Source: Shigella phage JK32 | Sequence record: MK962753.1 | Length of the DNA stretch: 64,000 bases | Reading direction: 5' to 3' (one strand) | Shown here: positions 1 through 64,000 of the stretch, piece by piece | Numbering within the stretch: the stretch's first letter is position 1 | Layout of the letters: the number at the start of each line of letters is the position of its first letter | Translations under genes and position numbers: made by a program | The notes under the pieces: generated by a model | Told to the model about the DNA's origin: nothing | Database searches by the model: none | The model's input: only the letters and a program-made list of their open reading frames with translations

Positions 1-162
1 CAGTTCTTCAATCATATCACGGTCGGGAATAATGTCAACCCCGACCTGCTTGAATACTGGTTTAAGTGTATACGGAATACCCAGATCATCCAGTAGCTTC
101 ATTGCACCAATACAACCATAACAATGATAAGCCTCTTTCGGTATACCGTATATCTCGATCAT
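1..162 (-). CDS. Glutaredoxin/thioredoxin-like protein (NrdC/NrdH family); N-terminal 54 codons only, remainder beyond window start
   Basis: Reverse translation MIEIYGIPKEAYHCYGCIGAMKLLDDLGIPYTLKPVF; CxxC (CYGC) motif; ATG at 160-162 overlaps stop of upstream ORF. Confidence 0.6.
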   Translation of the reverse strand, partial: MIEIYGIPKEAYHCYGCIGAMKLLDDLGIPYTLKPVFKQVGVDIIPDRDMIEEL

Positions 163-659
163 TTCTCAGCCTTTAATCTTTCTAGTTCTTCTTCCAGTTC
201 CTTGATCCGTTGGTCACGTTCAAAGTCACGCTGTAACTTAGTGGCGAATACTCGTTTAAACTGATTGTAATCATCGATTTTAAACACTTCTTCTTCGCCA
301 TAGCGACGTACAGAAACTTCGTAGTTGTTGAAGAATTGTTGCATCATTGCTTCGGATGACAGTTCTGCTGATACTACTTTAAAATATTGATCTTCTGTAG
401 GCGAAAACCAATTACAAGCATAAAGATAAACCTTTTCATTGTCTGGACACTGGTAAGCCTTACCATCGATTTCAATCACAGAAACATATTCAGGTATACT
501 AGATGAATCAATAGCTAAGACTTTAAACGCACGGTCCCCGATAAACTCGGAGATCACACGATTCGCATCACTGGTTGCAAATGCTTTACGCGCTTGTTCG
601 TTTTTCCACTTATAGGTCATACCAACAACAAACATATTACCAACCTCGCTCTTTACCAA
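159..659 (-). CDS. Hypothetical protein, member of GKTYxWK paralogue family with coiled-coil tail
   Basis: ORF track; motif MTYKWKNEQARKAF shared with neighbours; C-terminal ELEEELERLKAEK; start may be the internal ATG at 635. Confidence 0.6.
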   Translation of the reverse strand: MVKSEVGNMFVVGMTYKWKNEQARKAFATSDANRVISEFIGDRAFKVLAIDSSSIPEYVSVIEIDGKAYQCPDNEKVYLYACNWFSPTEDQYFKVVSAELSSEAMMQQFFNNYEVSVRRYGEEEVFKIDDYNQFKRVFATKLQRDFERDQRIKELEEELERLKAEK

Positions 660-1470
660 TCAAAAATTCAACTTCACGACGTTTAATGTCTTCTTGAAGG
701 TCTTTAATCTTCTGGCGATCTTGCATGATTTCATCCATCTTGTCAAGTGCCGCAATGAAATCATCGAAACGTTCAAAGGTTTTACCTTCATTTGCTTCGC
801 CAAATTTAACCATTGTCAGGCCGTAACGACTACTAAACAGACGTTTCAACTGTCCAACGACCTTAGAATCATCGTTCACCTTTTCTTCTGGTTCTTTCGC
901 TGTTTCAACTTCACGAAAATATTTTCGTTCAAGCCCAACAAACCACACAGCATCAACATCATCATCAACACCCGCCGAATGAGGATTAAATGTTCCACAA
1001 ACATTATCATTATTGACGTCGATCATAGTAACGAAACCAACAGAATCAACGGAAGATACCGTAAAAGTCTCATCTCCTATCCAATCAGCAATTTTACGGT
1101 TGATATTAGAACAGTGAGAAAACGTCACTTTTGCGTTTACATCCTTCCAAATATAAGTTTTACCAACTTCCCATTTAGGAGGAACTTCTTCAACTTCACG
1201 AAAGAATTTTATATCAAATGGACTAAACAAATATGTTGACGTCCAAATGTCTTTTCCTGTAGCCGTTTTCGCCGTATGATAAACACCGTCTAGCTCTATT
1301 GCATCAATCCAACCATTACCCTCGATCTCGATGATGGTAAATGGCTTGTCACCAATAGCTGCACTGATATCGCTGTTAAGTGGAGAAAGATCACCTGCTA
1401 CGTTAGTAATAAACTCAGTTTTAGCGTTTTCATCTTTCCAAGTGTAAGTTTTACCAATTTCCCATTTCAT
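637..1470 (-). CDS. Hypothetical protein, two tandem copies of the GKTYxWK domain
   Basis: MKWEIGKTYTWKD and PKWEVGKTYIWKD repeats within one ORF. Confidence 0.6.
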   Translation of the reverse strand: MKWEIGKTYTWKDENAKTEFITNVAGDLSPLNSDISAAIGDKPFTIIEIEGNGWIDAIELDGVYHTAKTATGKDIWTSTYLFSPFDIKFFREVEEVPPKWEVGKTYIWKDVNAKVTFSHCSNINRKIADWIGDETFTVSSVDSVGFVTMIDVNNDNVCGTFNPHSAGVDDDVDAVWFVGLERKYFREVETAKEPEEKVNDDSKVVGQLKRLFSSRYGLTMVKFGEANEGKTFERFDDFIAALDKMDEIMQDRQKIKDLQEDIKRREVEFLIGKERGW

Positions 1471-1482
1471 AATATATTCCCC

Positions 1483-1962
1483 TTAACCGATTTTATCAAG
1501 TTCGTTTAATGCTTTCTCTGCTTCCTGTATAGCTTGCACTCTTTCCGGCATTTTGTCAAGAAAATCTTTCAACTCTTCAAAACTGGAGATATGACGCAAG
1601 GCGTTAGCACCGATAGCCGCATGTGATTTGCATTCAAAGCGAATTTTATAATTATCCATCGCCAACTTGAGAAGGTCCATCAGTTTAGATTCTTCTGGAA
1701 TAATAATTTCTTCAAATCTGCTACGGTCATGATCCAGAAACCAACAAGATAGACCTACATCGGTTGAACTCATATAAGTTCCATCATGAAGATAAACAGA
1801 CCGCACGTATCCTTTTTTCGCATCAACCGACGCAACTTTAAACGGTAATCTCAGATATTTCAAATAATCAACATCATACCATTTAAAAAATTGGTTTGCA
1901 TCTTTTACATCTTTCCACGCATAGGTCTTACCAGCTTCCCATTTCATAATATCATCTCTCAT
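1483..1962 (-). CDS. Hypothetical protein, GKTYxWK paralogue family
   Basis: MKWEAGKTYAWKD N-terminus; alpha-helical C-terminal tail. Confidence 0.6.
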   Translation of the reverse strand: MRDDIMKWEAGKTYAWKDVKDANQFFKWYDVDYLKYLRLPFKVASVDAKKGYVRSVYLHDGTYMSSTDVGLSCWFLDHDRSRFEEIIIPEESKLMDLLKLAMDNYKIRFECKSHAAIGANALRHISSFEELKDFLDKMPERVQAIQEAEKALNELDKIG

Positions 1963-2506
1963 TTTTGATACGTGATTCTAATTGGATCATACGGTCGCGC
2001 GTTTGTTTGTATTCTCGGATAGCACCGATCCGGCTAGGCATACCATCCAGTACGCTCTTAATATCTTCTAGGGTAGTAATTTTGGCAATGCTATTATGTA
2101 ACCCCATCTTATCGATCAACTGAATGTCGTAGGCTTCCATAAGCAGACCCAGACGTTCTAATGTTAAATCCGGTTCTTGTTCTTTATCTTCTTCCTTTTC
2201 TTCCGGTTCTGGGATTTCTTTGTCAATAGTAGCTTCGGTAAAGAAACGACGCTCACCAGCCCAAAACCACACACCGGAAAAGCCAATAGGGGATTCTTTT
2301 AACGTCATAGAGTCGTAACCACTGCCGATAATAGTAATTTCTCTAACATCACCATCATCGTCAATGTCTTCTACCCTAAACGGGCGACCAGCCAACAAGT
2401 CCACAATACGTCTGTTAATAGACGACGAAAATTTAGTCAGTTCGGCTTTCGACGCTTCGCATTCAATCTTGTAAGTTTTACCAACTTCCCATTCCATAAT
2501 AATCAC
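1952..2506 (-). CDS. Hypothetical protein, GKTYxWK paralogue family
   Basis: MEWEVGKTYKIE N-terminus; acidic linker EPEEKEEDKEQEPD. Confidence 0.6.
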   Translation of the reverse strand: MIIMEWEVGKTYKIECEASKAELTKFSSSINRRIVDLLAGRPFRVEDIDDDGDVREITIIGSGYDSMTLKESPIGFSGVWFWAGERRFFTEATIDKEIPEPEEKEEDKEQEPDLTLERLGLLMEAYDIQLIDKMGLHNSIAKITTLEDIKSVLDGMPSRIGAIREYKQTRDRMIQLESRIKNER

Positions 2507-2507
2507 C

Positions 2508-3017
2508 TCAAATAATTTTCACTGGAATACTATTAACAATCTTGTATTGTACTTGATTGTCAGACCCCCGCCACGGCTTCTTCGTTGGCATATCTTTAAT
2601 ATAACGCCCATCGATGAACATGTCAACTGATTCTACAATTTTTCTTTGCTCATCATTCAATTGGTCAAGGGTATAACCGGACCATAGCCAAATATCTTTA
2701 TTTGGCATCCATGATTTTACCTCATCGATGATCCGCTGTACACCCTTTAAATTGCGTTTATACAGTGGATCACCACCTAAGAATGTTAGCCCCTGAATAA
2801 AATCAGGTCTAAGCAGATCCAGAATCAATCCCATTGTATCATCGGTGAATGGTTCCCCGTTCTTAGGATTGAGTAGGCTAGCATTAAAGCAACCATCACA
2901 TGCGTGTGAACATCCGGTAACGTAAAGGGAGACTCTCACTCCCTCACCGTTAACCATATCACAATCTTTAATATCGGCATAGCGTAGTTTGCCGTATGTA
3001 TCAGAACTCATATTCAA
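2508..3017 (-). CDS. nrdG: Anaerobic ribonucleotide reductase activating protein (radical SAM)
   Basis: CSHACDGC cluster (CxxxCxxC) near N-terminus; size 169 aa; downstream of nrdD on same strand. Confidence 0.9.
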   Translation of the reverse strand: MNMSSDTYGKLRYADIKDCDMVNGEGVRVSLYVTGCSHACDGCFNASLLNPKNGEPFTDDTMGLILDLLRPDFIQGLTFLGGDPLYKRNLKGVQRIIDEVKSWMPNKDIWLWSGYTLDQLNDEQRKIVESVDMFIDGRYIKDMPTKKPWRGSDNQVQYKIVNSIPVKII

Positions 3018-3153
3018 TTACCCCGAACTCGTTTACAATCTGCGCTTTATAGTAACCACCGCGAGATGCCAATAGATAAGCTGGGCTTAGGTATTCGTAT
3101 TCACGGATTTCTACTTGTGCGTTTTCAGTTTCCCAAATCAGTAAAGTCCACAT
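3001..3153 (-). CDS. Small hypothetical protein (about 50 aa)
   Basis: ATG immediately after conserved leader GGAGAATCAAA; track ORF 3001-3228 is probably over-extended. Confidence 0.4.
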   Translation of the reverse strand: MWTLLIWETENAQVEIREYEYLSPAYLLASRGGYYKAQIVNEFGVIEYEF

Positions 3154-3195
3154 ATTTGATTCTCCTGTAAAGTTGTATCTCGTCTTGATGAATAT

Positions 3196-3224
3196 AGTAT
3201 AGGGGATCTCGCGATCCCCGTCAA
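3196..3224 (-). promoter_or_regulatory. Sigma70-type early promoter (TTGACG-17-TATACT) with stem-loop in spacer
   Basis: Reverse strand reads TTGACG gggatcgcgagatcccc TATACT; followed by conserved leader and ATG at 3153. Confidence 0.55.
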
Positions 3225-3228
3225 GCAT

Positions 3229-3762
3229 TTATTTTAAATTTTTTCGAATGTATTCAGACCATTCTCTGCCAGTAAGTTCGGTCCCATTCTGGAAACTGAA
3301 ATATTCATACGGCATCGAGTCAAGATAAAACAGGATCATACATCGCGCCATATAATACCAATCACGATTAAAGTAAACTACGTTATCGCCAGTACCATCA
3401 ACCCCTTTATCATAACCATCGCGGGTACGGGCGACCCATTGAATAGTATCATTTTTCTCACGGATAGTAACAGGTTCCCAATATCCAGCACAGCCAGCAT
3501 GACCACACGAACAAGTAAGGAAATATTGACCTTTTGCTTTGTTGTCATCCCATTCACGATGAATTGGTTCGATTTCGTGAAACAGTGCCAAGCAATCATG
3601 ATTATGCAACACTGGCTTACCATCAATCAATGCATGGAATGTATGCAAACGACCAGTAGACAAATAGCTATCCTCACGCTCAACCAGTTCAATAGCAATC
3701 TTTTTAGCTCGTTCTTTGTGTCGTTGTGCTTTACGCTTACGGTTTAATGATTTCATACTCAC
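3229..3762 (-). CDS. Hypothetical Cys-rich protein between nrdD and nrdG
   Basis: ORF track; CSCGHAGCAGY cysteine cluster. Confidence 0.6.
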   Translation of the reverse strand: MSMKSLNRKRKAQRHKERAKKIAIELVEREDSYLSTGRLHTFHALIDGKPVLHNHDCLALFHEIEPIHREWDDNKAKGQYFLTCSCGHAGCAGYWEPVTIREKNDTIQWVARTRDGYDKGVDGTGDNVVYFNRDWYYMARCMILFYLDSMPYEYFSFQNGTELTGREWSEYIRKNLK

Positions 3763-3775
3763 CTCACAATTTCAA

Positions 3776-4309
3776 TTAGCAACGATACTGCACATTATCA
3801 AAATGAGAATGTACATTACCGATGGTATAGATCAAAAATCCCTCGTCCGGCGATTGCACCACAAATTGAGTAGGTCCAACTGCAACAACCTTAAACACAC
3901 GATCACTAACTTTGTGTTTAATCTCTGCGCCAACTTCCAAAGGAACAAATTTTACTGTGGAAAGTTCAATACCAAAACCATCATCATGCAAACGAATAGG
4001 TTTATTGTTATCGATCATTTTCACATATTCAAGATCATACAATTCGCGGGTGCTATCAGTGTAAACCAATACTGTATTGTTATGATAACGAATTACATAC
4101 ATGTTATGGTCATCATCAAGTACACATAAATTACGAATCGGTGTACCCTCTCCTTTTTTACTCCAACAGATATTAACCACATTACCTTGAATTGTGAATG
4201 GCTTAGACGTTCCGAAAGTCGCTAAAGTGCTTTCTCTCATCTGGACGGTTACGCGAGTCCCAATAGTCAGCGGCTTAAAATCATACCCATTAGTCAGTAC
4301 ACAAAACAT
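3776..4309 (-). CDS. Hypothetical protein
   Basis: ORF track 177 aa; preceded by own promoter. Confidence 0.6.
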   Translation of the reverse strand: MFCVLTNGYDFKPLTIGTRVTVQMRESTLATFGTSKPFTIQGNVVNICWSKKGEGTPIRNLCVLDDDHNMYVIRYHNNTVLVYTDSTRELYDLEYVKMIDNNKPIRLHDDGFGIELSTVKFVPLEVGAEIKHKVSDRVFKVVAVGPTQFVVQSPDEGFLIYTIGNVHSHFDNVQYRC

Positions 4310-4341
4310 AATGTTATCCTCTCTTTGTTTTCGATGTGAGC

Positions 4342-4369
4342 ATTATACATTAGCTAATCAGGTTGTCAA
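4342..4369 (-). promoter_or_regulatory. Sigma70-type early promoter (TTGACA-16-TATAAT)
   Basis: Reverse strand TTGACA acctgattagctaatg TATAAT upstream of ORF 3776-4309. Confidence 0.6.
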
Positions 4370-4371
4370 CA

Positions 4372-4407
4372 CCTAAAAACGAAAAAGCCGACCCTTTCGG
4401 ATCGGCT
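4372..4407 (-). terminator. Rho-independent terminator after nrdD
   Basis: Reverse strand stem agccgatccgaaagggtcggct followed by T-run. Confidence 0.6.
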
Positions 4408-4412
4408 AAAAA

Positions 4413-6275
4413 TTACATGTGCTTAACGCGGTTTACCATCTCAGAGTGTTTCCCGTGGTTAAATGGACGCAGATCAACAGACCCAAGATATCCACTAACG
4501 CGACGGATAACATTCATCTTTTCCAGATTGTCATTGCCGCAATCAGGACAAACAAAACCAAACTCGGTCGCTCTCATTTCCTTAGTAGATCCGCATACAT
4601 GACATACATCAGAAGGAGTATTAACACCGAAGTAGTGCAATTTATCCATTGCATAATCTACTACGGTTTCAAGCCCTTTCAGGTTGTTTTTCATGTCTGG
4701 GAACTCAACATAAGAGATCATACCACCGGACGCCAGCCAGTGATAATCTTTCTCAAAGTCGATTTTCTCAAACGGTGTGACTTTCCGGTCTACGTCAAGG
4801 TGGAATGAGTTGGTGTACCAGTCTTTATCGGTAGCACCCTTAACAATACCAAATTGCTCTCGGTCCAGTCGATTAAATCGATAGCAAAGGCTTTCGGCTG
4901 GCGTACCGTAAAGACTAAACCCAAGTCCGGTTTCGTCCTTCCATTTTTCAGTATAATGACGCAAGATCTTAAGAATATGTTTACCGTATCGCTGCGCTTC
5001 TTCCGAATCAAACGGATGAACACCAAACAGGACGCTCAATACTTCATGTAAACCAATATATCCAAGCGAGATACTAGCGCGACCATCTTTCAGCACTTCC
5101 AAAATTTCATCGTTTTGATGGATACGGAAAAATGCACCTTCTGTATACAGCACCGGAGCAACATTGGCTTTAGCCCCTTTTAAAGCGTCTACGCGACTCA
5201 TCAGCGCATCAAAGCAAATAGGCATACGATTAGCCAGCTCTTGTTCGAATAGCTCAATTCTGCGCATTACAGACGCTTTACCAGCACGACGCGCGGCAAT
5301 AAGAGCAATACGCGGAAGATTCAGAGTCACAACACCTAAGTTATTACGTCCGTCTAATACTTCTTCGCCTTTCTCATTATGCCACACACCCAGGAAGCTA
5401 CGACAACCCATCGGGCTAACCGGAACACTAGATCCAGTGATACTACGGTTATTCTTCGCAGAGATATAATCAGGGTAAAGACGCTTACTAGAACATTCCA
5501 ATGCAAGTTGCTTAATGTCGTAGTTCGGATCTTCCGGTTTAAGGTTTAATCCTTCTTCTAAGAACATCACCAGCTTAGGAAACACCGGAGTGATACCATC
5601 TTTACCTAAACCTTTAGTTCGAACGTTCAGGATCGCTTTCTGAATCAGTTTTTCTTCCCAGCTAGTACCCATACCAAAGGTTAAAGTCACAAAAGGCGTT
5701 TGACCATTGGTAGAGAACAAAGTGTTGATCTCATATTCCAACGCCTGATATCCGTCTAACGTTTCTTTTTCTGTCTTCTCTTGTGCATAGAGAGTATCAG
5801 CTTTGATTCCGTAGGTTTCGGCATCAGCAAGGTGTTTATGATATGTTTTCTCAACGTATGGCGCTAAAACCTGATCAATGTTTGCTATGGTAGTTCCGCC
5901 ATATTGATGACTTGCCACCTGTGCGATAATTTGAGCGGTTACAGCACATGCAACACCGATTGATTTCGGACTTTCGATTTGTGCACTACCCAATTTAAAA
6001 CCATTCTCTAACATGTCTTTGAGATTAACAAGACAGCAGTTAGTAAACGGCATAGCGGGTGCATAATCCATATCATGATAATGAATATCACCGTCTACAT
6101 GCGCTTTATAGATGTGCTCAGGTAACACGGTTTTAGCAATCTGTTTAGACACAGCGCCAGCAATCAGATCTCGACGTGTCGGGAATGTTCGCGCGTCTTT
6201 GTTCGCGTTCTCTTTGCTTACTTCGTTTTCTTTACCCGTTGCGATCTCTGTAATGTCTTTGATTAGTTTTTCCAT
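4413..6275 (-). CDS. nrdD: Anaerobic ribonucleoside-triphosphate reductase (glycyl radical enzyme), uninterrupted
   Basis: 620 aa; C-terminal Zn-ribbon CPDCG and glycyl radical motif RVSGYLG; close match to recalled T4 NrdD. Confidence 0.95.
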   Translation of the reverse strand: MEKLIKDITEIATGKENEVSKENANKDARTFPTRRDLIAGAVSKQIAKTVLPEHIYKAHVDGDIHYHDMDYAPAMPFTNCCLVNLKDMLENGFKLGSAQIESPKSIGVACAVTAQIIAQVASHQYGGTTIANIDQVLAPYVEKTYHKHLADAETYGIKADTLYAQEKTEKETLDGYQALEYEINTLFSTNGQTPFVTLTFGMGTSWEEKLIQKAILNVRTKGLGKDGITPVFPKLVMFLEEGLNLKPEDPNYDIKQLALECSSKRLYPDYISAKNNRSITGSSVPVSPMGCRSFLGVWHNEKGEEVLDGRNNLGVVTLNLPRIALIAARRAGKASVMRRIELFEQELANRMPICFDALMSRVDALKGAKANVAPVLYTEGAFFRIHQNDEILEVLKDGRASISLGYIGLHEVLSVLFGVHPFDSEEAQRYGKHILKILRHYTEKWKDETGLGFSLYGTPAESLCYRFNRLDREQFGIVKGATDKDWYTNSFHLDVDRKVTPFEKIDFEKDYHWLASGGMISYVEFPDMKNNLKGLETVVDYAMDKLHYFGVNTPSDVCHVCGSTKEMRATEFGFVCPDCGNDNLEKMNVIRRVSGYLGSVDLRPFNHGKHSEMVNRVKHM

Positions 6276-6287
6276 TGTATCACCTAT

Positions 6288-6310
6288 GAAAAAGCGGGAT
6301 TTCTCCCGCT
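6288..6310 (-). terminator. Rho-independent terminator
   Basis: Reverse strand agcgggagaaatcccgct followed by TTTTT. Confidence 0.5.
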
Positions 6311-6319
6311 CGTTGATAG

Positions 6320-6814
6320 TTATTTTACCAGTTCTGCTAATTCTTTTTCCGCCGCTTCCAGTTCAGCTTTCAGTTGTTTAATCTCTTGTCGCTTCTTATT
6401 AGCGGCTTCCTGCTTACTATTTCGGATAACCTGATCTAGATATGAATCCCACTCCTGAATATTTTTGATAATGTAACCGTCAACGTTCAGAACTTTAATA
6501 TTAAGAACTTCTTCCAGCTTACTTAAAGAACGTTGTGTTTCGGGGAAGAAATAGTCATATTCACCTCGGTCAAACCAGTAGCGTATGCCAGCTTTATCTA
6601 AACGACGATGCAATTCATCAAAATCTCTACCATCTTCGACGATGAGTTTGTCTACATCGCCATTACAGTTAACAGAGACTTTGAATCTAATATTATCAAC
6701 CCCACCAAAAACATCAATAAGGATAGTTCCTATCGTGTTATCCGCGCTTCCAGTATCCATAAAAGATTCTAGTTTTTCTTGATTAGTAACGTACCAAACA
6801 TCTTGTTTCCACAT
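6320..6814 (-). CDS. Hypothetical protein with coiled-coil tail, grouped with the GKTYxWK family by architecture
   Basis: ORF track; C-terminal KQLKAELEAAEKELAELVK. Confidence 0.55.
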   Translation of the reverse strand: MWKQDVWYVTNQEKLESFMDTGSADNTIGTILIDVFGGVDNIRFKVSVNCNGDVDKLIVEDGRDFDELHRRLDKAGIRYWFDRGEYDYFFPETQRSLSKLEEVLNIKVLNVDGYIIKNIQEWDSYLDQVIRNSKQEAANKKRQEIKQLKAELEAAEKELAELVK

Positions 6815-6844
6815 AATATAATCCTCTCGTTGTTAAGTGGGAGT

Positions 6845-6872
6845 ATTATAGCATACTCCCTTCGCATGTCAA
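6845..6872 (-). promoter_or_regulatory. Sigma70-type early promoter (TTGACA-16-TATAAT)
   Basis: Reverse strand TTGACA tgcgaagggagtatgc TATAAT; hairpin gggagta/tactccc overlaps -10. Confidence 0.6.
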
Positions 6873-8047
6873 GCACTAACTTTTTTCTTTACTGCTTTCA
6901 CCTTCTGGCGAATTGCTCGAATCTCTTCGATCTCTTTTTCAGTCTCTTTAACAATTTCTTTGCGATTCTGAATATCTGTATCGAGATTATCATCAAGTTT
7001 AGGCAGCATGTCAATCAAGAACTTTTTAAAGTCTTTCAGGTTTCTGATAACAGCACCTTCACCCATTACCGCCACCCCTACACCATCCGGCAGATCGCCA
7101 AACAGTTTAACCAGTTCAGACAGATGATCATGATCTTCTAGTGCTTCTTCCGGTTCAGATGGCAGTTCAACAAAGTTATAACGTTCATCATTGCTGATGA
7201 GGTGATACCAGCAAAGCCCGAATGATTTCGGTGTATATTCTACACCATCAATTTCAACCGAGTCAACACTTCCATAATCATCTACTTTAGTTACCTTAAA
7301 TCCTTGTCCCAGCTTTTGAACAATTTCAACAACATGACTTGATACAGTTTCAGCGGTAAACCAATATGGCAAATTATGCTGATTTGGCTTGTAGCGTTCA
7401 CCTACTTTAAATCTCTGACCAGCCGCTTGCATAGCATGAAATTGTTGTTTCGTGATTTCCGCGAAGTATTCAAATTCGCTACCATCAAACACACAAGCCC
7501 ATTGATCACAAAAACGATCTGCCTTGACGGTTTCACCTTTCGCGGTGATCATGGTAGCTGATCCGTGCAATTCTTCTTCAACTAAAAAGCCATATTCGAC
7601 AAAATCGACAAGTTTCATGGCTTCTTTGTGCTCTGGATCATGCTCTCCCCAGAATCGCTTAAATTCTTGCAAACCTTCCGGGGTAAACGAATAACATTTA
7701 CCTTTTTCAAAGTAAGTCGGCATTGCATCCTCTTTCTTGTTCATCGCTTCGTATGCCTCTTTTGAGATGCGTTTAAAGTATTTGCGCTCATTGTGCATAA
7801 TCATAGTAGACCAATAATAAACGATATCCTCAGCGGAATAAACTACATCTCCAGCTTCAATAGTAATAACATGACCGTGGTCATCTTTTTCTAATACTTT
7901 AAAGCCCTTTTCTACGATTTCAGCAACCCGAATATGACCACGGCGCGAAGCATCGGTCAGAATAATTGAATAGCGAGAAAAGTCTAGAAACTCATCTTTA
8001 CCGCCTTCACGGAATGCATAGTAATGACCTTCAAAGAATTTAGCCAT
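6869..8047 (-). CDS. Hypothetical protein with three tandem repeat domains and a coiled-coil tail
   Basis: Repeats FEGHYYAFREGG, FEKGKCYSFTPEG, FKVGERYKPNQ; KYFKRISKEAYEAM motif shared with 8103-8687. Confidence 0.6.
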   Translation of the reverse strand: MAKFFEGHYYAFREGGKDEFLDFSRYSIILTDASRRGHIRVAEIVEKGFKVLEKDDHGHVITIEAGDVVYSAEDIVYYWSTMIMHNERKYFKRISKEAYEAMNKKEDAMPTYFEKGKCYSFTPEGLQEFKRFWGEHDPEHKEAMKLVDFVEYGFLVEEELHGSATMITAKGETVKADRFCDQWACVFDGSEFEYFAEITKQQFHAMQAAGQRFKVGERYKPNQHNLPYWFTAETVSSHVVEIVQKLGQGFKVTKVDDYGSVDSVEIDGVEYTPKSFGLCWYHLISNDERYNFVELPSEPEEALEDHDHLSELVKLFGDLPDGVGVAVMGEGAVIRNLKDFKKFLIDMLPKLDDNLDTDIQNRKEIVKETEKEIEEIRAIRQKVKAVKKKVSA

Positions 8048-8077
8048 AATATAATCCTCTCGTTGTTAAGTGGGAGT

Positions 8078-8106
8078 ATCTTACTACTCCCGTTTCATCA
8101 TGTCAA
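8078..8106 (-). promoter_or_regulatory. Sigma70-type early promoter (TTGACA-17-TAAGAT)
   Basis: Reverse strand TTGACA tgatgaaacgggagtag TAAGAT; hairpin gggagta/tactccc. Confidence 0.5.
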
Positions 8107-8687
8107 GCGTTAAATGACTTTTGGATCTCTTTCAGTTCAGCTACTTTATCGGCGCTGAATTTAGCGTAGGTATCATGTCGAATAATTTCACTTTCAAGAA
8201 AGGTTTCCAGACGAGATCTATTTTCAATAAGGAACTCTTTCAGGTCTTCCGCGTTCTTGATAAAGATTTTATTGTCGGTAATGTCATCTTCAATCGCAAA
8301 GGAGATAGAGCGAACTTTACCAAACAAGTTAATCAGATCTTCCAGAGATTCTTCTTTCTTAACTGGTTTCATTTCTTCAAACTGCTTTTTAGTGATTCGT
8401 TTAAAGTATTTGCGCTCGCTTGCATCAATCATGATTGACGCGCCCTCATAATCATGAGTTTCTACCAAATACACTTTACCCATAACATTAACCGTCAGAA
8501 CTTTAAAGCCCTTGTGAAGCACACCATACAGGAACTTGTTATGTTGTGGATAGCGTTTAACAAATTCCTCTGCGGACTCAGCATTACGGAAAGTGTAATA
8601 ACGACCTCGTTCAAAAACAGCATCATTTGAAGACTTAGCCGGATACAATTTATACGTTTTCTGTACCATAATATAATCCTCTATCAT
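8103..8687 (-). CDS. Hypothetical protein, repeat family
   Basis: KYFKRITKKQFEEM motif; overlaps upstream ORF by 4 nt. Confidence 0.6.
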   Translation of the reverse strand: MIEDYIMVQKTYKLYPAKSSNDAVFERGRYYTFRNAESAEEFVKRYPQHNKFLYGVLHKGFKVLTVNVMGKVYLVETHDYEGASIMIDASERKYFKRITKKQFEEMKPVKKEESLEDLINLFGKVRSISFAIEDDITDNKIFIKNAEDLKEFLIENRSRLETFLESEIIRHDTYAKFSADKVAELKEIQKSFNA

Positions 8688-8956
8688 TTCACTAATTGAA
8701 CAGCACGAAACAGAATGCGGTCACACGGAAGCAGCATAAATTCCCAACGCGGTTCAAAGTCTTTAGCGGTATATGTTTTCCCATCAACCGAGATTTCACT
8801 TACATAACCAATAGGTGACACTTTAAGAACAGTAAATCCATTCTTGATGACTTCGTAGGTATCTTTCAATCCGTCGTAGTCATCCTCTAGGAAGTCTTTA
8901 CGTGCTTGCTCAGATTTAAAAACATAGGCCACACCGGATTTAAACATCTTACGCAT
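8684..8956 (-). CDS. Hypothetical protein, single repeat-domain member
   Basis: MRKMFKSGVAYVFKSEQARKDF resembles N-terminus of ORF 159-659; start placed after GGAGAATCAA leader. Confidence 0.55.
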   Translation of the reverse strand: MRKMFKSGVAYVFKSEQARKDFLEDDYDGLKDTYEVIKNGFTVLKVSPIGYVSEISVDGKTYTAKDFEPRWEFMLLPCDRILFRAVQLVK

Positions 8957-8987
8957 TGTTGATTCTCCTTCTTGATTAGATGGGAGT

Positions 8988-9016
8988 ATTTTATTACTCC
9001 CATTTCTTATTGTCAA
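8988..9016 (-). promoter_or_regulatory. Sigma70-type early promoter (TTGACA-17-TAAAAT)
   Basis: Reverse strand TTGACA ataagaaatgggagtaa TAAAAT. Confidence 0.5.
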
Positions 9017-9019
9017 CTA

Positions 9020-9493
9020 CTATCTTAATCTTTGTATAAATTGTTTCTTATACTTCTTCGTGATCTCTTCTCTTGTATCCGCGTCGCAGTAATCGAAACC
9101 TTCTGCGTCCATAATAGCAACCATCTCCGCGCGTGTCAAGCGTGAAAATCGTTTTACTTTATCAACAGCATATTGAGGATGTAAATGATTGTTGGTGTAG
9201 TCTCCTTTGATGTAATTAACATAGTTTGTAGCCCAAACAACGAAATCAGCACCTAAAGCACCAACACCAAACCGTTTAAAGTCTCCAGTCAACGATCCTT
9301 CTAGGCGGTTGCAACACGAATGAAGCAATCCCCTTACGCGGCCTTGCCCTTTCCCATCTAGATCGTGGTCGTGGTCAAGATGGTTTTTGCTCATATCCTC
9401 AAAAAGTGGCAATTGACAAAGGGGGCAATTGCCCCCCTGTTTTTCGAATAGTTCTTGTTTGTACTCTTTAGCACTCTTAGCAGTCAGTAACAT
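9020..9493 (-). CDS. 49: Recombination endonuclease VII (Holliday junction resolvase)
   Basis: MLLTAKSAKEYKQ...NHLDHDHDLDG...VRGLLHSCCN matches recalled T4 endo VII; start taken at MLLT after a GGAGGG Shine-Dalgarno. Confidence 0.85.
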   Translation of the reverse strand: MLLTAKSAKEYKQELFEKQGGNCPLCQLPLFEDMSKNHLDHDHDLDGKGQGRVRGLLHSCCNRLEGSLTGDFKRFGVGALGADFVVWATNYVNYIKGDYTNNHLHPQYAVDKVKRFSRLTRAEMVAIMDAEGFDYCDADTREEITKKYKKQFIQRLR

Positions 9494-9517
9494 AAATTCA
9501 CCCTCCAAAGAAGGTAT

Positions 9518-9799
9518 TTAACCATTAATCTTGTTTTTGACTACAAAGGATCGGAACTCATCAAAACCACCGATATAATCACCATTATAGAAAATCTGCG
9601 GCATGGTGGCAATAACTTCTACCCCTGCGCGATCCTGAATGTCGGCAATGATAGAATCAATCTTTACCGGACGACCGTTTTCGTCCACACCATCATTAAC
9701 CGGAATGTAGATGTAAGGGATCTTACGCGCTTCACAAAGGCGCTTTGCATTCTGGCAATACTTACAGTTGTAACCTTCAAAACCAAAAATTTCTACCAT
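9518..9799 (-). CDS. Glutaredoxin (NrdC/NrdH-like)
   Basis: MVEIFGFEGYNCKYCQNAKRL with CxxC; 93 aa; start after GAGGT Shine-Dalgarno. Confidence 0.75.
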   Translation of the reverse strand: MVEIFGFEGYNCKYCQNAKRLCEARKIPYIYIPVNDGVDENGRPVKIDSIIADIQDRAGVEVIATMPQIFYNGDYIGGFDEFRSFVVKNKING

Positions 9800-9807
9800 G
9801 TTATACC

Positions 9808-10620
9808 TCAATCTACGTTAGTTACATAAACTTCTTGTGTATCAGAAGACTTGCCACCTGAACGATCTAGACAATAGGTCTTATTCAACAGGACGCAGTT
9901 TAGATCATTCCGCTTGATAAAGTCAAGAAGATGATCATTTACCTTTCCCTTATGATGTGTGACATTACTGATACCAAACTGAAAACCACGCGCCATAATA
10001 GATTCTACCCACTGATAGAATTTAATCTCTTCCTCGTCACTCCAGAACTTATTATATTCCGCAGAAGTGATAAGGTACGGCGGGTCCAAATAAACGAAAT
10101 CACCTGGCAAGATCTCGATCTCGTCATATCGTCCAGAAGTAAAATTGATTCGACCGTCTTTGTTTTCATACTTAAAATTCAGGACACGCTCTACCGCGTT
10201 TTCGTTAAAAGTCCGGCGACCAAAATTAGCATTAAATTCACCCTTCCGGTTATGTCGGTTAATGTTGCTAAAACTGTGCTGAATCAGAACAAACAGAGAT
10301 AGCGGATCTGGATTCTCGTTATACTTCTTGCGGAATGCCATATAAGAATCTTTATCATCACGAGACAGACCATTCTCGGCAATAATACGCTTGATTGTCG
10401 AAACCGGATCAGGACACTCGTCAATCGCTTTGTAAGCGTCAATTAAGCGGTGATCATAGTCATTAGCCAGCACATCACCTTCAACATACAGAGACACGCT
10501 CAAACCGCCACAAAAGGCATCGACAAAGCGGTTATAGTGCTTAGGGAAATACTTACTGACACCAGGCAATAACTTTTCCTTATTGCCAGTATAGGGAATT
10601 AAACCTAATGCTTTCTTCAT
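9808..10620 (-). CDS. dam: DNA adenine methyltransferase
   Basis: YTGNK, FCGGLSVSL and DPPY motifs; collinear with recalled T4 Dam. Confidence 0.9.
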   Translation of the reverse strand: MKKALGLIPYTGNKEKLLPGVSKYFPKHYNRFVDAFCGGLSVSLYVEGDVLANDYDHRLIDAYKAIDECPDPVSTIKRIIAENGLSRDDKDSYMAFRKKYNENPDPLSLFVLIQHSFSNINRHNRKGEFNANFGRRTFNENAVERVLNFKYENKDGRINFTSGRYDEIEILPGDFVYLDPPYLITSAEYNKFWSDEEEIKFYQWVESIMARGFQFGISNVTHHKGKVNDHLLDFIKRNDLNCVLLNKTYCLDRSGGKSSDTQEVYVTNVD

Positions 10621-11051
10621 TATCCCTTCCTCAAATAAGTTCTTTCGGTTTCTACCAGTTCGAAAAATTCATCCCAATCACACGGAAAGTTGCAGTTTCC
10701 AAAATGGTCTTCGTTATAGAGTTCTTTACCGGATGGCAGCTTAATATCTGTTACAGTATACCAACCGCAACAATCGCAATCACCCTCAGCAACAGAAACC
10801 TTCGTAGGAATTTGCATCATTGCCAGATAGGTCGGTACGTCAGACTGTTCAAAGATCATGTAACCTTCATGGTCAAACGAGACAAAATTGTCATCACCCA
10901 AAAAAGGAATGTAATGGTCATAATCGGTTACAGGTTGACCGTGCAATTCCCACTCTACAATTTTAACATTACCGCTAAACTTGATACCCATAATTTCAAC
11001 AAGAAAATGAGTATCGTCAATGTAAATCTTACTAGGGGTTGGATAAACCAT
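10620..11051 (-). CDS. Hypothetical protein
   Basis: ORF track; Cys cluster CDCCGW and CNFPC. Confidence 0.5.
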   Translation of the reverse strand: MVYPTPSKIYIDDTHFLVEIMGIKFSGNVKIVEWELHGQPVTDYDHYIPFLGDDNFVSFDHEGYMIFEQSDVPTYLAMMQIPTKVSVAEGDCDCCGWYTVTDIKLPSGKELYNEDHFGNCNFPCDWDEFFELVETERTYLRKG

Positions 11052-11061
11052 TATATAATCC

Positions 11062-11358
11062 TCATATATCAGAGAATAGAATCTCTGTTAGCTTCACTGA
11101 CTGCTCTCTGAATGTTAGCGTATACTCGAAAGGAAAGTCAACACCTAATTTCAGAAGAGAATAGCCTACCGCCTCTTTATGCTTATCGGTTAGGGCAATC
11201 CTAACCAATTCCCGTTGAATCTCTTTAGGCGGTGAATGGATAGTAACACGGGTATCATGCAATGTCCAGTCACCATTTCGAATTAAGATTAACGGTTTAT
11301 CATCATTGAAGATCACCGACCCCTTTCCGGTCGGTGAGTGTTTTATACTAATCATCAA
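11062..11358 (-). CDS. Hypothetical protein
   Basis: ORF track, early-strand orientation. Confidence 0.45.
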   Translation of the reverse strand: MMISIKHSPTGKGSVIFNDDKPLILIRNGDWTLHDTRVTIHSPPKEIQRELVRIALTDKHKEAVGYSLLKLGVDFPFEYTLTFREQSVKLTEILFSDI

Positions 11359-11569
11359 ATTCTAAGAAATATTCTGGAACGATATACCCGTTAAAGTCAT
11401 TGCACTTATAAAAATGTGGTGCATTCAATGCTGGATGAGCGTTTGTAAACCGCACGTCAGCCAGAAACAGAACGTAATTAACAGGTCTGATACCGACAGA
11501 ATCAGGATCTAATCCCTTTTCTCTCAGTTCAGCCAGCGTTAAAACTCGTCCAGATCGTAACTTAGCCAT
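11348..11569 (-). CDS. Hypothetical protein
   Basis: ORF track, overlapping start/stop with neighbours. Confidence 0.45.
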   Translation of the reverse strand: MAKLRSGRVLTLAELREKGLDPDSVGIRPVNYVLFLADVRFTNAHPALNAPHFYKCNDFNGYIVPEYFLEFDD

Positions 11570-11855
11570 GATTTACCCCCAATTCATCAAGATTATGTCG
11601 CAGCATTTCAGAGTATTTTTCTACTTCCTTGATCTTAGTGTGGATCTCCACGATCTCATCTTCACTATCAGAAAGTTTAATGGCAATAGGGGTGCTGCTT
11701 TTACCCGCCTTGATCGCTTCTTTCAGTTCAACCAACATGTCCGCGTGTTTCAATAGTAATTCTTCACGTCGAACATAAGCGACGGTCAAAGCCTCATCAG
11801 CGATTTCTAAAGCATTTTCAGCGACACCAACAACCATTTTACGAGTAGACAGCAT
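11562..11855 (-). CDS. Hypothetical protein
   Basis: ORF track. Confidence 0.45.
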   Translation of the reverse strand: MLSTRKMVVGVAENALEIADEALTVAYVRREELLLKHADMLVELKEAIKAGKSSTPIAIKLSDSEDEIVEIHTKIKEVEKYSEMLRHNLDELGVNHG

Positions 11856-11869
11856 AAATTCACCTCACA

Positions 11870-12214
11870 TTATTTCACGTTAACGCCGTCATCAATCCAG
11901 CCGACGCTATTTGGTTTAACAGTTTTACCATAGGATGCATACTTAATCAAGCATGGTTTAACATCATTATCAAATCTTCCTAAACGTACTCCAAAATCAG
12001 GAATATCCATGTATGCGGCTTTATATCCCCATGTGCCATATTCAGAATCAATCTCAACCGGACGGCCTTTAAAAGCATACACTACACCGTGACGGTCAAC
12101 GATAACATAGCAATAGCCAGCCGGAAGATACACAGTTTCGCCGTAAACTTTAACTGGAGTAGCAGAAGAGATAAACATAATATAATCCTCACATCGTTCA
12201 TTTGATGCGGTCAT
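11870..12214 (-). CDS. Hypothetical protein
   Basis: ORF track; own promoter upstream. Confidence 0.5.
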   Translation of the reverse strand: MTASNERCEDYIMFISSATPVKVYGETVYLPAGYCYVIVDRHGVVYAFKGRPVEIDSEYGTWGYKAAYMDIPDFGVRLGRFDNDVKPCLIKYASYGKTVKPNSVGWIDDGVNVK

Positions 12215-12241
12215 TATATGATAACCGCATTTTCATGTCAA
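12213..12241 (-). promoter_or_regulatory. Sigma70-type early promoter (TTGACA-17-TATAAT)
   Basis: Reverse strand TTGACA tgaaaatgcggttatca TATAAT. Confidence 0.6.
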
Positions 12242-12247
12242 CAGTTT

Positions 12248-12622
12248 TTAAAAATCTTCTTCCGGTTTATATCGACCGTCATCGACTGGTTTTGGACTGA
12301 ATCCGGTATGTGTTCGCGGTTTAGCTTCCGGTTTGCCAGCAATCATCAAACCAAAACATTTCAATCCTTTATAGCACATAACAATATTAACCACTGTCCA
12401 CGTTATAGGCCATACGATTGCAGCAATACAAAATGCTCCTGTATCGACCTCTTTGGTGTCCTTGTCGAATCTGGCGTACAAGCAGAATACTAGATACGAG
12501 ATCATTGCACCCGTAGGCCAGATATAAAGCACATTAACAATATCTTGTGTTGTCACGTTATCCTCCTTACATGTCTTGCAGTGCATAAAAGCATTTTTCT
12601 TCGTAGTCATAGAAAATGTCAA
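12248..12622 (-). CDS. Hypothetical membrane protein; start uncertain (possibly GTG at 12556)
   Basis: Hydrophobic segments; track ORF overlaps upstream ORF by 56 nt. Confidence 0.4.
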   Translation of the reverse strand: MTFSMTTKKNAFMHCKTCKEDNVTTQDIVNVLYIWPTGAMISYLVFCLYARFDKDTKEVDTGAFCIAAIVWPITWTVVNIVMCYKGLKCFGLMIAGKPEAKPRTHTGFSPKPVDDGRYKPEEDF

Positions 12623-12845
12623 AGTATGCTTTTTCTACATACTCGCCATTGATCCAAGCGGCAGTAACAATCAGAGTGGTCCAGTTAGATCCGCTCTCAA
12701 CGGTAAAGGTTTTAATACCCAGCTTCGCTGCTAAGTCGAACGCAAACCGGACGCAACCACGGCAGGAAGTGATATTGGAAGTTTTGATTTTAAAGCCACC
12801 GCGAGTTTTAGAAATTTCTACTTTAGCGAAAGACAGGTTGCTCAT
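12567..12845 (-). CDS. Hypothetical protein
   Basis: ORF track; ATG directly after GGAGAATCAAA leader. Confidence 0.55.
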   Translation of the reverse strand: MSNLSFAKVEISKTRGGFKIKTSNITSCRGCVRFAFDLAAKLGIKTFTVESGSNWTTLIVTAAWINGEYVEKAYFDIFYDYEEKCFYALQDM

Positions 12846-12887
12846 TTTGATTCTCCTTAAGAAAGTGTGTTTCGTTTTGATGTGTGT

Positions 12888-12916
12888 AGTATAGGGGATC
12901 GGTGATCCCCTGTCAA
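12888..12916 (-). promoter_or_regulatory. Sigma70-type early promoter (TTGACA-17-TATACT) with hairpin in spacer
   Basis: Reverse strand TTGACA ggggatcaccgatcccc TATACT. Confidence 0.55.
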
Positions 12917-12925
12917 CAACTTTTT

Positions 12926-13255
12926 TTATGAGTTTAGTGAATTAACTACTACATCAAAATGATGTACAGAGTACACCTTATTAAACACATACTCATCGTG
13001 TTTAGGAATAGCCCCTAATCGCTCTATTTCGCTCGCTAACACGATAAACCGTTTATCCGGTGCATTTACCTTATATGCTTCAACAACGCACGGGAAACGC
13101 GTTTCAGAGAGTTCTGGATAGTTTTCTGAATCCATCAGGACAATGAATACCCTGTTACATTGATTGTAGAATCCTGTTTTTGATTTCATCAAGTTTTCTT
13201 CTCTGTACAATTCGTGCAATCTTCCTTTCATGATTTCGTTGGTTCTTGTCTTCAC
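12926..13255 (-). CDS. Hypothetical protein; start uncertain
   Basis: ORF track; overlaps 13155-13496 in another frame. Confidence 0.4.
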   Translation of the reverse strand: MKTRTNEIMKGRLHELYREENLMKSKTGFYNQCNRVFIVLMDSENYPELSETRFPCVVEAYKVNAPDKRFIVLASEIERLGAIPKHDEYVFNKVYSVHHFDVVVNSLNS

Positions 13256-13496
13256 AGTTTACCCACTCAACAAGATCTTTACCTAACTCGAAAGCCCATT
13301 CTCGGTCTTGCTTTACGTTTTGTAGGTATGGACTTTCTGACACTCTACGAAGTGATGTTGTCGTAACAAGAATGATCCCCGGAATGGTCGGATGTTCCTT
13401 TCCATATACAATAGGACGCGAGTCACTATCAATACCTTGTAAGAAGGTGTATCCTGAATCACTTAGAATCATATACTTTTTCATTTCACACATCAC
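13155..13496 (-). CDS. Hypothetical protein
   Basis: ORF track. Confidence 0.45.
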   Translation of the reverse strand: MMCEMKKYMILSDSGYTFLQGIDSDSRPIVYGKEHPTIPGIILVTTTSLRRVSESPYLQNVKQDREWAFELGKDLVEWVNCEDKNQRNHERKIARIVQRRKLDEIKNRILQSM

Positions 13497-13750
13497 AGTT
13501 TCCTCAACCAGTTATTAAAGCGAGCAAACCATGATGCTTTTCGTGCTTCTTTTACTTTATGTGCACGTAAACTACTGAAACACCATTCATAATCATCACT
13601 GAAACATGATTCAACAGGAACACCCGCATTTCGTAGTTCTCTGGTCTTTATCATGAATCCTTGACATAAGGGGCGACCTTCAACAATGATAGGAAGTTTA
13701 ACTTTTTCCATGAAAGTATACCCAGCACGGTCAATAATTTCAATTTTCAT
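13493..13750 (-). CDS. Hypothetical protein
   Basis: ORF track; 4-nt overlap coupling. Confidence 0.45.
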   Translation of the reverse strand: MKIEIIDRAGYTFMEKVKLPIIVEGRPLCQGFMIKTRELRNAGVPVESCFSDDYEWCFSSLRAHKVKEARKASWFARFNNWLRKL

Positions 13751-13995
13751 TTTACATTATCTCCATAGATCTTTCCATCAATATCAATTTCACCAGCGCG
13801 AACATCTAGGATAAGATGCGGTAGGTGTATGCAGTTTTCCCACCCTACGCGCTTCATTTCTGAAACAGTGACGTAAGCCCACCCGTTCGCTGTAATAAAG
13901 TCTACTTCAACCTTGAGAGGAAAGCAAGACTTTTCTATGTCTTCGAATCCGATAATGTGTTTTGTCGTTGAATATGGAATATATCCGATGATCAT
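13747..13995 (-). CDS. Hypothetical protein
   Basis: ORF track; 4-nt overlap coupling. Confidence 0.45.
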   Translation of the reverse strand: MIIGYIPYSTTKHIIGFEDIEKSCFPLKVEVDFITANGWAYVTVSEMKRVGWENCIHLPHLILDVRAGEIDIDGKIYGDNVK

Positions 13996-14453
13996 TTTGT
14001 GATCTCCTTATACTCAACACACCATAAGCGGGTAGCCCATGATAAACGCTCATAACGCTGGCAGAAATCGGACCATAGATATTGTGTACCGTCTTGCATG
14101 GTTGAAATATGCGTTTTCTCACCTACTTTCACGAAAGAAGTATTCGATTTTGTGATCTCGACCGGAGTATATCCGAAAGCTGGTTCCAAGTCAACATCTG
14201 AACTAAATGCTAATTTAACAGAATTTGTTTTTCTGACCGCTGTCCGGTTTCCTTCTGGGTATAGCACAGCAGGTTTAGCGCCTAAGCGGATAAACTCAGT
14301 GTTTTTAATGAACAGAATATCATGATAACCGTCATATTCCGACACTTCCATAGTAACAGGAAAATCGACATGTTCTAAACCTGGTAGATCTCGCATATCA
14401 TGAAATGTAGCCATCAACTTTTTCATCTTGTATTCCTCACTCTTCTGTTTCAT
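13992..14453 (-). CDS. Hypothetical protein
   Basis: ORF track 153 aa. Confidence 0.5.
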   Translation of the reverse strand: MKQKSEEYKMKKLMATFHDMRDLPGLEHVDFPVTMEVSEYDGYHDILFIKNTEFIRLGAKPAVLYPEGNRTAVRKTNSVKLAFSSDVDLEPAFGYTPVEITKSNTSFVKVGEKTHISTMQDGTQYLWSDFCQRYERLSWATRLWCVEYKEITK

Positions 14454-14673
14454 TTCTTTTATATGGTACTATAACAGGATTAATACAGCAAGCACCAATT
14501 ACGTTATGAGCACCACAATTTAAGCATTTATAATCATGGAACTTATTAAGGAATCGACCAAACTCATAACCGACTAGCGCCGCATGTACTTGAGTCTCGA
14601 TCTCATCCATATCAGCCAATGTTTTAACCTTCATAGTATAATCCTCAAACGGTAGTTTTGCGAAGATGGTCAT
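14437..14673 (-). CDS. Hypothetical Cys-rich protein
   Basis: CLNCGAHNVIGACC cluster. Confidence 0.45.
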   Translation of the reverse strand: MTIFAKLPFEDYTMKVKTLADMDEIETQVHAALVGYEFGRFLNKFHDYKCLNCGAHNVIGACCINPVIVPYKRNETEE

Positions 14674-14935
14674 TACATGCTTTTAATGCATCAGTCGCGG
14701 TGTCATAGCGAGTATTATCATAGCACCAGTAACCATCGGTCAACTGATAAATCAATCCATCCCTTTTAGCTTCGATGAAAGATAACTCTTTGAAAGTTTC
14801 TACTTTCTTTGCTGATACTCCACGGTCACGGCGCTTATAGAGTTTAGCTAAAATGCGTTCAGCTTGTTCCTCTTTATCACCAGACAGATCCCAAATAATG
14901 TTGCGGATATGTTTGATTAATTGTTCAGTGGTCAT
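14645..14935 (-). CDS. Hypothetical protein
   Basis: ORF track; ATG after conserved leader. Confidence 0.5.
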   Translation of the reverse strand: MTTEQLIKHIRNIIWDLSGDKEEQAERILAKLYKRRDRGVSAKKVETFKELSFIEAKRDGLIYQLTDGYWCYDNTRYDTATDALKACNDHLRKTTV

Positions 14936-14964
14936 CTTTGATTCTCCTTAGTTGGTATGTGTGC

Positions 14965-14992
14965 ATTATAGCACTATGATTTTCATTGTCAA
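14965..14992 (-). promoter_or_regulatory. Sigma70-type early promoter (TTGACA-16-TATAAT)
   Basis: Reverse strand TTGACA atgaaaatcatagtgc TATAAT. Confidence 0.6.
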
Positions 14993-15002
14993 CAACTAAA
15001 AA

Positions 15003-15030
15003 CAAAAAAGGCTACCCCGAAGGATAGCCC
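15003..15030 (-). terminator. Rho-independent terminator after Gly-rich gene
   Basis: Hairpin ggctaccccgaaggatagcc with flanking A/T runs. Confidence 0.55.
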
Positions 15031-15036
15031 ATAAAA

Positions 15037-15816
15037 TTACACGCGAGCACCGTAGATCGTGCCTACTTTATCCCAGCGAGGGGCATTGCCAGTAACAGCC
15101 TTACCAGCCGCTCCGCCATTATATTCCGACCCCTGTCCACGGATATTACATTTACCACCAGCACCACCAGCATCACCACCGTTACCGCCATTATATACAC
15201 CGTTGACAGACCCCTTACCTGGCGCGGAAATAGTACCAGCAGTAGCACCCCGTTCCATATTAGCAGACCCACCGGCAGCACCAAATGGACGACCGCCACC
15301 TCCACCAAAAGTCAATTTCATTTGTGAAAAAGGAGAATAATACCCGCCGCCACCGCCGCCACCACCGCCGCAAATAGCGCCGTTATTTGTGATGCGTAAG
15401 CGTGTGCCTATACCGTTGTTAATTGCATTACCACCAGCACCACCAGCGGAGTTATTGCCACCATTACCACCACGCCCCCAAACATGAACACCTGCGTTAA
15501 TGATCAATGTTACATATTCGTTTGTTAACGAGCTAGGGAAGTCAAGACAAGGAACGCCAGTAGATTGGGAAACAATATTACCTGTGATAGTAATTACTAC
15601 CGGAGTAGATCCTTGTGCTTTCATCCAGTTAATAAGAGTGTCTTTATTGTAAGAGTTACTAGCGCCAATGCTATAATGAATCTCTTTAGAGCGTCCGACC
15701 ATCGCCGACATATACGCCGGACGACCTAAGCGAACAGCTTGCATTGCGGCGCTCATCCACCGTTGACCAGTCTCGGACACAGCCGATGATCCGACCCAAC
15801 CTGCTTTAATTGCCAT
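15037..15816 (-). CDS. Glycine-rich protein with poly-Gly tract
   Basis: 259 aa; GGNGG and GGAGG repeats and a G9 run; N-terminal beta-rich domain. Confidence 0.6.
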   Translation of the reverse strand: MAIKAGWVGSSAVSETGQRWMSAAMQAVRLGRPAYMSAMVGRSKEIHYSIGASNSYNKDTLINWMKAQGSTPVVITITGNIVSQSTGVPCLDFPSSLTNEYVTLIINAGVHVWGRGGNGGNNSAGGAGGNAINNGIGTRLRITNNGAICGGGGGGGGGYYSPFSQMKLTFGGGGGRPFGAAGGSANMERGATAGTISAPGKGSVNGVYNGGNGGDAGGAGGKCNIRGQGSEYNGGAAGKAVTGNAPRWDKVGTIYGARV

Positions 15817-15870
15817 AAAGTTTCCTCACAAGAAAAGCCCCAATTAAGGGGCATTGATTAATAATATTAC

Positions 15871-16092
15871 TTAGATGACCTCTGCTTCACCATTCAGGAA
15901 GAAAGACCATGTTTTGTTAGGATAGCGAAGCGCCCATGATTCAGCAGTTTTAACACCAGCTTCGAACAATTGACGGCTGGTTACTTTAGCCATACCATCT
16001 TCGATGGCAACGTTTTCAATAATCATCGGGTACTTAGCGCCACGCATGAAACCGAAGCCAGCGGAAGATTTGATAATTTTAACAGTTGCCAT
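15871..16092 (-). CDS. Hypothetical protein
   Basis: ORF track 73 aa; ATG after conserved leader. Confidence 0.5.
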   Translation of the reverse strand: MATVKIIKSSAGFGFMRGAKYPMIIENVAIEDGMAKVTSRQLFEAGVKTAESWALRYPNKTWSFFLNGEAEVI

Positions 16093-16133
16093 TTTTGATT
16101 CTCCTAGAAAGTGTATCTCGTTTCGATGGGTGT

Positions 16134-16162
16134 ATTATGCAATAACACCGGATCGCTGTCAA
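16134..16162 (-). promoter_or_regulatory. Sigma70-type early promoter (TTGACA-17-CATAAT)
   Basis: Reverse strand TTGACA gcgatccggtgttattg CATAAT plus conserved leader. Confidence 0.6.
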
Positions 16163-16180
16163 CACTTTCTAAGAAAAATT

Positions 16181-16465
16181 TTAAATTAATCGAATATAGC
16201 CCAGAATTTCAGCACTTTTAGCCAGTCCTAAAACTTCCCATTCAATGTCGCCGTAGTCATAATTTGCAACCATCAACTGACCATTTTTCATGCAGCATTC
16301 ATGAGAGAAAATTTGCCCCGCATAAACTACGATCGTAATAAACTTTCCTGATTCTGGCGGTATGGAAGACAAAGCGACCATATGACCATTCAATTTAGTC
16401 ACCAGTGATGGAACAATAAAATTCGGGCTTACCTGAATGTCGTTAAATTCGTTTGTGTCTTTCAT
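16181..16465 (-). CDS. Hypothetical protein
   Basis: ORF track. Confidence 0.45.
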   Translation of the reverse strand: MKDTNEFNDIQVSPNFIVPSLVTKLNGHMVALSSIPPESGKFITIVVYAGQIFSHECCMKNGQLMVANYDYGDIEWEVLGLAKSAEILGYIRLI

Positions 16466-16812
16466 GCCAGACCTCGCAAAACACTAATAGCATAATCATG
16501 CTGGTTATTCATAATATCAATTGCATTGTGATAACGAGCTAAACCGTCAAGGATAAATTCTTGTTTATCCTGTTTTAGCTTAGTATCACGCGCAGCCATA
16601 AGAGCATCGAGAACAGGTCCAAAGTGATTATCTAATTCATCTTCGGTTGCAATGTTTCCTATTGCCTCGTCGATCCGTGATTCTAATGCTTGCTTTTCGT
16701 TGATCACTTGCTGGGTATATTCCAACACATCAAGAATATCGCGGGTAACGTCGCCATGATAAGGTATTCCCGCATGAAGATGATCAATTAATCGCTGAAT
16801 ATCAATGTTCAA
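16462..16812 (-). CDS. Hypothetical protein
   Basis: ORF track. Confidence 0.45.
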   Translation of the reverse strand: MNIDIQRLIDHLHAGIPYHGDVTRDILDVLEYTQQVINEKQALESRIDEAIGNIATEDELDNHFGPVLDALMAARDTKLKQDKQEFILDGLARYHNAIDIMNNQHDYAISVLRGLA

Positions 16813-17147
16813 TTGTAACCCTCCTCTGAAAGCACATCCCAGATCGTTGCATCAAGGTGCATTAAATTCCACATAATAGAGTCATAACTACCGAAGCCAG
16901 AAGTAAAAATTACATCACACTGGCGATAGGTCTTATGAAAATCGGTGGCTGTATCTGCATCAATAGGCATATCGTCACCGGAAAGCACCAGACATTTAAG
17001 AATCATAACTCTGTTAGCCGTTGGCGCTTGCTTAGTCTTTTCAGCATATTTTTCGATGATCCGTTTTGCCTTTTCTTCTTTGATACGTCCAGACCAAATC
17101 CGGTTTCGGTATTGATTCATAATAATTTCAATCACATCATTTTGCAT
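16809..17147 (-). CDS. Hypothetical protein
   Basis: ORF track. Confidence 0.45.
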   Translation of the reverse strand: MQNDVIEIIMNQYRNRIWSGRIKEEKAKRIIEKYAEKTKQAPTANRVMILKCLVLSGDDMPIDADTATDFHKTYRQCDVIFTSGFGSYDSIMWNLMHLDATIWDVLSEEGYN

Positions 17148-17346
17148 TCTTCACGGTCTCCATAATTGTTTTGTAAGCCAGTTTAAGATGATCACCGAAA
17201 AACTTTGCAGTGTTACCCTTCGGATCGCGGAGCATGGTTTCTACGATCTCATCGGCAGTAACAATTTCTCCTTTCTTTGCTGCATGTCCTACCATATACT
17301 TCAAAGTTTCTTCGGAAGCAAGTGCTGCGGCTACTGGATTAATCAT
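17137..17346 (-). CDS. Hypothetical protein
   Basis: ORF track; ATG after conserved leader. Confidence 0.5.
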   Translation of the reverse strand: MINPVAAALASEETLKYMVGHAAKKGEIVTADEIVETMLRDPKGNTAKFFGDHLKLAYKTIMETVKNAK

Positions 17347-17375
17347 TTTGATTCTCCTTTGTTGTCGATGTGTGC

Positions 17376-17404
17376 ATTATGCTATACCCTATTCCGGTTG
17401 TCAA
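17376..17404 (-). promoter_or_regulatory. Sigma70-type early promoter (TTGACA-17-CATAAT)
   Basis: Reverse strand TTGACA accggaatagggtatag CATAAT. Confidence 0.6.
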
Positions 17405-17416
17405 CACCTAAAAACG

Positions 17417-17444
17417 AAAAAAGCCACCCTTTCGGATGGCTTTT
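17417..17444 (-). terminator. Rho-independent terminator
   Basis: Hairpin agccaccctttcggatggct flanked by A/T runs. Confidence 0.55.
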
Positions 17445-17450
17445 GATTAA

Positions 17451-19589
17451 TTAAGGATTTCGGCCAGGGTAATGCTTAAATCGACCGTAACCAGTTTCAA
17501 TGCTCATATCTCGTTGACGCACAATCGCCCAATAACCGTTGCAGGAATCTTGAAGATATAGATCCTTACCTTTTAGGAACTCATTAAAAATAGTGATCTG
17601 CCAATCATAATAGACCGCATCAGCAAGACTACCCATCCAACCGTGCGGATCTTCCATCAGTTCGACAAGTTCATCAATTACCCAATATGGACAAGGGCTA
17701 AATTTACCCTTACTAAAATCGCTGAACATAGTAACGATCTTGACTTCCGGTCGAGGCTGATCGGGAATATCTGGACGTTTGTTAACTACGACTTGCACAT
17801 ATTTTGTGTAGCCTACAATTTCACCTTCATCTAAGTTAGTGTTATTGTTTTTGTCGGCAAATGCAACAAATTTGTAAACACCAGAATCGTTTAATGTTGC
17901 ATTAGCTTTACGATATACCGGAACACTGGAATCTGCAATAGGTAATTTAATACCACTTTTACTAAATTCATAGGTCGGCACATAGTTAGATGGCGGTTTA
18001 ATCATGGTTGCTTCCAGCACCAACGGATCACCCTCAGTAATTTGCACCGGATGCGGACCGTCAAATTCCATATTAGGAATTACTTCAACTTTATAGGTTG
18101 CACGTCCTGCAATATCATATCCGGTATGCGCACTATGAGGATCTCGGCTAGGGCTATCGCGATATTCATGAGACCAGATACCATTATGTTCTTTATCCGC
18201 CGCATCAGTAATCTTATATTCTTTCGTTTCAATCGGCAATTCTGTTACAAGAACATCGTTTTTCAAAATTGCTAACGAACGAGTTTGAGTCGGGTCATTA
18301 CTTGCTGGCGGTTCTGGATCAACAATTTTAATAACAATAGGTTCCCCAACCTCAATACCGCTATAATCATGCTCGACGTCATAGATATCTAACATACGGC
18401 GATCATAAAATAATGGGCGAGAAGTTGGAGTTCTCTGCGGATCATCATCACGCGCAGGAGCTACCAACAATTGCAGGGCTACACTATTATCATATTGCAA
18501 TTTCTCAAGACTAATACGGTCATAACCAGGATCACCATATTTCTTGCTTTGTAATTGCGTACCACCTAACATCCACGTAAAGTAGACATTATTTGTTAAT
18601 AAACCATAATGTCGGTTCCATGAATTATCAACAGGGGAAACTGGCATATCAATACTAACAGAAGACCCAGAAGGATAACGAAATTCAATAGCAGAAAAAT
18701 CTCGGCTAAAAAATTCGTTTTCCTTGACGTTAACGCGGAATCGATGGCGCTGACCATCCAGATACGATTCACTACTACCAGGACCATTTTCAACCTTATA
18801 GGAACGAATACAAGCGACATAATCACCTGCATCTGCTTCGGTAGCATGTTTCGTCACATATAAAGTTTTATTCTTTGATTCATAAACCAAAGTACCATCG
18901 CCACGTTCCAGACGATAACGAACTATGGTATGTTCAGCGTCATTTGGGGCATCGTCTTCTACAGTATAATAGGCAGGTGCATATTTTTGTACATTGAATA
19001 CAGCTAAATTTTCTCGAATTGTTGCTGTAAACGGATATACAAATTTAACATCACCTGTTTCGTCGCTTAATTCCATTCGATAAAGACCGGAAAATTCAGG
19101 CCATGCGAATTTTGCAATTTTAAATTCACGATGATCCAATCCCAAATCACCATCCACGGAATCAACTAGACCATTATTATAATACAAGTCAACAGAGATA
19201 TTAGCAGGAATATTACTACGAAAAACAATTTTCGCTTTAAGTTCATCACCAATATTAAATGATGTCGGAGGATATACATGTTCAACATATGGATTATCAA
19301 ATAACTTAAATGTAAAGTTTTCCGTGCCAATATCGATAGAATCACCACTAAATGATGTGTCGCCTAGCGCATAACCTCGAACGTTTACAGACCATCCGGT
19401 AACATCGTCTTCTTTAACGGAATCCAATGTAAATGTCGGAGAGGCACTTGTTGCTATAATCTGGTCATTTTTCTTCCAGACATAACCTTTTTTCGGTTTT
19501 GTTGAATCAGGGCTTTCATCAACAATACAGCAGCTAAAATCGTGCGGCATCCAAATCATATTATTGACCGTGGTGTTTACTACTGCCAT
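17451..19589 (-). CDS. Large multi-domain protein with Ig-like repeats and a distinct C-terminal domain
   Basis: 712 aa; Ig-like motifs DAGDYVACI and DSGVYKFVA; no recognisable catalytic motif. Confidence 0.65.
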   Translation of the reverse strand: MAVVNTTVNNMIWMPHDFSCCIVDESPDSTKPKKGYVWKKNDQIIATSASPTFTLDSVKEDDVTGWSVNVRGYALGDTSFSGDSIDIGTENFTFKLFDNPYVEHVYPPTSFNIGDELKAKIVFRSNIPANISVDLYYNNGLVDSVDGDLGLDHREFKIAKFAWPEFSGLYRMELSDETGDVKFVYPFTATIRENLAVFNVQKYAPAYYTVEDDAPNDAEHTIVRYRLERGDGTLVYESKNKTLYVTKHATEADAGDYVACIRSYKVENGPGSSESYLDGQRHRFRVNVKENEFFSRDFSAIEFRYPSGSSVSIDMPVSPVDNSWNRHYGLLTNNVYFTWMLGGTQLQSKKYGDPGYDRISLEKLQYDNSVALQLLVAPARDDDPQRTPTSRPLFYDRRMLDIYDVEHDYSGIEVGEPIVIKIVDPEPPASNDPTQTRSLAILKNDVLVTELPIETKEYKITDAADKEHNGIWSHEYRDSPSRDPHSAHTGYDIAGRATYKVEVIPNMEFDGPHPVQITEGDPLVLEATMIKPPSNYVPTYEFSKSGIKLPIADSSVPVYRKANATLNDSGVYKFVAFADKNNNTNLDEGEIVGYTKYVQVVVNKRPDIPDQPRPEVKIVTMFSDFSKGKFSPCPYWVIDELVELMEDPHGWMGSLADAVYYDWQITIFNEFLKGKDLYLQDSCNGYWAIVRQRDMSIETGYGRFKHYPGRNP

Positions 19590-19610
19590 GAATCCTCCTT
19601 ATAACTGAAA

Positions 19611-20057
19611 TTAAGCCAGTCGAGTGAGTTTATAAATGGTTTTAAAGCATAGAACTTTGATATCGTCTAAAACGCTCTGCAACGAGCTATCAACATCATT
19701 ATAAATCTCACTAGCCATTTGCGTTAACTCTTGCAAATAGGCAATTTCGCTAATCTCCTTGCGGACGACCAACGTTGGCTGATACCGACCAGTGATCCCA
19801 ATATTGGTTTCTGTGAAATTATCAACCAATTCTTGCATTTCAAGATAGAACTCTTCTAGAGCCTTATGTTTTGAATAAGACCCAGGTCCAGTTACCCCAA
19901 AATGCGCAGAATGCATATAAGTAACGCTCATTAGGCATTCACCAATAAAGCGGTCTACTTTATTAGCTTTTCCTTCCTCGGAAGTCTGCCTAAATTCACT
20001 GAATTTCATTATATCGATTCTCCATTTTATTAAGCACAATAAATTGATTTGCGGCAT
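19611..20057 (-). CDS. Hypothetical protein (rI.-1 position); start uncertain
   Basis: ORF track; internal MKFSEF possible true start. Confidence 0.45.
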   Translation of the reverse strand: MPQINLLCLIKWRIDIMKFSEFRQTSEEGKANKVDRFIGECLMSVTYMHSAHFGVTGPGSYSKHKALEEFYLEMQELVDNFTETNIGITGRYQPTLVVRKEISEIAYLQELTQMASEIYNDVDSSLQSVLDDIKVLCFKTIYKLTRLA

Positions 20058-20295
20058 ACTCTCCCATCATGAAACAATGTTTAGCATCCATACATTTACT
20101 ACGTGCGTATGTTTTCATTATGTGGTCATGAAATTTTTGACTTGTCTCCACCGATGGTTGTATTTTGTTTATATACACGATCATAGCACCGTCGAAGTAA
20201 TCAGTAAAGTCACCAACAGGACATTGATCGGCACTTACGCTACCAACTGCCATAACGCATATACCCGCAACGAGTGTTTTACGAATAAATGACAT
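19996..20295 (-). CDS. rI: Periplasmic lysis-inhibition regulator RI-like (antiholin)
   Basis: Signal peptide; similarity to recalled T4 RI; adjacent to tk as in T4. Confidence 0.6.
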   Translation of the reverse strand: MSFIRKTLVAGICVMAVGSVSADQCPVGDFTDYFDGAMIVYINKIQPSVETSQKFHDHIMKTYARSKCMDAKHCFMMGEYAANQFIVLNKMENRYNEIQ

Positions 20296-20356
20296 AAGTC
20301 ATTCCCCCAGATTAAAAATTTCAAGTATATTTATAATCTGGGGATATATTTACGCC

Positions 20357-20953
20357 TTAGTGGATAGATCCATCAATAAAATGTTTACGACAAACAGAAA
20401 CATATTTATCCTCTGCACCAACTTCTATTTGAGCACCATCGCGAATAACATTACCATCTTTATCTACGCGAAGGACCATAGTCGCTTTCTTGCCACAATG
20501 ACAAATACCCTTCATTTCGACCAGTTTATCAGCCAATGCCATTAATGCCGCAGATCCTTCAAATAGATTGCCCTGAAAGTCAGTGCGAAGGCCATAACAC
20601 AAAACAGGGATATTGGCATCATCAACCAGTGCACATAAGCCTAAAACATGTTCTTTAGTCATAAATTGGGCTTCATCTACAAATACAGCATCTGGACGCC
20701 AGCGATCCGGTCTACGCTTACCGAGTGATTCACGATAAACCAAGTCGAAAAGATCATCAGATTTAGTGAATGTGATCGCTGGAGCACTTAGACCAATTCG
20801 GGAAACAACTTCACTTTCTGAATCTCGATTATCAATCGCTGGTTTAAGAATTAATACTCGCATATCACGTTCGGTATAGTTATAAGCACTTTGTAATAAG
20901 GAAGTAGACTTACCAGCGTTCATAGATGCATAGTAGAAGTATAGTTGTGCCAT
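20357..20953 (-). CDS. tk: Thymidine kinase
   Basis: P-loop MNAGKS, VDEAQF, YGLRTDF, CHCGKKA zinc motif; collinear with recalled T4 Tk. Confidence 0.9.
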   Translation of the reverse strand: MAQLYFYYASMNAGKSTSLLQSAYNYTERDMRVLILKPAIDNRDSESEVVSRIGLSAPAITFTKSDDLFDLVYRESLGKRRPDRWRPDAVFVDEAQFMTKEHVLGLCALVDDANIPVLCYGLRTDFQGNLFEGSAALMALADKLVEMKGICHCGKKATMVLRVDKDGNVIRDGAQIEVGAEDKYVSVCRKHFIDGSIH

Positions 20954-21246
20954 TAATTAATCTCCAAAAATCCAGAAAGACCTAAACCAACATAAACCCA
21001 GATACAAAGGAAAAAGAAGCAAACACCCATAGCAAAGATAAATCCGCGTAGTGTCTTTGGATAACCTACCCAATATTCCCGACCATCTTCTAACCGGATC
21101 AGTCTATTGCCTTGAGAGTCCATATCAATTACAACATGTTTATTTCTGGATTGTAACAGATATTGCTTGACAATCTCAATACCCGCCATAATAACAATAA
21201 CGAAATTAAAAGTCCACATAACAAGGTTAATGATAGTCTCAAGCAT
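20953..21246 (-). CDS. Small membrane protein
   Basis: Two hydrophobic helices. Confidence 0.5.
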   Translation of the reverse strand: MLETIINLVMWTFNFVIVIMAGIEIVKQYLLQSRNKHVVIDMDSQGNRLIRLEDGREYWVGYPKTLRGFIFAMGVCFFFLCIWVYVGLGLSGFLEIN

Positions 21247-21481
21247 TTTCTATCACCTCCACCCAATCAGGCGTTTCCTGAAATACTCCTTCGCCTTCGT
21301 GGTGGATGCATCCTTTATTGCTACAATACATCCACCAATCCCACATTCCCCACGGTAAACGCTGCATATCGTCGTTACAGCAAGTGAAGACAATAGGCCA
21401 ACCACATCTACCACAACGGCAGTTTTCCTTCATGTGAGCGGTATTAGGCTTCTTCATAGATGACTCCAATATAATCGACAT
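21239..21481 (-). CDS. Cys-rich small protein
   Basis: CRCGRCGW and CCNDD cysteine clusters. Confidence 0.45.
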   Translation of the reverse strand: MSIILESSMKKPNTAHMKENCRCGRCGWPIVFTCCNDDMQRLPWGMWDWWMYCSNKGCIHHEGEGVFQETPDWVEVIENA

Positions 21482-21684
21482 TTACATTTAGGGCAATGCG
21501 GTTCTTTAATATAATACCCGTCTGTCTTTGGAACACTAACAGGAGCGGTTTTTATATTGTATTCAGTGAAACAGCGAAAACAAGTTACGTTTTCTACAGA
21601 CTGACGTTTCACCCAATCACCGGAATATAGATCATTTTTATTTGTCATATTCAACCACCACAATATTGATATCTGGAGTAGCAA
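21454..21684 (-). CDS. Zinc-ribbon small protein
   Basis: CFRC ... CPKCKC. Confidence 0.45.
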   Translation of the reverse strand: MLLQISILWWLNMTNKNDLYSGDWVKRQSVENVTCFRCFTEYNIKTAPVSVPKTDGYYIKEPHCPKCKCRLYWSHL

Positions 21685-22093
21685 TATTAATGATCTCTTC
21701 TACACATTCCCACTCAAGGCCACCGATACCGCAACCGATTTTAGGAATATAGAAAGGCTGTATAGCACCTTCAAAAACATCATTGATAGTCTCAAATCCT
21801 TTCAGGATAGCACCATATTCAGCATTTGGACCAGGCCGGAATTGGGTATAGAGATTCACCCCGCACCAGTTATAACCATTAACTTGATGCGTCCAGACAC
21901 TAAACCCACCCAGCTTTTCTACCTTACCGCGAGAAGTTTGCTTGTCAATTTCTAACGCTTGCGGGAACTCTTTCGCGATCTTTGCAGCAATACCAGCGCC
22001 CATAGTATGAAAACAATTACAACCATGAATTAAATGACCGTTTCCTTGTTTAAACAGGGCGATGAGATCGCCCTTTACAGTATCAATAATCAT
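21638..22093 (-). CDS. Macrodomain protein, TARG1/OARD1-like ADP-ribose hydrolase
   Basis: VKGDL...HGCNCFHTMGAGIA...PKIGCGIGGLEWE aligns with recalled OARD1 motifs. Confidence 0.7.
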   Translation of the reverse strand: MIIDTVKGDLIALFKQGNGHLIHGCNCFHTMGAGIAAKIAKEFPQALEIDKQTSRGKVEKLGGFSVWTHQVNGYNWCGVNLYTQFRPGPNAEYGAILKGFETINDVFEGAIQPFYIPKIGCGIGGLEWECVEEIINIATPDINIVVVEYDK

Positions 22094-22108
22094 AATATAA
22101 ACCTCTCA

Positions 22109-22468
22109 TTAGTCACGGGATGACAACCCAGCCATAAAACGGCTTAACAGTGTGTCGCGATAAGCAAAGCACAATTGCTTATCAGGGGCAGTATCACACA
22201 GGTTGCGTTTTGTTTTAGCAAAGCTGGCAATACTAAGATCCCATGCTCGATTTTTTCGTTTTTCGTCTCGACCTTGTTTGTATGCTTCGTCGAGTTCAAG
22301 TGCGATAAAATCGCTACACATGTTATCATTATCACAGAAGGTTTTAATGATCTTTTTGTTGATCTCAAATCCTTTGTATTCGAACTTTGGATAAGGGCGC
22401 TCATTACTAGCAAGCGCACCAGCCGAGAACATCATAGCAATCATAGCAATTATTGTCAACTTTTTCAT
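22109..22468 (-). CDS. Secreted/periplasmic hypothetical protein
   Basis: N-terminal signal peptide MKKLTIIAMIAMMFSAGALA; four Cys. Confidence 0.5.
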   Translation of the reverse strand: MKKLTIIAMIAMMFSAGALASNERPYPKFEYKGFEINKKIIKTFCDNDNMCSDFIALELDEAYKQGRDEKRKNRAWDLSIASFAKTKRNLCDTAPDKQLCFAYRDTLLSRFMAGLSSRD

Positions 22469-22475
22469 ATATTCC

Positions 22476-23066
22476 TCAATAGCGTTTAGTTTTAAGAATG
22501 CCTTTACTCTTTAGATGGTTAGCCTTTTTTAGTACGTCATCAGCATAACCCAATCCGGCTTTATAGTTCCATCCAGCATTGTAAGAAGCTAGCGCGAGTC
22601 GGATATTACCGTTTCGAACATCCAGCCAGTATGCTAACTCATCCATCGCGTAGAATGCAGAAACCTCGCGATTCATGATAAAGTTGATAGTCTGGCGATC
22701 ACTCATTTTAACACCGCGCTTTGCATTTTTCGCTTTCACCGTTTTAAGGTAATTTTGAAATAATCCATAAGCATGATGATTTTTCTTTGGTGCTAAGTTT
22801 GCACCCGCGCTTGATTCTTGCCATGCGATACCCGCCATGATGTGACCTAAACCCTTTCCGTTATAGCGAATATTCGGATGGTCATGTTTCAACTTACCGC
22901 TTTTCTCGAATTGTTCGCCGTATTGATAGGCGAAATGTAAATTATCTAGTTGGTGTGCTGTAAAGTTGTCTATCGGCGCTTTTTTGATCGGTGCGCTAGT
23001 CGATGCGTGTGTAGCACCAACGGCTAGTGACAGACTCAATACTATCGCTTTTAGAACTTTTAACAT
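22476..23066 (-). CDS. Secreted lytic transglycosylase (SLT domain)
   Basis: Signal peptide; SLT motifs AGIAWQESS, YGLFQ, SYNAGW. Confidence 0.75.
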   Translation of the reverse strand: MLKVLKAIVLSLSLAVGATHASTSAPIKKAPIDNFTAHQLDNLHFAYQYGEQFEKSGKLKHDHPNIRYNGKGLGHIMAGIAWQESSAGANLAPKKNHHAYGLFQNYLKTVKAKNAKRGVKMSDRQTINFIMNREVSAFYAMDELAYWLDVRNGNIRLALASYNAGWNYKAGLGYADDVLKKANHLKSKGILKTKRY

Positions 23067-23100
23067 TAATTTCTCCTGTTTGGTTTAACTTTCTGATTCC

Positions 23101-23129
23101 ATAATATAGCCCTATCACCAGAAAGTCAA
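23101..23129 (-). promoter_or_regulatory. Sigma70-type promoter (TTGACT-17-TATTAT)
   Basis: Reverse strand TTGACT ttctggtgatagggcta TATTAT upstream of SLT gene. Confidence 0.45.
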
Positions 23130-23151
23130 GCATTAATTTAACCAATTTCCA

Positions 23152-23574
23152 TTATTGGTCCACTTTCAAAACAACAGCCGACATTTTACCCGCCAGTCGT
23201 TTTGGATTCTCTATAATCATTCGACAGCATAGACCGTGATATGGCTTACCGTCTTCAATTAGGTCTACTGTCATCCCGATCCACATGTTACCGTCAGTAA
23301 TTTCTAATCGATTAGGTCGGTCTTCCATTTTCAGGAAGTCGAAGATCTCCGGCAAACGAGTCTCTACCTTATTGAATAGTTCCATTGTCTTATGTTCATC
23401 AATATGACGGTCGGTTAATCTGTCGATCATATGCGGACTAAAGCGAATGAAAATATACTCACCGTAACCATCATTCAAGCACTTTTCTTTGATCTGCGCA
23501 TTGGTTTTGCGCATTTCGGTTTCGAAGAATCTACGCAGCTTACTACGGCGAACGTGTACATTAATTGTTTCCAT
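23152..23574 (-). CDS. regB: RegB endoribonuclease
   Basis: METINVHVRRSKLRRFFETE...RLEITDGNMW...CRMIIENPKRLAGK collinear with recalled T4 RegB; track ORF over-extended to 23646. Confidence 0.8.
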   Translation of the reverse strand: METINVHVRRSKLRRFFETEMRKTNAQIKEKCLNDGYGEYIFIRFSPHMIDRLTDRHIDEHKTMELFNKVETRLPEIFDFLKMEDRPNRLEITDGNMWIGMTVDLIEDGKPYHGLCCRMIIENPKRLAGKMSAVVLKVDQ

Positions 23575-23575
23575 T

Positions 23576-23914
23576 TTATTCTCCTTTCTTAAACAAATTG
23601 CGAAGCCAGTATACAAACGGGATTTCTTTAAACTTGAACTTGTCAATAGTTAATTCTTTAGTAGCAAGATGAATACCATAAGCATCATGTGTCACGATAT
23701 GCCATTTTCTATAGTCCAAATGTGAACAACCGTCTGAATCTAGGTTAATAATAGTTTCTCGCTCACTAGGATTGTTTTTCCACAATTTTGTAATCGGATC
23801 ACACATAATTCGACCTAGCGTACCATGAATAATCTCACAACGGTAAAGTTTTCCGGCAGTGATATAGGCACACCCGTCATAGTCGGTATAAACAAACACT
23901 TCTTTAACACTCAT
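23576..23914 (-). CDS. Hypothetical protein, member of a tandem triplet paralogue family
   Basis: ITAGKLYRCE...DSDGCSHLDYRKWHIV pattern shared with next two ORFs. Confidence 0.5.
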   Translation of the reverse strand: MSVKEVFVYTDYDGCAYITAGKLYRCEIIHGTLGRIMCDPITKLWKNNPSERETIINLDSDGCSHLDYRKWHIVTHDAYGIHLATKELTIDKFKFKEIPFVYWLRNLFKKGE

Positions 23915-23946
23915 TTTTAATACTCCTTTGTTGTGTCGATGGGGGT

Positions 23947-23975
23947 ATATTACTACCCCCGATCATGGGTGTCAA
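23947..23975 (-). promoter_or_regulatory. Sigma70-type early promoter (TTGACA-17-TAATAT)
   Basis: Reverse strand TTGACA cccatgatcgggggtag TAATAT; hairpin gggggta/taccccc. Confidence 0.5.
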
Positions 23976-24236
23976 CTACTTTTTCAAGAATTTTTTAATT
24001 GCGTTCCAAAGACCTTTATTCTCAGGCTGTTTTGGTTCTTCGATCAGTGTCCACGGACGGTCGTCAAGATATGCACAGCTTTTCAGAGAAATAAAAAGTT
24101 TGTATCCTTTATCATCTTTGATGTAACCGTAGGTAGACATTCTTTCATCTGGCGTAAACTTATACAGTTTATTTGGGGTGATGTAAGATCTACTACTATA
24201 AGGTGTCATTACATATTTCATGGTACTAACTCCCAT
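23976..24236 (-). CDS. Hypothetical protein, triplet paralogue
   Basis: ITPNKLYKFTP...GYIKDDKGYKLFISL. Confidence 0.5.
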   Translation of the reverse strand: MGVSTMKYVMTPYSSRSYITPNKLYKFTPDERMSTYGYIKDDKGYKLFISLKSCAYLDDRPWTLIEEPKQPENKGLWNAIKKFLKK

Positions 24237-24412
24237 TTATCACCGCGAAGATGAGAACATCCACCATCAAGAAGGATCGTAATACGAAACCCCGCATCAT
24301 CTTCAATATACCCGATAGTCGGTGGATGTTCGTCGTCTCGTGCCGGGGTAAAATCATACATCTTACCAGGCGTAATATCTTGTCCTTTATTGCTATTGGT
24401 ATAAACTTGCAT
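24218..24412 (-). CDS. Hypothetical protein, triplet paralogue
   Basis: ITPGKMYDFTP...GYIEDDAGFRITILLDGGCSHL. Confidence 0.5.
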   Translation of the reverse strand: MQVYTNSNKGQDITPGKMYDFTPARDDEHPPTIGYIEDDAGFRITILLDGGCSHLRGDKWELVP

Positions 24413-24433
24413 TTTCTTAATCTCCTATATTAA

Positions 24434-25132
24434 CTAACCACGGGTATAGTGTTCCAGAACAACTGTCAGATGAATATATTCTAATAGATCTTTCCAAAAG
24501 TCAACATCTGGTTCTTCCGGCATACCGTTTTTCTTTGCCTCTTCACGCGCGAGTTTAACACGTTCGTAGAGATCTTTCAATTCTTCCCGCACATTATCAA
24601 ATGTTCTTTCTCCTAACTTACACGCTAAAATAGAAGAACGTCGCGCGAGCGGGAATTGTAGATCACCAGTTTGATAGATTTCAAGTAGCTGATAACCAAC
24701 ACGCAGAGCATGAGAAAGATCTTTCCAGTTACTGAAATATTTTTCAGATTTGACTACCTGCTTTTTGAGATAACCAGACAAACCCCACATACCAACATGA
24801 TAGAATTTATCGCGATGTGTTCGGATGTATTCCCATTCTCTGGAGGATTCAATCAACATGTTACTAGGCGCGTGCACCATATCAATAGCGCCGATATCAC
24901 CTTTACATGCCAGATTGATAAACCGTTTTAGACTGAACATATTAACATCAATATCGTCTTTGGTGTTCTTGATACCTTGACCGCTAGTGCTTTGGTCATA
25001 GTGTTCTTTCATCGATCCTAAGATAATTTCTTTCGCAGTCGGAACAAAGATACCACGATAATCTTTATCTGAATTTTCAGTATCAAGACCGTATAAGTGA
25101 GATCCGAAGACCATTTTAACCATTGTATGCAT
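24434..25132 (-). CDS. Predicted nucleotidyltransferase (Pol-beta superfamily)
   Basis: FGSHLYGLDTENSDKDYRGIF fits GS-x(9-13)-DxD signature. Confidence 0.6.
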   Translation of the reverse strand: MHTMVKMVFGSHLYGLDTENSDKDYRGIFVPTAKEIILGSMKEHYDQSTSGQGIKNTKDDIDVNMFSLKRFINLACKGDIGAIDMVHAPSNMLIESSREWEYIRTHRDKFYHVGMWGLSGYLKKQVVKSEKYFSNWKDLSHALRVGYQLLEIYQTGDLQFPLARRSSILACKLGERTFDNVREELKDLYERVKLAREEAKKNGMPEEPDVDFWKDLLEYIHLTVVLEHYTRG

Positions 25133-25150
25133 AATTAAACCCTCATGTTA

Positions 25151-25744
25151 TTAAACGTATTCAGCAACAACATTATGTTTAAAATTACCGCTCATTTTTG
25201 GATTTGGATTTTTCAATCGACTATGTATTAAATTTTTGTTGTATCCGGTTGCTTTAGACGCTTCGCCAATACTTTGATAAACAACACCATTAACACGAAT
25301 CGGACGAGACTTATTAAACAGTTTATTCAATCCGGCATCATATGCATGGTTTTGGTTTTCTTGTCTCGTTGCGATCTCAAGATTCCAAACACAATTACAA
25401 GATTTTACCCCACTTTTATGATTAATTTCAAGCCCTTCACAATCACCTATAAAGTGTTCAGCGACTAGTCTATGAATATAGCGATATTTCTTAGTTTCCC
25501 CGTCATGCAAGCATACATTATAATAACCATCACCAGCGCGTTTAGGTCGGAGTAGTTTACCTTTAACACGTTTTATAGTAGGGAACTCACCAAATTGATT
25601 TCGCTGGACAAACGAAATCTCGCGGTCTAATGAACGGATTCGACCATAGTTAGACACTTGATAAAAACTTTCATAGCCTTTAATTGGCTTCCATATCTCA
25701 GGGATTTCTACACCATCAATAACAACAAGTTTAAATTCTTCCAT
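25151..25744 (-). CDS. HNH homing endonuclease (NUMOD4 + HNH)
   Basis: YQVSNYGRIRS (NUMOD4-like); HRLVAEHF ... INHKSG ... NLEIATRQEN (HNH). Confidence 0.75.
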   Translation of the reverse strand: MEEFKLVVIDGVEIPEIWKPIKGYESFYQVSNYGRIRSLDREISFVQRNQFGEFPTIKRVKGKLLRPKRAGDGYYNVCLHDGETKKYRYIHRLVAEHFIGDCEGLEINHKSGVKSCNCVWNLEIATRQENQNHAYDAGLNKLFNKSRPIRVNGVVYQSIGEASKATGYNKNLIHSRLKNPNPKMSGNFKHNVVAEYV

Positions 25745-25756
25745 ATTTCACCTCAT

Positions 25757-25789
25757 AAAAAAATAAAGCCAACCCTTTCGGATTGGCTT
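25757..25789 (-). terminator. Rho-independent terminator after grcA-like gene
   Basis: Hairpin agccaaccctttcggattggct with flanking A/T runs. Confidence 0.55.
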
Positions 25790-25794
25790 GTCGA

Positions 25795-26208
25795 TTACAT
25801 AGATTCCGTAAAGGTACGGGTGATGATATCAAGTTGTTGTTCGCGTGTCAAGGCGTTGAATCGGGTAGCATAACCACTGATTCTAATAGTCAGTTGTGGG
25901 TATTTTTCAGGATTTTCTAACGCATCAAGAAGAGTTTCCCGACGCAGCACGTTCGCGTTGAGATGATGACCAGCGTTACTATTTACCCCGTTATCAATTG
26001 CTACAGGACGGAAGCTAGTTGTGTGTAGTGCCAGCGAATCGACGTCTTCTGCGGTGATCACATGGTCTTCTGCGAAAGTTTTACTAACAATTACTTTAGC
26101 GCCGATCAGTGCTTTCGGTTCGGATACCAGAATCATAGGCGCGAAATGTCCACCGATAATAGTACCTTTATGCTCACCTTTCATGATTTGAATTGCTTTA
26201 AATTCCAT
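25795..26208 (-). CDS. grcA: Autonomous glycyl radical cofactor (GrcA/YfiD-like)
   Basis: [56 protein letters not shown] is near-collinear with recalled E. coli GrcA C-terminus. Confidence 0.85.
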
Positions 26209-26343
26209 AATTCACCTCTTATAGATCAGGACGTTCGTCATTAACTTTTCCAACCAAAACCCCATAGAGTTTATCAGGTTGGACTTTACGATTCTTATTG
26301 ATTGTAGCACGGAATCGACGAGCTACGCTATCTTTATTTTTCA

Positions 26344-26835
26344 TTAGTTGATACCTAAGCCAATGAAAATAGGTTGGTCTTCTACATTACCCATTCCAAC
26401 ACTACGTCGATTTAACTCTAAAAACTGCAATACGCTGTCAGTAAATCCGCGCATGGTAGTATCTAGGATAAAGATTGTTTTGTCAAGCCGACGACCTCGC
26501 CATGTAATCGGATTCAGGAAAGTTCGGATCGACGTACAATCTACATTTGAAATATTGACATTTTCACCACGACCGCGATCTCGGATCGTTTTGACATGTT
26601 CCCGCGTTGTCGAAACGATAAAGACACTATAGCCTTTTCGCGTATAATGGTCATATAACTTGATTGTAGCGTCTGTATGCCCTGTTTGACGCCCTAAATT
26701 GATTGAGACGATGGAATCTAGGTCATCAGCAAAATTGCGTCGCTTACGGCGTTCTATGATGCCATCTACGGCAGAAACACATGCAGCATAAATCAAATCT
26801 TTACTTTCTAATTTTACATCAATATTCATTGTCAA
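26344..26835 (-). CDS. Hypothetical protein
   Basis: ORF track 163 aa; degenerate P-loop-like GRQTGHT. Confidence 0.5.
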   Translation of the reverse strand: MTMNIDVKLESKDLIYAACVSAVDGIIERRKRRNFADDLDSIVSINLGRQTGHTDATIKLYDHYTRKGYSVFIVSTTREHVKTIRDRGRGENVNISNVDCTSIRTFLNPITWRGRRLDKTIFILDTTMRGFTDSVLQFLELNRRSVGMGNVEDQPIFIGLGIN

Positions 26836-26891
26836 GTCTCCAGTGAACGGGGAGAGATCCTTAGATTGTCTCCCCGTTGATGGTTAATATT

Positions 26892-27467
26892 TTATTTTGG
26901 ATCTGGGAAATTCAATAGAGCATATTCTCCATAAAATTTCCTAGCTGCATTATCATAAGCGATTGCAGCTTCGATTTCTGTGTCATATTGTCCAAGAACA
27001 TGTCTTTGTAGGTTGACCATTATACTAGCTCTCCATTTCTTACGCAAATCCTTCCTGTTACACTTACTAACACCCTTATACACACTAGAAAACTTTTTAG
27101 ACTTCTTCTTTCTATTATGTTGATTTTGCGCGTCGGTTGCCTCCCTAAGATTTGGAGGATTGTTATTAGCAGGATTACCGTCAATATGATCAATTAATCT
27201 AACTTGCGTCCCATGTTCTAGAAACCAAACAACCCTATGCACGAATAGATGAACTCTAGGAAGACCGTCATCTCTACTATGCCAAAATCTAAGATGACCA
27301 TCTTTATTTGTTCTGACTTTAACTAAATCGCCGTGTTTATATCTACTCCCTAATGGTCGTCCTTTGATAGCTTTACTATCGACTCTATAATATAAGATAC
27401 CCTCTATATGAGCATATCTAAGTTTTATCTCGTTTTGTAGGGATTCATCCCAATATTTAAAGGTCAT
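26892..27467 (-). CDS. HNH homing endonuclease with AP2-type DNA-binding domain
   Basis: IDHIDGNPANNNPPNLREAT...NQHN (HNH); C-terminal YKGVS...WRASI...AAIAYDNAA (AP2-like). Confidence 0.75.
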   Translation of the reverse strand: MTFKYWDESLQNEIKLRYAHIEGILYYRVDSKAIKGRPLGSRYKHGDLVKVRTNKDGHLRFWHSRDDGLPRVHLFVHRVVWFLEHGTQVRLIDHIDGNPANNNPPNLREATDAQNQHNRKKKSKKFSSVYKGVSKCNRKDLRKKWRASIMVNLQRHVLGQYDTEIEAAIAYDNAARKFYGEYALLNFPDPK

Positions 27468-27481
27468 TTTATAATCCTCAC

Positions 27482-27510
27482 AAAGCCAGCGATTAAGCTG
27501 GCTTTATTTT
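27482..27510. terminator. Hairpin terminator-like element between HEG and endolysin
   Basis: aaagccagcgattaagctggcttt followed by ATTTT. Confidence 0.4.
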
Positions 27511-27512
27511 AG

Positions 27513-27902
27513 TTATACCGGGTCTGGATATACCTTTTTATCGAGTTCCATATGCGGTCCGTCTTTAAAAGTAACCCAATCAACACCGCAGATAACAGGA
27601 ACACCCAATTCTCGACCAGCTTGTTTAAATGCATCAGCGATCATGCGGTAATATTTCATGTTCCATGTATCCTTATCTTTAGGATACGCTACAACGTCAA
27701 CCGCGAAACCGTGAAGATGACGAGATTTCATAGTCTTAGATTTACCTTCCGCAACATATTTCTTTTGCGTTTCTAGACTACGCACACCTTCCGTAATACC
27801 AAAATCGACCGGAGTCAGTTCTAATGCACGATGAACGACTTTTACTAGGTCTGGATGTACACCAACAAGCCGATCTTTGCTTCTTTGAGATAATTTAAAC
27901 AT
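27513..27902 (-). CDS. Peptidoglycan peptidase (M15 family), probable endolysin
   Basis: Zn-binding pattern around SRHLHGFAVDV and GPHMEL; 129 aa; sits at the e-gene position. Confidence 0.7.
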   Translation of the reverse strand: MFKLSQRSKDRLVGVHPDLVKVVHRALELTPVDFGITEGVRSLETQKKYVAEGKSKTMKSRHLHGFAVDVVAYPKDKDTWNMKYYRMIADAFKQAGRELGVPVICGVDWVTFKDGPHMELDKKVYPDPV

Positions 27903-27930
27903 TATTCACCCCCTTTGTGAGTGATAATAT

Positions 27931-28122
27931 TTAGATTCCGGTGATCCTGCATAGAGTTCTTGTATTAGCACCAATCAGGATCGCATTAACGACAACCATT
28001 CCCCAATCAACCCACTGATTATTATAAATGCTAAACCCGTTTGCAAGACCAAATACAAGCATTCCGGTACACATACTCAGAGCAATAATCAACATCACGG
28101 TAAAACCAAATGCAAATCTCAT
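27931..28122 (-). CDS. Small membrane protein
   Basis: Two TM helices. Confidence 0.45.
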   Translation of the reverse strand: MRFAFGFTVMLIIALSMCTGMLVFGLANGFSIYNNQWVDWGMVVVNAILIGANTRTLCRITGI

Positions 28123-28123
28123 A

Positions 28124-28390
28124 TTATTTTCCTTTTCTCTGTTTACGTTTATAAAAGTAATACATTACCTCATCGCGTCCGGTGATCCAACATGCTAGGG
28201 CAGTAAACAGGTTTACAATTCCCAACACACCTACGGATGCGGCGCTGTCAACAGACATAGGAACAGTAAAGGCCATAGCTAACATAGCAACGCCACAAAT
28301 GACATTAAGCACCATTATAATAAGACCGAAGAAAACCATTGTCAATCCTCCCAAATAAGAAAACCAACAATCACGCCAGTGATAAGACAT
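28124..28390 (-). CDS. Small membrane protein
   Basis: Hydrophobic, basic C-terminus. Confidence 0.45.
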   Translation of the reverse strand: MSYHWRDCWFSYLGGLTMVFFGLIIMVLNVICGVAMLAMAFTVPMSVDSAASVGVLGIVNLFTALACWITGRDEVMYYFYKRKQRKGK

Positions 28391-28533
28391 GATGCACCAC
28401 TAATCAGACAACCCGCGCCAAGCGATTCCCACCAGATCAGGGAAGCGACAATAACACCGAATCCCCAGACTACCGCAATCACAACATAGGCAAAGATCGC
28501 CCAAAACATATATTTGTTCATAATAAACCCCAT
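28342..28533 (-). CDS. Small membrane protein
   Basis: Two TM helices. Confidence 0.4.
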   Translation of the reverse strand: MGFIMNKYMFWAIFAYVVIAVVWGFGVIVASLIWWESLGAGCLISGASCLITGVIVGFLIWED

Positions 28534-28706
28534 TCACCAAACAAATAAGAAAAAAGCCATATCAACAGAAACGAGGCAATTGATCCGGCAAGCAAAATGA
28601 TATTAGAGAATCCGCTGTTTATCCAGTCGATCAAACAGAATACACCAGTATAGAAGCATAATCCCATTACAAAGCATACTATAAGCAACCATAGATAAAA
28701 CGCCAT
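28518..28706 (-). CDS. Small membrane protein (5' end lies inside the duplicated segment)
   Basis: MAFYLWLLIVCFVMGLCFYTG...; start codon copy repeated at 28970-28972. Confidence 0.45.
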   Translation of the reverse strand: MAFYLWLLIVCFVMGLCFYTGVFCLIDWINSGFSNIILLAGSIASFLLIWLFSYLFGEWGLL

Positions 28707-29123
28707 AGAAAGCCCTCTAGTGAGCTAATTTAGTGCGGGTAGTACATTACCCTACCCGCATTGTTAATCATCGCAGAGCGTGTTCTAGAACGATTCCACA
28801 CCAACCGCTAACCACACCCAAACACACAGCAACAAGCAGATTCATTCGGTCTTTTGAGCAAAATGATATTAGAGAATCCGCTGTTTATCCAGTCGATCAA
28901 ACAGAATACACCAGTATAGAAGCATAATCCCATTACAAAGCATACTATAAGCAACCATAGATAAAACGCCATAGAAAGCCCTCTAGTGAGCTAATTTAGT
29001 GCGGGTAGTACATTACCCTACCCGCATTGTTAATCATCGCAGAGCGTGTTCTAGAACGATTCCACACCAACCGCTAACCACACCCAAACACACAGCAACA
29101 AGCAGATTCATTCGGTCTTTTGG
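28592..29123. repeat. Perfect tandem direct duplication, 2 x 266 bp
   Basis: 28592-28857 reads identically to 28858-29123 by eye; contains hairpin gcgggtag/ctacccgc. Confidence 0.85.
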
Positions 29124-29194
29124 AATCATCGCAAACAGAACAACACCCACACAGAAAGCCATCACCATTGAAGTTAACATTTGTTCAACCATTA

Positions 29195-29533
29195 TCACAC
29201 CTTTAAAGTCATAGACGCATAAACATTAATGCCAGGCCAGTTAGGATCGCAATTATACTCAACATCCCACAAATAAAGCGGTTTAGATGTATCAGCCAAG
29301 TTTTTAAAATCTTCTACCCACATTTCAATGCTATATGATGGATAAACTAGGCTGTCATATCCTCCGTAACGTTGGCCTACTGGTCGGTCAGTAAAAACTA
29401 CCTCAAGATCCGGTAATTCTTTTTCAAGGATAACCGCCAGCGCATAAATCAGACGGTCTTCCTTGTTACGCTGCCGAAGGACCGTTGTCAGTTGGTTTTT
29501 CTGGTTCACTAGCAAGCACCTCCACATTTTCAC
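29195..29533 (-). CDS. Hypothetical protein; start uncertain
   Basis: ORF track. Confidence 0.4.
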   Translation of the reverse strand: MKMWRCLLVNQKNQLTTVLRQRNKEDRLIYALAVILEKELPDLEVVFTDRPVGQRYGGYDSLVYPSYSIEMWVEDFKNLADTSKPLYLWDVEYNCDPNWPGINVYASMTLKV

Positions 29534-29786
29534 AGAATGAAATTTTCACAGACACAATTTTACCATAAGTGAAGAATGAATATACATTATCGAGATATTC
29601 AACGTCACCTACAATCACATCAAACTGCGGATCAGCAACCGCCGCAACATATTCTACCAGTTCATCAAGAGAATGCAACTTAATTTCATCAATTCGGCTG
29701 TATTTGGTTGCATCTTTAATTTTAAAACCACGTTCTTTCAGTTTGTCAATCAGAATTTCACGCGGAGTTTCAAACAGTTTGCTCAT
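29466..29786 (-). CDS. Hypothetical protein
   Basis: ORF track. Confidence 0.45.
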   Translation of the reverse strand: MSKLFETPREILIDKLKERGFKIKDATKYSRIDEIKLHSLDELVEYVAAVADPQFDVIVGDVEYLDNVYSFFTYGKIVSVKISFCENVEVLASEPEKPTDNGPSAA

Positions 29787-29807
29787 AATATAATCCTCAC
29801 ATTAAAT

Positions 29808-30008
29808 CTAAAATTTGTTAACGACGAATTGCATAATTAGACTAATCACAAACATTGCAAACCAAGTATAAATGCAACAGATAAAAGCTACATACAATTC
29901 AATCTGGTCAGAGAATACACCGGGTAAAAGCATTAGCAAAATAACAACAGTAAAGACGCTAGCGATACCCGCAACAAAACCAATATCATTTTTACTAATC
30001 GTCATCAA
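29808..30008 (-). CDS. Small membrane protein
   Basis: Hydrophobic helices. Confidence 0.45.
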   Translation of the reverse strand: MMTISKNDIGFVAGIASVFTVVILLMLLPGVFSDQIELYVAFICCIYTWFAMFVISLIMQFVVNKF

Positions 30009-30202
30009 GTCACCGTTTTGTAAAGAAACACAATAAAATCCAAGACAAGAAAGACAGTGTAAATGATCATCGTCAAGACAGTAAACACTGTCAGATTTTC
30101 ATCGTTAGTTAATTCATAGTCGCCCATCCATACAATAACAAGATATAGCATTGAAAGAATGGAAGCACCTACGAAGTTAAAAACATATTCTTGAGCGTCA
30201 TA

Positions 30203-30385
30203 TTAACAACCATCGCGGCTTAAGTCAACAGCAATTGCATACAGCATAATGAATATGCTAGCAGATCCGAGAATCAATGCACCCTCACATTTTGAAACTC
30301 GCTCATCAAAATGTAACATTATCCATCCGAGGATGTTAAAGGCGCAGACCGCGCCTATGTTCGCTAACCAATTAATCTTTTTCAT
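30203..30385 (-). CDS. Small membrane protein
   Basis: Hydrophobic helices. Confidence 0.4.
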   Translation of the reverse strand: MKKINWLANIGAVCAFNILGWIMLHFDERVSKCEGALILGSASIFIMLYAIAVDLSRDGC

Positions 30386-30393
30386 AATATACC

Positions 30394-30720
30394 TTAGAAA
30401 GAAACAGTTTTCAAGAAATCCAGATTTTTAGTACCGAAAACAGAAAAGTAGTGTTTTCCTTTTTCGGTTTTAGAGAAAGCGATTGTCTTCTCTACATGGT
30501 GACGGAAGCCAGACAGACGATCACCCAAGTCAAGGCGGCAAGCGTAAGTAGTGCCGTTTTCGAAAGTAACCTCGATTTGAGTTTTGTCATATTCGCTTTC
30601 ATAGGCTTTTGCTGCCGCGTCCTTTGCTTTACGCTCGAAGTCTTCGAAGTGGAATACTTCGTTTGCGTTAGCGAATACAGAAGATTCAGAGAAGATAACT
30701 TTAACAGATACTGGTTTCAT
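30394..30720 (-). CDS. Hypothetical protein
   Basis: ORF track; ATG after conserved leader. Confidence 0.55.
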   Translation of the reverse strand: MKPVSVKVIFSESSVFANANEVFHFEDFERKAKDAAAKAYESEYDKTQIEVTFENGTTYACRLDLGDRLSGFRHHVEKTIAFSKTEKGKHYFSVFGTKNLDFLKTVSF

Positions 30721-30762
30721 TTTGATACTCCTTAGTAGTTCGTGTTTCGTTTCGATGGGTGT

Positions 30763-30791
30763 ATTATGCTATACACCCTCTCGCGTGTCAA
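30763..30791 (-). promoter_or_regulatory. Sigma70-type early promoter (TTGACA-17-CATAAT)
   Basis: Reverse strand TTGACA cgcgagagggtgtatag CATAAT. Confidence 0.6.
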
Positions 30792-30799
30792 CAACTTTT

Positions 30800-30988
30800 T
30801 TAGTCTTTTTTCATAATTTCTAGAGCAGTTTCTACCGCACCTTTCCAACCTTCCCACATAATGGACATAGTAATGAAGTTAAAGCACCCGCAGAAATCAA
30901 CCTTTTTAGAGATAAACCATTCTACAAACGCTTCGCTCATACCATGCTCTTTAGCGGATTCGCGTAATTGTTCAATTTGGTCTTCCAT
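30800..30988 (-). CDS. Hypothetical protein
   Basis: ORF track. Confidence 0.45.
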   Translation of the reverse strand: MEDQIEQLRESAKEHGMSEAFVEWFISKKVDFCGCFNFITMSIMWEGWKGAVETALEIMKKD

Positions 30989-30997
30989 AGTATCACC

Positions 30998-31249
30998 TCA
31001 ACATTTAACGTTATTCAAACGATTTTGAAAGTACATATAGCAAGCATAATTTTGCTTTGGTTGTACCGTGTCAGATAGACACGCTTTTACAGCCTCGCGG
31101 TCCGATGGATCTACACCCTCAGCCTTAAGTAATGCTAAAATCTGGTTATAGCGTACTCTTAGTTGTACTAATGGTTTCTCTCCCATATTACACCCCTTAC
31201 AGTTGATCAGCGATGTATGCGGTGCAAGCGCGGAGTTTTGCCATAGCAC
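30998..31249 (-). CDS. Hypothetical protein
   Basis: ORF track. Confidence 0.4.
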   Translation of the reverse strand: MLWQNSALAPHTSLINCKGCNMGEKPLVQLRVRYNQILALLKAEGVDPSDREAVKACLSDTVQPKQNYACYMYFQNRLNNVKC

Positions 31250-31424
31250 CGCCTTTCATGTCACTAGCACCGACAATGTTCATGATCTCTAAGCGATCCG
31301 CTGGATTTAAGCGGGTAGCCCAGATCTGATTAGCCAGTTCCAGTTTACCCATTTGAGGTTCAATTTCTAACATTTCACGCTCAAAGTCGATGATTTCTTT
31401 TGCTGCTTCTTTAAAGTTGATCAT
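31197..31424 (-). CDS. Hypothetical protein
   Basis: ORF track; ATG after conserved leader. Confidence 0.5.
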   Translation of the reverse strand: MINFKEAAKEIIDFEREMLEIEPQMGKLELANQIWATRLNPADRLEIMNIVGASDMKGGAMAKLRACTAYIADQL

Positions 31425-31453
31425 TTTGATTCTCCCGTTTCGTTGATGGTTGT

Positions 31454-31482
31454 ATTGTAGGGGAGTTATACTCCCCTGTCAA
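31454..31482 (-). promoter_or_regulatory. Sigma70-type early promoter (TTGACA-17-TACAAT) with hairpin in spacer
   Basis: Reverse strand TTGACA ggggagtataactcccc TACAAT. Confidence 0.5.
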
Positions 31483-31491
31483 CACTTTTTA

Positions 31492-31677
31492 TCAGAAATA
31501 TGCGATATAGTTTGCCAGTCCTACAGAGTCATCATTCGGCATTGCTTTTACTGCTAGTTCAAACCCTGCTTCAACTTTCTGTTTAGCGGATTCTTCGTTA
31601 TAACCCCAGATTACCAGAATAGCTACTACGTTTTCTTTGCTTACTGCTTTCAGTGCTTTAGTGATGCGACGTGCCAT
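31492..31677 (-). CDS. Hypothetical protein
   Basis: ORF track; ATG after conserved leader. Confidence 0.5.
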   Translation of the reverse strand: MARRITKALKAVSKENVVAILVIWGYNEESAKQKVEAGFELAVKAMPNDDSVGLANYIAYF

Positions 31678-31723
31678 AATTTGATTCTCCTAGTTAGAAA
31701 GTGTGTTTCGTTTCGATGGGGGT

Positions 31724-31752
31724 ATTATGCTATAGGCGTGATCTGGTGTCAA
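31724..31752 (-). promoter_or_regulatory. Sigma70-type early promoter (TTGACA-17-CATAAT)
   Basis: Reverse strand TTGACA ccagatcacgcctatag CATAAT. Confidence 0.6.
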
Positions 31753-31780
31753 CAACTTTTTTAAAAAAATTTAGGCAATA

Positions 31781-31806
31781 AAAAAAGCCACTCCGAAGAG
31801 TGGCTT
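31781..31806 (-). terminator. Rho-independent terminator
   Basis: Hairpin agccactccgaagagtggct flanked by A7 and T-rich runs. Confidence 0.6.
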
Positions 31807-31954
31807 ATAGGGAAGGTAGCGAATCTTCCTTGTCTCCAACCTGCTAGCGGCCTAGCAAGTGAATGCTTTAGCGTACCGGGTCACCCCATACGCTGTAATA
31901 AATGCGGCTAGGTGACGTCCAAATCATTCTAACCGCGCTGTCTTTAGTTCACTA
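31807..31954 (-). ncRNA. Candidate structured non-coding RNA (about 150 nt, no ORF)
   Basis: Coding-free GC-richer island with nested inverted repeats (gtcacc...ggtgac; gctagcggcctagc), ending in a strong terminator. Confidence 0.25.
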
Positions 31955-32173
31955 TTATTTATATCGCTTTCTCTCGCGACGTTTTTGATCTTCTTCCTTG
32001 ATAGAGTCAAATGCATCAAAAAGACACATGAGACTGATAATGAACATAACCGTATTTTCTACGATATCCCACGTCTTCGCATCAGTACAGATCCCCCAAA
32101 CGGTAAGAAATGCAAATAGTGCAGAAGAGATCACAAGCATGATACTTGCTAAGATATAAAAAGTCATTTTCAT
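31955..32173 (-). CDS. Small membrane protein
   Basis: Hydrophobic helices. Confidence 0.45.
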   Translation of the reverse strand: MKMTFYILASIMLVISSALFAFLTVWGICTDAKTWDIVENTVMFIISLMCLFDAFDSIKEEDQKRRERKRYK

Positions 32174-32364
32174 GGTTTTACCTCAATTTTTCGATATTCA
32201 TCACACATCCACGCAGTAAGCAAGAATCCCAGCACATAAGCAACAAAATACGTTAATGCTTCTTCTGGTTTCGTGCTATGTATCATCAGTAAACCAGCGA
32301 GAAAGGTCTTAACAATTACATTTAAAATAATTAGCCACGCAAATAATTTCATCGTTTGCCCCAT
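32170..32364 (-). CDS. Small membrane protein
   Basis: Hydrophobic helices; 4-nt overlap coupling. Confidence 0.45.
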   Translation of the reverse strand: MGQTMKLFAWLIILNVIVKTFLAGLLMIHSTKPEEALTYFVAYVLGFLLTAWMCDEYRKIEVKP

Positions 32365-32588
32365 TTCGGTCGAGCCTTTTCAAACTTATACATTCCGTAA
32401 CAATCTCGAATCATCCACGTAACAAGAGCACCAGTCAACACAGACAATACACAGAAGAAGTAAAACGGTCCGGTTGCATTATCAACATGAGCAAGCCATG
32501 TAAAGAAAACACATGCAAGGAACGTGAAGAACATCATAAAGCACAAGAAAGCAAAATATTTTATACTACTCATAGCGCCACCATACAA
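32349..32588 (-). CDS. Small membrane protein
   Basis: Hydrophobic helices. Confidence 0.45.
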   Translation of the reverse strand: MYGGAMSSIKYFAFLCFMMFFTFLACVFFTWLAHVDNATGPFYFFCVLSVLTGALVTWMIRDCYGMYKFEKARPKWGKR

Positions 32589-32676
32589 CAGATCACAAGA
32601 AACCCCAACGCAATAAGAATTTCATCAAATTTAGTGAACTCCGGTCCACCTATCAACATCATTCGTTCCTGTTCAT

Positions 32677-32874
32677 TCATAGATCACAGAGCCATCTGAA
32701 AGCACCACATAAAGCGAGCAGAATACTAGGTATAAACGAGACTAAAACAAGACTACAAAAATCATCTAAGGTAACGCCGGAATAGCTACCTACTGTAACA
32801 ACACCGATTATCAGACACAGAAAGAAAACAAATGCAACCAGAAACAAAGTATTGCTAAACAGTTTAGTGATCAT
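32677..32874 (-). CDS. Small membrane protein (start refined to MITKLF)
   Basis: Track ORF 32677-32919 overlaps its neighbour; internal ATG at 32874 removes the overlap. Confidence 0.4.
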   Translation of the reverse strand: MITKLFSNTLFLVAFVFFLCLIIGVVTVGSYSGVTLDDFCSLVLVSFIPSILLALCGAFRWLCDL

Positions 32875-33067
32875 TAGACACCCCACGACGATCAATTTCA
32901 AAAACTTTTTTATCATCAACGAAGCATGTCACAACTGCCTCGTTGACTTCCGCAAATTGTTGTGTTACCCACTTAAGGTCAGAGCGAAACAATGTTCTAT
33001 TAATAACAAATGTTTTACCGCTCTTATCCTTACCCATAAATTTTGCTTTAACCATATCCAATTCCAT
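32864..33067 (-). CDS. Hypothetical protein
   Basis: ORF track. Confidence 0.45.
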   Translation of the reverse strand: MELDMVKAKFMGKDKSGKTFVINRTLFRSDLKWVTQQFAEVNEAVVTCFVDDKKVFEIDRRGVSNDH

Positions 33068-33068
33068 A

Positions 33069-33235
33069 TTATCACCTTATTTGCTAATCGCTAAACCCAA
33101 TCCGAAGAGAGCACCCGATGCTACAGTATACCCGAAAGTTTCAAAGGCAGTAAAGATATCTAAGCCGCCAGCTAACAGAGTTGCAGTAAACAGAGTACCA
33201 GCTACGAAAATAAAAGTTTTACCGATAAATTTCAT
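33069..33235 (-). CDS. Small membrane protein (about 52 aa), absent from ORF track
   Basis: ATG directly after GGAGAATCAAA leader; translation MKFIGKTFIFVAGTLFTATLLAGG. Confidence 0.35.
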
Positions 33236-33266
33236 TTTGATTCTCCTTTCGTTTGTTTGTGGGGGT

Positions 33267-33295
33267 ATCTTACTACCCCCGTTTCATGTTGTCAA
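33267..33295 (-). promoter_or_regulatory. Sigma70-type early promoter (TTGACA-17-TAAGAT)
   Basis: Reverse strand TTGACA acatgaaacgggggtag TAAGAT; hairpin gggggta/taccccc. Confidence 0.5.
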
Positions 33296-33301
33296 CTATT
33301 T

Positions 33302-33680
33302 TTAAGAATATTTTACTTCGTCTACAATGTCTTTCATGACATTGATTTCCATTCCGGTCAGAACACGTTGGAACATGTGCTGCACATACGCTTTCAGGTA
33401 TTCATTTGATGGCTTACTATCGAAAGTCTTTTTAGTGTAGTAGTCATCACCGAAAGCTACTGTAATTACATTTTCGTCGTCGTTCCAAGCGATATAAGCA
33501 AATTTGCCGTTATCCCAGAAGCGAGCACTAATTGCTACTTTTGTTGAATCGAATCCTACTTCGCTGTGAGATTCAAGAACTACTTGTGTGCCAGTTTCTT
33601 TATGAATGTAGTAGCGGGATACTAAGTCAAAGTTACGGGTGTAGTGACATTCGAATTTATCTTTAAACATCATCATTTTG
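33302..33680 (-). CDS. Hypothetical protein (start at MMMFKDKF after conserved leader)
   Basis: Track ORF 33302-33745 trimmed to ATG following GGAGAATCAAA. Confidence 0.5.
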
Positions 33681-33713
33681 ATTCTCCTAAGTGTGTTTCG
33701 TTTCGATATGTGC

Positions 33714-33742
33714 ATTATGCTATAGTCGTTTATGGTTGTCAA
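33714..33742 (-). promoter_or_regulatory. Sigma70-type early promoter (TTGACA-17-CATAAT)
   Basis: Reverse strand TTGACA accataaacgactatag CATAAT. Confidence 0.6.
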
Positions 33743-33753
33743 CACCTAAAAAC

Positions 33754-33780
33754 AAAAAAACCCCGAAAAATTTTCGGGGT
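33754..33780 (-). terminator. Rho-independent terminator after 57B
   Basis: Reverse strand hairpin ccccgaaaatttttcgggg followed by T7. Confidence 0.65.
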
Positions 33781-33786
33781 ATAAAA

Positions 33787-34257
33787 TTACAGTTTGGTCG
33801 TCCACTCCAGGTCTAGATCTTCGACATACTCATGAGATCGGACAATCTCTAAATCGAACTCTAGGTCAGTGCCAAATTTACGCGCACCAACATCATAAGA
33901 AAGCGTGATATGCGGTACATATTCAGGATAATCCCACGTCGCACCTAAAGCAGTTCCGATATCGTGTCTGAATTGCATGTAGTCGCTTTCAAATGCCAGC
34001 ACAAGCGCATTAGTACCGGATTGAGTTTCAAACACTTTCAGATGGCATAGAGAGCCTAAAAACTTTTCACCCTCTTCTGGGATAAACGGAACATAGACAC
34101 GAGAATATAAGATAGTGCTATGCAGTTTATCACGAGGAACGGCATTAGGCAGATCGTAGAACTCCTGCAATTTTTCAATGCGGTCTAGTGTATCCTCAGT
34201 GAATTTAACAGCCGCATATGTACCTTTAACGGATTCTCGAAACGGGGTCATAATCAA
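33787..34257 (-). CDS. 57B: 2H-phosphoesterase-like protein at the gene 57B position (Acb1-like anti-CBASS candidate)
   Basis: Two H-x-T/S-x motifs (LHSTIL, PHITLSY); position immediately before 57A-1-3-2-4 as in T4. Confidence 0.6.
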   Translation of the reverse strand: MIMTPFRESVKGTYAAVKFTEDTLDRIEKLQEFYDLPNAVPRDKLHSTILYSRVYVPFIPEEGEKFLGSLCHLKVFETQSGTNALVLAFESDYMQFRHDIGTALGATWDYPEYVPHITLSYDVGARKFGTDLEFDLEIVRSHEYVEDLDLEWTTKL

Positions 34258-34520
34258 GCCTCCGTGATCAGTTCTACTTCCTCTTTATCGTCTTCCACTG
34301 CTTCGTCTTTAGGGAGAAGTGCTTTTACTTCTTCGACAATAGCATCAAGGGAAACAGTGCCGTTTTCGTCTGGCTGAATACCCAGAATGCGTACCAGTTC
34401 CATCAATACACGCTCACGATCTTTCAGTTGGCCTTCTAAGAATGCGGCCTTTTCTTGAGTGTCAAACAGACGTACTTTCAGGACATTAATCATTTGTTCA
34501 TGCTGATTGGACATATTCAC
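34254..34520 (-). CDS. 57A: Tail fibre assembly chaperone gp57A
   Basis: 88 aa acidic coiled-coil protein; position before gene 1. Confidence 0.65.
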   Translation of the reverse strand: MNMSNQHEQMINVLKVRLFDTQEKAAFLEGQLKDRERVLMELVRILGIQPDENGTVSLDAIVEEVKALLPKDEAVEDDKEEVELITEA

Positions 34521-34546
34521 ATCTCCTACTTGTTGATAACTTTTTA

Positions 34547-35203
34547 TTAAATGTTCGCGAGAATCGCGCTTTCAAATTCTTCTAATGTACCATTATTTAT
34601 GATAATGGTTTCACCGTCAATAGGCAAAATTCCTTTTTCGGTGGAGTGAGTCGATACAATACCAGTATCACGCTGAATATGCAACACCTTAGCACCCATA
34701 GCACGCACGAGAGCAATTTCAATAGGCTGACGCACATCAACCACTACAAAATAACCTTCTTCATTTTTGCGCTTCATAAACTCATTCACGAAGAGATTAC
34801 ACCAATAAAGCGGATTGATCAAGTTAACCATTATATCAGTACCGAGAGTGGTTAACATGAGACGAATAGACCAGACGTTATTATGTTTTTCGCCGATCTC
34901 ATTAACAACCTTGTAAATCTCAGCCAGACGATCACAAGTAAAGGAACTACCGCCATACTTCGAATCTAGCATAAGCAGACACTGAATAAACCACTTATGC
35001 GCGGTATAGGTATCAATACCTAGATCGGCTTCTCTGTCACGCCCTAACCCGTCAAAGTCAAGATAAGTCAGACCTAAGTCTGGTTGACATTCGCACAATA
35101 TTTCTTTGATCGGTGCTGCCAGTTGATAACTATGTCCATCAATGATTAACGCGGCAGTGTCTTTTCCTACTCGCTTTTTACCACAAAGTGCAATCAATTT
35201 CAT
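34547..35203 (-). CDS. 1: Deoxynucleoside monophosphate kinase
   Basis: P-loop CGKKRVGKDT; collinear with recalled T4 gp1; synteny. Confidence 0.85.
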   Translation of the reverse strand: MKLIALCGKKRVGKDTAALIIDGHSYQLAAPIKEILCECQPDLGLTYLDFDGLGRDREADLGIDTYTAHKWFIQCLLMLDSKYGGSSFTCDRLAEIYKVVNEIGEKHNNVWSIRLMLTTLGTDIMVNLINPLYWCNLFVNEFMKRKNEEGYFVVVDVRQPIEIALVRAMGAKVLHIQRDTGIVSTHSTEKGILPIDGETIIINNGTLEEFESAILANI

Positions 35204-35218
35204 TATATAAGCCTCTTA

Positions 35219-35809
35219 TTACTTTCTAAAAGCAGGGTGCATAGCTTTAATACCTTCCACTCGCTGACGATCCGCCGCCTGAATTGCAGGGCGAGGAACG
35301 ATCAGTTGACCATCACGTTCAATGCTCATTGTTTTAAATGGAAGAATTGCAGTACATACCAGAGATTCATGCATATCATCGGTGTATGTTAACTCAAGTT
35401 CCCCCAATTGTGAACACCAACAACCATAAAAGTTAAAGGTGCATACAATATTGCGGCGTTCATTGTCCATCATGTGAACTTGAACGGCTTCCGGCATTGA
35501 ATCCTTCCACGCAGTGGAGTTACCGTTATTGTAGTCTACTATAGAAAGCATCCATGTGTAAAGGTTTAGATAGCTTTCCAAATGCTCATCAACGATAAAC
35601 CGGACTACCAACGGGTCAAACTCTACATGACTAGACGGATAATCAGCAACCGCCAAACCATATTGACCAGCAACTTGCTTAGTCGGTGGAATGGTTATAG
35701 CCGGAAGTGTAACACCTTGACAGTTTAAAGTAAAGCCTTTTGTTAGTTGACCATCTGGAATGGCAATCTGCCAGTTGCTAGGGTTAGCATAGTTAAAGAG
35801 ATTAGACAT
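35219..35809 (-). CDS. 3: Tail completion / sheath stabiliser protein gp3 (by synteny)
   Basis: Located between gene 1 and gene 2 as in T4; 196 aa. Confidence 0.65.
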   Translation of the reverse strand: MSNLFNYANPSNWQIAIPDGQLTKGFTLNCQGVTLPAITIPPTKQVAGQYGLAVADYPSSHVEFDPLVVRFIVDEHLESYLNLYTWMLSIVDYNNGNSTAWKDSMPEAVQVHMMDNERRNIVCTFNFYGCWCSQLGELELTYTDDMHESLVCTAILPFKTMSIERDGQLIVPRPAIQAADRQRVEGIKAMHPAFRK

Positions 35810-35999
35810 TACTGATTCCTCAAATGAAAATATTTATTAACAATTGTCGCTTTGCGACGTGCCGGAGGCACTGACTACTTTTTAACCGAAACAAATTTTT
35901 TATTATTCTAAAGATCTTTCTTCGTTTTGGTTATGTTTTAACCAATAACTATATTTTTATACAGTAATAAATAAAACGGGTACTATACGAGGACTTCTT

Positions 36000-36254
36000 A
36001 TGACAGAAGACATTTTGTTAAAACTCTATGATCGTTTGGATAACGAATTAGCAACATTGCGGGGTGAAGTTCTCTATTTGTCTAAATGCAATACAGATCT
36101 GCTTAAGCAGATTGCAGAAAGGGATGATCAAATAAAATCCCTTTCTGGTGCATTACGTGATCGCGACAAGGCATTAGAGATTTTACAGCGTGTTACCAAT
36201 AAGGAAGAATTAAAAGACTTCTTACATGGTTATGCTCATGCTATCGATCTATAA
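36000..36254 (+). CDS. Hypothetical coiled-coil protein inserted between genes 3 and 2
   Basis: ATG preceded by GAGGA; 84 aa alpha-helical; opposite strand to neighbours. Confidence 0.45.
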   Translation: MTEDILLKLYDRLDNELATLRGEVLYLSKCNTDLLKQIAERDDQIKSLSGALRDRDKALEILQRVTNKEELKDFLHGYAHAIDL

Positions 36255-36255
36255 T

Positions 36256-36283
36256 AAAAAAGCCCGTCATTGACGGGCTTAAT
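36256..36283. terminator. Bidirectional hairpin terminator between convergent genes
   Basis: aaaaaagcccgtcattgacgggctt. Confidence 0.55.
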
Positions 36284-36293
36284 TGTATGTAGT

Positions 36294-37121
36294 TTAAAAC
36301 AGTTTCCAGACTTTTCGAGCGTCGTATTTCTTGCCTTTTGACATAAACTGATAAACGGGCATCATTATGATATTGTGCCAGTCCTTCGGGGCGATCTCGA
36401 TCATCTTGGTTTGGATGTGTCCTGGTAAGTATGCTTTAATCATGTGGTCGCTTCCACGCATACCTTTTACATCGCTCCATTTGATTTTTAAGCGCGTTTT
36501 ATTGCTTAGGGTAGGTGTAGTAGCATATTGCTTTAAAAGTGCCTCTAAGAACTGTTGACGAGCTTTAGGTGGGGCATAGTGCAAGTTCAAGCCTAGCATA
36601 ATCGTATTACCCGCTTTACTCTTCCCTTCCCCTAGACAGATAATCAAAGGAAATCGATCGTAGAAAGGCAAAGAATCCTTATATTTTGGGTCATATGCAT
36701 AGGTATAGATCCGACCTACTTGTGGTTTTACTACCTGATGGCCTTTTACTCCCGCCTTAATAGTCTTCATAAACCATTCTTGCGATTTCTCTTTAGGCCG
36801 ACTCACTTTAGCCGTTTTGGTAAGAGACGCACGAAAATCATTAATAAGCATCATTGCTCGTTGTTGCTTGTTTAATCCTTTTGGGCTTTTACCCTTTAAC
36901 CGTGCAATCTCAATTGCTTGTTTAATCTCTCCTGAATAACGAGACATACTCTTAGTGAATGTTGTATAGGGTATTCCTTTTTCTTGAGCAAAGGCTTTAG
37001 CTGTCATGCCTTTGGCTTTTGCTTTAGAGAACTCTACGCCCAGATCAATCCACTGTTTAGCCTTTCTTTGTTGTGGCGTTTGCTTAACGTCTTCTTCTGT
37101 GATTATTTCAAATACGCTCAT
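36294..37121 (-). CDS. 2: DNA end protector protein gp2
   Basis: 275 aa vs T4 gp2 274 aa; synteny. Confidence 0.8.
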   Translation of the reverse strand: MSVFEIITEEDVKQTPQQRKAKQWIDLGVEFSKAKAKGMTAKAFAQEKGIPYTTFTKSMSRYSGEIKQAIEIARLKGKSPKGLNKQQRAMMLINDFRASLTKTAKVSRPKEKSQEWFMKTIKAGVKGHQVVKPQVGRIYTYAYDPKYKDSLPFYDRFPLIICLGEGKSKAGNTIMLGLNLHYAPPKARQQFLEALLKQYATTPTLSNKTRLKIKWSDVKGMRGSDHMIKAYLPGHIQTKMIEIAPKDWHNIIMMPVYQFMSKGKKYDARKVWKLF

Positions 37122-37132
37122 AATATTATCCT

Positions 37133-37609
37133 CTATTTGTTAAGCCCTTTAAAACCGAATACTTTCTTTAATGCATGTTCGGTTATGATCTTAAACTCCA
37201 TGTTATGCTTTTGGCATAAATCAACCGCAGCTTTCCATTTTTCTGTGTTCACTGTGTAGGTGTAACACTCTTGCATATATCTTTGCTTAGTCTTAGTGGT
37301 TATTCTTTTTGGCTTTTGTGGTGGTATTGTCTCTTTTGCTGGTTTTACTTCCCATAAAAACTCTTTGCCATCTACAAACTTCACCCAAAAATCCATATGA
37401 TATTTTCTGGATCGTTTATCTGCGCTAGACCAGTAAGGTATAATCACACATTCAGAGTTCCATTTAGCCACGCTAGGACTACGATCCAAAAATTTCATTA
37501 TGTGCAACTCCCAGCTTGACCGATACGTGATCTTGTGCAAGTTATTCCCTTTGTACTTCTCAGGATTTTCCGGCTTATACTTGCCCTTGTAAGTGTTAGA
37601 TCCTCCCAT
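37133..37609 (-). CDS. 4: Head completion protein gp4 (nuclease-like fold)
   Basis: YKGKYKPENPEKYKGN...RSSWEL...MDFWVKF...EVKP pattern as in recalled T4 gp4; synteny. Confidence 0.8.
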   Translation of the reverse strand: MGGSNTYKGKYKPENPEKYKGNNLHKITYRSSWELHIMKFLDRSPSVAKWNSECVIIPYWSSADKRSRKYHMDFWVKFVDGKEFLWEVKPAKETIPPQKPKRITTKTKQRYMQECYTYTVNTEKWKAAVDLCQKHNMEFKIITEHALKKVFGFKGLNK

Positions 37610-37624
37610 TTTAGCACCCTTTAT

Positions 37625-37632
37625 TATAAATA
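37625..37632 (+). promoter_or_regulatory. T4-type late promoter TATAAATA upstream of gene 53
   Basis: Exact TATAAATA 33 nt before ATG of gene 53. Confidence 0.6.
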
Positions 37633-37664
37633 CATAATACTATTTATCAATTGAGGGTGCTAAA

Positions 37665-38219
37665 ATGCTCTTTTCTTTCTTCCCTGCCATTGAATACAAC
37701 GGCAAGATGATTACTGACATTGTGCGCAATTACCGCGCATATTTCAATGCAATAATTTCTGATTATAACATACAAACATATTACATTCAAGGTAGTCCAC
37801 GACCGGAACAAGTTGCATATGAAGTATACGGAAACCAACAACTTTACTGGATCTTGCTGATGCTTAATGACGTATACGATCCGTTCCATGACTGGATCAC
37901 CGATCAAGAGACAGCATATGAATCAGCCGAACAACGATATGCAAATGTAGGAGGAAATCAAGTATTATACCACGTTGATATTGACGGAAACAAGTATTGG
38001 AATCTTACCGAATATCCGAAAGGATCAAGCAATTGGTATGATAAAGGGGATATTCATCACCGTTATTTGCAGTTTCAGGGTGCATTATCGGCAGTAGACA
38101 CACTGGAAGATGCGATCCTCCGTAATGAGGAACGACGCAAGATCAAGATCATAGATCCTACACAAATTAAACAATTTATTAACGCATTCATTCGAGAAAT
38201 GGAAAAGGCTGATGTGTAA
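37665..38219 (+). CDS. 53: Baseplate wedge protein gp53
   Basis: MLFSFFPAIEY...YYIQGSPRPEQ...QLYWILLMLNDVYDP collinear with recalled T4 gp53. Confidence 0.9.
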   Translation: MLFSFFPAIEYNGKMITDIVRNYRAYFNAIISDYNIQTYYIQGSPRPEQVAYEVYGNQQLYWILLMLNDVYDPFHDWITDQETAYESAEQRYANVGGNQVLYHVDIDGNKYWNLTEYPKGSSNWYDKGDIHHRYLQFQGALSAVDTLEDAILRNEERRKIKIIDPTQIKQFINAFIREMEKADV

Positions 38220-38230
38220 GGTGATTAATT

Positions 38231-40030
38231 ATGCTAATGTTTAATAACTCCGTTAAATGGTTTACCGGAATTGTAGAAAACAGGGAAGACCCATTAATGC
38301 TGGGGCGCGTTCAGGTTAGGATTCATGGTATACATCCTTCGCTATCCGCACATGGTGACATTCAAGGTCTTCCAACCGAAGATCTATTATGGATCACGCC
38401 AGTACAAGATATTACAAGCGCGGCGATCTCCGGTATAGGTCAAAGCCCTACTGGTATTGTTGAAGGTTCAATGGTATTTGGTTTGGCTTTAGATGAACGT
38501 TATTTAAACTGCGTTATTCTGGGTACTATTGCCGGACAATATACAGAGAAACCACTCACTACAGAGGGTTTTTGCGACCCTTCTGGTGCATATCCTCGTT
38601 ATATTGGTAATGATGTTAATATTCTTGCTCGTGGCGGTATTAACCCAGAAACCGGACAAACAACAAAACCTGATAGTGTCTATATTCGAGATGAAAACAC
38701 TGGAGTTGCAGTAAATCCAGACGACGAGCCATTAGACCAAATTCCGGTTGATGATAATCCTGATTTTACAATAGAAAAAATGCTGCGGGGCGATGAGGGA
38801 TATCGCGAGAAATGGTATCTTGATTCAGAAGGATATCCGACAATAGGCATCGGGCATTTGATCATTTATAAGAAAACCAGTGATCTTGGTATTATCAATA
38901 ATGAACTTTCTAAGCTGGTAGGGCGTGAAGTTACAAACGGAAGACTTACCGCCGAAGAAGTTAGTAAAGTATTTGCCGACGATATAGAAAAGACTCGTCG
39001 TGATATGCGCAAACATCCACGAATTGCACCTGTCTATAATAAATGTAATGCCTCACGTCGTATGGCATTAGAAAATATGGCGTTTCAAATGGGTGTTGGT
39101 GGATTGGGTAAATTTAAGAATAGTCTTGCTGCGATGTTAGCGGAAGAATGGAAACAAGCCTATGATGGATTACGTCAATCGGTATGGGCTAACCAAACTC
39201 CAGGACGCTCCAGTCGTGTTTCTAAAATTATTTTAACTGGTAACTTAGAATCATATGGCGTAATTGCTCCAAAGAAAGAGGAATCAATTTCGGATGATCC
39301 GCGAGCACGTTTAAGAAATGCCCGTATTGCTGCCTATAAGACGCAGAGAGCAGAAGAAGACCCAGAAGCACCGTTTACCCCACAAGACACACGAATCATG
39401 TTTAAAGAGCCTAAGAGTTCGTATTCTGCGAGGTATCCTTATAACCATGTGTACGAGTCAGAGAGCGGTCATATTATCGAGATTGATGATACTCCTTCTC
39501 ATGAGCGATATCATCGTAAACATCCTTCTGGTACATTTGAAGAAACCAGACCGGACGGAACGAGGGTAGAAAAGATTGAAGGCGATGATTATCTGATCGT
39601 TAAACAAGGCCGGAAAGTAAACGTTAAAGGCAATCTGCAAGTTGTTGTTGAAGGTGACGCGCAAGTTTATTATATGGGTAATGTGATGCAAACCGTTGAT
39701 GGTAACGTCACTGAATTTATTCGTGGCAATGTTAATCAGACCGTTGAAGGTACTGCTAACATGCATGTTGTCGGTGATGTTATCGCACAGCTTGACGCTA
39801 ATTTGACGGCTAATGTCAAAGGTAATGCTGAATTAATGATCGAGGGTAACACTACAGAGACAATTAAAGGTAACTATGATTTAACCGTTGAGGGTAATTT
39901 TAATATGACCGTCAATGGCACTAAATCAGATCAGGTTAATGGTGACTGGTCCCGTAATTGTGGTGCAAGCGTTAAAGATATTGCATCTGGTACAGTTAAA
40001 ATTGATGGTAGCCGTATTGATCTTGGGTGA
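38231..40030 (+). CDS. 5: Baseplate hub and tail lysozyme gp5
   Basis: OB-fold N-terminus, lysozyme core DEGYREKWYLDSEGYPTIGIGH, C-terminal VxGxxxx beta-helix repeats. Confidence 0.9.
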   Translation: MLMFNNSVKWFTGIVENREDPLMLGRVQVRIHGIHPSLSAHGDIQGLPTEDLLWITPVQDITSAAISGIGQSPTGIVEGSMVFGLALDERYLNCVILGTIAGQYTEKPLTTEGFCDPSGAYPRYIGNDVNILARGGINPETGQTTKPDSVYIRDENTGVAVNPDDEPLDQIPVDDNPDFTIEKMLRGDEGYREKWYLDSEGYPTIGIGHLIIYKKTSDLGIINNELSKLVGREVTNGRLTAEEVSKVFADDIEKTRRDMRKHPRIAPVYNKCNASRRMALENMAFQMGVGGLGKFKNSLAAMLAEEWKQAYDGLRQSVWANQTPGRSSRVSKIILTGNLESYGVIAPKKEESISDDPRARLRNARIAAYKTQRAEEDPEAPFTPQDTRIMFKEPKSSYSARYPYNHVYESESGHIIEIDDTPSHERYHRKHPSGTFEETRPDGTRVEKIEGDDYLIVKQGRKVNVKGNLQVVVEGDAQVYYMGNVMQTVDGNVTEFIRGNVNQTVEGTANMHVVGDVIAQLDANLTANVKGNAELMIEGNTTETIKGNYDLTVEGNFNMTVNGTKSDQVNGDWSRNCGASVKDIASGTVKIDGSRIDLG

Positions 40031-40038
40031 GGTAACTA

Positions 40039-40605
40039 ATGGTTGAAATTCTTCCGATGAGTTCAAAATTGGAGGATATCAGCGAGCGAGAAATCTTTGA
40101 GGTGGTGTTCTCTTATAAAGCAACGCCACCGGATGCAAATACCACATACACGATTAAAGAGTTTAAGATCAGCGAGTATCGCCCTAATAAGGGCGTTACC
40201 GTTGAAGAAACTAAAATATCTGGTGAGTATCTGGATAGTTTTTCGCTTGGCGCGGATTCTCTTAAATATATAACGAAAGATCGAATTAAAAAATCTGCCG
40301 GAAGTTTTGATGATTTACCAGATCCAACTACCGCAGATCTATATTATTTTAACGCTCCTACACGTCTACAGGAGGTTTATACTTATAAAGTAACCCTAAC
40401 CTATATCCAATCTGTTTCAGAGTCTTCTGGTGGTTCCGGTGAAGGAAATAGTGGTGGTTCCAATAGCCGAGAGGGTGCTGGTGAAACTAATCCGCCTCCG
40501 GTAGTAACCGAGCACACAATAGAGAAAGTTTATACTCAAACCGTTTTTGGAAATTGGGACGTGTGGGCGCAGCAACTAAGAGATTATGTACATAGGGGTG
40601 TTTAA
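40039..40605 (+). CDS. 5.1: Baseplate-associated protein gp5.1 (by position)
   Basis: Position between 5 and 5.4; 188 aa. Confidence 0.6.
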
Positions 40606-40898
40606 TGGCTGGATTATCCTACGATAAAGCTAAAACTACAGGGCACGGAAACTACCAACCTACGGTAATTAATGCAACTCAATCTAAGGTATTTGTTGAG
40701 GGTATCCCTGTATTAGTCGAAGGAGACCCAATTACACCACACACAAAAACAACAAAGCCTTATGATACACACGGGGGAACTACGGTCGCCAGTACCCCGA
40801 AAGTATTTGTTACCGGAAAGAAAGCAATTCAAATGGCAGATCGTATTAGCTGTGGCGATACCGTCGCTATGGCATCACCGAAGGTATTCATAAAATGA
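40605..40898 (+). CDS. 5.4: PAAR-repeat spike tip protein gp5.4
   Basis: 97 aa; Pro/Thr/Gly-rich beta pattern; same size and position as T4 gp5.4. Confidence 0.75.
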
Positions 40899-42799
40899 CA
40901 AAGCAAAAGATTACACAAATTCCTGATATTTTTAATGCTGCTACATTCGATGAAATTAAAAGCGCATTAACAGACTGGATGAGAAACCAGGAAGAATTTA
41001 AAGATTTTGATTTTAATGGTGCTGGTATTAACGTATTGATGGACTTGCTCGCATATAATACCCTTTATATTCAGCAATTTGCCAACGCCGCGCTATATGA
41101 ATCTTTTATCAGAACGGCAATTAAGCGTAGTTCAGTTGTTCAAGCCGCGCAAGATTTAGGATATTTGCCAGCAAGTAAAACTAGTGCATCAACTACAATT
41201 ATGTTGCACGTATCACATCCGCGAAATCCGGCAAGTATTCGAATCCCACGAGGAACTAAATTTATTGCAAGTGTGGATCGTCAGACTTCTTACCCATTTG
41301 TTACTACAGAAGACGTTGTGAGCGTTTTAGGTTCAAATGGTTTATATACGCCTATGTTAAAAGTTGCACAAGGTCGTATTGTTAGAACAGAAATGTTATT
41401 TGATCCGAAGAAACAAATTCTGATCCGTGATCCTGATATTGACCGCGCTCAGGTTAAATTGTGGGTGGATGGTGCTGAATGGAAAGACTGGACGCGAGAA
41501 AGTATTGTTAATGCAACTGGCGCTAGTAATATTTTCTATATGCGTGAAACCGTAGACGGTCATACAGAAATCTTCTTTGGTGAAGGTGAATCAACTTTAT
41601 CTGCTGCTGGCGGTGCACTGGAAGCAAATTATATTGGTGGACTTAAGCCGTCAACTGGTGCTAATATCGTTATCGAATATATTAGCACTAAAGGCGCGGA
41701 AGCTAACGGATCTGTCAATTTCACATACGCGGATACCCTTGCATCTATCTCTATTGTTAAAATTATTGAGAATCCGACAAATGACCGTGATTATGTAGGT
41801 GCTGATGGTGGCGGTGATCCTGAATCAATCGAACGTATTCGTGAACTTGCTCCGGTAATGCGTGAATCTCAGCGTCGTTGTGTAACTGCTTCCGACTATG
41901 AGGCTTTTGTTTCCAGCCGATTTGGTAGTATTGTTCAGGCGGTACAATGTTTCACCGATCGAGAAAAACCAGGTTATGCTTTTGTTGCTGTTAAGCCTAA
42001 ATCTGGCTTGCGCTTGACAACTGTTCAAAAAGAAGATATGCGGGATTATCTGGCAAAATATAATCTTGCTCCTATCACGCCGAGCATCATTGACCCTAAC
42101 TATCTGTATATTAAACAGAATATTAAAGTTTCCTATTCAATCAATGACTTGTCAGAATCAGAGCAGTGGTTGCGCGGTGCGGTTATTGATCAGATTGATG
42201 CATATTATACCGACGAAGTGGAAATTTTTAACCAGACCTTTAGTAAGTCTAAAATGCTTGCGCGTATTGACAAAGCTGATGTATCTGTGATAGGTTCTAG
42301 TGCAGAAATCGAGATGGTTCGAGAGATCGACAACTTCTATAAAGCACCGATGGCGGGAATCAAGTTTTTAAACCAGTATAAGAGCGGAATCAAGTCTAGT
42401 TCATTCAACTTCGAAAAGGACGACAAGCAATATCCGATCCATTATGTAAGTACAGAAATGAACAAAGAATCCGGTTTAGCTAAATTGCTGGTTGGACCTT
42501 TCCCCGTTGGTTCTACAATCGCTTTACCGCATTATTCCGGCACTGATTTTGATAAAGAGGTTATCGACGGTGCGGACCTATACTTTGAGGTTGGAGAGGT
42601 TCAGCATTATGAAGACCTTATTTCATGGGATCTGGGTAAACTGAATATCAATAGCGATCGCTTTACTGGTTCATATATTGAGTTGACAGCTAAACCGATT
42701 GCTGATAACATCTTTACTAAAGACGGTTCTTTGATCGTGTTTGAAAACGATCTCCGTCCTCAGTACACAACTATTAGTCTGGAGGCAATTGCTCAATGA
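40895..42799 (+). CDS. 6: Baseplate wedge protein gp6
   Basis: Collinear with recalled T4 gp6 ([28 protein letters not shown]). Confidence 0.9.
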
Positions 42800-45700
42800 T
42801 TAAAGCGCCTAGTGTAACTAGCTTGACAATAGAAAAATTGTCTGCTAATCAGGCGTATATCACATGGGATGACGTAGGCGAAAACTTCTTTTATTTTGTG
42901 GAGTTAGCCGAAACCAGGACACGAGACGGGGAGATCATCCCCGTCGATGAGTTAAGCTGGGTAAACCTGGGATATACTGCCGATCAAAACTGGTTTGAGG
43001 ACAAAAACCTTTTTCCAGAATATTATTACAAGTTTCGTGTAGCAGTAGCCGCAGAAGGATTTGAACAAAGTAAATGGATTGAAACAGAAGAGTTTCAGAC
43101 ATTTAAAACAAACGCATATAATTTTTCTATGATGCGAGAGTTCAACCTTGCAAACGAGTTTATAAAGGAAAAATTTACATACGATAATAGAGAGTATGTA
43201 AAGTTTAATACCGACCTGATTCAAGCATCATTGATGAAGGAAGATTTTGTCTTTAGTCCTGAATATGCAAACATGACAAATATCTCAAACTACATTGTAG
43301 TTGATGAGAACTTTCATGAAATACAGGACCACATAGAAAAAGTCTGTACGGACATAAACCGCACAATGTTAGCGGAAATGAACGGTGTTTTGTACCTTTT
43401 CGAACGGTTCCAGCCGATCGTGAAAGTGTCAAATGATAAAGGTCAATCATGGAAAGCATACAAGGCTTTTAATGATCGTGTAGGCAATCCGGTTTCCCGT
43501 ACATGCGTTTATCAGTCTAAAACCACTACTTACGTTTTAGGATATGACCGAATCTTTTACGGACGACAAGCGAGCGATACTCGATGGAGCGCGGACGATG
43601 TTCGATTTAGTGATGATACGATCACTTTTGCAAAGGTCGGTGACGAAAACGATTTAGGCTTTGACGTTGAGGTCTTTGGTGTATTTTCCAGATTAACAGG
43701 TGATACCACAAAATACGCCGAAGCTATGGCGTGTAGTGATGACTATTTGTGGGTTGGTGCTAAAGATGTTATTCGCCGGATTCGTCTTAAGAATACTCCT
43801 GTTGATACCGTACAGGGTTCGCCTACGTTTGGAGAAAAAATATTCGATCCTGATGTTATCCGAGTAACAGGAAATGATAAAGCTGTCATTCAGAAAATGG
43901 ATGTGATCGACGGTAAATTGCTTGTATTTGTTACGGGTGAAGTTAAACAGCGTTATCAAGATCCAACTAAACCAGAAAACGTTGTTCCGTCAGATGATGC
44001 GGGTGTATACTTAATAGGGAGTGATGGTCTGTCTTTTCAGAGAGTATTTGGCAACACTCCGCAGGAAAGGGAATATATTCAGCATGGGTTCAGTAATATG
44101 TCAACCAATGGTGATGAGGTGTTCATAAGCCATTATAATCATCACTTCGAAAGCATTTTACCTGATCCAGAAACTGCCGAGAAATATGAATTGGGCGAAG
44201 CTGTAAAATATTCTCAGGAGCCAACTTATCTAACTGATAAGAAAATACATCAAACTACTTTCAGAGCAAGTTATGATGATTTGCGTATTTGGGAGTTAGG
44301 ACCGCAAGCGTATTATAACGAGGCTGATTATACATGGATGCGTCGAAACGGTGTCCGTGTGTGGATCACAAATGATAATCGCCCGTTGGTTGTTTATCCA
44401 GAGGTTATCTATACTCAAGAAGTTGATACGTCTGGCATTCTTGACCAAAATAGGGTCAACCGAGAAGTTTATGATAAAGGGACCGTGACCTGTTATCTTA
44501 ACAATGTTAAATTTGAAGGATTCAAACAATATGCATCCGGTGTAATGTTCCATAAAAACACGGGAGAGATCATAGGATTCTATCAATTTAATTATCGTGT
44601 TCGTGATCAGGTTGGTGTATATTGGAAACCTACAAATGTAGCATTTGTTGCCGAATTGCAAAATCAGGTTCGAGAGGTTCCCTGGGTTCCGGTTCACTAC
44701 GATCGAGAGCAAGATCCAGATTTGCGACCTTTACTGAATAAGATGACACCGGATAGCTTTTTACTTGAGAACGAAAATTTCAGAAAATTCTCTGAATATT
44801 ATCTGCAATTCTTAAGTGATGGTTCAGGAACATATTATAATAAACTAAAAAATCTGATTAAAAACAAATATCCACGCGAGCAAGATGCATATGAGTATCT
44901 TTGGTCAGAGATGAACAAACGAAACATCTATGCAGATAAAAACAAGCGAGATGCGGTAGTAAGATTCTTTGAATCCCGCAAATCAGATTTTTATTCCACT
45001 AAGGGCGTGGAGGCTTCTTATAAGTTCTTGTTTAAGTTACTTTATAATGAAGATGTGGAAATTGAGGTTGAATCACAAGCCGGACTAGAGTATGATATTG
45101 TTGTTAGTTCAACGAACATTGACGAGGATATCGTAGGTCGCACGATTTATACTCCAACCGGACGGGCTAACGTGACGTATCTTGAAAGGGAATATGAAGG
45201 TGGTCGCCTACGCTGGCGAGTAACCATTCATAACCTGATCGGGCGGTTCGAAGAAGGTCAAGTGATCAAATCAGAGAAAACAGCGTTTGAAGGGATGATC
45301 CTTGTTGGTGTACGTGGTAAAGAGTTGTTGAGTAGTTCAATCGACTATATCAACCGCTCACGAAGCCAATACACCATGAAGATTAAAAGTGCATTGCCAG
45401 TTTCGCGCTATGCAAATGATGTAATGCGATTTGTTCATCCTGTCGGCTTTGGGTTTATCGGTGTTACCCTGCTTACGATGTTCATTAACAGCGGGTTAAG
45501 CATGAAACACACAGAGACGATAATTCAATCTCTGAAAAATTATAAGTTTGACAGCGGATTGCCTAGCGTGTATCCTGATCGGGTGGCAGACCTTGACGTT
45601 GACGGAAACATTAAGAAAGACCCGCTTACCGGAAAAGCATTATATTTGACTTCACCTTTAATTGGTGATGAATTTCCGGTTCCTCCTGAATATGATCAGG

Positions 45701-45882
45701 AGAACAGCGAATTGTTCCACGGACTTAAAGCAAGCGAACGAAGATTTGCAATGAGTCCACTGTTTGACCAGTCGGCGGTAACATTCTCTATGTTCCGTGA
45801 ACTTGTAGATAAACGGTTGAAGGATAATATAGGGAATCCACGCGATCCGAAGAATCCTACACAGAGGAAAATTAATGGCTAA
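42796..45882 (+). CDS. 7: Baseplate wedge protein gp7
   Basis: 1028 aa vs T4 gp7 1032 aa; synteny. Confidence 0.85.
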   Translation: MIKAPSVTSLTIEKLSANQAYITWDDVGENFFYFVELAETRTRDGEIIPVDELSWVNLGYTADQNWFEDKNLFPEYYYKFRVAVAAEGFEQSKWIETEEFQTFKTNAYNFSMMREFNLANEFIKEKFTYDNREYVKFNTDLIQASLMKEDFVFSPEYANMTNISNYIVVDENFHEIQDHIEKVCTDINRTMLAEMNGVLYLFERFQPIVKVSNDKGQSWKAYKAFNDRVGNPVSRTCVYQSKTTTYVLGYDRIFYGRQASDTRWSADDVRFSDDTITFAKVGDENDLGFDVEVFGVFSRLTGDTTKYAEAMACSDDYLWVGAKDVIRRIRLKNTPVDTVQGSPTFGEKIFDPDVIRVTGNDKAVIQKMDVIDGKLLVFVTGEVKQRYQDPTKPENVVPSDDAGVYLIGSDGLSFQRVFGNTPQEREYIQHGFSNMSTNGDEVFISHYNHHFESILPDPETAEKYELGEAVKYSQEPTYLTDKKIHQTTFRASYDDLRIWELGPQAYYNEADYTWMRRNGVRVWITNDNRPLVVYPEVIYTQEVDTSGILDQNRVNREVYDKGTVTCYLNNVKFEGFKQYASGVMFHKNTGEIIGFYQFNYRVRDQVGVYWKPTNVAFVAELQNQVREVPWVPVHYDREQDPDLRPLLNKMTPDSFLLENENFRKFSEYYLQFLSDGSGTYYNKLKNLIKNKYPREQDAYEYLWSEMNKRNIYADKNKRDAVVRFFESRKSDFYSTKGVEASYKFLFKLLYNEDVEIEVESQAGLEYDIVVSSTNIDEDIVGRTIYTPTGRANVTYLEREYEGGRLRWRVTIHNLIGRFEEGQVIKSEKTAFEGMILVGVRGKELLSSSIDYINRSRSQYTMKIKSALPVSRYANDVMRFVHPVGFGFIGVTLLTMFINSGLSMKHTETIIQSLKNYKFDSGLPSVYPDRVADLDVDGNIKKDPLTGKALYLTSPLIGDEFPVPPEYDQENSELFHGLKASERRFAMSPLFDQSAVTFSMFRELVDKRLKDNIGNPRDPKNPTQRKING

Positions 45883-46870
45883 TGAAAATAGTGTGATCTA
45901 TCGCTCAATCATTACTAGTAAATTCAGAACGGAAAAACTTCTGAATTTCTATAATTCTGTAGGCGATGGGGCAAATCAAATTACAATTTATGGAACGTTT
46001 GGACGTTCGGAGCCGTGGTCAGAAAACGAAAAAGAGGTGGGCTTTGCCCCACCTTATCCGACCGATTCAACGGCTGGCGTTGTTGATATGTGGACCCATA
46101 TGATGGGGGCGGTTAAGATTAATAAATCACTTCTTGATGCGGTTATCCCCCGTAAAGATTGGGGTGATACCGGACAGGATAACCCGCGCACATTCTTTAT
46201 CAATGACATTGTTGTTGTAAACTCAGCACCATATAACAGAACTGATGTTGGTAGTGGTTGGATGGTGTATCGAGTGACAGATGTTCCCGATCGCGGTTAT
46301 TGTTCTATTTCAAGCATTGACGCTAAAGTAGAGTGTTTGAAATTGGGTGGAAAATGGACACCTACGCATGAATCAATCGCGCCACCAGTAGGGAAAGGCG
46401 ATTCTATTGATATGGGTGACGGATATCGTTGGGAATATTTGTACACAATTCCGCCTGATGCGGCGATCAACCGTTGCACCAACGAGCATATTGTTGTGCC
46501 GTTCCCTGATGAACTGCGACAAGATCCGGCGCGTTGGGGCTATGACAATGTGATCACCTGGTATAATGACTATAATCTGCTTTATCGGCTGAAAGTAGTA
46601 ACTTTGCGTTTTCAGGCTTATATGGATTCCGCACAATTCCCAACGTCAGCGTTAGTGGGTAATACTGGCTTCCGTCAGTTAAGCATTATCCTTAACCCAT
46701 TGGAAAAGAAAGCACGCCCTAGCGATCCAGACGTTAAAGCGGTTAAAGATAAGTACCGTCCGCAAGACTTAGAGCCGCACTCAGGCGAAATGATCTACAT
46801 GGAAAACCGACAACCTATCGTTCGGTCATTAGATCAAACAGAACTTGTTTCTGTATTGTTTGAGTTCTAA
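45875..46870 (+). CDS. 8: Baseplate wedge protein gp8
   Basis: 331 aa vs T4 gp8 334 aa; synteny. Confidence 0.85.
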   Translation: MANENSVIYRSIITSKFRTEKLLNFYNSVGDGANQITIYGTFGRSEPWSENEKEVGFAPPYPTDSTAGVVDMWTHMMGAVKINKSLLDAVIPRKDWGDTGQDNPRTFFINDIVVVNSAPYNRTDVGSGWMVYRVTDVPDRGYCSISSIDAKVECLKLGGKWTPTHESIAPPVGKGDSIDMGDGYRWEYLYTIPPDAAINRCTNEHIVVPFPDELRQDPARWGYDNVITWYNDYNLLYRLKVVTLRFQAYMDSAQFPTSALVGNTGFRQLSIILNPLEKKARPSDPDVKAVKDKYRPQDLEPHSGEMIYMENRQPIVRSLDQTELVSVLFEF

Positions 46871-46882
46871 GTGTATGATTTA

Positions 46883-46910
46883 AAAGCCAATTCGAGAGAG
46901 TTGGCTTTTT
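46883..46910 (+). terminator. Rho-independent terminator after gene 8
   Basis: Hairpin gccaattcgagagagttggc followed by TTTTT. Confidence 0.65.
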
Positions 46911-46922
46911 CTATTTTGGGTG

Positions 46923-46950
46923 TTGACAATCTCATTTGGTAAGGTATAAT
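46923..46950 (+). promoter_or_regulatory. Consensus sigma70 promoter (TTGACA-16-TATAAT) inside the late baseplate cluster
   Basis: gTTGACAatctcatttggtaaggTATAATa, 30 nt upstream of ORF 46980. Confidence 0.65.
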
Positions 46951-46979
46951 ACACACATCTAAACAACGGAGGATAAATT

Positions 46980-47237
46980 ATGGCACGTCGTAAATTTACA
47001 GATAATTGTGAAGCAATTCAGGTATCCCCTTGCGGCTGGGATGTTATCGCAAACGGTGAGAAGATCGGGGAACTCATCGATCATACTCATTCATCACTAG
47101 CCGATTACACCGATGAACTATGGGAGGGTATTAATTGCGCTAACGTAACTAAACGATTCAAGACTATTGATGAGGCTATACATTTTGTGTATAATCCAAC
47201 TTTCGGTATGTGGAGTGATAGAAAATGGCACGCGTAA
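46980..47237 (+). CDS. Hypothetical protein, first gene of inserted module
   Basis: GGAGG Shine-Dalgarno; MARRK start; 85 aa. Confidence 0.55.
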   Translation: MARRKFTDNCEAIQVSPCGWDVIANGEKIGELIDHTHSSLADYTDELWEGINCANVTKRFKTIDEAIHFVYNPTFGMWSDRKWHA

Positions 47238-47557
47238 ATATTAAACTGCATTACACAATGAATAAAGCTAAGTTTCCAATGCAAAAGCATTACTATGGTC
47301 TACGTGCACAAGATCCTAAACTCTATGGTACTCATTGGTTTTGTAAACATGATAACCAATGGCACACATACGAAGAAATGCACGAGATGATGAAACAGGG
47401 TATTGAATTTAGTTATTCTAATTATGACCATCGTATAACTTGCATTCGAAAATTGAAGCGATGGATTCGTAAGAATCCGCAATTTAAAAACTTTGTGTTC
47501 TTTATGTCTCATGTTTATTTGGGTCATAGCGTTACCGTAACAGCAAAGGTTAAATAA
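47225..47557 (+). CDS. Hypothetical protein, second gene of inserted module
   Basis: MARVN start; overlaps upstream ORF by 13 nt. Confidence 0.55.
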   Translation: MARVNIKLHYTMNKAKFPMQKHYYGLRAQDPKLYGTHWFCKHDNQWHTYEEMHEMMKQGIEFSYSNYDHRITCIRKLKRWIRKNPQFKNFVFFMSHVYLGHSVTVTAKVK

Positions 47558-48396
47558 TGGCACGACTTTCCAAACAAGAACAAAAATTACACGACCGGGC
47601 AATGGAGCTAATCAATTCAGATCGTCCATTGACATATGAAGAAAAAGATTTTTGCTATAATAACTATCAGGGAGATGGTCTAGGTGGTTCTGGTGCATTC
47701 TTTACCCCAGAAGGGCTTGCATGGGATTTTACCATTGATGCACATTGTACCGGAAAAGTATTAGACCTGTGTGCTGGGATCGGTCGTTTATCTTTCTGTA
47801 TGTTGCATCGTTGTAAGCCAGAAAAGATCGTATGTGTCGAACTCAATCCAGAATTTGCGCGGATCGGTAAACGACTATTGCCGGAAGCAGAATGGATCAC
47901 CAGCGATGTATTCGAATTTGAATCAAACGAAAAATTTGATGTTGTAATTAGCAATCCACCTTTCGGGAAAATCAATACTACCGACACAAAGGATGTATTT
48001 GAGTACACTGGCGGCGAATTTGAATTTAAGGTTATGACATTAGGCCAGAAGTTTGCCGATGTTGGTTATTTTATTGTTCCTTCCGGTTCCGCTGGTTTTT
48101 CCTATTCCGGTAGACCTTATTATGACGGGACCATGAAGTCTAATAAATATCTAAAATGGAGCAAACAAACTGGTTTGGTGACTTATGCCGGATGTGGGAT
48201 CGATACATCAATCTATCGCGATGAATGGCATAGTACCAACGTTTTAACAGAAGTGGTTGAGGTTCGGTATTACGAGAAAGAAGCCGTAGAATCTCCTAAA
48301 TCGCGTCCTAACGAACAAATAGAAGAAAGTAAGGAGATTACCTTACCAAAACAGGAAAGCGAGTCTGGGACGCTCTCAGATTTGTTTGACATTTAA
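47557..48396 (+). CDS. SAM-dependent methyltransferase (N6-adenine DNA MTase-like, NPPF)
   Basis: Motif I VLDLCAGIGRLS and motif IV VISNPPFGK; TAATG stop/start coupling; Ser/Glu-rich tail. Confidence 0.65.
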   Translation: MARLSKQEQKLHDRAMELINSDRPLTYEEKDFCYNNYQGDGLGGSGAFFTPEGLAWDFTIDAHCTGKVLDLCAGIGRLSFCMLHRCKPEKIVCVELNPEFARIGKRLLPEAEWITSDVFEFESNEKFDVVISNPPFGKINTTDTKDVFEYTGGEFEFKVMTLGQKFADVGYFIVPSGSAGFSYSGRPYYDGTMKSNKYLKWSKQTGLVTYAGCGIDTSIYRDEWHSTNVLTEVVEVRYYEKEAVESPKSRPNEQIEESKEITLPKQESESGTLSDLFDI

Positions 48397-48400
48397 TTAT

Positions 48401-48426
48401 AAGCCGTCCTTGTGGGCGGCTTTTTT
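48401..48426 (+). terminator. Rho-independent terminator after methyltransferase module
   Basis: Hairpin agccgtccttgtgggcggct followed by T6. Confidence 0.6.
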
Positions 48427-48436
48427 GTATGTATTT

Positions 48437-48444
48437 TATAAATA
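48437..48444 (+). promoter_or_regulatory. T4-type late promoter TATAAATA upstream of gene 9
   Basis: Exact TATAAATA 28 nt before ATG of gene 9. Confidence 0.6.
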
Positions 48445-48471
48445 ATACATCATAACATGAGGAATTAAACA

Positions 48472-49326
48472 ATGGCACAAGTTCCAAAGAAAAGAATAGA
48501 CACGGGTACTGTCGGCAATCCATCGACTGGCGATATCTTATATGATGGCGGTAATAAAATTAACGATAACTTTGATTCAATATATGACGCATTTGCTGAT
48601 CAGCGGTTTAAAGACGTAGACCACGGTGTAGGAAGAATGGTTATTCATGCAACCGGATACTATCAGAAGCATCCACGTCAAAGCTACGCTGGTTCCGCTG
48701 TTGAGATTGGGAGTCTACACGATATCGATACAACTCAAGGCGCACTTATTGCTATTCTACCTAAAGCAAAGGTTGGCGAGGGTGTTGTATTCATAAATAG
48801 TAACGGTAGCCTTTCAACGACGACACCGCTCAATATTCGAACTCAAGCAGGTGATTCTATTAGCGGGTATTCCGGTGATGCTACAATAACACAACCATTT
48901 TCAAAAGTCACTGTTTGGTGTACTGCCGTTGAAGGTAGTCGCGTAACATGGCGATTGGGTATCGAAAGTATGTTTACCGATACAACAACGCCATTAGATA
49001 AAACAGTTAACGTAACTGGAGTAGCAACAAACGTTGCTATTGCCGCAAAAACAGAATACGTTTCCATCAAATTATTAACTACCGCTAGCAATACATCCGG
49101 TTCAAAAATGCGTTCAAGTGAAACGCTACTGATGATTGATTCTAAAGCCGGAAAAGTTTATGCGACGGAATATGCAGTTTTGCAGAAGACAGAAGATGAA
49201 CTATACACGGTTCGTTATTTCATCGGTTCCGGCGATAAAGTATATGCAGAGTATAAGGCTACTGGCGAAAATATTCGTTTGGCAGTTAAAGCCGTAGACA
49301 CTATTAAAATCGGGGTTGCTACATGA
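48472..49326 (+). CDS. 9: Baseplate wedge / long-tail-fibre socket protein gp9
   Basis: 284 aa vs T4 gp9 288 aa; synteny. Confidence 0.8.
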   Translation: MAQVPKKRIDTGTVGNPSTGDILYDGGNKINDNFDSIYDAFADQRFKDVDHGVGRMVIHATGYYQKHPRQSYAGSAVEIGSLHDIDTTQGALIAILPKAKVGEGVVFINSNGSLSTTTPLNIRTQAGDSISGYSGDATITQPFSKVTVWCTAVEGSRVTWRLGIESMFTDTTTPLDKTVNVTGVATNVAIAAKTEYVSIKLLTTASNTSGSKMRSSETLLMIDSKAGKVYATEYAVLQKTEDELYTVRYFIGSGDKVYAEYKATGENIRLAVKAVDTIKIGVAT

Positions 49327-51125
49327 AACAATTAATTAATATCGGTAACGTTGTTGATGACGGTACAGGTGATTATCTAAGAAAAGGTGGTCAAAAGATT
49401 AATGACAACTTTTCTGAACTTTACACTAAGCTGGGGGATGGTGATATCCCTCATGCATCCGGCGCGTGGAAAACTCACACACAACCAGTATTAAAACCAA
49501 ATTTTGGTGATGCATGGGCGATTAATACAACGAACAACGCTGTTTCTGTTGAATTGCCTAAAGGAAGCGCGAGTGATTACAATAAAACAATTAAACTTCG
49601 TGATGTTTGGCGCTCATGGGCTGCACATAACGTAACATTGAAGCCAGCACAAGGTGATACCATTAAGGGATCTCCAATCGACCGTGAGTTGTATAAAGAT
49701 TTCATGGATGTTGAATTGGTTTATTGTGCGCCTGGACGTTGGGAATATGTCGAAAATAAACGAGTAGATACTATCACCACTTCCGATTTAAGCACAGTCG
49801 CTAAGGAAGTTTATATTGCAACCGAAGGACAAACAGACTTCCCCAATGTGTTTGGTTCCAATACTTACAATATTCGAAATGTTGAAGTGTATTATCGCGG
49901 TAACTTGCTTTATTATGGCAAGGATTTAACCGATGATTCTAACTATGGTTCAATCGGTGAAAACGGTGATATTGTTCCGCTGGACGGTAAAAGCATTAAA
50001 TTACGCTTCCCTTGTTCGGCTGGTGATACCATTCAAATCATCACTTATATGGACGGTATCGCATCCTTCCGGTCAAGCTATATTACTCATACAATCCGCG
50101 TTTATGAAACAGGAATGACCACTTTGGAATCCATCCCCGGTGAAGTTTGGGTTGGTGAACTAGCTAATAAGAAAGAATTTACTAATGCTGAATTAGGCGT
50201 AAGTAAGCGAGATCTTATTAATCCAAATTCATTTGAATTGCTGATCAACGGCACACAAATGATTAAAGCGGGTGATGCGGATTTACCTTCCTTTATTTGT
50301 GAAGGTGCTGACGGCGAAACAGAAGAAACTTGTGTACTTGCTGGCGGTCAATGGGTGGAATCTGGGGAAGATTATTCATTGATGTTCGACGAAAACAGCG
50401 TGGTGACTGGTATTAAATTATCTAAAGCACTAGATAACCGAGATACTATCACAATTCGCTGGTTTAATAATGATATCGGAACATTAATGGAATGGGACGG
50501 TGTAGGCGGTATTAAAGAAAAAGCAGATAAAATCTATCTTAATAACGAAGATGAAGTTACTCTGACAAATCGAATTGAATATACCGATTTCCAGAATCCA
50601 AGCCAAGCGACTAAACGCCCAATGGAAGATTATACAGGTCGTGTGATGGATATCTATTCCATATTCGATATTTTCTATCCTATAGGCACAATTTATGAAA
50701 ATGCGCATAACCCAGCTAACCCAGCGACCTATATGGGAGTTGGTACATGGGTACGTTATGCAGAAAAAGAATTTTTAGTTGGTTGGTCTTCTGACGCAAG
50801 CGATCAAAACTTCGCACTAAACAACAACGATCTTGATACACATGGTCAACCTACACACACCGCAGGTGGTAACGGTGGTGATGTTGCATACCAGATCAAG
50901 AAAAATATGATTCCTGAATTACAGAGCGACGATCGAGTTCTTGTAAAAGATGATAACGGAAATATTATTATTGGTGGTTGTCAGGTAGACCCTGATGCAG
51001 TAGGTCCAGCGTTTACCAAATATCGCGAAGATAATGTTAAAGTTAATCAGGGAAATACCGATCCATCAATGATTGGTATTCTTCCTCCATACAGAACTGT
51101 CTATCGTTGGCTAAGGGTAGGTTAA
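49323..51125 (+). CDS. 10: Baseplate wedge protein gp10
   Basis: 600 aa vs T4 gp10 602 aa; synteny. Confidence 0.85.
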   Translation: MKQLINIGNVVDDGTGDYLRKGGQKINDNFSELYTKLGDGDIPHASGAWKTHTQPVLKPNFGDAWAINTTNNAVSVELPKGSASDYNKTIKLRDVWRSWAAHNVTLKPAQGDTIKGSPIDRELYKDFMDVELVYCAPGRWEYVENKRVDTITTSDLSTVAKEVYIATEGQTDFPNVFGSNTYNIRNVEVYYRGNLLYYGKDLTDDSNYGSIGENGDIVPLDGKSIKLRFPCSAGDTIQIITYMDGIASFRSSYITHTIRVYETGMTTLESIPGEVWVGELANKKEFTNAELGVSKRDLINPNSFELLINGTQMIKAGDADLPSFICEGADGETEETCVLAGGQWVESGEDYSLMFDENSVVTGIKLSKALDNRDTITIRWFNNDIGTLMEWDGVGGIKEKADKIYLNNEDEVTLTNRIEYTDFQNPSQATKRPMEDYTGRVMDIYSIFDIFYPIGTIYENAHNPANPATYMGVGTWVRYAEKEFLVGWSSDASDQNFALNNNDLDTHGQPTHTAGGNGGDVAYQIKKNMIPELQSDDRVLVKDDNGNIIIGGCQVDPDAVGPAFTKYREDNVKVNQGNTDPSMIGILPPYRTVYRWLRVG

Positions 51126-51126
51126 T

Positions 51127-51771
51127 ATGATTTCGAAAACACGTTCAAAAGCTAGTGTATTTTCCAGCGATGCGGCGTTTATTTCATACGATCCAGGATC
51201 GAAAGATCCTGTTATCGGTGGTTCTCGTCCTATTGGTGGTGTTAATGTCGATCAATCAAGAAAAGGTTCCTATGTAAACAACGTTCAATCTGCAATTGAT
51301 GACCTTTATTCATTGTCAATGATCCGAATTGGTGACGTTTTAGTAACAACAAATTCAACTGCACCACAATCGGCAGGGCAAATTGAAACATTAACATTTG
51401 CAGGAAGTGTTAATAATCAACATAACCCAGAAGCAAAGAAAGTATTAATTGATGTTTTGGGTTATCCATTTATTGTTGATGTTGGGTCTTCCGGCGTTTC
51501 TTTATGTGAGAAAGTAACGGAAAAATTTACCGAACTAATGAATAAAAACATTATGTTCAAAGAAGTAAAAAGAAAAGGAAGTAGCAACGATCAATTAGAA
51601 ATTCATTATATCGATTCTCTTGAACATCCACCAACCGATATTAACAAGTACGGAATTACAATCACAGGAAATGTTGATTCCCCTGCTCGTGTTGGTTATG
51701 GTTCATGGTCTCGCATGGGTACAGAAGAGAAATTTGGAACTACCCTATATTATTTCAAACGTATTGCATAA
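51127..51771 (+). CDS. 11: Baseplate wedge protein gp11
   Basis: 214 aa vs T4 gp11 219 aa; synteny. Confidence 0.8.
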   Translation: MISKTRSKASVFSSDAAFISYDPGSKDPVIGGSRPIGGVNVDQSRKGSYVNNVQSAIDDLYSLSMIRIGDVLVTTNSTAPQSAGQIETLTFAGSVNNQHNPEAKKVLIDVLGYPFIVDVGSSGVSLCEKVTEKFTELMNKNIMFKEVKRKGSSNDQLEIHYIDSLEHPPTDINKYGITITGNVDSPARVGYGSWSRMGTEEKFGTTLYYFKRIA

Positions 51772-51782
51772 GGTGATGTATA

Positions 51783-53183
51783 ATGGCAAACAATACTATT
51801 AACCATGTAAAAGACGATGCTCAATACGTCAAGTTTAACCCTGTAAATGATTGGCCTCAAAGCATTACCAACGTACAAGCGGCTTTAGCCGCTATTAACG
51901 GCTTTGCCGTAAATGGATTACCGGACGCTACGGAAGATACAGCCGGGATCGCTGCAATCGCAACTCAGGAAGAAGTAAACGACGGTACAGTAGACAATAA
52001 GATCGTGACTCCAAAAACACTGGCGGTTAAAAAGTCACGTCCAGATGCCACAAAAGAAGTAAAGGGTATCACCCGATTTGCCACGATGGAAGAATCGCTG
52101 CAAGAGAGCAACGAGAACATGGCAATTGGTCCAGACACACTAAACCATTACTTCACCACTAAAAAGGCGTCAGAGAGCGTTCAGGGGACTATTAAGATAT
52201 GTTCTCTTGAGGCAGCAAAGATTGGCAGTGATGACACAATGGCAGTAACACCGAAAAAGATGCACACTGCCATTGCACAGATTGTACCCGGATTAATTCC
52301 AGATCAAAACACAGCAACCGAAAGCGCACAGGGTTTAGTTCAGTTAGCAACCAATGCGCAAGTTTTACAAGGCCAGATTCGAGAAGGTTTTGCAATTAGC
52401 CCTTATGCATTTGCAAATGCTCGCGCCAATGAGAATCAGGCGGGTACTGTTAAGATCGCCAGCCAGTCACAGATGAATGCTGGTTCAGATGATACTGTAG
52501 TTGTTTCTGCTAAGAAGTTTGCAAGCACTAAGGCAACAACGTCTCAATACGGTATTGTTAAACTACGAGACACCGTAGGAAGTGAGGCTAACGCTGCACT
52601 ATCAGCAAATGCTAAGGTTCTTCCTAGCACTGGCGGTACGGTAAGCGGAAACGTCTATAAAGGTTCTAACTCAGACGGCAACCAGTTTGTTACTAAAAAT
52701 GAATTAGCGAGTCACGCAATGCCAATTGGTGGTATTATCCTTTCTGGATTCAATGCTGATCGCGGTGACTTTCTGATCTGTAATGGTCGTTCACTGAATA
52801 AAAATCAATATCCGCAATTATTTTCTGCGATTGGTTATACCTTTGGTGGTTCAGGTAACAATTTTAACCTTCCTGATATGCGCGGTTTAGTTGCTCGTGG
52901 TTGCGATCATGGAAGAAACTTTGATCCATGCCGTCGATTTGGTTCTTATCAAGAAGACGCAATGCAGAGAATTACTGGTAAATTCCCTGTAGCTGACCGC
53001 TGGCGCGGTTGGTATGGTGGCGCATTTACTGCACAGCGCGGTCAATGGAGCACGAACTATAAAAACGGTGGGGGTGATGATTGGGGTTCTACTGTTAACT
53101 TTGACTCAGGAAGATCCGTAAGAACGGCTAACGAGACTCGCGTCAAGAGTCTGGCATTAAACTACATCATAAGGGTGCGCTAA
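51783..53183 (+). CDS. 12: Short tail fibre protein gp12
   Basis: Repetitive fibre region then C-terminal collar/receptor-binding domain; synteny. Confidence 0.8.
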   Translation: MANNTINHVKDDAQYVKFNPVNDWPQSITNVQAALAAINGFAVNGLPDATEDTAGIAAIATQEEVNDGTVDNKIVTPKTLAVKKSRPDATKEVKGITRFATMEESLQESNENMAIGPDTLNHYFTTKKASESVQGTIKICSLEAAKIGSDDTMAVTPKKMHTAIAQIVPGLIPDQNTATESAQGLVQLATNAQVLQGQIREGFAISPYAFANARANENQAGTVKIASQSQMNAGSDDTVVVSAKKFASTKATTSQYGIVKLRDTVGSEANAALSANAKVLPSTGGTVSGNVYKGSNSDGNQFVTKNELASHAMPIGGIILSGFNADRGDFLICNGRSLNKNQYPQLFSAIGYTFGGSGNNFNLPDMRGLVARGCDHGRNFDPCRRFGSYQEDAMQRITGKFPVADRWRGWYGGAFTAQRGQWSTNYKNGGGDDWGSTVNFDSGRSVRTANETRVKSLALNYIIRVR

Positions 53184-54952
53184 TGATTGAACAATTAAAC
53201 ATTCGTAACATTCCTAACGTTGATGGTGTACCGGGCGAAGGCCAACACTCAATCATGTGGATGAAAAATGGTGAATGTTTAAGCGCAGCAACTACCCAGA
53301 CTGGTCATGACGGTACGCTTAACCGCGTACCTTATGCTATTCAGGAAAACGTTGTTCGCTTAGACGAAAACGCTAAAACAACTAAGACAAAAATTAATGA
53401 GATCGTAACTGCCGTTAATGACATTAAAACGACTTTAGGTGCAATCGGTGACGGTAGCGTTATTGATATTGTAAACCAAACAATCGAACATGTCAATGCA
53501 GTCGAGGAAAACTTAGGAGAAACCGCAAGAACTCTCCAGACTGCCGTAACTGGTCTGGAAGGTGTTCAAATCAAGATCGGTGTTCGTCCAGCAGCAGATC
53601 CGAGCACACGAACGATCTATGATGATATTTCCTTCATTAAACAGGAGATGGGTGCATATCCGGGATTTAACATCAACGGACAGCCGGAAGCAGATAACTC
53701 CGGTTCTGGTATGAAATATCGTTTAATGCAGAATACAGCAGCATTAAACAACCACGGTCAACGAATCTCCCAATTAGAAAGCGATTGGCAAGATTCTGAT
53801 GTGGGCGATCTGACCGAGAAGGTAAACAAATTTCGTAGCGAACTAGGCGACACTTCCCTAGCCACACAGGATAATGTTTATCTTCGCTTGCGTACCAATA
53901 CCCGCAATATTGCTAACTTATCAAATGAAGTCTTAGAAGTCAAGAAAGCAATTTTATTCGATGCGGTTCCTGATATCGGGACGAAAGTAACAAACCTTAC
54001 TGCAAACTTTGACCGTTTAGACAGTGAAGTCAACGGCGTAGATTCTGGTATTCGTCCGCGACTGACGGCAATCGAAAATAAAATTGGCAATCCTCAAGCC
54101 GCAGGAAGTCTTGATTATCGTTTAACTAATCAGGAACGAGAATTTAATGACCTGAAAGTTACAGTTGGTGTTAGTGGCGCAGATGGCCTACGCGGTGAAG
54201 TTGCACGGTTGACTAACCAGATCGGGACCGACGTTGATCGTCATACTATCGCCGGACGAATCAAGATTATCGAAAACACACAAGGCCGTTTAGAAGCAAG
54301 TGTCCAGGACATTGAGCAAATGGTAGGCAATGCGCAATCCGGTATTGTCGCTGGTGTGATGAAACTGTCAACTGATATGTATGGTGATCCACAAGGCGCT
54401 GATCAGTTTACTCAAGATGGTATTGTGAAAACTGTCAAGGCGATCCAAAAATCTGATGCTGGTAAAGTCTCCGATGTTCCTGATGATGGGTATCATTATC
54501 TGCGTAAACACGGTGAATGGGTACAAGTGGCATATGCGGCGGGGGCATTCAAAAACACTACCGATATTACACTAGAACTTGATGCACAAGACACATACAA
54601 GGGTATTCCTTTGACGGACATGACCGCAGAAGTTCCGGTACGTCAGATGGTTAAAAGCGATTCGCTGGTTACTGTACAGGATAAAGGTTTATTCCGTTGT
54701 GTATTCCGCACATCGATTCACGCACAGCATAATGCTACCTTCGTGGTCGGTATTTTCAAAAACGGGCAAATTGTGCACGAGGTAAGAAATGGTCATTATG
54801 GAACTGATGAATTAATTAGCTATTCTACCAGTGCTTTCCTAAATATTGAAAAGGGCGACCGGATCGATATTCGTATTAAGGGTGTATCCGAAGAAGCATT
54901 AGCGCAACCGCTACAAATTAAAGAGTTCCTCTTTGGAATTTCTCCGGTATAA
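53183..54952 (+). CDS. wac: Fibritin (whiskers) with extra C-terminal domain
   Basis: Long coiled-coil; foldon-like GYHYLRKHGEWVQV followed by about 130 extra residues. Confidence 0.8.
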   Translation: MIEQLNIRNIPNVDGVPGEGQHSIMWMKNGECLSAATTQTGHDGTLNRVPYAIQENVVRLDENAKTTKTKINEIVTAVNDIKTTLGAIGDGSVIDIVNQTIEHVNAVEENLGETARTLQTAVTGLEGVQIKIGVRPAADPSTRTIYDDISFIKQEMGAYPGFNINGQPEADNSGSGMKYRLMQNTAALNNHGQRISQLESDWQDSDVGDLTEKVNKFRSELGDTSLATQDNVYLRLRTNTRNIANLSNEVLEVKKAILFDAVPDIGTKVTNLTANFDRLDSEVNGVDSGIRPRLTAIENKIGNPQAAGSLDYRLTNQEREFNDLKVTVGVSGADGLRGEVARLTNQIGTDVDRHTIAGRIKIIENTQGRLEASVQDIEQMVGNAQSGIVAGVMKLSTDMYGDPQGADQFTQDGIVKTVKAIQKSDAGKVSDVPDDGYHYLRKHGEWVQVAYAAGAFKNTTDITLELDAQDTYKGIPLTDMTAEVPVRQMVKSDSLVTVQDKGLFRCVFRTSIHAQHNATFVVGIFKNGQIVHEVRNGHYGTDELISYSTSAFLNIEKGDRIDIRIKGVSEEALAQPLQIKEFLFGISPV

Positions 54953-54958
54953 GAAATT

Positions 54959-54980
54959 AAAGGGGCGTTAAGCCCCTTTT
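54959..54980 (+). terminator. Rho-independent terminator after wac
   Basis: Hairpin aggggcgttaagcccct followed by TTTT. Confidence 0.65.
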
Positions 54981-54998
54981 CCGTTTATAGGTGATATT

Positions 54999-55931
54999 AT
55001 GTCAGGATATGTAACCAATAACCCAAGAGAATTAAAAGACGCTATTCTGCGTCGTTTAGGCGCACCAGTAATTAACGTAGAAGTCACAGAAGACCAGATT
55101 TACGATTGTATTCAGAGAGCACTAGAACTCTATGGGGAATATCATTTCGATGGTGTGAATAAAGGATATAAAGTATTTCGTGTTAGTGCAGAGCAAGCGC
55201 AACACGGGGTATTTGATTTAAGCGACTCTGGGGTATTCGCAGTAACTAAAATTATTCGAACAAACGTAGGTAGCGCGGCTACGATGGATGGTACTGCCGT
55301 TTATCCGTGGTTTACTGACTTTCTGTTGGGTTTAGCGGGTGTAAATGGCGGTTTAGGATCTGGCTGTAGTAAATTTTATGGTCCAAATGCAATGGGCGGT
55401 GATCTGGGATATTTCGAACAGCTTATGAGCTATCGCGCAACTATGCAAAACATGCTTAATCCTCTTCCCGATTACTGGTATAACAGCGCAAACGGACAAC
55501 TTAAGATCACTGGTAATTTTCGAGAAGGTGATCTCATTGTAGTTGAATTGTATGTTAAAAGCTATGTAGACGTTCCTGATATGATAGGAGCGGTCGCTGG
55601 CTATGCTCATGCTGGAGGATGCTCTACCGCTGGCGGAATTAGTGCTGTTTATGATAACCCAACCGCAGGATTGAGCGGGATTTCGGCAGGAATGGGACCA
55701 ATTAGAGAAAACAAACAGGGTGCATATAATAACCGTTGGGTGAAAGATATGGCTACCGCCTTCACTAAGGAGGTTTGGGGGTCAATCATGGCTAAACATC
55801 AAGGTCTGCAATTACCCGGCGGTGTCACTGTTGATGGTATACGAATCATTGAAGAAGCACGCGCCGACATTGAGAAATTGCGACAAGAATTAGAATTATT
55901 AGATCCTCCGTTCGGCATCCTCATGATTTGA
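54999..55931 (+). CDS. 13: Neck protein gp13
   Basis: 310 aa vs T4 gp13 309 aa; synteny. Confidence 0.85.
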
Positions 55932-55967
55932 TTTATTGGGGGAGTATTCCCCCATTTGGAGTAACAT

Positions 55968-56708
55968 ATGTTTAACAACACTCTTTTTGCTCGCCTTGAA
56001 TCGCAAAAGGATTATGAGAATACACGACAAACAGAGATTCTTAATCCTTATGTGAACTTTCACAAATATACAAATACTCAGACGTTAGCCGACGTTATGG
56101 TCGCCGAAGCTATTCAGATGCGAGGTGTAGAATTATATTACATCCCTCGTGAATTTGTCAAACCAGATATGATATTTGGCGAGGATGTTCAAAGCAAATT
56201 TACTAAAGCATGGAAATTTGCGGCTTATATTAACTCATTTGATGGGTATGAAGGAGCGGGTAACTTCTTCTCTAGTTTCGGTTATCAAGCCAATGATGAA
56301 CTAACTTTTACGGTTAACCCCAACCTATTCAAGCATCAAGTAGATGATCAAGAGCCAAAATCAGGTGACTTGATTTATATTCCAATGAGTAATGATCTCT
56401 TTGAAATCAATTACGTCGAGCCATATCAGCCGTTTTTTCAGGCTGGCAAAAATGCCATGCGTAAAATTATTGCAGAGAAATTCGTGTATAGCGGTGAGGA
56501 ATTGCGACCAGAATTACAACGCAATGAGGGAATTAATGTTGATGAGTTTGCGGATCTGGATCTTGCACCGATCACTAATCTGGATGGGTTAACGGATATC
56601 AACTTAGATCAGTACAAAGAAGATAAGCAATTCAGAAGCGAAGGACAAGATTTTATTGACCCATTTGATCCTATTAATGGCAAGGGTTCACCTTTCGCCG
56701 ATTTTTGA
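55968..56708 (+). CDS. 14: Neck protein gp14
   Basis: 246 aa; synteny. Confidence 0.8.
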
Positions 56709-57568
56709 TAAATACTCATAAACAAGGGGGTCAAATGTTCGGTTGGCACTATAATTCGTCAATTAGACGGTATATTGTATTGCTGGGTAATTTATTCTCC
56801 GGCGTACAAATTAAAAGGGTGCGCAGTGACGGTGAGCGTTTTATTAAAGTTCCTATCACCTACGCAAAGAAAGAAAAATTCATGATGAGTCTGGACAAAT
56901 ATAACAATATCTCAAGTGAGGAAGACGTAGCAAAGGTAGAAACTATTTTACCTCGTATGTGTCTTTCTTTGATTGATATGACATACGCCCAGAACTTTAA
57001 AACCAATATTGCAAATAAGACAGTACCAAAATATACAGCGGATGGAATCAGGAGCGTAACACAATATAATCCTGTACCATATAAGTTTACTTTCGAGTTG
57101 GGGATTTATACGCGTAACGAAGATGATATGTTTCAGATAATTGAACAGATTCTTCCTTACTTCCAGCCTCATTTTAACTGTAAGATTAAAGAACTACACG
57201 GTAATGATGTATGGATTGATCGAGATATTCAGGTCACAATTAGTTCTATTACTCCAGATGAACAGGTAGGCGAAGATAAGTTTTCTCGTCGTCGTCTTGA
57301 GTGGACCATTATGTTTGAGTTCATCGGGTTTATCTATCCTCCAGCTACCGACGTTAAGGGGGAAATCAGAACGATTTATCTTGATTTTCATGCTAATTCT
57401 CGTGAATTAAATCCTAGCGGTAATTTTGAATCTGTGGATCACGAGGTCGTTAAACGTGATGTTGAGCAAGAAGATTGGGACGGAACTATCAAAGAATCAT
57501 ATTCTAGTGATATTCCAATACCAGTTGCACCAACTCCACCGGGTCCACGTATTGTAAGAGAATTTTAA
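56705..57568 (+). CDS. 15: Tail sheath stabiliser / tail terminator gp15
   Basis: 287 aa; synteny. Confidence 0.8.
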
Positions 57569-57581
57569 GAGGTAAATTATT

Positions 57582-61190
<3,609 letters not shown>

Positions 61191-61221
61191 CGATAATGCA
61201 TAAAAAGATGAGGAAATTCTA

Positions 61222-63219
61222 ATGACTCTATTATCACCGGGTTTCGAAACGAAAGAAACTACTCTCTCCACTACCATTGTGCAATCTGCGACTGGTCGCG
61301 CGGCACTGGTGGGTAAATTCCAATGGGGTCCAGCTTTCCAGATTGTTCAAGTAACTAATGAAGTTGAATTAGTTAATAAATTTGGTCAGCCGGATAATAA
61401 CACCGCAGACTATTTCATGAGCGGGGCTAACTTCCTCCAGTATGGCAATGATCTGCGTGTTGTTCGTGTATTGAATACAGAAAAAGCGAAAAACTCCACC
61501 ACTCTCGCGGGTAACGTTGCATTTGAAATTACCAACGAAGGTTCCAACTATAAAGTTGGTGACGTAATTAAAGTAAAATATAAAAACTCAGAAATTGAAA
61601 CAGGCGGTAAAGTTACTAAAGTAAGCACCGAAGGTAAAGTTAAGGGAATCTTTATTCCGACTGGTAAGCTGATCGCACACGCTAAAGCTGTTGGTACTTA
61701 CCCAGAAGTAAACGGATATACCGTAGAAATCACTTCCGGTACGGGTAACTCTTCGGCATCTATTACTATTTCCAGCATTGTGACAGATTCCGGCTTGCTG
61801 TTAACCGACCTAGAAACTTCTCGCTCTAATATCACTAATCAGACTTTCTTGACCAAGCTGAAAAAATATGATATGCCAGCGGTGAGCGCAATCTATGCAG
61901 GTGAGATCGGAAACTCTCTGGAAGTTGAAATCCTTTCCCGTAGTGCATTTACTGGAACTGCTCCGAATCTGACCATGTATCCTTACGGTGGCGAACGTAC
62001 CGCTGCACGCAATCTGGTGGCATACGGTCCGCAGAATGATAACCAGTACGCATTTATTGTACGTCGTGATGGCGTTATGGTAGAATCCTTTGTACTATCC
62101 ACCGTAAAAGGTGATAAGGATGTTTACGGCAATTCCATTTATATGGATGATTTCTTTGCTCGTGGCGCAAGTCAGTACATCTACGCAACCGCTCAAGGCT
62201 GGGTGGATGGGTTTAGTGGCATCATCTCTCTTGCGGGTGGTCTGTCTGCTAATGAAGCATCCACCAACGACCATCAAAATGACCCGTTTATCGGTGCGAT
62301 GATGCAAGGTTGGGATTTGTTCGCTGAACGTGAAACTATCCACGTAAACCTGCTTATTGCGGGTGCTTGCGCTGGTGAAGGTGATAACTTCTCTACCGTA
62401 CAGAAATATGCTGTTTCCATCGGTGATGAGCGTCAGGATTGCTTAGTGATGGTTTCTCCGCCACGTAGCACCGTTGTTAATATTCCGGTCACTACCGCAA
62501 TTGATAACCTGATCCACTGGCGCGAAGGTAGCAACAACTACTCAGACAACAACATGAACATTAATACCACTTACGCGGTTATTGATGGTAACTACAAATA
62601 TCAGTATGACAAATATAACGATGTAAACCGTTGGGTTCCGTTGGCTGCTGATATTGCTGGCTTGTGTGCTCGTACTGATGCTGTATCCCAGCCGTGGATG
62701 AGTCCGGCAGGTTATAACCGTGGTCAGATCATGAACGTGGTTAAACTGGCAATTGAGCCTCGCAAGGCGCACCGTGACCGTCTGTATCAGGCCGCAATTA
62801 ACCCGGTAATCGGTGCTGGTGGTGAAGGTTTTATCCTGATGGGTGATAAAACCGCTACGACTGTTCCTAGCCCGTTTGACCGAATTAACGTTCGTCGTCT
62901 GTTTAACATGCTGAAAAAGAATATCGGTGATTCAAGCAAATACAAACTGTTTGAAAACAATGATAACTTTACTCGCGCTTCCTTCCGTATGGAGGTTTCG
63001 CAATATCTCAGCACGATTCGCTCTCTGGGTGGCATTTATGACTTCCGAGTACAATGCGACACCACAAATAACACGCCAGATGTAATTGATCGTAACGAAT
63101 TTGTTGCTAGCATGTTCATCAAACCAGCAAAATCGATCAACTATATCATGCTCAATTTCACTGCTGTTGCAACTGGTGCTGATTTTGACGAAATTATCGG
63201 TCCGGCTAACCAGGCATAA
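61222..63219 (+). CDS. 18: Tail sheath protein gp18
   Basis: 665 aa vs T4 gp18 659 aa; synteny. Confidence 0.9.
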   Translation: MTLLSPGFETKETTLSTTIVQSATGRAALVGKFQWGPAFQIVQVTNEVELVNKFGQPDNNTADYFMSGANFLQYGNDLRVVRVLNTEKAKNSTTLAGNVAFEITNEGSNYKVGDVIKVKYKNSEIETGGKVTKVSTEGKVKGIFIPTGKLIAHAKAVGTYPEVNGYTVEITSGTGNSSASITISSIVTDSGLLLTDLETSRSNITNQTFLTKLKKYDMPAVSAIYAGEIGNSLEVEILSRSAFTGTAPNLTMYPYGGERTAARNLVAYGPQNDNQYAFIVRRDGVMVESFVLSTVKGDKDVYGNSIYMDDFFARGASQYIYATAQGWVDGFSGIISLAGGLSANEASTNDHQNDPFIGAMMQGWDLFAERETIHVNLLIAGACAGEGDNFSTVQKYAVSIGDERQDCLVMVSPPRSTVVNIPVTTAIDNLIHWREGSNNYSDNNMNINTTYAVIDGNYKYQYDKYNDVNRWVPLAADIAGLCARTDAVSQPWMSPAGYNRGQIMNVVKLAIEPRKAHRDRLYQAAINPVIGAGGEGFILMGDKTATTVPSPFDRINVRRLFNMLKKNIGDSSKYKLFENNDNFTRASFRMEVSQYLSTIRSLGGIYDFRVQCDTTNNTPDVIDRNEFVASMFIKPAKSINYIMLNFTAVATGADFDEIIGPANQA

Positions 63220-63252
63220 TCAGTAAATTAGCATAGATTAAAAGTTAAATCA

Positions 63253-63273
63253 AGCGGGGAGAAGTTCCCCGCT
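63253..63273 (+). promoter_or_regulatory. Intercistronic RNA hairpin between genes 18 and 19
   Basis: agcggggagaagttccccgct, no T-run; same stem as the hairpin after gene 19. Confidence 0.4.
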
Positions 63274-63292
63274 CTATTAAGGAATATCAATT

Positions 63293-63787
63293 ATGGCACT
63301 CGATTTGAATGATATTACACGCGGTTTCGAGTCTGGCGATTTTGCTCGTCCTAACCTGTTTGAAGTTGAGATCCCATATCTGGGGCAAAACTTTAAGCTG
63401 ATGTGTAAGGCTGCTACTGTCCCGGCTGCTACCGTAGAAAAAATCGCTGTAGGTTATCAAAACCGTAAAATTAACATCGCTGGCGACCGTGTATACGACG
63501 ACTGGACCATCACTGTATTCAACGATGACGCACACAAGATCCGTGATGCTATCGTTGCATGGAGCGATCAGACACATGGCACTGGTTCGGCGATCACGGG
63601 TGCAACTCCGGCACAATATAAGAAACAAGCTATTGTTCGTCAACTTAACCGTAACACCGAAGCATCAAGCGAAAAAACATTGTACGGTATTTTCCCGCTT
63701 AATGTCGGTGAAGTTACTCTCGATTGGGATCAAAACAACGAAGTTGAAACCTTCGAGGTTACTTTCGCTATCGATTGGGTAGAATAA
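63293..63787 (+). CDS. 19: Tail tube protein gp19
   Basis: 164 aa vs T4 gp19 163 aa; synteny. Confidence 0.9.
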   Translation: MALDLNDITRGFESGDFARPNLFEVEIPYLGQNFKLMCKAATVPAATVEKIAVGYQNRKINIAGDRVYDDWTITVFNDDAHKIRDAIVAWSDQTHGTGSAITGATPAQYKKQAIVRQLNRNTEASSEKTLYGIFPLNVGEVTLDWDQNNEVETFEVTFAIDWVE

Positions 63788-63797
63788 ATATATTATC

Positions 63798-63818
63798 ACG
63801 CGGGGATTATTCCCCGCT
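63798..63818 (+). promoter_or_regulatory. Intercistronic RNA hairpin between genes 19 and 20
   Basis: cgcggggattattccccgc; same gcgggga/tccccgc stem as 63253-63273. Confidence 0.4.
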
Positions 63819-63843
63819 TAATATCTCCCAATCGAGGTGAATA

Positions 63844-64000
63844 ATGTTTAATAGATTAAAGATGCTTGCGCGTTGGGCGGATTTCGACAACGACAAATAC
63901 GAAGAACAAATTAAAGCAAAAGCGGAATCTATCGCTGCACCAAATAACAGTGATGGTGCTACGGAAGTAGAAATAAACGATAATACCCCCGCTAGTGCAT
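63844..64000 (+). CDS. 20: Portal vertex protein gp20, N-terminal part (continues beyond window)
   Basis: MFNRLKMLARWADFDNDKYEEQ resembles recalled T4 gp20 N-terminus; synteny. Confidence 0.75.
   Translation, partial: MFNRLKMLARWADFDNDKYEEQIKAKAESIAAPNNSDGATEVEINDNTPASA

What the first reader, a model, noticed from the sequence alone, without database searches (positions are those of the whole stretch)
159..8956. Expanded paralogue family of repeat-domain proteins flanking nrdG and nrdD
Seen in sequence: at least seven minus-strand ORFs (159-659, 637-1470, 1483-1962, 1952-2506, 6869-8047, 8103-8687, 8684-8956) share a roughly 90-residue beta-rich domain (for example M[KE]WE[IAV]GKTY.WKD...IGD..F.V). 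It is repeated two or three times within some ORFs, and several end in coiled-coil tails. ORF 6320-6814 carries a similar tail but the domain motif was not checked in it. More than ten domain copies lie in under 9 kb, several with their own early promoter. Inference: a rapidly diversifying early-gene family, of the kind seen for host-takeover or anti-defence functions; function unknown.
Basis: seen in the sequence. Interest (0 to 1): 0.55.

Follow-up and report, generated by a model that had tools for sequence, protein, structure and literature searches.

The report
GoF/Frd.2-like early protein family expansion
Eight neighbouring early genes of an RB49-like T4-type coliphage carry eleven copies of a small SH3-like barrel domain; the repeat family is real, but it is an enlarged, rearranged version of the GoF/Frd.2/MotB.1 family described in phage T4 in 2025, whose normal function is still unknown.

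Summary
The window is a Krischvirus (RB49-like, 92-96% nt identity). Seven minus-strand genes carry ten copies of a ~90-residue domain (leave-one-gene-out profile E 3e-7 to 3e-15). ORF 6320-6814 is an eighth gene and eleventh copy (E 1e-6 with a broader profile). No other ORF in the 64 kb matches.

Four points go beyond what I could find described:
- RB49-type phages have 9 genes and 12 barrels; T4 has 3 and 3.
- Some proteins carry two or three barrels in tandem.
- Seven of the eight window genes share a C-terminal tail.
- Between Krischvirus genomes the barrel is usually the swapped part (37-57% identity) while its tail stays 79-99%. Flanking nrdG, nrdD and gp49 are 99-100% identical.

Three right-cluster genes carry their own PeSL early-promoter cassette. 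Function is untested. dN/dS of 0.13-0.51 indicates purifying selection with allele exchange, not positive selection.

The parts
159..635 (-). Gene o159 (158 aa). Barrel at 360-635, tail at 162-359.
   Evidence: Leave-one-out profile E 3.1e-15. PHROG 5347, 1.6e-60. Start fixed by the 158-aa orthologues.
637..1470 (-). Gene o637 (277 aa). Barrel 1 at 1180-1470, barrel 2 at 871-1179, tail at 640-870. Barrel 2 is a rare allele.
   Evidence: Two profile domains, E 9e-15 and 5e-14. Across five genomes barrel 2 is 37-40% identical, while barrel 1 is 90-94% and the tail 97-99%. The window's barrel-2 allele occurs in 2 of 56 matching records.
1483..1947 (-). Gene o1483 (154 aa). Barrel at 1684-1947, tail at 1486-1683.
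   Evidence: Leave-one-out E 1.9e-12. Compared with ECD7, the barrel is 45% identical and the tail 98%.
1952..2497 (-). Gene o1952 (181 aa). Barrel at 2222-2497, acidic linker at 2171-2221, tail at 1955-2170. This is the protein that was modelled.
6320..6814 (-). Gene o6320 (164 aa). Divergent eleventh barrel at 6539-6814, tail at 6323-6538.
   Evidence: Family profile A2, which does not contain it, gives E 1e-6 over profile positions 2-81. The window-only profile gives E 0.004. It sits in its own PHROG, 15067.
6869..8047 (-). Gene o6869 (392 aa). Barrels at 7730-8047, 7424-7729 and 7148-7423; tail at 6872-7147. Annotated Frd.2 or goF-like in RB49-type records.
   Evidence: Three profile domains, E 2.6e-12, 3.3e-7 and 1e-10. 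PHROG 8944 'goF mRNA metabolism modulator', 2e-213. The AlphaFold2 model repeats the same secondary-structure pattern three times and ends in a helix at residues 337-391, but confidence is low.
8103..8669 (-). Gene o8103 (188 aa). 16-residue N-terminal extension, barrel at 8355-8621 (the only basic one, pI 9.4), tail at 8106-8354.
   Evidence: Leave-one-out E 6.4e-14. Charge. Here the tail is the variable part (63%) and the barrel is 94-98% identical.
8684..8956 (-). Gene o8684 (90 aa). A single barrel with no tail.
   Evidence: Leave-one-out E 3.9e-14. The 90-aa orthologues fix the ATG at 8956.
8957..9019 (-). PeSL-type cassette upstream of o8684: TTGACA, 17 nt, TAAAAT, with a stem-loop over the -10 box, then Shine-Dalgarno and ATG.
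   Evidence: Promoter scan 11/12. Alignment of the four upstream regions. Stem -12.9 kcal/mol, z -4.6. Motif search.
8045..8109 (-). PeSL-type cassette upstream of o6869. It includes a 35-nt leader identical to that of o6320.
   Evidence: Promoter scan 10/12. Perfect 35-nt repeat 8045-8079 = 6812-6846. Stem -11.9 kcal/mol, z -3.3.
6812..6875 (-). PeSL-type cassette upstream of o6320: TTGACA, 16 nt, TATAAT with an upstream TG, and a stem over the -10 box.
   Evidence: Promoter scan 12/12. Stem -14.5 kcal/mol, z -4.7. GGGAGTA(N4-8)TACTCCC occurs only three times in the 64 kb, at these three cassettes.
2598..2626 (-). Candidate sigma-70-like promoter inside the 3' end of nrdG, upstream of the tightly packed left cluster.
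   Evidence: Promoter scan 11/12. Consensus match only. The left-cluster genes are separated by about 1 to 12 nt.

Best explanation
**Shown**
- The eight genes are a Krischvirus-lineage expansion of the GoF (ComC-alpha) / Frd.2 / MotB.1 family of T4-type phages.
- Each protein has one to three SH3/FeoA-like small barrels of about 90 residues.
- In seven of the eight, a linker and a tail of about 70 residues follow. The tail is a helix, a hairpin and a long terminal helix.
- The genes sit in two plastic slots, nrdH-nrdG and nrdD-gene 49. The right-cluster genes lie behind PeSL early-promoter cassettes.

**Inferred, about 0.3 for the specific mechanism**
- They are made early and in quantity, as T4 GoF is.
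- The tail makes them self-associate.
- The barrels are the ligand-binding modules. A tail-joined oligomer would display two to six barrels that bind host components governing early mRNA fate (termination or decay factors, or the RNA itself). This would tune transcript survival.
- Between related phages the barrel is exchanged as a cassette on a constant tail, which re-targets the protein.
For: **Family identity**
- A profile made only from the ten window barrels finds, in a six-frame scan of T4, GoF (E 8.4e-9), Frd.2 (6.1e-6) and MotB.1 (0.027) and nothing else. A 62-sequence profile raises these to 4.8e-19, 1.6e-11 and 2.4e-6.
- These are exactly the three T4 members named by Kim et al. 2025 (PMC12152347).
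- The window proteins cross-match three PHROGs labelled goF.

**Fold**
- The barrel model has pLDDT of about 90.
- 64 BFVD viral models match at E <= 1e-3. All are uncharacterised proteins, and the named ones come mostly from T4-type phages.

**Modularity**
- Per-segment identity across five Krischvirus genomes: o159 barrel 55-57% against tail 85-86%; o637 barrel 2 37-40% against tail 97-99%; o1483 barrel 45% against tail 98% (ECD7); o6320 barrel 51-53% against tail 79-83%.
- Alleles occupying one slot can be as far apart as paralogues.
- A one-barrel variant carrying the o637 tail exists (P0055).
- Conserved nucleotide patches lie at barrel starts and ends.

**Selection**
- dN/dS is 0.13-0.51, all below 1. 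Gene order is the same in six genomes.

**Early expression**
- PeSL cassettes (PMC2839356).

**RNA lead**
- GoF(D25Y) stabilises gene 41 mRNA post-transcriptionally, and G84R is the second suppressor (PMC12152347).
- At the D25 column four window barrels carry W or F. At the G84 column five carry K or R. o1952 (F23, R84) and o6869 barrel 1 carry both.

**Self-association**
- GoF and MotB.1 run as monomer plus dimer (PMC12152347).
- Long terminal helices of 28 and 55 residues are predicted.
Against: **No function was measured here.**

**From T4**
- Wild-type GoF and MotB.1 had only slight effects in the reporter assay of Kim et al. Only the mutant acts on RNA.

**Against direct RNA binding**
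- Most barrels are acidic, typically net -8 with pI 4.4-4.8, which argues against direct RNA binding for most copies.

**Weak structural support**
- Tail homology is weakly supported by sequence: 2 of 7 leave-one-out tests.
- Oligomerisation is inferred from predicted helices only.
- The three-barrel model is of low confidence and says nothing about how the barrels pack.

**Exception to the pattern**
- In o8103 the tail varies and the barrel is constant.
Confidence: 0.5

Rival explanations
1. The barrels bind host proteins unrelated to RNA. In this reading they are inhibitors or decoys for host defence or other takeover targets, and the variable barrels track variable host targets.
For: - Most barrels are acidic.
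- The family is expanded and its alleles are swapped between close relatives, while flanking genes are nearly identical.
- Expression is early, from strong cassettes in plastic regions.
- The T4 homologues are dispensable on laboratory hosts (PMC12152347), as is usual for host-range genes.
Against: - No partner, toxicity or defence phenotype is known for any member.
- dN/dS is below 1 in every gene.
- The only genetics for the family (GoF D25Y and G84R; rho mutants; gene 41 mRNA) points to RNA.
- The anti-defence literature was not searched here, and padloc holds defence systems, not inhibitors.
Confidence: 0.3
2. They are true LSm/Hfq-like RNA chaperones that assemble into rings. Tandem barrels would supply several ring subunits from one chain.
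For: - Kim et al. call the fold LSm-like and place Hfq among the structural neighbours (PMC12152347).
- Two- and three-barrel chains could build pseudo-hexamers.
- One barrel, in o8103, is basic with pI 9.4.
Against: - There is no Pfam LSM or Hfq signal in the window proteins or in 62 family members.
- The helices lie between strands 1 and 2, not as the N-terminal Sm helix.
- Most barrels are strongly acidic.
- Kim et al. obtained no confident hexamer models.
- The three-barrel model shows no ring (low confidence).
Confidence: 0.08
3. The genes are largely dispensable cargo multiplied by PeSL-mediated recombination in hyperplastic regions. In this reading the family size reflects the duplication mechanism rather than selection for function.
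For: - The genes lie in plastic slots that T4 fills differently.
- An identical 35-nt leader is shared by two cassettes, and this cassette subtype is specific to the family.
- Arbiol et al. show that PeSLs drive shuffling (PMC2839356).
- The T4 homologues are non-essential.
Against: - All eight genes keep the same order in six Krischvirus genomes, and their reading frames are open in all but FL15's o1483 orthologue.
- dN/dS of 0.13-0.51 shows purifying selection.
- The family persists across T4-type phages of many hosts.
- It has expanded independently elsewhere: contig L014 has 12 barrels in 5 genes.
- T4 frd.2 scored as a fitness gene in a CRISPRi-ART screen (PMC11879866).
Confidence: 0.1
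4. The shared motifs are compositional and there is no real homology.
For: - Pairwise identities are low, 5-44%.
Against: - Leave-one-gene-out profile E-values are 3e-7 to 3e-15, and no other ORF among 597 is hit.
- The window proteins cross-match independent PHROG profiles.
- The barrel fold is confidently predicted.
Confidence: 0.01

Closest known systems
T4 GoF (ComC-alpha), the founding member of the 'LSm-like fold' family of Kim et al. 2025 (PMC12152347)
   Same: - Homologous N-terminal barrel: E 4.8e-19 to the family profile, aligned over GoF residues 4-94.
- Same layout of barrel, acidic linker and short C-terminal domain.
- An early gene.
- Same structural neighbours, led by FeoA.
   Different: - GoF has one barrel and a different C-terminal domain. 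The tail profile finds nothing in T4, and profile-profile comparison with the GoF C-terminus is null.
- GoF lies next to gene 39, not the nrd genes.
- Several window barrels natively carry an aromatic residue at the D25 column and a basic residue at the G84 column. In GoF these arise only as suppressor mutations.
T4 Frd.2 (Pfam PF03197 FRD2) and T4 MotB.1
   Same: - Homologous barrels: E 1.6e-11 and 2.4e-6.
- o6869 has been annotated 'Frd.2' in RB49, Phi1 and ECD7 records.
   Different: - The window proteins do not reach PF03197 even at E <= 1.
- They have multiple barrels and a different tail.
RB49 Dc2 (RB49p021, between genes 61 and 41; outside this window)
   Same: - One barrel (E 2.8e-7) followed by a C-terminal stretch that looks like the tail by eye, though it was not tested separately.
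- The ECD7 Dc2 model matches the o1952 model (Foldseek E 5e-7).
   Different: - It lies at a separate locus and is the most divergent Krischvirus member.
FeoA and the SH3-like domains of DtxR/IdeR; more broadly Tudor, KOW and EF-P domain I small barrels
   Same: - The barrel has helices inserted after strand 1.
   Different: - No sequence relationship.
- Kim et al. note that GoF lacks the histidine motif that SloR- and IdeR-type regulators use to bind metal.
- This is a fold resemblance only.
PeSL (promoter-early stem-loop) regulatory cassettes of RB49/phi1 (Arbiol et al. 2010, PMC2839356)
   Same: - Strong sigma-70 consensus, a stem-loop overlapping the -10 box, then Shine-Dalgarno and start codon.
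- Located between genes in plastic regions.
   Different: - The GGGAGTA...TACTCCC subtype is found in this window only in front of three family genes.
- Promoter and terminator activity of these particular copies was not tested.

Membership tests
GoF/Frd.2/MotB.1 phage family (Kim et al. 2025) | [quoted passage not shown] | tested here: met
   The window-only profile hits only these three proteins in T4. The broader profile gives E 4.8e-19, 1.6e-11 and 2.4e-6. All 11 window barrels match that profile.
GoF/Frd.2/MotB.1 phage family (Kim et al. 2025) | Predicted bent antiparallel small barrel, with FeoA-type SH3-like domains as nearest solved structures | tested here: met
   [not shown]
GoF/Frd.2/MotB.1 phage family (Kim et al. 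2025) | Barrel joined by a flexible linker to a C-terminal domain that varies between members | tested here: met
   Linker residues 93-109 have pLDDT below 50, followed by a separate tail. The tail is unrelated to the GoF C-terminal domain.
GoF/Frd.2/MotB.1 phage family (Kim et al. 2025) | Early expression and abundance during infection | tested here: inconclusive
   Strong sigma-70/PeSL-type sites precede three genes. These are consensus matches only; there are no expression data.
GoF/Frd.2/MotB.1 phage family (Kim et al. 2025) | Effect on mRNA level or stability (shown only for the GoF D25Y mutant) | not testable with these tools
   Only indirect evidence: aromatic or basic residues at the D25 and G84 columns in several barrels.
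Pfam PF03197 (FRD2) | Score above the curated gathering threshold (29 bits) | tested here: not met
   No window protein hits PF03197 at E <= 1. T4 Frd.2 scores 133 bits. 9 of 62 family barrels hit weakly, best E 7e-4.
LSm/Sm/Hfq superfamily | Sm fold (an N-terminal helix then five bent strands) recognisable against solved Sm or Hfq structures or Pfam LSM/Hfq models | tested here: not met
   [not shown]
LSm/Sm/Hfq superfamily | Ring-shaped homo-oligomers | not testable with these tools
   Only monomer prediction was available. Kim et al. report no confident hexamer models (PMC12152347).
FeoA / DtxR-type SH3-like domain | Sequence membership (Pfam FeoA) in addition to fold similarity | tested here: not met
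   No Pfam FeoA hit. Foldseek E 0.19-0.36. There is fold resemblance only.
PeSL regulatory cassette (Arbiol et al. 2010) | Sigma-70 consensus promoter, a stable stem-loop within or next to it, then Shine-Dalgarno and start codon, in an intergenic position | tested here: met
   (stems -11.9 to -14.5 kcal/mol, z -3.3 to -4.7). Activity was not tested.

The most novel reading that the evidence does not exclude
The family may be a combinatorial binder system.
- A constant, self-associating tail would carry one to three interchangeable barrels.
- Co-infecting Krischviruses would swap those barrels as cassettes, through the conserved coding patches at barrel boundaries and through family-specific PeSL cassettes.
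- The phage population would then keep a pool of specificities against variable host factors, either defence proteins or the RNA decay and termination machinery.
- Barrels with a native aromatic residue at the GoF-D25 column and a basic residue at the G84 column (o1952, o6869 barrel 1) would be naturally active versions of the RNA-stabilising activity that T4 GoF shows only as a mutant.
Probability: 0.2. Interest if true: 0.7.

Novelty: new variant of a known kind. Interest (0 to 1): 0.4.

Why it matters
**An open question in T4 biology.** What wild-type GoF/ComC-alpha does has been open for decades, since goF suppressors of rho(nusD) hosts were isolated. The family was recognised only in 2025, and only mutant GoF shows an activity.

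**What the RB49-type phages add**
- A natural series of 12 barrels for comparison.
- Barrels that already carry the residue types of the two GoF suppressor mutations.
- Multi-barrel chains.
- A shared tail that may explain the dimers seen for GoF and MotB.1.
- These give direct candidates for the existing reporter and rho-host assays.

**A worked example of evolution in plastic regions.** The barrel-on-constant-tail swapping, together with a family-specific promoter cassette, shows in some detail how plastic regions of T4-type genomes change. If none of this leads to a phenotype, the result is still a correct annotation: eight 'hypothetical' genes, plus Dc2, belong to one known family.

Tried and rejected
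**Database searches**
- Pfam and NCBIfam on the window proteins returned nothing meaningful.
- PDB sequence searches returned only calmodulin noise for the barrel and coiled-coil noise for the tail.
- Foldseek against the PDB found nothing significant.
- The afdb50 library was unavailable.
- The word-indexed protein search returned only close Krischvirus relatives, even with a 62-sequence profile.
- The exhaustive search found 83 cluster representatives. About fifteen giant repeat proteins among them match only profile positions of roughly 17-75, and I treat them as spurious.

**Structure and tail**
- The AlphaFold2 model of the three-barrel protein was too uncertain (pLDDT 63.6) to say anything about barrel packing or rings.
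- The tail profile finds nothing in T4, and nothing in the GoF C-terminus by profile-profile comparison.
- A crude heptad count on the tails was uninformative.

**Idea rejected: the expansion compensates for the lack of MotA middle-mode transcription**
- RB49 lacks motA (PMC1524935).
- RB43 lacks it too, yet has only one weak two-barrel gene (ORF273w, E 2e-7), sitting between nrdG and nrdH.
- So there is no simple link.

**Idea considered and left open: a functional link to ribonucleotide reductase**
- Members lie near nrdG, nrdH or nrdD in Krischvirus, RB43, L013 and L014.
- But T4 GoF and MotB.1 and RB49 Dc2 lie elsewhere.
- Shared ancestry of a plastic slot explains the pattern more simply.

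**Literature**
- Searches found no description of the RB49 expansion.
- The Kim et al. text does not mention RB49, tandem domains or duplication. Its supplements were not available.

Full report
**What the window is**

Megablast of positions 1-9100 matches 58 phage records, all RB49-type (genus Krischvirus), at 92-96% identity. The region is collinear with RB49 30,139-39,214. In transcription order on the minus strand the genes are:

- gene 49
- four unnamed genes
- nrdD
- three unnamed genes
- nrdG
- four unnamed genes
- nrdH

. In T4, nrdD abuts gene 49, and only the small gene 55.8 lies between nrdH and nrdG. The family therefore fills two slots that differ between T4-type phages.

**Checking the observation**

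BLASTP among the translated ORFs gives many pairwise hits of 1e-5 to 1e-11. I cut out ten domain copies and built profiles that left out every copy from one ORF in turn.

- Each omitted copy is recovered at E 3.3e-7 to 3.1e-15, for a search space of the window's 597 six-frame ORFs.
- A profile of the left cluster finds all three right-cluster ORFs; the right-cluster profile finds two of the four left-cluster ORFs.
- Nothing else in the 64 kb matches.

It scores E 1e-6 with a 62-sequence family profile that excludes it. It is an eighth gene and an eleventh copy.

Orthologue lengths move four start codons to 635, 1947, 2497 and 8669. They confirm 8956.

Seven of the eight genes also share a C-terminal module of about 70 residues. 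Its alignment is plausible, but sequence support is weak: only 2 of 7 leave-one-out tests are significant.

**What the domain is**

- Pfam and NCBIfam give nothing for the window proteins.
- PHROGs link them to each other. They also link them to three groups labelled 'goF mRNA metabolism modulator'.
- The RB49 RefSeq record already calls two of them frd.2 or goF-like.
- A six-frame scan of the whole T4 genome with the window-only profile returns GoF (8.4e-9), Frd.2 (6.1e-6), MotB.1 (0.027) and nothing else. The broader profile gives 4.8e-19, 1.6e-11 and 2.4e-6.

These are exactly the three proteins that Kim et al. [quoted passage not shown] According to that paper:

- the N-terminal domains share a bent five-stranded sheet;
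- FeoA-type SH3 domains and Hfq are the structural neighbours;
- GoF is abundant and early, at about 20,000 copies per cell;
- GoF and MotB.1 run partly as dimers;
- only the suppressor mutant GoF(D25Y) raises reporter mRNA stability, and wild-type GoF and MotB.1 have only slight effects.

**Structure**

An AlphaFold2 model of o1952, using 31 aligned family sequences, shows three parts:

- a confident barrel at residues 1-92, with pLDDT about 90. Its order is strand, two helices, strands, helix, strand;
- a disordered acidic linker at residues 93-109;
- a tail of helix, hairpin, helix and a 28-residue terminal helix, with pLDDT 65-82.

I therefore call the fold a FeoA/SH3-like small barrel. 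The 'LSm' label is not supported by my tests.

Against predicted viral structures, 64 models match at E <= 1e-3. All are uncharacterised proteins. They come mostly from T4-type phages of Escherichia, Aeromonas, Edwardsiella, Proteus, Citrobacter, Morganella and Pectobacterium. A few come from other large myoviruses, and one is Dc2 of ECD7.

The three-barrel protein modelled poorly (pLDDT 63.6). The model repeats the same secondary-structure pattern three times and ends in a 55-residue helix. It gives no reliable information on how the barrels pack.

**Size of the family**

- An exhaustive profile search of 1.8 billion cluster representatives finds only 83 at E <= 1e-3.
- Most of the hits are 120-270 residues with one or two barrels.
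- About fifteen giant repeat proteins match only part of the profile and look spurious.
- Scanning RB49 outside the window adds one member, Dc2, between genes 61 and 41 (E 2.8e-7). RB49-type phages therefore have 9 genes and 12 barrels; T4 has 3 and 3.
- The expansion is not unique to this genus. Metagenomic T4-type contig L014 has five adjacent genes with 2, 2, 3, 3 and 2 barrels. They lie just upstream of its gene 49-like/nrdD/nrdG/nrdH block and have a different C-terminal domain.
- Contig L013 has a two-barrel gene next to an nrdH-like gene.
- RB43 has one weak two-barrel gene between nrdG and nrdH.

**How the family varies**

All eight genes are present in the same order in RB49, FL15, ECD7, Brandy and Phi1. 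Comparing the window with these five genomes:

| Genes | Protein identity | dN/dS |
|---|---|---|
| nrdG, nrdD, gp49 | 99-100% | 0.03-0.07 |
| Family genes | 63-99% | 0.13-0.51 |

dS is also raised in the family genes, reaching 0.9. This is the signature of divergent alleles exchanged by recombination under relaxed purifying selection. It is not in-place positive selection.

Splitting each protein into segments shows where the change sits:

| Gene | Barrel identity | Tail identity |
|---|---|---|
| o159 | 55-57% | 85-86% |
| o637 | barrel 2: 37-40%; barrel 1: 90-94% | 97-99% |
| o1483 (vs ECD7) | 45% | 98% |
| o6320 | 51-53% | 79-83% |
| o8103 | 94-98% | 63% |

o8103 is the one reverse case.

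- In the five other genomes, the second barrel of the o637 orthologue is closer to the window's barrel 1 (45-48%) than to its barrel 2 (36-40%). That slot has therefore been refilled.
- The window's allele is found in only two records, UPWr_E1 and FL04.
- A database variant, P0055, has one barrel on the same tail.
- At the DNA level, a 69-nt patch (67-75% identical) marks four barrel starts, and shorter patches mark barrel ends. These are plausible recombination anchors, but that is an inference.

**Regulation**

The regions upstream of o8684, o6869 and o6320 align as one cassette:

- TTGACA, 16-17 nt, then a TATAAT-like box;
- a 7-9 bp stem, GGGAGTA...TACTCCC, over the -10 box (-11.9 to -14.5 kcal/mol, z -3.3 to -4.7);
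- then CAACGAGAGGATTATATTATG.

The last 35 nt are identical in front of o6320 and o6869. The stem motif occurs only at these three places in the 64 kb. This matches the PeSL elements that Arbiol et al. 2010 showed to be strong early promoters and terminators, and drivers of shuffling, in RB49 and phi1.

The left cluster is packed with gaps of about 1 to 12 nt. Its only candidate promoter lies inside nrdG.

**A functional lead**

I aligned the window barrels and GoF to the family profile.

- At the column of GoF D25 (suppressor D25Y), the window has W in o1483 and F in o1952, o6869 barrel 1 and o6869 barrel 2.
- At the column of G84 (suppressor G84R), it has K or R in o637 barrels 1 and 2, o1952, o6869 barrel 1 and o8103.
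- o1952 (F23, R84) and o6869 barrel 1 carry both.

Against direct RNA binding, most barrels are acidic, typically net -8. Only the o8103 barrel is basic.

**Interpretation**

Shown:
- family membership;
- the small-barrel fold, as a prediction;
- the modular layout;
- the expansion;
- barrel-focused allele exchange;
- the PeSL association.

Inferred:
- early and abundant expression;
- tail-driven self-association;
- the barrels as binding modules;
- action on early mRNA fate.

I give about 0.3 to an RNA-metabolism role and about 0.3 to protein targets unrelated to RNA, such as host defence. True Sm-like rings or purely selfish cargo get less.

One idea failed. I asked whether the expansion makes up for the missing MotA middle mode in RB49 (PMC1524935). 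RB43 also lacks MotA and has only one weak member.

**Novelty**

The domain family and the cassette type are both published, and two of the genes already carry family names in databases. I found no description of the following:

- the 12-barrel expansion;
- the tandem-barrel chains;
- the shared tail;
- the barrel-versus-tail pattern of variation;
- the native suppressor-type residues.

I rate it a new variant of a known kind, of moderate interest.

Noticed in passing
window 3776-4309 (-), with 4342-4412 upstream: Non-family gene o3776 (177 aa, PHROG 14838) is the most divergent gene in the region. It is 59-60% identical to all five compared Krischvirus genomes, with dS of about 1.4. It sits behind a terminator hairpin (4386-4407, -16.5 kcal/mol) and a 12/12 sigma-70 site (4369>4342), so it looks like another swapped PeSL module.
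   Followed up: partly
window 6812-6846 and 8045-8079: A perfect 35-nt direct repeat forms the leader, Shine-Dalgarno and ATG of o6320 and o6869. This suggests recent copying or gene conversion of the regulatory cassette between two family genes.
   Followed up: partly
L014 7887-13566 (Logan SRR14300940_297): An unrelated T4-type contig has five adjacent genes with 2, 2, 3, 3 and 2 barrels, 12 in all. They lie just upstream of its gene 49-like/nrdD/nrdG/nrdH block and carry a different, alpha/beta-looking C-terminal domain. This is an independent expansion in the same neighbourhood.
   Followed up: partly
RB43 NC_007023 162210-163136 (L018 12811-13737); L013 323-1147: RB43 ORF273w (a weak two-barrel hit, E 2e-7) lies between nrdG and nrdH. 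Two-barrel gene P0060 in L013 lies next to an nrdH-like gene. The nrdG-nrdH slot may be an old home of the family.
   Followed up: partly
RB49 NC_005066 11993-12628 (L006): Dc2, between primase gene 61 and helicase gene 41, is a ninth RB49 member. It has one barrel followed by a C-terminal stretch that looks like the tail. In T4, GoF(D25Y) acts on gene 41 mRNA, so the position next to gene 41 is curious.
   Followed up: no
L009 (FL15) 2080-2560: The FL15 orthologue of o1483 is annotated as two overlapping ORFs (2080-2421 and 2381-2560). This suggests a frameshift, a pseudogene or a sequencing error.
   Followed up: no
window 660-803 (-), and protein P0056: Database protein P0056 has the o637 barrel 1, but its C-terminus is read in the alternative frame that appears in the window as the 47-aa ORF 660-803. 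It is a frameshifted variant or an assembly error of the o637 tail.
   Followed up: no
window 4413-6275 (-): nrdD is a single uninterrupted ORF of 620 aa here, and it is annotated as a single CDS in RB49 too. T4 nrdD is split by the I-TevII intron, and the L014 nrdD is split by a homing-endonuclease gene.
   Followed up: no
proteins P0058, P0062 and others: Giant bacterial repeat proteins of 1,000-5,000 aa (cadherin/VCBS-like) score up to E 1e-13 against the barrel profile. They do so through many partial matches to positions of about 36-65 (F.V..VD..G.V). This is a trap for anyone building a Pfam-style model of the family.
   Followed up: partly

Follow-up and report, generated by a model that had tools for sequence, protein, structure and literature searches.

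The window, meaning the whole 64,000-nucleotide stretch of DNA that was analysed, derives from a Krischvirus, an RB49/phi1-like T4-type coliphage, with 92–97% identity to 58 public genomes including RB49, Phi1 and JSE. A cassette profile run with nhmmer identified exactly 16 minus-strand copies of a promoter repeat between positions 3153 and 33759 (E 6e-17 to 4e-10) and one plus-strand copy at 46908-46976 (E 4.5e-9). No further family members were detected in the window with this profile, the next match having an E value of ~1. Every copy is intergenic and co-oriented with the genes. All 16 minus-strand units lie on the early strand, in the block from nrdH to gene 1 with its many hypothetical ORFs, which is the setting of the PeSL cassettes discussed below.

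The motif GGAGAATCAA was found 10 times in comparison to 0.14 expected occurrences, with all 10 inside cassettes, and GTTGACA was found 24 times in comparison to 9.75 expected. Together with the nhmmer E values, these counts place the repeat family far above chance, and it lies where an earlier sequence-only reading had located it; the range given there runs from the first cassette's -10 at 3196 to the last cassette's -35 at 33742. Its count of seventeen is a fair one, corresponding to the 16 profile copies and a promoter-plus-stem site at 23129. Its description of the units as near-identical was too strong, since their mean pairwise identity is just 56% (range 37–83%).

Anatomy of the cassettes and their hairpins

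Each unit consists of an A-rich tract, GTTGACA and, after a spacer of 16–17 nt, a -10 resembling TATAAT; a C-rich discriminator comes next, then a leader, GGAG and ATG. The alignment consensus reads a.a.tttt...a.aAgttGTTGACA. All 17 profile-defined units match 10–12 of 12 consensus positions with a spacer of 16–17 nt, which bears out the TTGACA -35, the spacer length and the TATAAT-like -10 originally proposed. In a promoter scan, most by far of the best sigma-70 consensus matches on the early strand (at least 11/12) came from cassettes. The conserved leader that had been proposed holds for part of the family: only 5 units carry the long leader CGAAACGAAACACAC when up to 2 mismatches are allowed, and the rest have shorter leaders. 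The units end in GGAGAATCAAAATG or in a GAGAGGAT...ATG variant; GAGAGGAT/GTGAGGAT replaces GGAGAAT in four units, and GGAG occurs in the ribosome-binding site of ten cassettes.

One hairpin accompanies each of the 17 units. Eleven hairpins are embedded in the promoter, 3 in the spacer and 8 across the -10, and six are upstream terminators. A hairpin within the spacer, as first suggested, is therefore seen in three units but not in the eight where it straddles the -10, nor in the five in-range units that have an upstream terminator instead. Units are named below by the position of their -35, and all lie on the minus strand unless otherwise indicated.

Spacer hairpins are confined to units 31482, 12916 and 3224. 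The 17-nt spacer of unit 31482 (31422..31500) is filled by GGGGAGT-ATA-ACTCCCC and followed by a TACAAT -10 (E 9.4e-13; dG -15.2, z -3.0), and that of unit 12916 (12843..12929) by GGGGATC-ACC-GATCCCC, followed by TATACT (E 7.2e-14; dG -13.0, z -3.7). Unit 3224 (3153..3241) carries GGGGATC-GCGA-GATCCCC between a TTGACG -35 and a TATACT -10 ending at 3196 (E 3.6e-10; dG -14.7, z -2.4), and forms the left border of a variable module at 3243-4294, with a break at 3243-3246.

The -10-straddling hairpins belong to units 33295, 30791, 23975, 12241, 9016, 8106, 6872 and, weakly, 16162. A GGGGGTA/TACCCCC stem is found in unit 33295 (33233..33312; -10 TAAGAT; E 2.4e-13; dG -14.0, z -3.45), where the upstream ORF stops 6 nt 5' of the -35, and in unit 23975 (23914..23993; -10 TAATAT; E 6.4e-16; dG -16.8, z -3.0), where the upstream stop TAG abuts the -35. 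The stem is GGGTGTAT/ATACACCC in unit 30791 (30719..30803; -10 CATAAT; E 2.5e-15; dG -16.6, z -4.5), GCGGTTAT/ATGACCGC in unit 12241 (12179..12257; -10 TATAAT; GTGAGGAT-type Shine-Dalgarno; E 7.6e-11; dG -14.9, z -3.5) and TGGGAGTA/TACTCCCA in unit 9016 (8958..9030; -10 TAAAAT; E 1.6e-12; dG -12.9, z -4.2). Unit 8106 (8047..8116) contains GGGAGTA/TACTCCC and a TAAGAT -10 (E 3.6e-11; dG -13.4, z -3.6), and the stop TGA of the upstream ORF 8103..8687 falls within its -35 hexamer. The upstream stop codon likewise falls within the -35 of unit 6872 (6814..6881; GGGAGTAT/ATACTCCC; -10 TATAAT; E 2.1e-11; dG -14.8, z -4.6), and the 5' third of the ORF downstream (6484-6792) is a divergent patch. The weak member, unit 16162 (16092..16180), has GGTGT/ACACC (E 5.5e-16; dG -8.6, z -0.5) and is the crossover partner in the phiS deletion described below.

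Units 33742, 31752, 17404, 14992 and 4369 lack an internal hairpin and have a GC stem and T-run terminator just 5' of the -35. In unit 33742 (33675..33785), the terminator at 33780-33760 and its T-run precede a TTGACA -35, a 17-nt spacer, CATAAT, the long leader CGAAACGAAACACAC and GGAGAATCAAAATG (E 5.7e-16; internal dG -2.3, z +0.2). Unit 31752 (31677..31810) has a terminator at 31806-31785, an A/T tract, CATAAT and the long leader (E 4.2e-16; internal dG -0.2). Unit 17404 (17345..17450; terminator 17444-17419; CATAAT; E 6e-17) adjoins an indel of a 712-aa ORF with its break at 17449. Unit 14992 (14935..15035) combines a terminator at 15030-15009 with a 16-nt spacer and TGcTATAAT (E 4.7e-12); junction sequences identify it as the crossover point of gp38 deletions and replacement in phiS, G5211 and LF73P4. 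Unit 4369 (4310..4410; TATAAT; E 1.5e-12), whose terminator at 4407-4386 follows nrdD, bounds the variable module on the right, with breaks at 4290-4296. The sole plus-strand member (46875..46976), outside the range first proposed, also has an upstream terminator, located before its TTGACA at 46923, together with a 16-nt spacer, TATAAT and CGGAGGATAAATTATG (E 4.5e-9); its internal hairpin is absent and the upstream fold has a dG of -15.6.

The additional site at 23129 (23081..23131, minus strand) has the form TTGACT-17-TATTAT and scores 10/12 in the promoter scan (dG -13.8, z -2.7). Its 13-bp stem forms between the -35 and +1 regions. The family leader is absent and the site has no cassette-HMM match; the orthologous site is an annotated promoter in GEC-3S.

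Strong internal hairpins (dG about -13 to -17, z -2.4 to -4.6) are present in ten units and absent from six, and these six are exactly the units having a canonical terminator upstream. The site-level split was 0 with both, 10 with internal only, 6 with terminator only and 1 weak (Fisher p = 6e-4). Across 13 genomes, 161 unique variants were divided into 0 with both, 103 internal, 47 terminator and 11 weak; these comprise orthologues and paralogues and so are not independent samples. A GC stem followed by a U-run, as in an intrinsic terminator, was found in all six upstream hairpins. None of the 11 embedded hairpins has 5 T in 8, and all are absent from the minus-strand terminator lists; the stem is followed by ACAAAC, ATCGAA or ATCTAA in the -10-straddling class and by TATACT/TACAAT in the spacer class. 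The upstream ORF ends 43–46 nt from the -35 in 4/5 in-range units of the terminator class (203 nt at 31752). An embedded hairpin, in turn, allows the upstream gene to end 0–18 nt from the -35 or inside it, as is observed throughout the hairpin class.

In a loop-centred alignment, stem pairs 1–7 were ~99% paired, with exchanges of AT/TA, GC/TA and GC/AT/TA/CG, and pairing over 9 pairs was 89% vs 38–56% when the partner column was slid. The stems are maintained through compensatory changes. Their position relative to the -35 varies from +5 to +17, and the loop at site 12916 is hypervariable and sometimes flipped (ACC/GGT).

Conservation of sites and synteny breakpoints

Cassette positions were compared with synteny breakpoints over one 38-kb early region in 12 related genomes. 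The 16 sites are occupied at the same orthologous positions in these relatives where the site could be examined, and core identity is 84% or more in most cases with a matched downstream-gene anchor. This positional sharing indicates that the cassettes are stable regulatory elements on this timescale.

Clear crossovers at cassettes amount to three events, and within-cassette crossovers were observed in phiS, G5211/LF73P4 and W115. In phiS, the leader of cassette 14992 has recombined with that of cassette 16162 (junction 14948/16069), with loss of gp38 and the next ORF. In G5211 and LF73P4, gp38 is missing and site 14992 is occupied by another cassette. Cassette 12916 coincides precisely with one synteny break in LF73P4 (junction 12842-12926), and the two-ORF module at 3243-4294 is flanked by two cassettes.

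The sequence-only reading had suggested that the repeats mark and probably mediate the mosaicism of accessory genes, and had proposed the comparison with breakpoints as a check. Cassette-mediated events clearly exist and some breaks do fall at cassettes, but these are a minority: 7/60 unique breakpoints lie at most 25 nt from a cassette, where the sequence share predicts 5.9% (binomial p = 0.06). There was no enrichment at the level of gene junctions, where 4/17 gene-content breakpoints fall at cassette-bearing junctions and cassettes hold 16/79 junctions (p = 0.46). Only 4/27 gene-content breakpoints in total are at cassettes. Six presence/absence differences are indels of HNH homing endonuclease genes, and the other gene-content differences include one deletion between tandem paralogues and further internal deletions. 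The recombination role is thus statistically weak here, and cassette crossovers are a minor contributor to gene-content variation in this region.

Discussion

The window repeats are very probably the composite regulatory cassettes called PeSLs (promoter-early stem-loops) in RB49-like T4-type phages. The cassettes are already known from the work of Arbiol, Comeau, Kutateladze, Adamia and Krisch (2010; PMC2839356) on coliphages phi1, RB49 and JSE, and from Comeau et al. 2014 (PMC4122927). As the sequence-only reading had noted, cassettes of a sigma-70-type early promoter, stem-loop and leader are the elements proposed as recombination points in T4-type phages (PMC2839356, PMC4122927). The same motif was reported with five stem-loop positions and in 52 copies in phi1 and 51 in RB49 (PMC2839356). 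Phi1 and RB49 hold the same cassettes at the same sites, with 84–100% core identity at the 14 sites where the downstream-gene anchor was matched, and the GenBank record of GEC-3S already has promoter and terminator features annotated at equivalent sites. The core of cassette 12916 is identical over 37 nt to phi1 PeSL206/205, which was lacZ-tested and showed a promoter activity of ~13,000 Miller units (PMC2839356). The RB49 early-promoter consensus is consistent with 5'-end mapping of early transcripts (PMC1524935). What is new here beyond the PeSL papers is the rule that a unit has a single hairpin, either embedded or in an upstream terminator but never both, the covariation of the stems and the 12-genome breakpoint count.

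Each unit would act as a strong host sigma-70 promoter, active right after infection according to the literature. Its transcript would include a short conserved leader that carries a ribosome-binding site of the GGAG type and leads into the start codon of a small early gene. Transcription start sites and 3' ends in the window phage are predicted from the sequence. The hairpin lies 5' of the putative +1, so it would be missing from the cassette's own mRNA and appear only in read-through RNA from the gene upstream. There it most likely terminates or attenuates the upstream transcript, or caps its 3' end. If the hairpin ends the upstream transcript, the early region would be divided into short, separately promoted units. 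The hairpin takes two forms, either an ordinary terminator (stem and T-run) 5' of the -35 or a fold within the promoter, in which free spacer sequence pairs with the conserved -10/discriminator. PeSL211/210 gave a terminator-like fall in lacZ and behaved like rrnB T1 in a read-through assay (PMC2839356), and its presumed phi1 counterpart, upstream of ORF210, is a spacer-class hairpin (GGGGATC-GGT-GATCCCC). For the -10-straddling hairpins we infer termination; the published assay covers this one spacer-class stem-loop. As for recombination, the cassettes are dispersed imperfect repeats with identical blocks of 10–15 nt, at which the phage recombination system would occasionally cross over, deleting or swapping the flanked genes.

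The embedded hairpins could possibly, although we doubt it, serve as stabilisers or processing signals of RNA 3' ends rather than as terminators. RNase E, RNase III or phage RegB (at GGAG) would cut the read-through RNA, and the hairpin would shield the upstream fragment from 3' exonucleases. The -10-straddling hairpins do lack a U-run and lie 0–40 nt from the upstream stop codon, a regB gene is present in the early block of the window, and the GGAG of the ten ribosome-binding sites is the RegB target in T4 (PMC3014915). RNA processing could also cause a lacZ reduction of the kind reported for the spacer-class stem-loop (PMC2839356). The likeness of that stem-loop to rrnB T1 nevertheless argues for termination, as does the mutual exclusivity of embedded hairpins and canonical terminators, which suggests that both forms do the same job.

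It is unlikely that the embedded hairpins constitute a distinct, non-canonical device coupling termination to initiation, with hot spots for endonuclease VII alongside. Spacer sequence would be adjusted so that it pairs with the conserved -10/discriminator, and RNA polymerase coming from the upstream gene would halt, or have its RNA capped, precisely at the following promoter, averting promoter occlusion while the genes abut; palindromes extruded in single-stranded or supercoiled DNA might additionally be nicked by phage endonuclease VII to give recombination hot spots. The one-hairpin rule and the variable loops at 12916 are compatible with both ideas.

We regard it as equally improbable that the cassettes are actively mobile, integron-like or MITE-like elements and the main engine of accessory-gene differences. 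PCR revealed mini-circles of PeSL-flanked ORFs in phi1 and RB49 (PMC2839356), the phiS deletion is precise from cassette to cassette, and in LF73P4 11 cassettes are packed into ~7.5 kb together with unrelated ORFs. Against these observations stand the shared occupancy of all 16 examinable sites, the low share of gene-content breakpoints at cassettes and the six HNH gene indels. The cassettes also lack an associated recombinase, none having been identified by the authors of PMC2839356, and the annotations of Phi1, JSE, GEC-3S and G5211 show no integrase in the region.

Still less probable is that a dimeric phage or host protein binds the palindromes as operators in the DNA, acting in early-promoter shut-off or in recombination targeting, the latter a speculative suggestion in PMC2839356. 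The palindromes overlap the -35/-10 region, as expected of repressor sites, and most have a common GGGG...CCCC flavour. Their stems, however, differ by compensatory double changes (GGGGGTA, GGGAGTA, GGGTGTAT, GCGGTTAT, GGGGATC, GGGGAG) and shift over the +5 to +17 range, loop length and sequence are free to vary even at one orthologous site, and 1/3 of cassettes have no palindrome in the promoter, all of which indicates that pairing is conserved and not a recognition sequence. Chance sigma-70-like sequence in an AT-rich phage genome is already refuted: a loose consensus scan gave 78 promoter-like sites in one half and 88 in the other vs ~57 in shuffles of each half, so most weak scan matches are noise, but the profile E values of 1e-9 to 1e-17 are followed by a gap to E ~1, and the GGAGAATCAA excess and the intergenic, gene-co-oriented copies kept in 12 genomes likewise speak against chance.

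PeSLs are among the few concrete "linker" candidates of Botstein's modular theory of phage evolution, and it therefore matters whether they truly drive gene shuffling. The original recombination claim was based on two genomes (PMC2839356); the comparison with 12 relatives tempers that claim and creates no new finding. The cassettes are above all stable regulatory punctuation, with one promoter and one hairpin each. Cassette-to-cassette crossovers are real and uncommon, and homing endonuclease genes explain more of the presence/absence differences. For annotation, the cassettes mark reliable early transcription-unit boundaries in any Krischvirus genome.

Comparison with known systems

The cassettes differ in nothing essential from PeSLs, with which they share the AT-rich tract, the sigma-70 -35/-10, a poly-G/poly-C stem-loop in variable position, the SD and ATG, and placement 5' of small ORFs within hyperplastic early regions. 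The PeSL stem-loop may sit in the spacer, across the -10 or the -35, or further 5' within the AT-rich tract.

T4 early promoters depend on sigma-70 and have UP-like A-tracts together with an extended -10. The window cassettes resemble them in the use of host sigma-70 immediately after infection, in the A-rich upstream tract and C-rich positions -3 to -1, and in preceding early genes as well as novel ORFs (PMC1524935). The -35 is the E. coli consensus TTGACA in the window but GTTTAC in T4 (G, not T, at -33; PMC1524935), and T4 promoters lack the GC hairpins that the window cassettes have in the spacer or -10. MotA and middle promoters are absent from RB49-type phages (PMC1524935). Six cassettes resemble intrinsic terminators in that a classical GC stem with a tetraloop-type loop and T-run lies right before the -35, whereas the 11 embedded hairpins have no U-run, the -10 (UAUACU/UAUAAU) being the only U-rich tail of the spacer class.

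Botstein-type linkers, lambdoid morons and the stem-loops of T-even internal-protein genes (Repoila et al. 1994, as discussed in PMC2839356) similarly place short conserved regulatory sequence, a possible site of homologous crossover, beside small accessory genes. Morons are not considered to move via their regulatory sequences, and the T-even elements combine promoters of the T4 type with weaker, AT-rich stems; both are analogues of the window cassettes, not homologues. Integron cassettes (attC) share the arrangement of small ORFs between imperfect palindromic repeats, and circular intermediates have been reported for PeSLs (PMC2839356). Unlike integrons, the window cassettes have no integrase, their repeats are promoters rather than recombination sites of a dedicated enzyme, and their sites are positionally stable across 12 genomes.

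Genome context and cassette census

Window positions 28000-36000 matched 58 phage records by megablast, all of them RB49-like coliphages of the genus Krischvirus (RB49, Phi1, JSE, GEC-3S and G5211 among them), and in 54 of the 58 a single aligned stretch covered at least 80% of the query at 92–97% identity. The same record set was obtained with positions 1-25000. GC skew is negative to ~38 kb and positive thereafter. Genes recognised in the minus-strand block by their homologues in the Phi1 annotation are nrdH, nrdG, nrdD, frd.2, 49, nrdC, dam, 38, rI, tk, vs, regB, dmd, 57B/A and genes 1, 3, 2 and 4, with many hypothetical ORFs scattered among them. No Rfam family was detected in the window at the gathering threshold, and no tRNAs were found using ARAGORN.

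Repeat finding recovered overlapping families of 33–80 nt at the positions where the sequence-only reading had placed at least 17 promoter, hairpin and leader cassettes (3196-33742). A cassette HMM, built from an alignment of 16 obvious copies and run against the window with nhmmer, recovered the same 16 on the minus strand, at E 6e-17 to 3.6e-10, plus a single plus-strand member at 46908-46976 (E 4.5e-9); no further copies were found in the window, the next match having E ~1. The motif GGAGAATCAA occurs 10 times versus 0.14 expected, every time inside a cassette, and at least 11 of the 12 best sigma-70 matches on the early strand were cassettes by promoter scan. Chance origin is excluded, and nhmmer, motif counts and repeat finding agree that the family is real and well located, its reported limits being the -10 of the first unit (3196) and the -35 of the last (33742). 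The count of 17 is reached when the 16 minus-strand copies are joined by site 23129 (TTGACT-17-TATTAT; units are named by their -35 coordinate), which is without the family leader and carries a 13-bp stem in which the -35 region pairs with the +1 region. Its equivalent in GEC-3S is annotated as a promoter.

Identification of the repeats as promoter, stem-loop and leader cassettes was likewise correct. The units are not the near-identical copies first described, however, because their mean pairwise identity is 56% (37–83%). Two further descriptions hold in part: the long conserved leader CGAAACGAAACACAC is present at no more than two mismatches in five units only, and a hairpin within the promoter spacer, said to be frequent, is found in only three. 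A GAGAGGAT/GTGAGGAT ribosome-binding site is used by four units.

One hairpin per unit, embedded or upstream

Folding of a 51-nt segment per unit, from the -35 to about +14, identified a strong hairpin (dG -13 to -17 kcal/mol, z -2.4 to -4.6) in ten units: 33295, 31482, 30791, 23975, 12916, 12241, 9016, 8106, 6872 and 3224. The hairpin of unit 16162 is weak (dG -8.6), and units 33742, 31752, 17404, 14992, 4369 and 46923 (plus strand) have no internal hairpin. A canonical terminator, with GC stem and T-run, lies immediately upstream of the -35 in exactly these six hairpin-free units. At the site level, none carried both forms, ten the embedded hairpin only, six the terminator only, and one was weak (Fisher p = 6e-4). 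The survey was extended to 211 instances in the window and 12 relatives, with terminators called by an explicit stem and T-run search. The 161 unique variants, which are not independent, comprised 0 with both forms, 103 embedded, 47 terminator and 11 with neither, nine of these 11 coming from the weak site 16162. Since no exception was seen among these non-independent variants, each unit carries one hairpin, in either of two forms.

Embedded hairpins either fill the spacer (GGGGATC-NNN-GATCCCC; GGGGAG...CTCCCC) or straddle the -10 (GGGGGTA/TACCCCC; GGGAGTA/TACTCCC; GGGTGTAT/ATACACCC; GCGGTTAT/ATAACCGC), in which case the 3' arm is formed by the final bases of the -10 and a C-rich discriminator. 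The hairpin 3' arm ends ahead of the predicted +1, placed ~7 nt past the -10, so the hairpin would not be part of the RNA that the unit itself starts and would occur only in read-through RNA. Where the hairpin is embedded, the stop of the upstream ORF falls 0–18 nt before the -35, and in units 8106 and 6872 this stop, a TGA, lies inside TTGACA. For the terminator-class units in range, the upstream stop is 43–46 nt from the -35 in four of five and 203 nt away at 31752.

At site 12916 (window 12888-12916), relatives that are otherwise ~95% identical (sequences L001–L013) differ in the loop of the spacer hairpin and in its inner stem. Loop variants are ACC, GCC, GGT, CACGT, CGCGT and CACAT, of which ACC and GGT represent a reverse-complement flip. 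This variability points to inversion of the loop or to frequent exchanges inside the palindrome.

Positional stability and recombination

Homologous segments of 32–42 kb from each of 12 relatives (Phi1, RB49, GEC-3S, SSG23, JSE, G5211, LF73P4, W115, kaaroe, Brandy, PTE-Eco09 and phiS) were compared with window 1-38500 using overlap-tolerant BLAST chains. The cassettes are positionally stable: at 14 sites with an anchorable downstream ORF, the core was in the same place in nearly every relative. Most orthologous cores were 84–100% identical, several lower values being due to 1-nt indels that shift the gapless comparison.

Individual crossovers at cassettes are nevertheless clear, in line with the proposal of the sequence-only reading that these repeats mark and probably mediate accessory-gene mosaicism. 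In phiS, the promoter half of cassette 16162 is fused within GGAGAATCAA to the ORF downstream of cassette 14992, with a junction overlap of 37 nt and loss of gp38 and the next ORF. Site 14992 of G5211 and LF73P4 holds a different spacer-hairpin cassette, with gp38 absent, and W115 has a chimeric cassette at 12916. Further features lie next to cassettes: a two-ORF module (3243-4294) is a divergent allele between cassettes 3224 and 4369, a divergent patch (6484-6792) adjoins cassette 6872, and the indel of a 712-aa ORF begins at the terminator of cassette 17404. The LF73P4 assembly contains a large rearrangement, counted as one junction, with an 85-nt overlap in cassette 12916 (12842-12926); it could be either a real rearrangement through the cassette or misassembly at a repeat.

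The evolutionary proposal is supported in part: cassettes were not absent from breakpoints, but their overall contribution was small. Of 60 unique breakpoints, seven were no more than 25 nt from a cassette, where 5.9% would be expected (p = 0.06; window 1-38500, 12 relatives), and 4 of 17 gene-content breakpoints at gene junctions were at cassette junctions, with cassettes occupying 16 of 79 junctions (p = 0.46). A mediating role in the mosaicism of this region is therefore weakly supported, and presence/absence differences are dominated by other causes. Six indels are homing-endonuclease genes (5396, 9810, 25151-25744, 26892-27467, 35841 and 37597). Those within the window are free-standing HNH genes at 25151-25744 (minus strand; Pfam NUMOD4 and HNH_3) and 26892-27467 (minus strand; HNH_3 and AP2), both polymorphic for presence among relatives, with a different endonuclease gene at the former site in JSE and phiS; the other four are insertions in relatives. 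At 13674-13750, six relatives have an extra ORF of ~200 nt (ORF074 of Phi1), and the junction overlap is 77 nt. Small ORFs next to it are paralogous (one VOG in the kaaroe annotation), so the window appears to have lost the ORF when tandem paralogues, and not cassettes, recombined. Several other presence/absence differences are internal deletions.

The 712-aa ORF (17451-19589, minus strand) could be assigned to no Pfam family, Ig_3 matching only below threshold, and is confined to the window, SSG23 and Brandy among the genomes compared. In most other relatives the site is occupied by about 224 non-coding nt, and Phi1 retains a 3' remnant. In LF73P4 (OZ035795.1), window 1-12926 maps inverted to 96116-83229, 12842-35945 to 37605-56851 and 35837-56464 to 141390-162000; upstream of the junction, a stretch of about 7.5 kb contains 11 cassettes, and its ORFs bear no relation to the window. 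Apparent LF73P4 replacements at 3246-8954 and 9023-12845 were discarded, whole-genome comparison having identified them as artefacts of cassette-only matches.

Proposed function of the embedded hairpins

The best-supported interpretation is that each unit is an early promoter with a built-in insulator hairpin. Such insulated promoters would break up early transcription into short units, and having hairpin and promoter share the same sequence would save space. In a published assay of a promoter-early stem-loop cassette (PeSL), the PeSL211/210 stem-loop caused a drop in lacZ comparable to rrnB T1 (Arbiol et al. 2010, PMC2839356). The site upstream of Phi1 ORF210, taken as its counterpart, carries the spacer-class stem-loop GGGGATC-GGT-GATCCCC. 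From this assay of one spacer-class stem, and from the mutual exclusivity of embedded hairpins and true terminators, we infer that embedded hairpins terminate transcription. The -10-straddling class is without a U-run, which keeps alive the less likely alternative that these stems are RNA 3'-end stabilisers or processing signals.

Covariation was counted after 28 unique -10-straddling hairpins had been aligned on their loops without gaps. Stem pairs 1–7 were ~99% paired, with two-sided exchanges (AT/TA, GC/TA, AT/GC/TA and GC/CG), and 89% pairing over nine pairs compared with 38–56% when the partner column was slid by 1–2 positions. What is conserved in the stems is pairing and not sequence. 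Palindromic operators bound by protein are rejected because of this covariation; loops that differ between copies and stems placed anywhere from +5 to +17 relative to the -35 also disfavour them. Active mobile elements are disfavoured by the stable cassette positions and the lack of a recombinase. A role as antisense terminators was set aside, the plus-strand T-run being more than 10 nt away from spacer-class stems; a terminator scan flagged two -10-class stems as weak plus-strand terminator-like sites.

Other features of the window

A 181-nt non-coding stretch at 31780-31960 (minus strand), between ORF 31955-32173 and cassette 31752, folds strongly (dG -65.7, z -5.3), ends in an intrinsic terminator and is 96.7–100% identical in all 12 relatives, changes falling mostly in one hairpin loop. 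It matched no Rfam family at the gathering threshold (best sub-threshold score 25 bits, cut-off 100) and may represent a small RNA of the phage or a structured 3' UTR. A perfect 266-bp tandem duplication (28591-29122; copies 100% identical) lies within a small-ORF block; the segment is single-copy in every relative aligned across it, and the duplication could be a recent event or an assembly artefact. At 37612-37667, a 14-bp inverted repeat surrounds the entire 55-nt divergent intergenic region between gene 4 (minus strand) and gene 53 (plus strand). On its minus strand this region (dG -26.5, z -6.2) has a sigma-70-like TTGATA-16-TATAAT, and on its plus strand a late-promoter-like TATAAATA.

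Relation to published PeSL cassettes

An exact IMG/VR scan with the 18-nt leader returned 23 loci, of which three had clear cassettes, all in Krischvirus, and two more gave weak profile matches only; this narrow test thus provided no evidence for the family beyond the genus.

The cassettes are already known in exactly this phage group. PeSLs of phi1 and RB49 combine an AT-rich tract and a sigma-70 promoter with a polyG/polyC stem-loop that takes one of five alternative positions, and end in an SD with ATG; 52 were counted in phi1 and 51 in RB49, mostly upstream of ORFans in hyperplastic regions (Arbiol et al. 2010, PMC2839356). In the same study, PeSL206/205 gave about 13,000 Miller units, and neighbouring PeSLs recombined to form mini-circles amplifiable by PCR. 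The concept was later widened to other T4-like phages (Comeau et al. 2014, PMC4122927), and Nolan et al. (PMC1524935) state that the consensus for RB49 early promoters fits the mapped 5' ends of early transcripts and that they found neither middle promoters nor a motA gene. In the GEC-3S GenBank record, promoters with their -35 and -10, and also terminators, are annotated at equivalent positions. The window cassettes are of exactly this kind, down to an identical tested promoter core: that of PeSL206/205 (TTGACAGGGGATCACCGATCCCCTATACTACACACAT in the Phi1 record) shares 37-nt identity with cassette 12916. To the published description, the present analysis adds, modestly, the rule of one hairpin per unit, the covariation of the stems, and a count of breakpoints over 12 genomes, which moderates the claim made for recombination.

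Follow-up and report, generated by a model that had tools for sequence, protein, structure and literature searches.

A six-Ig-domain protein of Shigella phage JK32 with a divergent Hoc-type C-terminal domain, a likely accessory head decoration fibre

Ig-like domains of phages are, as Fraser and co-workers reportedly found in 2006, almost exclusively a matter of virion proteins. Hoc, the closest described relative of the protein presented here, is an acidic fibre with a pI of ~4-5, and its C-terminal domain in T4 has been published as a four-stranded sheet with a three-helix bundle (PMC10385173). According to the cryo-EM analysis of T4 Hoc, W310 and N358 are in contact with gp23*, the pairing of D313 with R357 probably holds the loop in an attachment-favouring conformation, and the highly conserved E355-S-R-N-G359 loop binds very near the capsomer centre, touching all six gp23* subunits (PMC10385173). 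Residues contacting gp23 or holding the structure are conserved in Hoc-like proteins, namely Tyr293, His295, Arg300 and Arg357 (PMC10385173). Serratia phage Muldoon contains a Hoc-like protein of 1174 aa with 10 Ig domains and a second Hoc of 314 aa, and Enterobacter phage PG7 contains two Hoc-like proteins; these were identified in BLAST searches that used the C-domain of T4 Hoc as query, and two Hoc-like proteins per phage as well as a Hoc carrying as many as 10 Ig domains have already been described (PMC10385173). On the structural side, the T4 C-domain (residues ~281-376; PDB 8t1x) and a crystal structure of RB49 Hoc Ig domains 1-3 are available. Hoc, the highly immunogenic outer capsid protein, is a non-essential, late-expressed fibre on the outer face of T4-like heads, with a single copy sitting on each gp23* hexamer of the mature virion. 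What the 712-aa protein described below adds is modest: a divergent anchor domain, a probable set of three paralogues, and repeated loss.

The window, i.e. the whole stretch of 64,000 nucleotides that was analysed, belongs to Shigella phage JK32, an RB49-like Krischvirus of 176,009 bp (MK962753). The gene and its surroundings comprise the following features:

17451..19589, minus strand: complete CDS of a Hoc-like protein, 712 aa plus stop codon (ORF call, ATG start)
19594..19600, minus strand: strong Shine-Dalgarno sequence AAGGAGG, 4 nt 5' of the ATG
17419..17444, minus strand: strong intrinsic terminator, 11 stem pairs and a T-run, 7 nt past the stop codon
19611..20009, minus strand: rI.-1 (DUF5856), upstream of the 712-aa gene and co-oriented
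19996..20295, minus strand: rI, antiholin, upstream of the 712-aa gene and co-oriented
20328..20335, minus strand: T4-type late-promoter motif TATAAATA, upstream of rI
20357..20953: tk, upstream of the 712-aa gene

The open reading frame is exactly the one called in the first-pass annotation, including strand and length, and both stretches pointed out there as Ig-like signatures, DAGDYVACI (aa 253-261) and DSGVYKFVA (aa 568-576), lie on predicted Ig strands; the Cys and Trp residues ascribed to its C-terminal domain are likewise present (Cys633 and Cys683; Trp636, 651, 663 and 687). Its placement between the rI/tk locus and small ORFs was also described correctly, with tk, rI and rI.-1 on the upstream side, a gap of 21 nt between the rI.-1 stop codon and the gene, and the small ORFs adjoining downstream. 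The gene does end in a terminator as claimed, and this hairpin closes what reads as a tk-rI-rI.-1-712-aa-gene transcription unit; directly beyond it, a near-consensus sigma-70 promoter serves the next small gene. The encoded protein and JK32_00086 of Shigella phage JK32 share 100% identity; the latter is annotated as 'hypothetical protein', as the family is in every record seen, and the DNA flanking the gene shows 90-96% identity to RB49-like Krischvirus phages.

Homologues in public data fall into 15 clusters with 43-83% identity, apart from the identical JK32 entry, all of them 706-718 aa long, and the gene is intact in every homologue recovered. Its dN/dS amounts to 0.11-0.16 against three homologues, with dS near saturation, and drops to 0.064 in the C-terminal part. 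Since homologues of 706-718 aa exist and dN/dS is ~0.1, we regard the gene as functional and under purifying selection. A chance ORF was ruled out by the homologues of equal size together with the dN/dS of 0.11-0.16, and a decaying pseudogene by the intact homologues together with the dN/dS of ~0.1.

The gene is present in only five of ~96 related phage records (Brandy, UPWr_E1, SSG23, SFHK24 and G2248). The order tk-rI-rI.-1-712-aa gene is shared by JK32, Brandy and those uncultured relatives that carry homologues with 61% and 43% identity, and in the latter only 30-51% of the flanking length aligns to Krischvirus DNA, with an identity of only 68-72%. RB49 lacks the gene, the stretch corresponding to 17450-19575 being replaced by 191 unrelated nt without similarity to the 712-aa gene, and Phi1 retains a remnant of its last 205 nt, annotated as ORF084.1; the first 14 nt are kept in both phages. 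A metagenomic chimera of 118 aa (P0072) keeps the last 62 aa of the protein. Because of these remnants in RB49, Phi1 and P0072, we take the gene to be old in the lineage and to have undergone deletion more than once, which shows that it is dispensable. Compared with Brandy, the gene has 69-83% nucleotide identity vs 93-99% in the flanks, a hot spot comparable to the gp38 adhesin, and such divergence is to be expected for an exposed virion protein.

The larger part of the protein is predicted to consist of Ig-like domains:

17778..19589, minus strand: six tandem Ig-like beta-sandwiches, aa 1-604 (AlphaFold2 model, pLDDT mostly 75-93), with approximate boundaries D1 1-98, D2 99-192, D3 193-291, D4 292-404, D5 405-504 and D6 505-604

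The first-pass annotation had read the ORF as an Ig-like multi-domain protein and had proposed domain prediction as a check. AlphaFold2 with the family alignment (mean pLDDT 80 over the 712 aa) agrees with this reading, and in Foldseek searches of the PDB the best matches of the model are themselves six-Ig fragments, namely titin I65-I70, contactin-2 Ig1-6 and neurofascin, with E values of about 4e-19 to 1e-16. None of the Pfam Ig families (Ig_2, Ig_3, I-set) reaches its gathering threshold, the scores of Ig_3 (17 bits, cut-off 30) and Ig_2 (15.9 bits, cut-off 27) both being sub-threshold, so that support for the fold comes from the modelled structure and not from Pfam. The protein is acidic, with a pI of 4.9 (4.5-5.6 per domain) and a net charge of the Ig part of about -28.

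A host-surface effector had been among the functions offered for this protein, and a multi-Ig architecture is indeed common in bacterial adhesins, the Foldseek matches including GhpA and cell-adhesion molecules. The N-terminus, MAVVNTTVNNMIWMPHDFSCC, contains neither a signal peptide nor a hydrophobic segment, residues 3-19 being modelled as strands of domain 1, and neither Pfam nor the PHROG profiles revealed an anchor or secretion domain. With no signal peptide and no secretion feature, the secreted effector was rejected, and a secreted or host-surface adhesin seems extremely improbable to us.

The remainder of the protein comprises a linker and the C-terminal domain:

17454..17777, minus strand: Pro-rich linker (aa 605-617) and C-domain (aa 618-712, ~95 aa)
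17532..17714, minus strand: C-domain core (aa 626-686), aligning with the Hoc capsid-binding domain

The C-domain, whose core carries a CPYWVIDELV helix-1 motif and a QDSCNGYW loop, is the best conserved part of the family, with a mean pairwise identity of 82% vs 59-74% for the Ig domains, and its identity is still 74% in a homologue with 44% overall identity. The PHROG 1149 profile, 'Hoc-like head decoration', matches the 712-aa protein at E 4.4e-6 over aa 510-693 and does so up to the profile end (positions 971-1141 of 1150); the last 112 aa alone match it at E 6.9e-5. In a phmmer search against all PDB chains, T4 Hoc was the best match, aa 609-687 being aligned to Hoc 284-361 with CPYWVIDELVELMEDPHGW facing CGWWVMDEIQKMTEEGKDW and QDSCNGY facing QESRNGY. 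A first hhalign comparison, in which the full-length family was set against Hoc of the RB49 type only, remained weak (probability 24%, E 8.6e-4). Diverse Hoc C-domains were then gathered, including the short Hoc-like proteins of Yersinia phage JC221, EcS1, Klebsiella phage Metamorpho and RB43, and with the Hoc C-domain profile thus broadened to 40 sequences, the family C-domain aligned over aa 626-686 with a probability of 96% and an E of 4.8e-9; reversed and column-shuffled control profiles gave E of at least 0.03. It should be noted that the hhalign link to Hoc became convincing only once the profile had been broadened. Of the 395 ORF segments in the window, all of which were scanned with a Hoc-C HMM, the 712-aa ORF was the only one found, at E 4.2e-6, with the next best at 0.095.

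Other comparisons did not recover this relationship. Among 1.84 billion representative proteins, a HMMER profile built from the C-domain retrieved only the family itself, which is thus a narrow one, and one 118-aa remnant, with no link to Hoc, and a pairwise BLAST comparison with RB49 Hoc fell short of significance (E 0.086). Pfam gave no match on the C-domain, and the same Pfam copy was blank for the C-domains of RB49 Hoc, P0063 and P0091, too. Modelling depended on the alignment supplied: with the family's own, nearly invariant alignment, AlphaFold2 did not fold the C-domain confidently (pLDDT 35-58), and with Hoc C-domains added it reached a pLDDT of 81.8 and a pTM of 0.73. The resulting topology, beta-beta-helix-helix-helix-beta-beta plus one extra strand, agrees with the published Hoc architecture of four strands and three helices, and Foldseek placed T4 Hoc (8t1x_X) on top with a probability of 0.98 and TM 0.48/0.53 (next <= 0.35). 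As the alignment included Hoc sequences, this fold match is partly circular and supports the assignment without being independent of it. Several independent lines of evidence converge on one and the same register of the C-domain/Hoc alignment. On the strength of these comparisons, we consider the C-domain a divergent Hoc capsid-binding domain, the similarity being remote, and because of this assignment the decoration protein, one of the functions offered in the first-pass annotation, gains support; display on the virion would follow from it.

Regarding individual residues, the joint alignment reveals W636, W651, S682, N684 and G685 as invariant in both families, and D639 as nearly so; W636, D639, S682, N684 and G685 correspond to W310, D313, S356, N358 and G359 of T4 Hoc. 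The equivalents of T4 Trp309-Trp310 and Asp313, Tyr635-Trp636 and Asp639, are invariant in the 712-aa family, and P-Y-W is also read by many short Hoc-like proteins. The T4 loop Glu355-Ser-Arg-Asn-Gly359 finds its counterpart in Asp681-Ser-Cys-Asn-Gly685, in which Cys replaces Arg357 (Lys in P0016). In the phmmer register, T4 Tyr293, His295 and Arg300 are replaced by Ile618, Thr620 and Phe625, a segment that MAFFT leaves unaligned. Finally, the usual C-terminal helix of Hoc has given way to an invariant, family-specific IETGYGxFKHY, which is modelled as an extra strand.

The family is, moreover, not the only Hoc-type protein of its carriers. Brandy, the carrier that was checked, possesses a canonical hoc (408 aa) and, adjoining it, an 846-aa Hoc-like gene (L009:7698-10238) with a canonical C-domain (WRRTSF...YWVLDE...ESRNGY; PHROG 1149 at 2.8e-52). 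By tblastn, the 846-aa gene is found in exactly the five records bearing the 712-aa gene, and RB49p168.2 (65 aa) represents a remnant of it, with 82% identity over the last 39 aa. The 846-aa and 712-aa proteins share ~22% identity, in patches. Neither a canonical hoc nor the 846-aa paralogue lies within the 64,000-nt JK32 window. On each of two metagenomic contigs (174,881 and 170,147 bp), a homologue of the 712-aa protein and a canonical Hoc seem to occur together, as judged from equal bp figures only. Given that Brandy has all of them and that the 846-aa gene occurs in the same five records, the sub-lineage with the 712-aa gene probably has genes for as many as three Hoc-type proteins, the complete set in one genome being seen for Brandy only, and the 712-aa protein would probably be a third Hoc-type fibre. 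In Brandy, the products of canonical hoc and of the 846-aa gene would compete for the same hexamer site, a point against our main reading.

With several gp23-contact residues altered, and with as many as three paralogues that would otherwise be in competition, we have also considered a virion-displayed Ig fibre whose divergent C-domain is anchored away from the gp23* hexamer centre and so does not compete with canonical Hoc, be it at a different place on the capsid, on the neck or whiskers, on the tail or on a further Hoc paralogue. The replacement of the beta1 Y-x-H motif, Arg300 and Arg357, the invariant IETGYGxFKHY in place of the usual helix, and the presence of the 846-aa gene in the five records (in Brandy also of canonical hoc) would all suit such an anchor. 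We nevertheless consider it unlikely, as the W/D motif of helix 1 is kept and so is the S-x-N-G loop, which in T4 sits at the capsomer centre and touches all six subunits, and as no similarity to tail or neck attachment modules was found with Pfam or PHROG. That the loss of Y-x-H, Arg300 and Arg357 and the gain of IETGYGxFKHY have retargeted the C-domain to a capsid site or binding mode other than that of canonical Hoc is, in our view, a doubtful though conceivable proposition. If retargeting took place, the Krischvirus sub-lineage with the long paralogues could show up to three Ig fibres without competition, and adhesion at the capsid surface would be combinatorial and modular, with modules repeatedly lost, for example in RB49 and Phi1.

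The position of the gene calls for a similar weighing of evidence. In the first-pass annotation it was placed in the early block, where it does lie, sharing strand and region with early/middle genes (tk, regB, vs), and no TATAAATA is closer than ~750 nt upstream of its ATG; both observations would fit a non-structural intracellular or early protein, active in host takeover or anti-defence, which re-uses Ig-like folds and a Hoc-derived domain. Early-only expression is nevertheless not implied by this placement. The TATAAATA motif upstream of rI is found at -712 to -750 from the ATG of the 712-aa gene in all five loci compared (5/5), and between the motif at 20328..20335 and the gene no terminator is predicted; because the motif is conserved and no terminator is predicted before the gene, late co-transcription with rI by read-through is plausible. 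The placement outside the structural cluster was also called unusual, and this part of the claim is weak: canonical hoc of RB49 lies outside the main head cluster, too, on the same strand as the 712-aa gene and its early neighbours, and no TATAAATA occurs within 400 nt of canonical hoc in either RB49 or Brandy. As canonical hoc likewise has no near motif and is found on the same strand, the position of the gene says little against a structural role. Considering also the homology of the C-domain to a module that binds capsids, a hypervariability of the gene on a par with that of the gp38 adhesin, and the reported near-restriction of phage Ig-like domains to virion proteins, a non-structural function seems quite improbable.

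Taken together, the 712-aa gene rather likely encodes an accessory Hoc-type head decoration fibre that would be displayed on the virion. According to this reading, the six acidic Ig-like domains would form a flexible rod of roughly 30 nm, by simple scaling from the three-Ig T4 Hoc fibre of ~180 Å, and the small C-terminal domain homologous to the capsid-binding domain of Hoc would anchor it. In T4, the counterpart of this anchor domain binds expanded gp23* hexamers at their centre, and the exact site in JK32 may well be the same. Since the protein has no signal peptide, it would be synthesised in the cytoplasm, probably late in infection, when transcription starting at the conserved late promoter in front of rI would read through into the gene, and would bind to mature heads with the variable Ig domains pointing outward. 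As proposed for Hoc, these domains might adhere weakly and reversibly to the surfaces of cells or mucosa and modulate the charge of the virion. In the literature we found no proteomic, microscopic or expression evidence on the 712-aa protein in any phage and no proteomics or cryo-EM for JK32 or its relatives; the SSG23 paper does not mention Hoc, Ig-like or decoration proteins. SSG23 itself has been investigated as a candidate for therapy.

Vaccine and vector platforms derived from T4 rely mainly on Hoc as their scaffold for display, and in the model of phage-mucus adherence Hoc is the adhesin. Up to three Hoc-type fibres in one sub-lineage raise the question how the ~155 hexamer sites of the head are shared or divided among paralogues, and the divergent anchor domain of one of these fibres might be of use in display as a second, orthogonal attachment to the capsid. 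For JK32_00086 and the corresponding proteins of Brandy, SSG23, SFHK24, G2248 and UPWr_E1, the annotation could be changed to Hoc-like head decoration protein.

Among known systems, the T5 pb10 type resembles the present protein in exposing an Ig-like domain on a decoration protein at the hexamer centre. The capsid-binding domain of pb10 is N-terminal and is not known to be related to the Hoc-type anchor; in the phmmer search against the PDB no homology to it was found, only the generic Ig domain aligning, and the two chains described as 'Decoration protein', 5lxk_A (E 0.39) and 8zvi_a (E 0.77), align weakly and with the Ig domain at aa 515-579 only. Nearer is the 846-aa Hoc-like protein, likewise a long multi-Ig Hoc paralogue, present in the same five records and left as a remnant in RB49, but differing in its canonical C-domain and in adjoining hoc. 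Muldoon and PG7 illustrate that more than one Hoc-type protein per phage and Ig strings far longer than that of T4 are possible; in contrast to their proteins, the 712-aa family lies beyond HMMER-level reach and needed profile-profile comparison. From Hoc of T4 and RB49 the protein differs in several respects: six Ig domains instead of three and 712 aa instead of 376-408, a C-domain core with only ~21-28% identity, the lack of the Y-x-H beta1 motif, Arg300 and Arg357, an invariant extra segment at the C-terminus, a gene beside rI.-1 and not, like hoc, between 24.3 and inh, and, at least in Brandy, its presence in addition to canonical hoc. Common to both are the overall plan of an acidic Ig-like string followed by a small C-terminal capsid-binding domain made of a beta-sheet and three helices, the W-x-x-D motif of helix 1 together with the S-x-N-G loop, a conserved C-domain behind variable Ig domains, and dispensability.

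Two short sequences are traces left by internal deletions of the 712-aa gene: in phage Phi1, its terminal ~205 nt survive as ORF084.1, and in the metagenomic protein P0072 (118 aa) an unrelated N-terminus is joined to the final 62 aa of the 712-aa protein. A second Hoc-like gene, which encodes 846 aa and in Brandy is flanked by hoc and inh, occurs in precisely those five phage records that carry the 712-aa gene. In RB49, RB49p168.2 represents a deletion remnant of this second gene, because the last 39 aa of the 846-aa protein persist in it at 82% identity.

L003 (Phi1 locus) 2573-2701: ORF084.1, small annotated ORF, remnant of the 712-aa gene
L009 (Brandy locus) 7698-10238, equal to Brandy MZ504876.1 105697-108237: 846-aa Hoc-like gene with canonical C-domain
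L004 (RB49 locus) 2195-2392: RB49p168.2, 65 aa, remnant of the 846-aa gene

Along the window, a second hot spot of divergence from Brandy was observed at 15000-15500, inside the gp38 adhesin ORF, where nucleotide identity is 69-76%, compared with 93-99% for the flanking DNA. At 79%, rI (about 20000-20250) is more divergent as well. Matches to the rI.-1 family (PHROG 858 'starvation-inducible transcriptional regulator'; Pfam DUF5856) begin only at Met17 of the mechanical ORF, and the true gene probably spans 19611..20009 (132 aa), in agreement with the RB49 annotation. ARAGORN found no tRNA genes across window 1-64000.

15037..15816, minus strand: gp38 adhesin ORF, Gly-rich long-tail-fibre adhesin
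19611-20057, minus strand: rI.-1 mechanical ORF, 148 aa, overlapping rI

Directly 3' of the terminator of the 712-aa Hoc-like gene lies a predicted promoter matching at 11/12 positions. It is the probable source of transcription for the small ORFs that follow, from 17137..17346 onward.

17376-17404, minus strand: near-consensus sigma-70 promoter (TTGACA, 17 nt, CATAAT)

JK32 carries small ORFs at this position in place of a cytosine DNA methylase (322 aa, PF00145; L006:10246-11214 and L008:3194-4162), which in two loci of uncultured relatives immediately follows the homologue with 61% identity to the 712-aa protein.

Follow-up and report, generated by a model that had tools for sequence, protein, structure and literature searches.

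The gene at positions 21638..22093 on the minus strand of the Shigella phage JK32 sequence analysed here (the window, 64,000 nucleotides of GenBank accession MK962753.1) is, as judged by homology and gene order, the Krischvirus orthologue of T4 tk.4/adfM. Its product is an orphan ALC1/TARG1-like macrodomain in which a glutamine occupies the position of the catalytic lysine of TARG1 and DarG. At a probability of about three in four, we read this protein as an AdfM-like anti-DarT2 macrodomain that would remove thymidine-linked ADP-ribose by Gln-type hydrolysis. Fold, class, ligand-binding loops, active-site residues, orthology and synteny come from the present analysis; the activity and the phenotype of the JK32 protein are what we infer. 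DarTG systems stop phages by ADP-ribosylating DNA, and the erasers carried by phages decide which of them grow on DarTG strains. Such genes are relevant to the choice of therapeutic E. coli phages, among whose candidates are Krischvirus isolates.

Orthology with T4 tk.4 and gene context

The 2 kb surrounding the gene are 97-98% identical to the corresponding DNA of 57 Krischvirus (RB49-like) genomes of E. coli phages: the window is Krischvirus DNA and the gene is RB49 tk.4. Its protein shows 98-100% identity to Krischvirus proteins labelled tk.4 or macro domain protein, and the homologue of phage FL04 is 100% identical. In RB49 the gene is labelled tk.4, with the product 'phosphatase; A1pp motif', and in phage W115 'macro domain protein'. 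The coding sequence differs from that of RB49 by 10 synonymous and 2 non-synonymous codons, which indicates purifying selection on tk.4. The open reading frame is intact and begins with ATG. The features discussed below are the following.

21638..22093 (-): tk.4/adfM orthologue, coding sequence including the stop codon, 151-aa single-domain macrodomain (open reading frame, Pfam Macro and homology)
22102..22107 (-): Shine-Dalgarno sequence GAGAGG, 8 nt 5' of the tk.4 ATG (read from the sequence)
22064..22072 (-): codons of G8-D9-L10, aligned with 'GDL' of TARG1 (VKGDL)
22016..22018 (-): codon of N26, equivalent to DarG N22, SCO6735 N27 and phiKZ AdfM N23 (alignment and published mutants)
21986..22003 (-): M31-A36 (MGAGIA), phosphate-binding loop 1, identical to MGAGIA of TARG1 (alignments)
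21842..21844 (-): codon of Q84 (CAA), at the catalytic Lys position of TARG1 K84 and DarG K80, equivalent to SCO6735 Gln85 (HMMER and MAFFT)
21719..21745 (-): P117-G125 (PKIGCGIGG), phosphate-binding loop 2, with G122 equivalent to SCO6735 G128 and G124 opposite TARG1 D125 (alignments)
22431..22459 (-): candidate sigma-70-type promoter TTGACA-17-TATGAT inside the 5' end of vs (consensus match only)
21454..21648 (-): 64-aa Cys-rich open reading frame downstream of tk.4, its ATG overlapping the tk.4 stop by 11 nt

The gene lies in an early-type minus-strand block, flanked on one side by the run of small open reading frames that follows tk and on the other by vs, vs.1 and regB; all have the same orientation. 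Beside tk.4, where vs, vs.1, regB, tk and small open reading frames are the neighbours, darT is absent. Among the matches listed, tk.4 is single-copy in each phage genome. T4 Tk.4 (NC_000866 60922-61389) and the JK32 protein can be aligned from end to end, with 44% identity (E 9e-45). T4 and RB49-type phages have the gene order tk–small ORFs–tk.4–vs–vs.1–regB in common, the proteins are of similar length (155 aa in T4, 151 aa in Krischvirus), and both carry the Gln-type NLYTQF motif together with the MGAG and PxIGxGIG loops. The two differ in 56% of their residues, and the small open reading frames between tk and tk.4 also differ. Full-length homology, presence in one copy and the retained position between tk and vs place the JK32 protein with AdfM of T4.

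What is known of the T4 gene is recent. On a host carrying DarTG2, tk.4 was the sole significant hit of a transposon screen (HIDEN-SEQ), and a clean knock-out was sensitised to DarTG2, upon which the gene was renamed adfM, for anti-DarT factor Macrodomain (bioRxiv 10.1101/2025.11.20.689424). The evidence in that preprint is genetic, and hydrolysis by T4 AdfM is deduced there. The A1pp/macro domain in tk.4 orthologues had been reported already in 2006 (PMC1524935). Beyond the HIDEN-SEQ preprint and this comparative-genomics note, our search found no literature on tk.4 biochemistry, and it found no paper on Krischvirus and DarTG. The likely function is thus already published and the gene already annotated in public records, so that the finding is not new; the practical gain is the annotation 'AdfM-like anti-DarT2 macrodomain' in place of 'phosphatase' or 'hypothetical protein'.

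The signals for expression of tk.4 were also read. Its Shine-Dalgarno sequence directly follows the vs stop codon (22109-22111). The promoter-like site at 22431..22459 matches 11 of 12 consensus positions, has an upstream TG and falls within the initial 40 nt of the vs reading frame; transcription from it would yield an RNA that lacks the vs start and has tk.4 as its first gene, and the site could in this way drive tk.4 and the genes downstream. Since the number of promoter-like sites in the region (22, against a shuffled expectation of 16.5 +/- 4.3) is not clearly higher than expected, we keep it as a mere candidate. The 11-nt overlap makes translational coupling of the 64-aa open reading frame with tk.4 possible. 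We count this frame as a neighbour of tk.4, by which no functional link is implied.

The protein belongs to the ALC1/TARG1-like macrodomains

The initial annotation had placed a macrodomain at 21638-22093, and this assignment holds. The Pfam Macro model (PF01661) scores 28.7 bits against a gathering threshold of 22, with residues 22-135 covering model positions 1-118 of 118, and PHROG 335 is matched with an E value of 1e-61. Solved macrodomains are also matched by sequence, namely M. tuberculosis DarG, Bacteroides BT1257, Streptomyces SCO6735 and human TARG1 (E 5e-8 to 4e-6), and the three motifs cited in the initial annotation are found at residues 6-10, 23-36 and 117-129. An AlphaFold2 model computed from an 80-sequence alignment reached pLDDT 97.4 and pTM 0.91. 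The protein has the three-layer alpha/beta/alpha architecture of macrodomains, built around a central mixed beta-sheet. In a Foldseek search TARG1 ranked top (E 2e-11, TM 0.78-0.85), followed by Poa1p, both DarG macrodomains, BT1257 and SCO6735, and comparison of the family profile with PDB sequences gave the same grouping. The nearest neighbours in sequence and structure are thus TARG1, DarG, SCO6735 and Poa1p, and not MacroD, PARG or the viral X-domains. Because the Foldseek ranking and the profile grouping agree, membership of the ALC1/TARG1-like class is secure.

The ADP-ribose-binding loops (GD[IL], G-x-G-[IV]-A and P-x-[IL]-G-x-G) are all present, as G8-D9-L10, MGAGIA at residues 31-36 and PKIGCG at residues 117-122. 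They are near-invariant in the tk.4 family and align with the loops of TARG1, DarG and SCO6735. The Asp position of the GDL motif, presumably the residue that contacts adenine, is D or N in 250 of 256 relatives. Human TARG1/OARD1 (PDB 4J5R/4J5S) has the same fold at 28% identity and shares the VKGDL, MGAGIA and P[KR]IGCG motifs with the JK32 protein in nearly identical form.

In PADLOC and NCBIfam, the sole matches are DarG models, hit over their macrodomain part only (positions 2-141 of 329-338). We nevertheless rejected the protein as a DarG equivalog: the DarG2 equivalog model NF048014 scores 48.4 bits against a cut-off of 250 and is matched at positions 2-141 of 338, which leaves its C-terminal half unmatched, and darT is not a neighbour. 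Compared with the DarG2 macrodomains of M. tuberculosis (5M3I), T. aquaticus (5M31/5M3E) and Thermosipho (7OMU), the JK32 protein thus lacks the C-terminal half and an adjacent darT, and it further differs in carrying Q84 for K80 and no Trp for W83. It corresponds to the N-terminal half, the hydrolase, of the DarG2 antitoxin, and is an orphan, because no darT is nearby. For the Pelagimonas homologue (P0099, 44% identity) we also looked for a DarT neighbour and found none, which makes it an orphan bacterial copy.

A glutamine at the catalytic lysine position

The active site departs from that of TARG1. In HMMER pairwise and profile alignments, 'LITKKRA' of TARG1 stands opposite 'LYTQFRP', so that K84 is replaced by Q84; 'FPTKKHW' of DarG is aligned with the same segment, K80 falling on Q84, and MAFFT pairs both lysines with Q84 as well. 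'GCGLDR' of TARG1 lies opposite 'GCGIGG', which puts G124 in place of D125. In TARG1, K84 forms a lysyl-ADP-ribose intermediate that D125 resolves, and K80 is the catalytic residue of DarG (PMC9967889). With the K84/D125 dyad absent, the lysyl-ADP-ribose mechanism of TARG1 cannot operate, and we reject TARG1-type catalysis for the JK32 protein. The TARG1-type pattern proposed in the initial annotation therefore stands as regards class and motifs and falls as regards catalysis: that annotation had named catalytic residues missing from the alignment as its own ground for refutation, and by it the TARG1-type mechanism is formally refuted, the residues being those of the SCO6735 Gln type.

Indeed, SCO6735 and BT1257 also have Gln at the catalytic Lys position ('NMIGQHG'), and H23, N26, Q84 and G122 of the JK32 protein align with H24, N27, Q85 and G128 of SCO6735. 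The combination that characterises the Gln type, Gln at the Lys position with the conserved Asn, the loop Gly and the His before the Asn, is therefore complete. An MAFFT alignment of seven references wrongly placed 'NMIGQHG' of SCO6735 and BT1257 as an insertion; the HMMER pairwise and profile alignments were preferred, in which the numbering of H24, N27, K34, Q85, K89 and G128 agrees with the SCO6735 paper (PMC9411070). There, the Q85A substitution abolished activity on dT-ADPr DNA and on protein substrates, N27S nearly abolished activity with loss of dT-ADPr hydrolysis, G128E lowered it, and a water-mediated mechanism was proposed. Mutants show that the Asn equivalent to N26 is needed for the activity of DarG, SCO6735 and phiKZ AdfM alike (PMC9411070, PMC13309987). 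Conservation follows the same residues: across the 256 relatives N26 is present in every one, N80 is invariant and Q84 occurs in 252, while 234 have Phe or Tyr at position 85, and at position 124 there is always Gly or Ala and never Asp.

The likeness to SCO6735 has its limits. SCO6735 of Streptomyces coelicolor (5E3B) and BT1257 of Bacteroides (2FG1/2AFC) are cellular Gln-type members of the ALC1/TARG1-like class, whereas the JK32 protein is of phage origin and about 23-24% identical to them. Lys34 and Lys89 of SCO6735, the latter in an extended central loop, help to position the DNA (PMC9411070). Neither has a counterpart here: A33 stands opposite Lys34, and a 5-residue gap lies opposite GMKTG, the Lys89 loop, in keeping with the absence of the 5-6-residue central-loop insertion shared by SCO6735 and BT1257. 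The Trp83 of DarG, which stacks on thymine (PMC9967889), is likewise missing, its position being P87 in the pairwise alignment; the only conserved aromatic residue nearby is the F/Y at position 85. On these residues, the JK32 protein would be labelled a Gln-type (SCO6735-like) member of the TARG1/DarG class, and catalysis of the SCO6735 type appears more likely than the lysine mechanism of TARG1 and DarG.

Other phage proteins were considered as precedents. AdfM of the chimalliviruses (phiKZ gp104; Cell Rep 2026, PMC13309987) removes T-ADPr from DNA in vitro and protects against DarTG2; its expression is reported to be late and the protein is imported into the phage nucleus. It is, like the JK32 protein, an orphan phage macrodomain of this class. 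However, we rejected it as the closest phage precedent, since it is only 26% identical (E 1e-6) and of the Lys type, with a DarG-like FPTKDNW motif, and hence represents a different branch. The AdfM proteins of phiKZ and of T4-type phages, named independently, are thus separate branches of the class under one name. In mechanism, the Gln at the catalytic position ties the T4-type branch to SCO6735 and not to DarG, TARG1 or phiKZ AdfM. That the T4-type branch has Gln and not Lys is not spelled out in the papers that we consulted; we regard it as a modest, testable refinement and not as a discovery. AdfB of ICP1 was also rejected as a macrodomain precedent, the available part of its source describing direct interaction with DarT and giving no macrodomain assignment.

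Proposed function and alternative readings

We propose the following scenario. The protein would be made from the early-type minus-strand gene block and would bind, through its GDL, MGAGIA and PKIGCG loops, the ADP-ribose that host DarT2 has put on thymidines of single-stranded phage DNA. Gln84, held by Asn26, would position the distal ribose while water does the chemistry, as proposed for SCO6735 and not as with the Lys of TARG1 and DarG. Hydrolysis of the thymine-ribose bond would make the DNA replicable again, and the phage would thereby escape the abortive defence of DarTG2. SCO6735 itself cleaves dT-ADPr in vitro (PMC9411070). The reversal of DarTG-type host defence ADP-ribosylation, which the initial annotation had suggested, matches the genetic report for T4 Tk.4/AdfM against DarTG2. 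What counts against an anti-DarT2 hydrolase is the identity of only 44% to T4 Tk.4, the absence of the Lys that is catalytic in DarG, TARG1 and phiKZ AdfM, and the missing counterparts of SCO6735 Lys34 and Lys89 and of DarG Trp83.

Domain fusions fit a role on nucleic acids. Among the closest relatives of tk.4 are longer proteins in which a Gln-type macrodomain is joined to NADAR (P0199, P0204) or to DUF4326 (P0204, P0168). NADAR is the guanine-ADPr DNA hydrolase domain of DarG1 and AdfN, and the joining of a Tk.4-like and a NADAR domain in one chain, hence of thymidine- and guanine-type modules, is in line with a nucleic-acid eraser. According to annotation, the RB49 lineage also encodes modB, alt, a second Alt-like ADP-ribosyltransferase (ART) and 30.3, the homologue of T4 adfN/NADAR, all at loci outside the window (L005 8917-9420; L006 1490-4443 and 15610-16089). 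In T4, 30.3/AdfN counters DarTG1 and not DarTG2 (PMC11825919). The lineage may accordingly hold both guanine- and thymidine-type erasers of DNA ADP-ribosylation, as layered anti-DarT genes.

The absence from this branch of the catalytic Lys, of DarG Trp83 and of SCO6735 Lys34 and Lys89 makes an undescribed mechanism conceivable. The T4/RB49-type AdfM proteins could then form a separate Gln-type branch (N-x-Y-T-Q-[FY]) that works in such a way, or that erases a broad spectrum of marks beyond those of DarT2, on other bases, RNA or proteins; we consider this unlikely, but if a broad eraser were the truth, the NADAR and DUF4326 fusions would be multi-specificity 'eraser cassettes'. Somewhat less probable still is a general enzyme acting on ADP-ribose derivatives or de-MARylating proteins (Asp/Glu-ADPr, O-acetyl-ADP-ribose, ADP-ribose-1''-phosphate), with its main role in metabolism or against a protein- or RNA-targeting toxin. 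The GenBank label 'phosphatase, A1pp' agrees with such an enzyme, yet it derives from a historic domain name and not from an assay (PMC1524935), and the sole known phenotype of an orthologue, that of T4, is specific to DarTG2. [quoted passage not shown] Generic ADPr-hydrolase activity is possible as a side activity of the JK32 protein.

Protection need not be enzymatic, since SCO6735 Q85A, DarG K80A and TARG1 K84A, though catalytically dead, bind DarT and so inhibit it in vitro (PMC9411070). The JK32 protein might thus mimic an antitoxin, binding DarT2 or shielding ADP-ribosylated DNA while leaving the mark in place. The Lys that serves catalysis in DarG and TARG1 is absent from it, and the phage anti-DarT factors AdfA and AdfB work by direct interaction. 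Nevertheless, the residues on which hydrolysis by SCO6735 and DarG depends are near-invariant (both phosphate-binding loops, and N26 and Q84 as counted in the 256 relatives) in a family that exceeds 18,000 cluster representatives from diverse hosts, which argues for an enzyme whose substrate is a universal chemical mark and not for a binder of one toxin. The C-terminal half of DarG is missing as well, and we regard a non-catalytic mimic as quite improbable. Least credible is that the protein erases or tunes the phage's own ADP-ribosylation, that is, the marks put on host proteins by Alt, ModB or an Alt-like ART, as the initial annotation had offered as an alternative. Writer/eraser pairs are common in ADP-ribosylation systems and the RB49 lineage, as annotated, has the writers modB, alt and the second Alt-like ART, but tk.4 adjoins no ART gene. 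In T4, ModB links ADP-ribose to Arg as an N-glycoside that withstands NH2OH and is taken off by ARH1, an enzyme of the ARH fold (PMC10468400). The substrates reported for the class of TARG1, DarG and SCO6735 do not include Arg; they are Asp/Glu esters, thymidine and phosphate ends (PMC9967889, PMC9411070). Moreover, read counts of T4 tk.4 were lowered specifically with DarTG2 (bioRxiv 10.1101/2025.11.20.689424). An AdfM-like eraser of the DarT2 mark hence remains the reading that we prefer.

Distribution of tk.4 and neighbouring genes

Homologues of tk.4 were found in 2,784 of 50,697 phage records, and a search with the tk.4-family profile retrieved 18,113 cluster representatives at E ≤ 1e-3, from very different hosts. 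The closest relatives outside Krischvirus are the macro proteins of the Vequintavirus phages JLBYU08, FFH2 and Bas59 (67-68% identity), whose genes lie in another context, downstream of SSB genes. The syntenic T4 orthologue, at 44%, is far more distant than these, which suggests that tk.4 has passed laterally between phage lineages of E. coli.

Directly 3' of tk.4 are two small Cys-rich open reading frames on the minus strand, of 64 aa (21454-21648) and 72 aa (21239-21457), which sit where T4 has tk.1-tk.3; the 64-aa product has paired CxxC motifs and resembles a zinc ribbon. On the other side, vs (valyl-tRNA synthetase modifier; 22109-22468, minus strand) encodes a signal-peptide-like N-terminus. 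In the HIDEN-SEQ screen, depletion in minimal medium was strongest for its T4 counterpart (bioRxiv 10.1101/2025.11.20.689424). The vs.1 homologue (22476-23066, minus strand) carries the label of a lytic transglycosylase (SLT) domain protein, and its product begins with a hydrophobic leader; it lies in the early-type block, distant from the lysis genes. In the same minus-strand block, near rI and tk, the gene at about 16965-17741 (RB49 45367-46143) has a gp38-like tail-fibre adhesin as its annotated product; the long tail-fibre genes are far away (RB49 145-155 kb).
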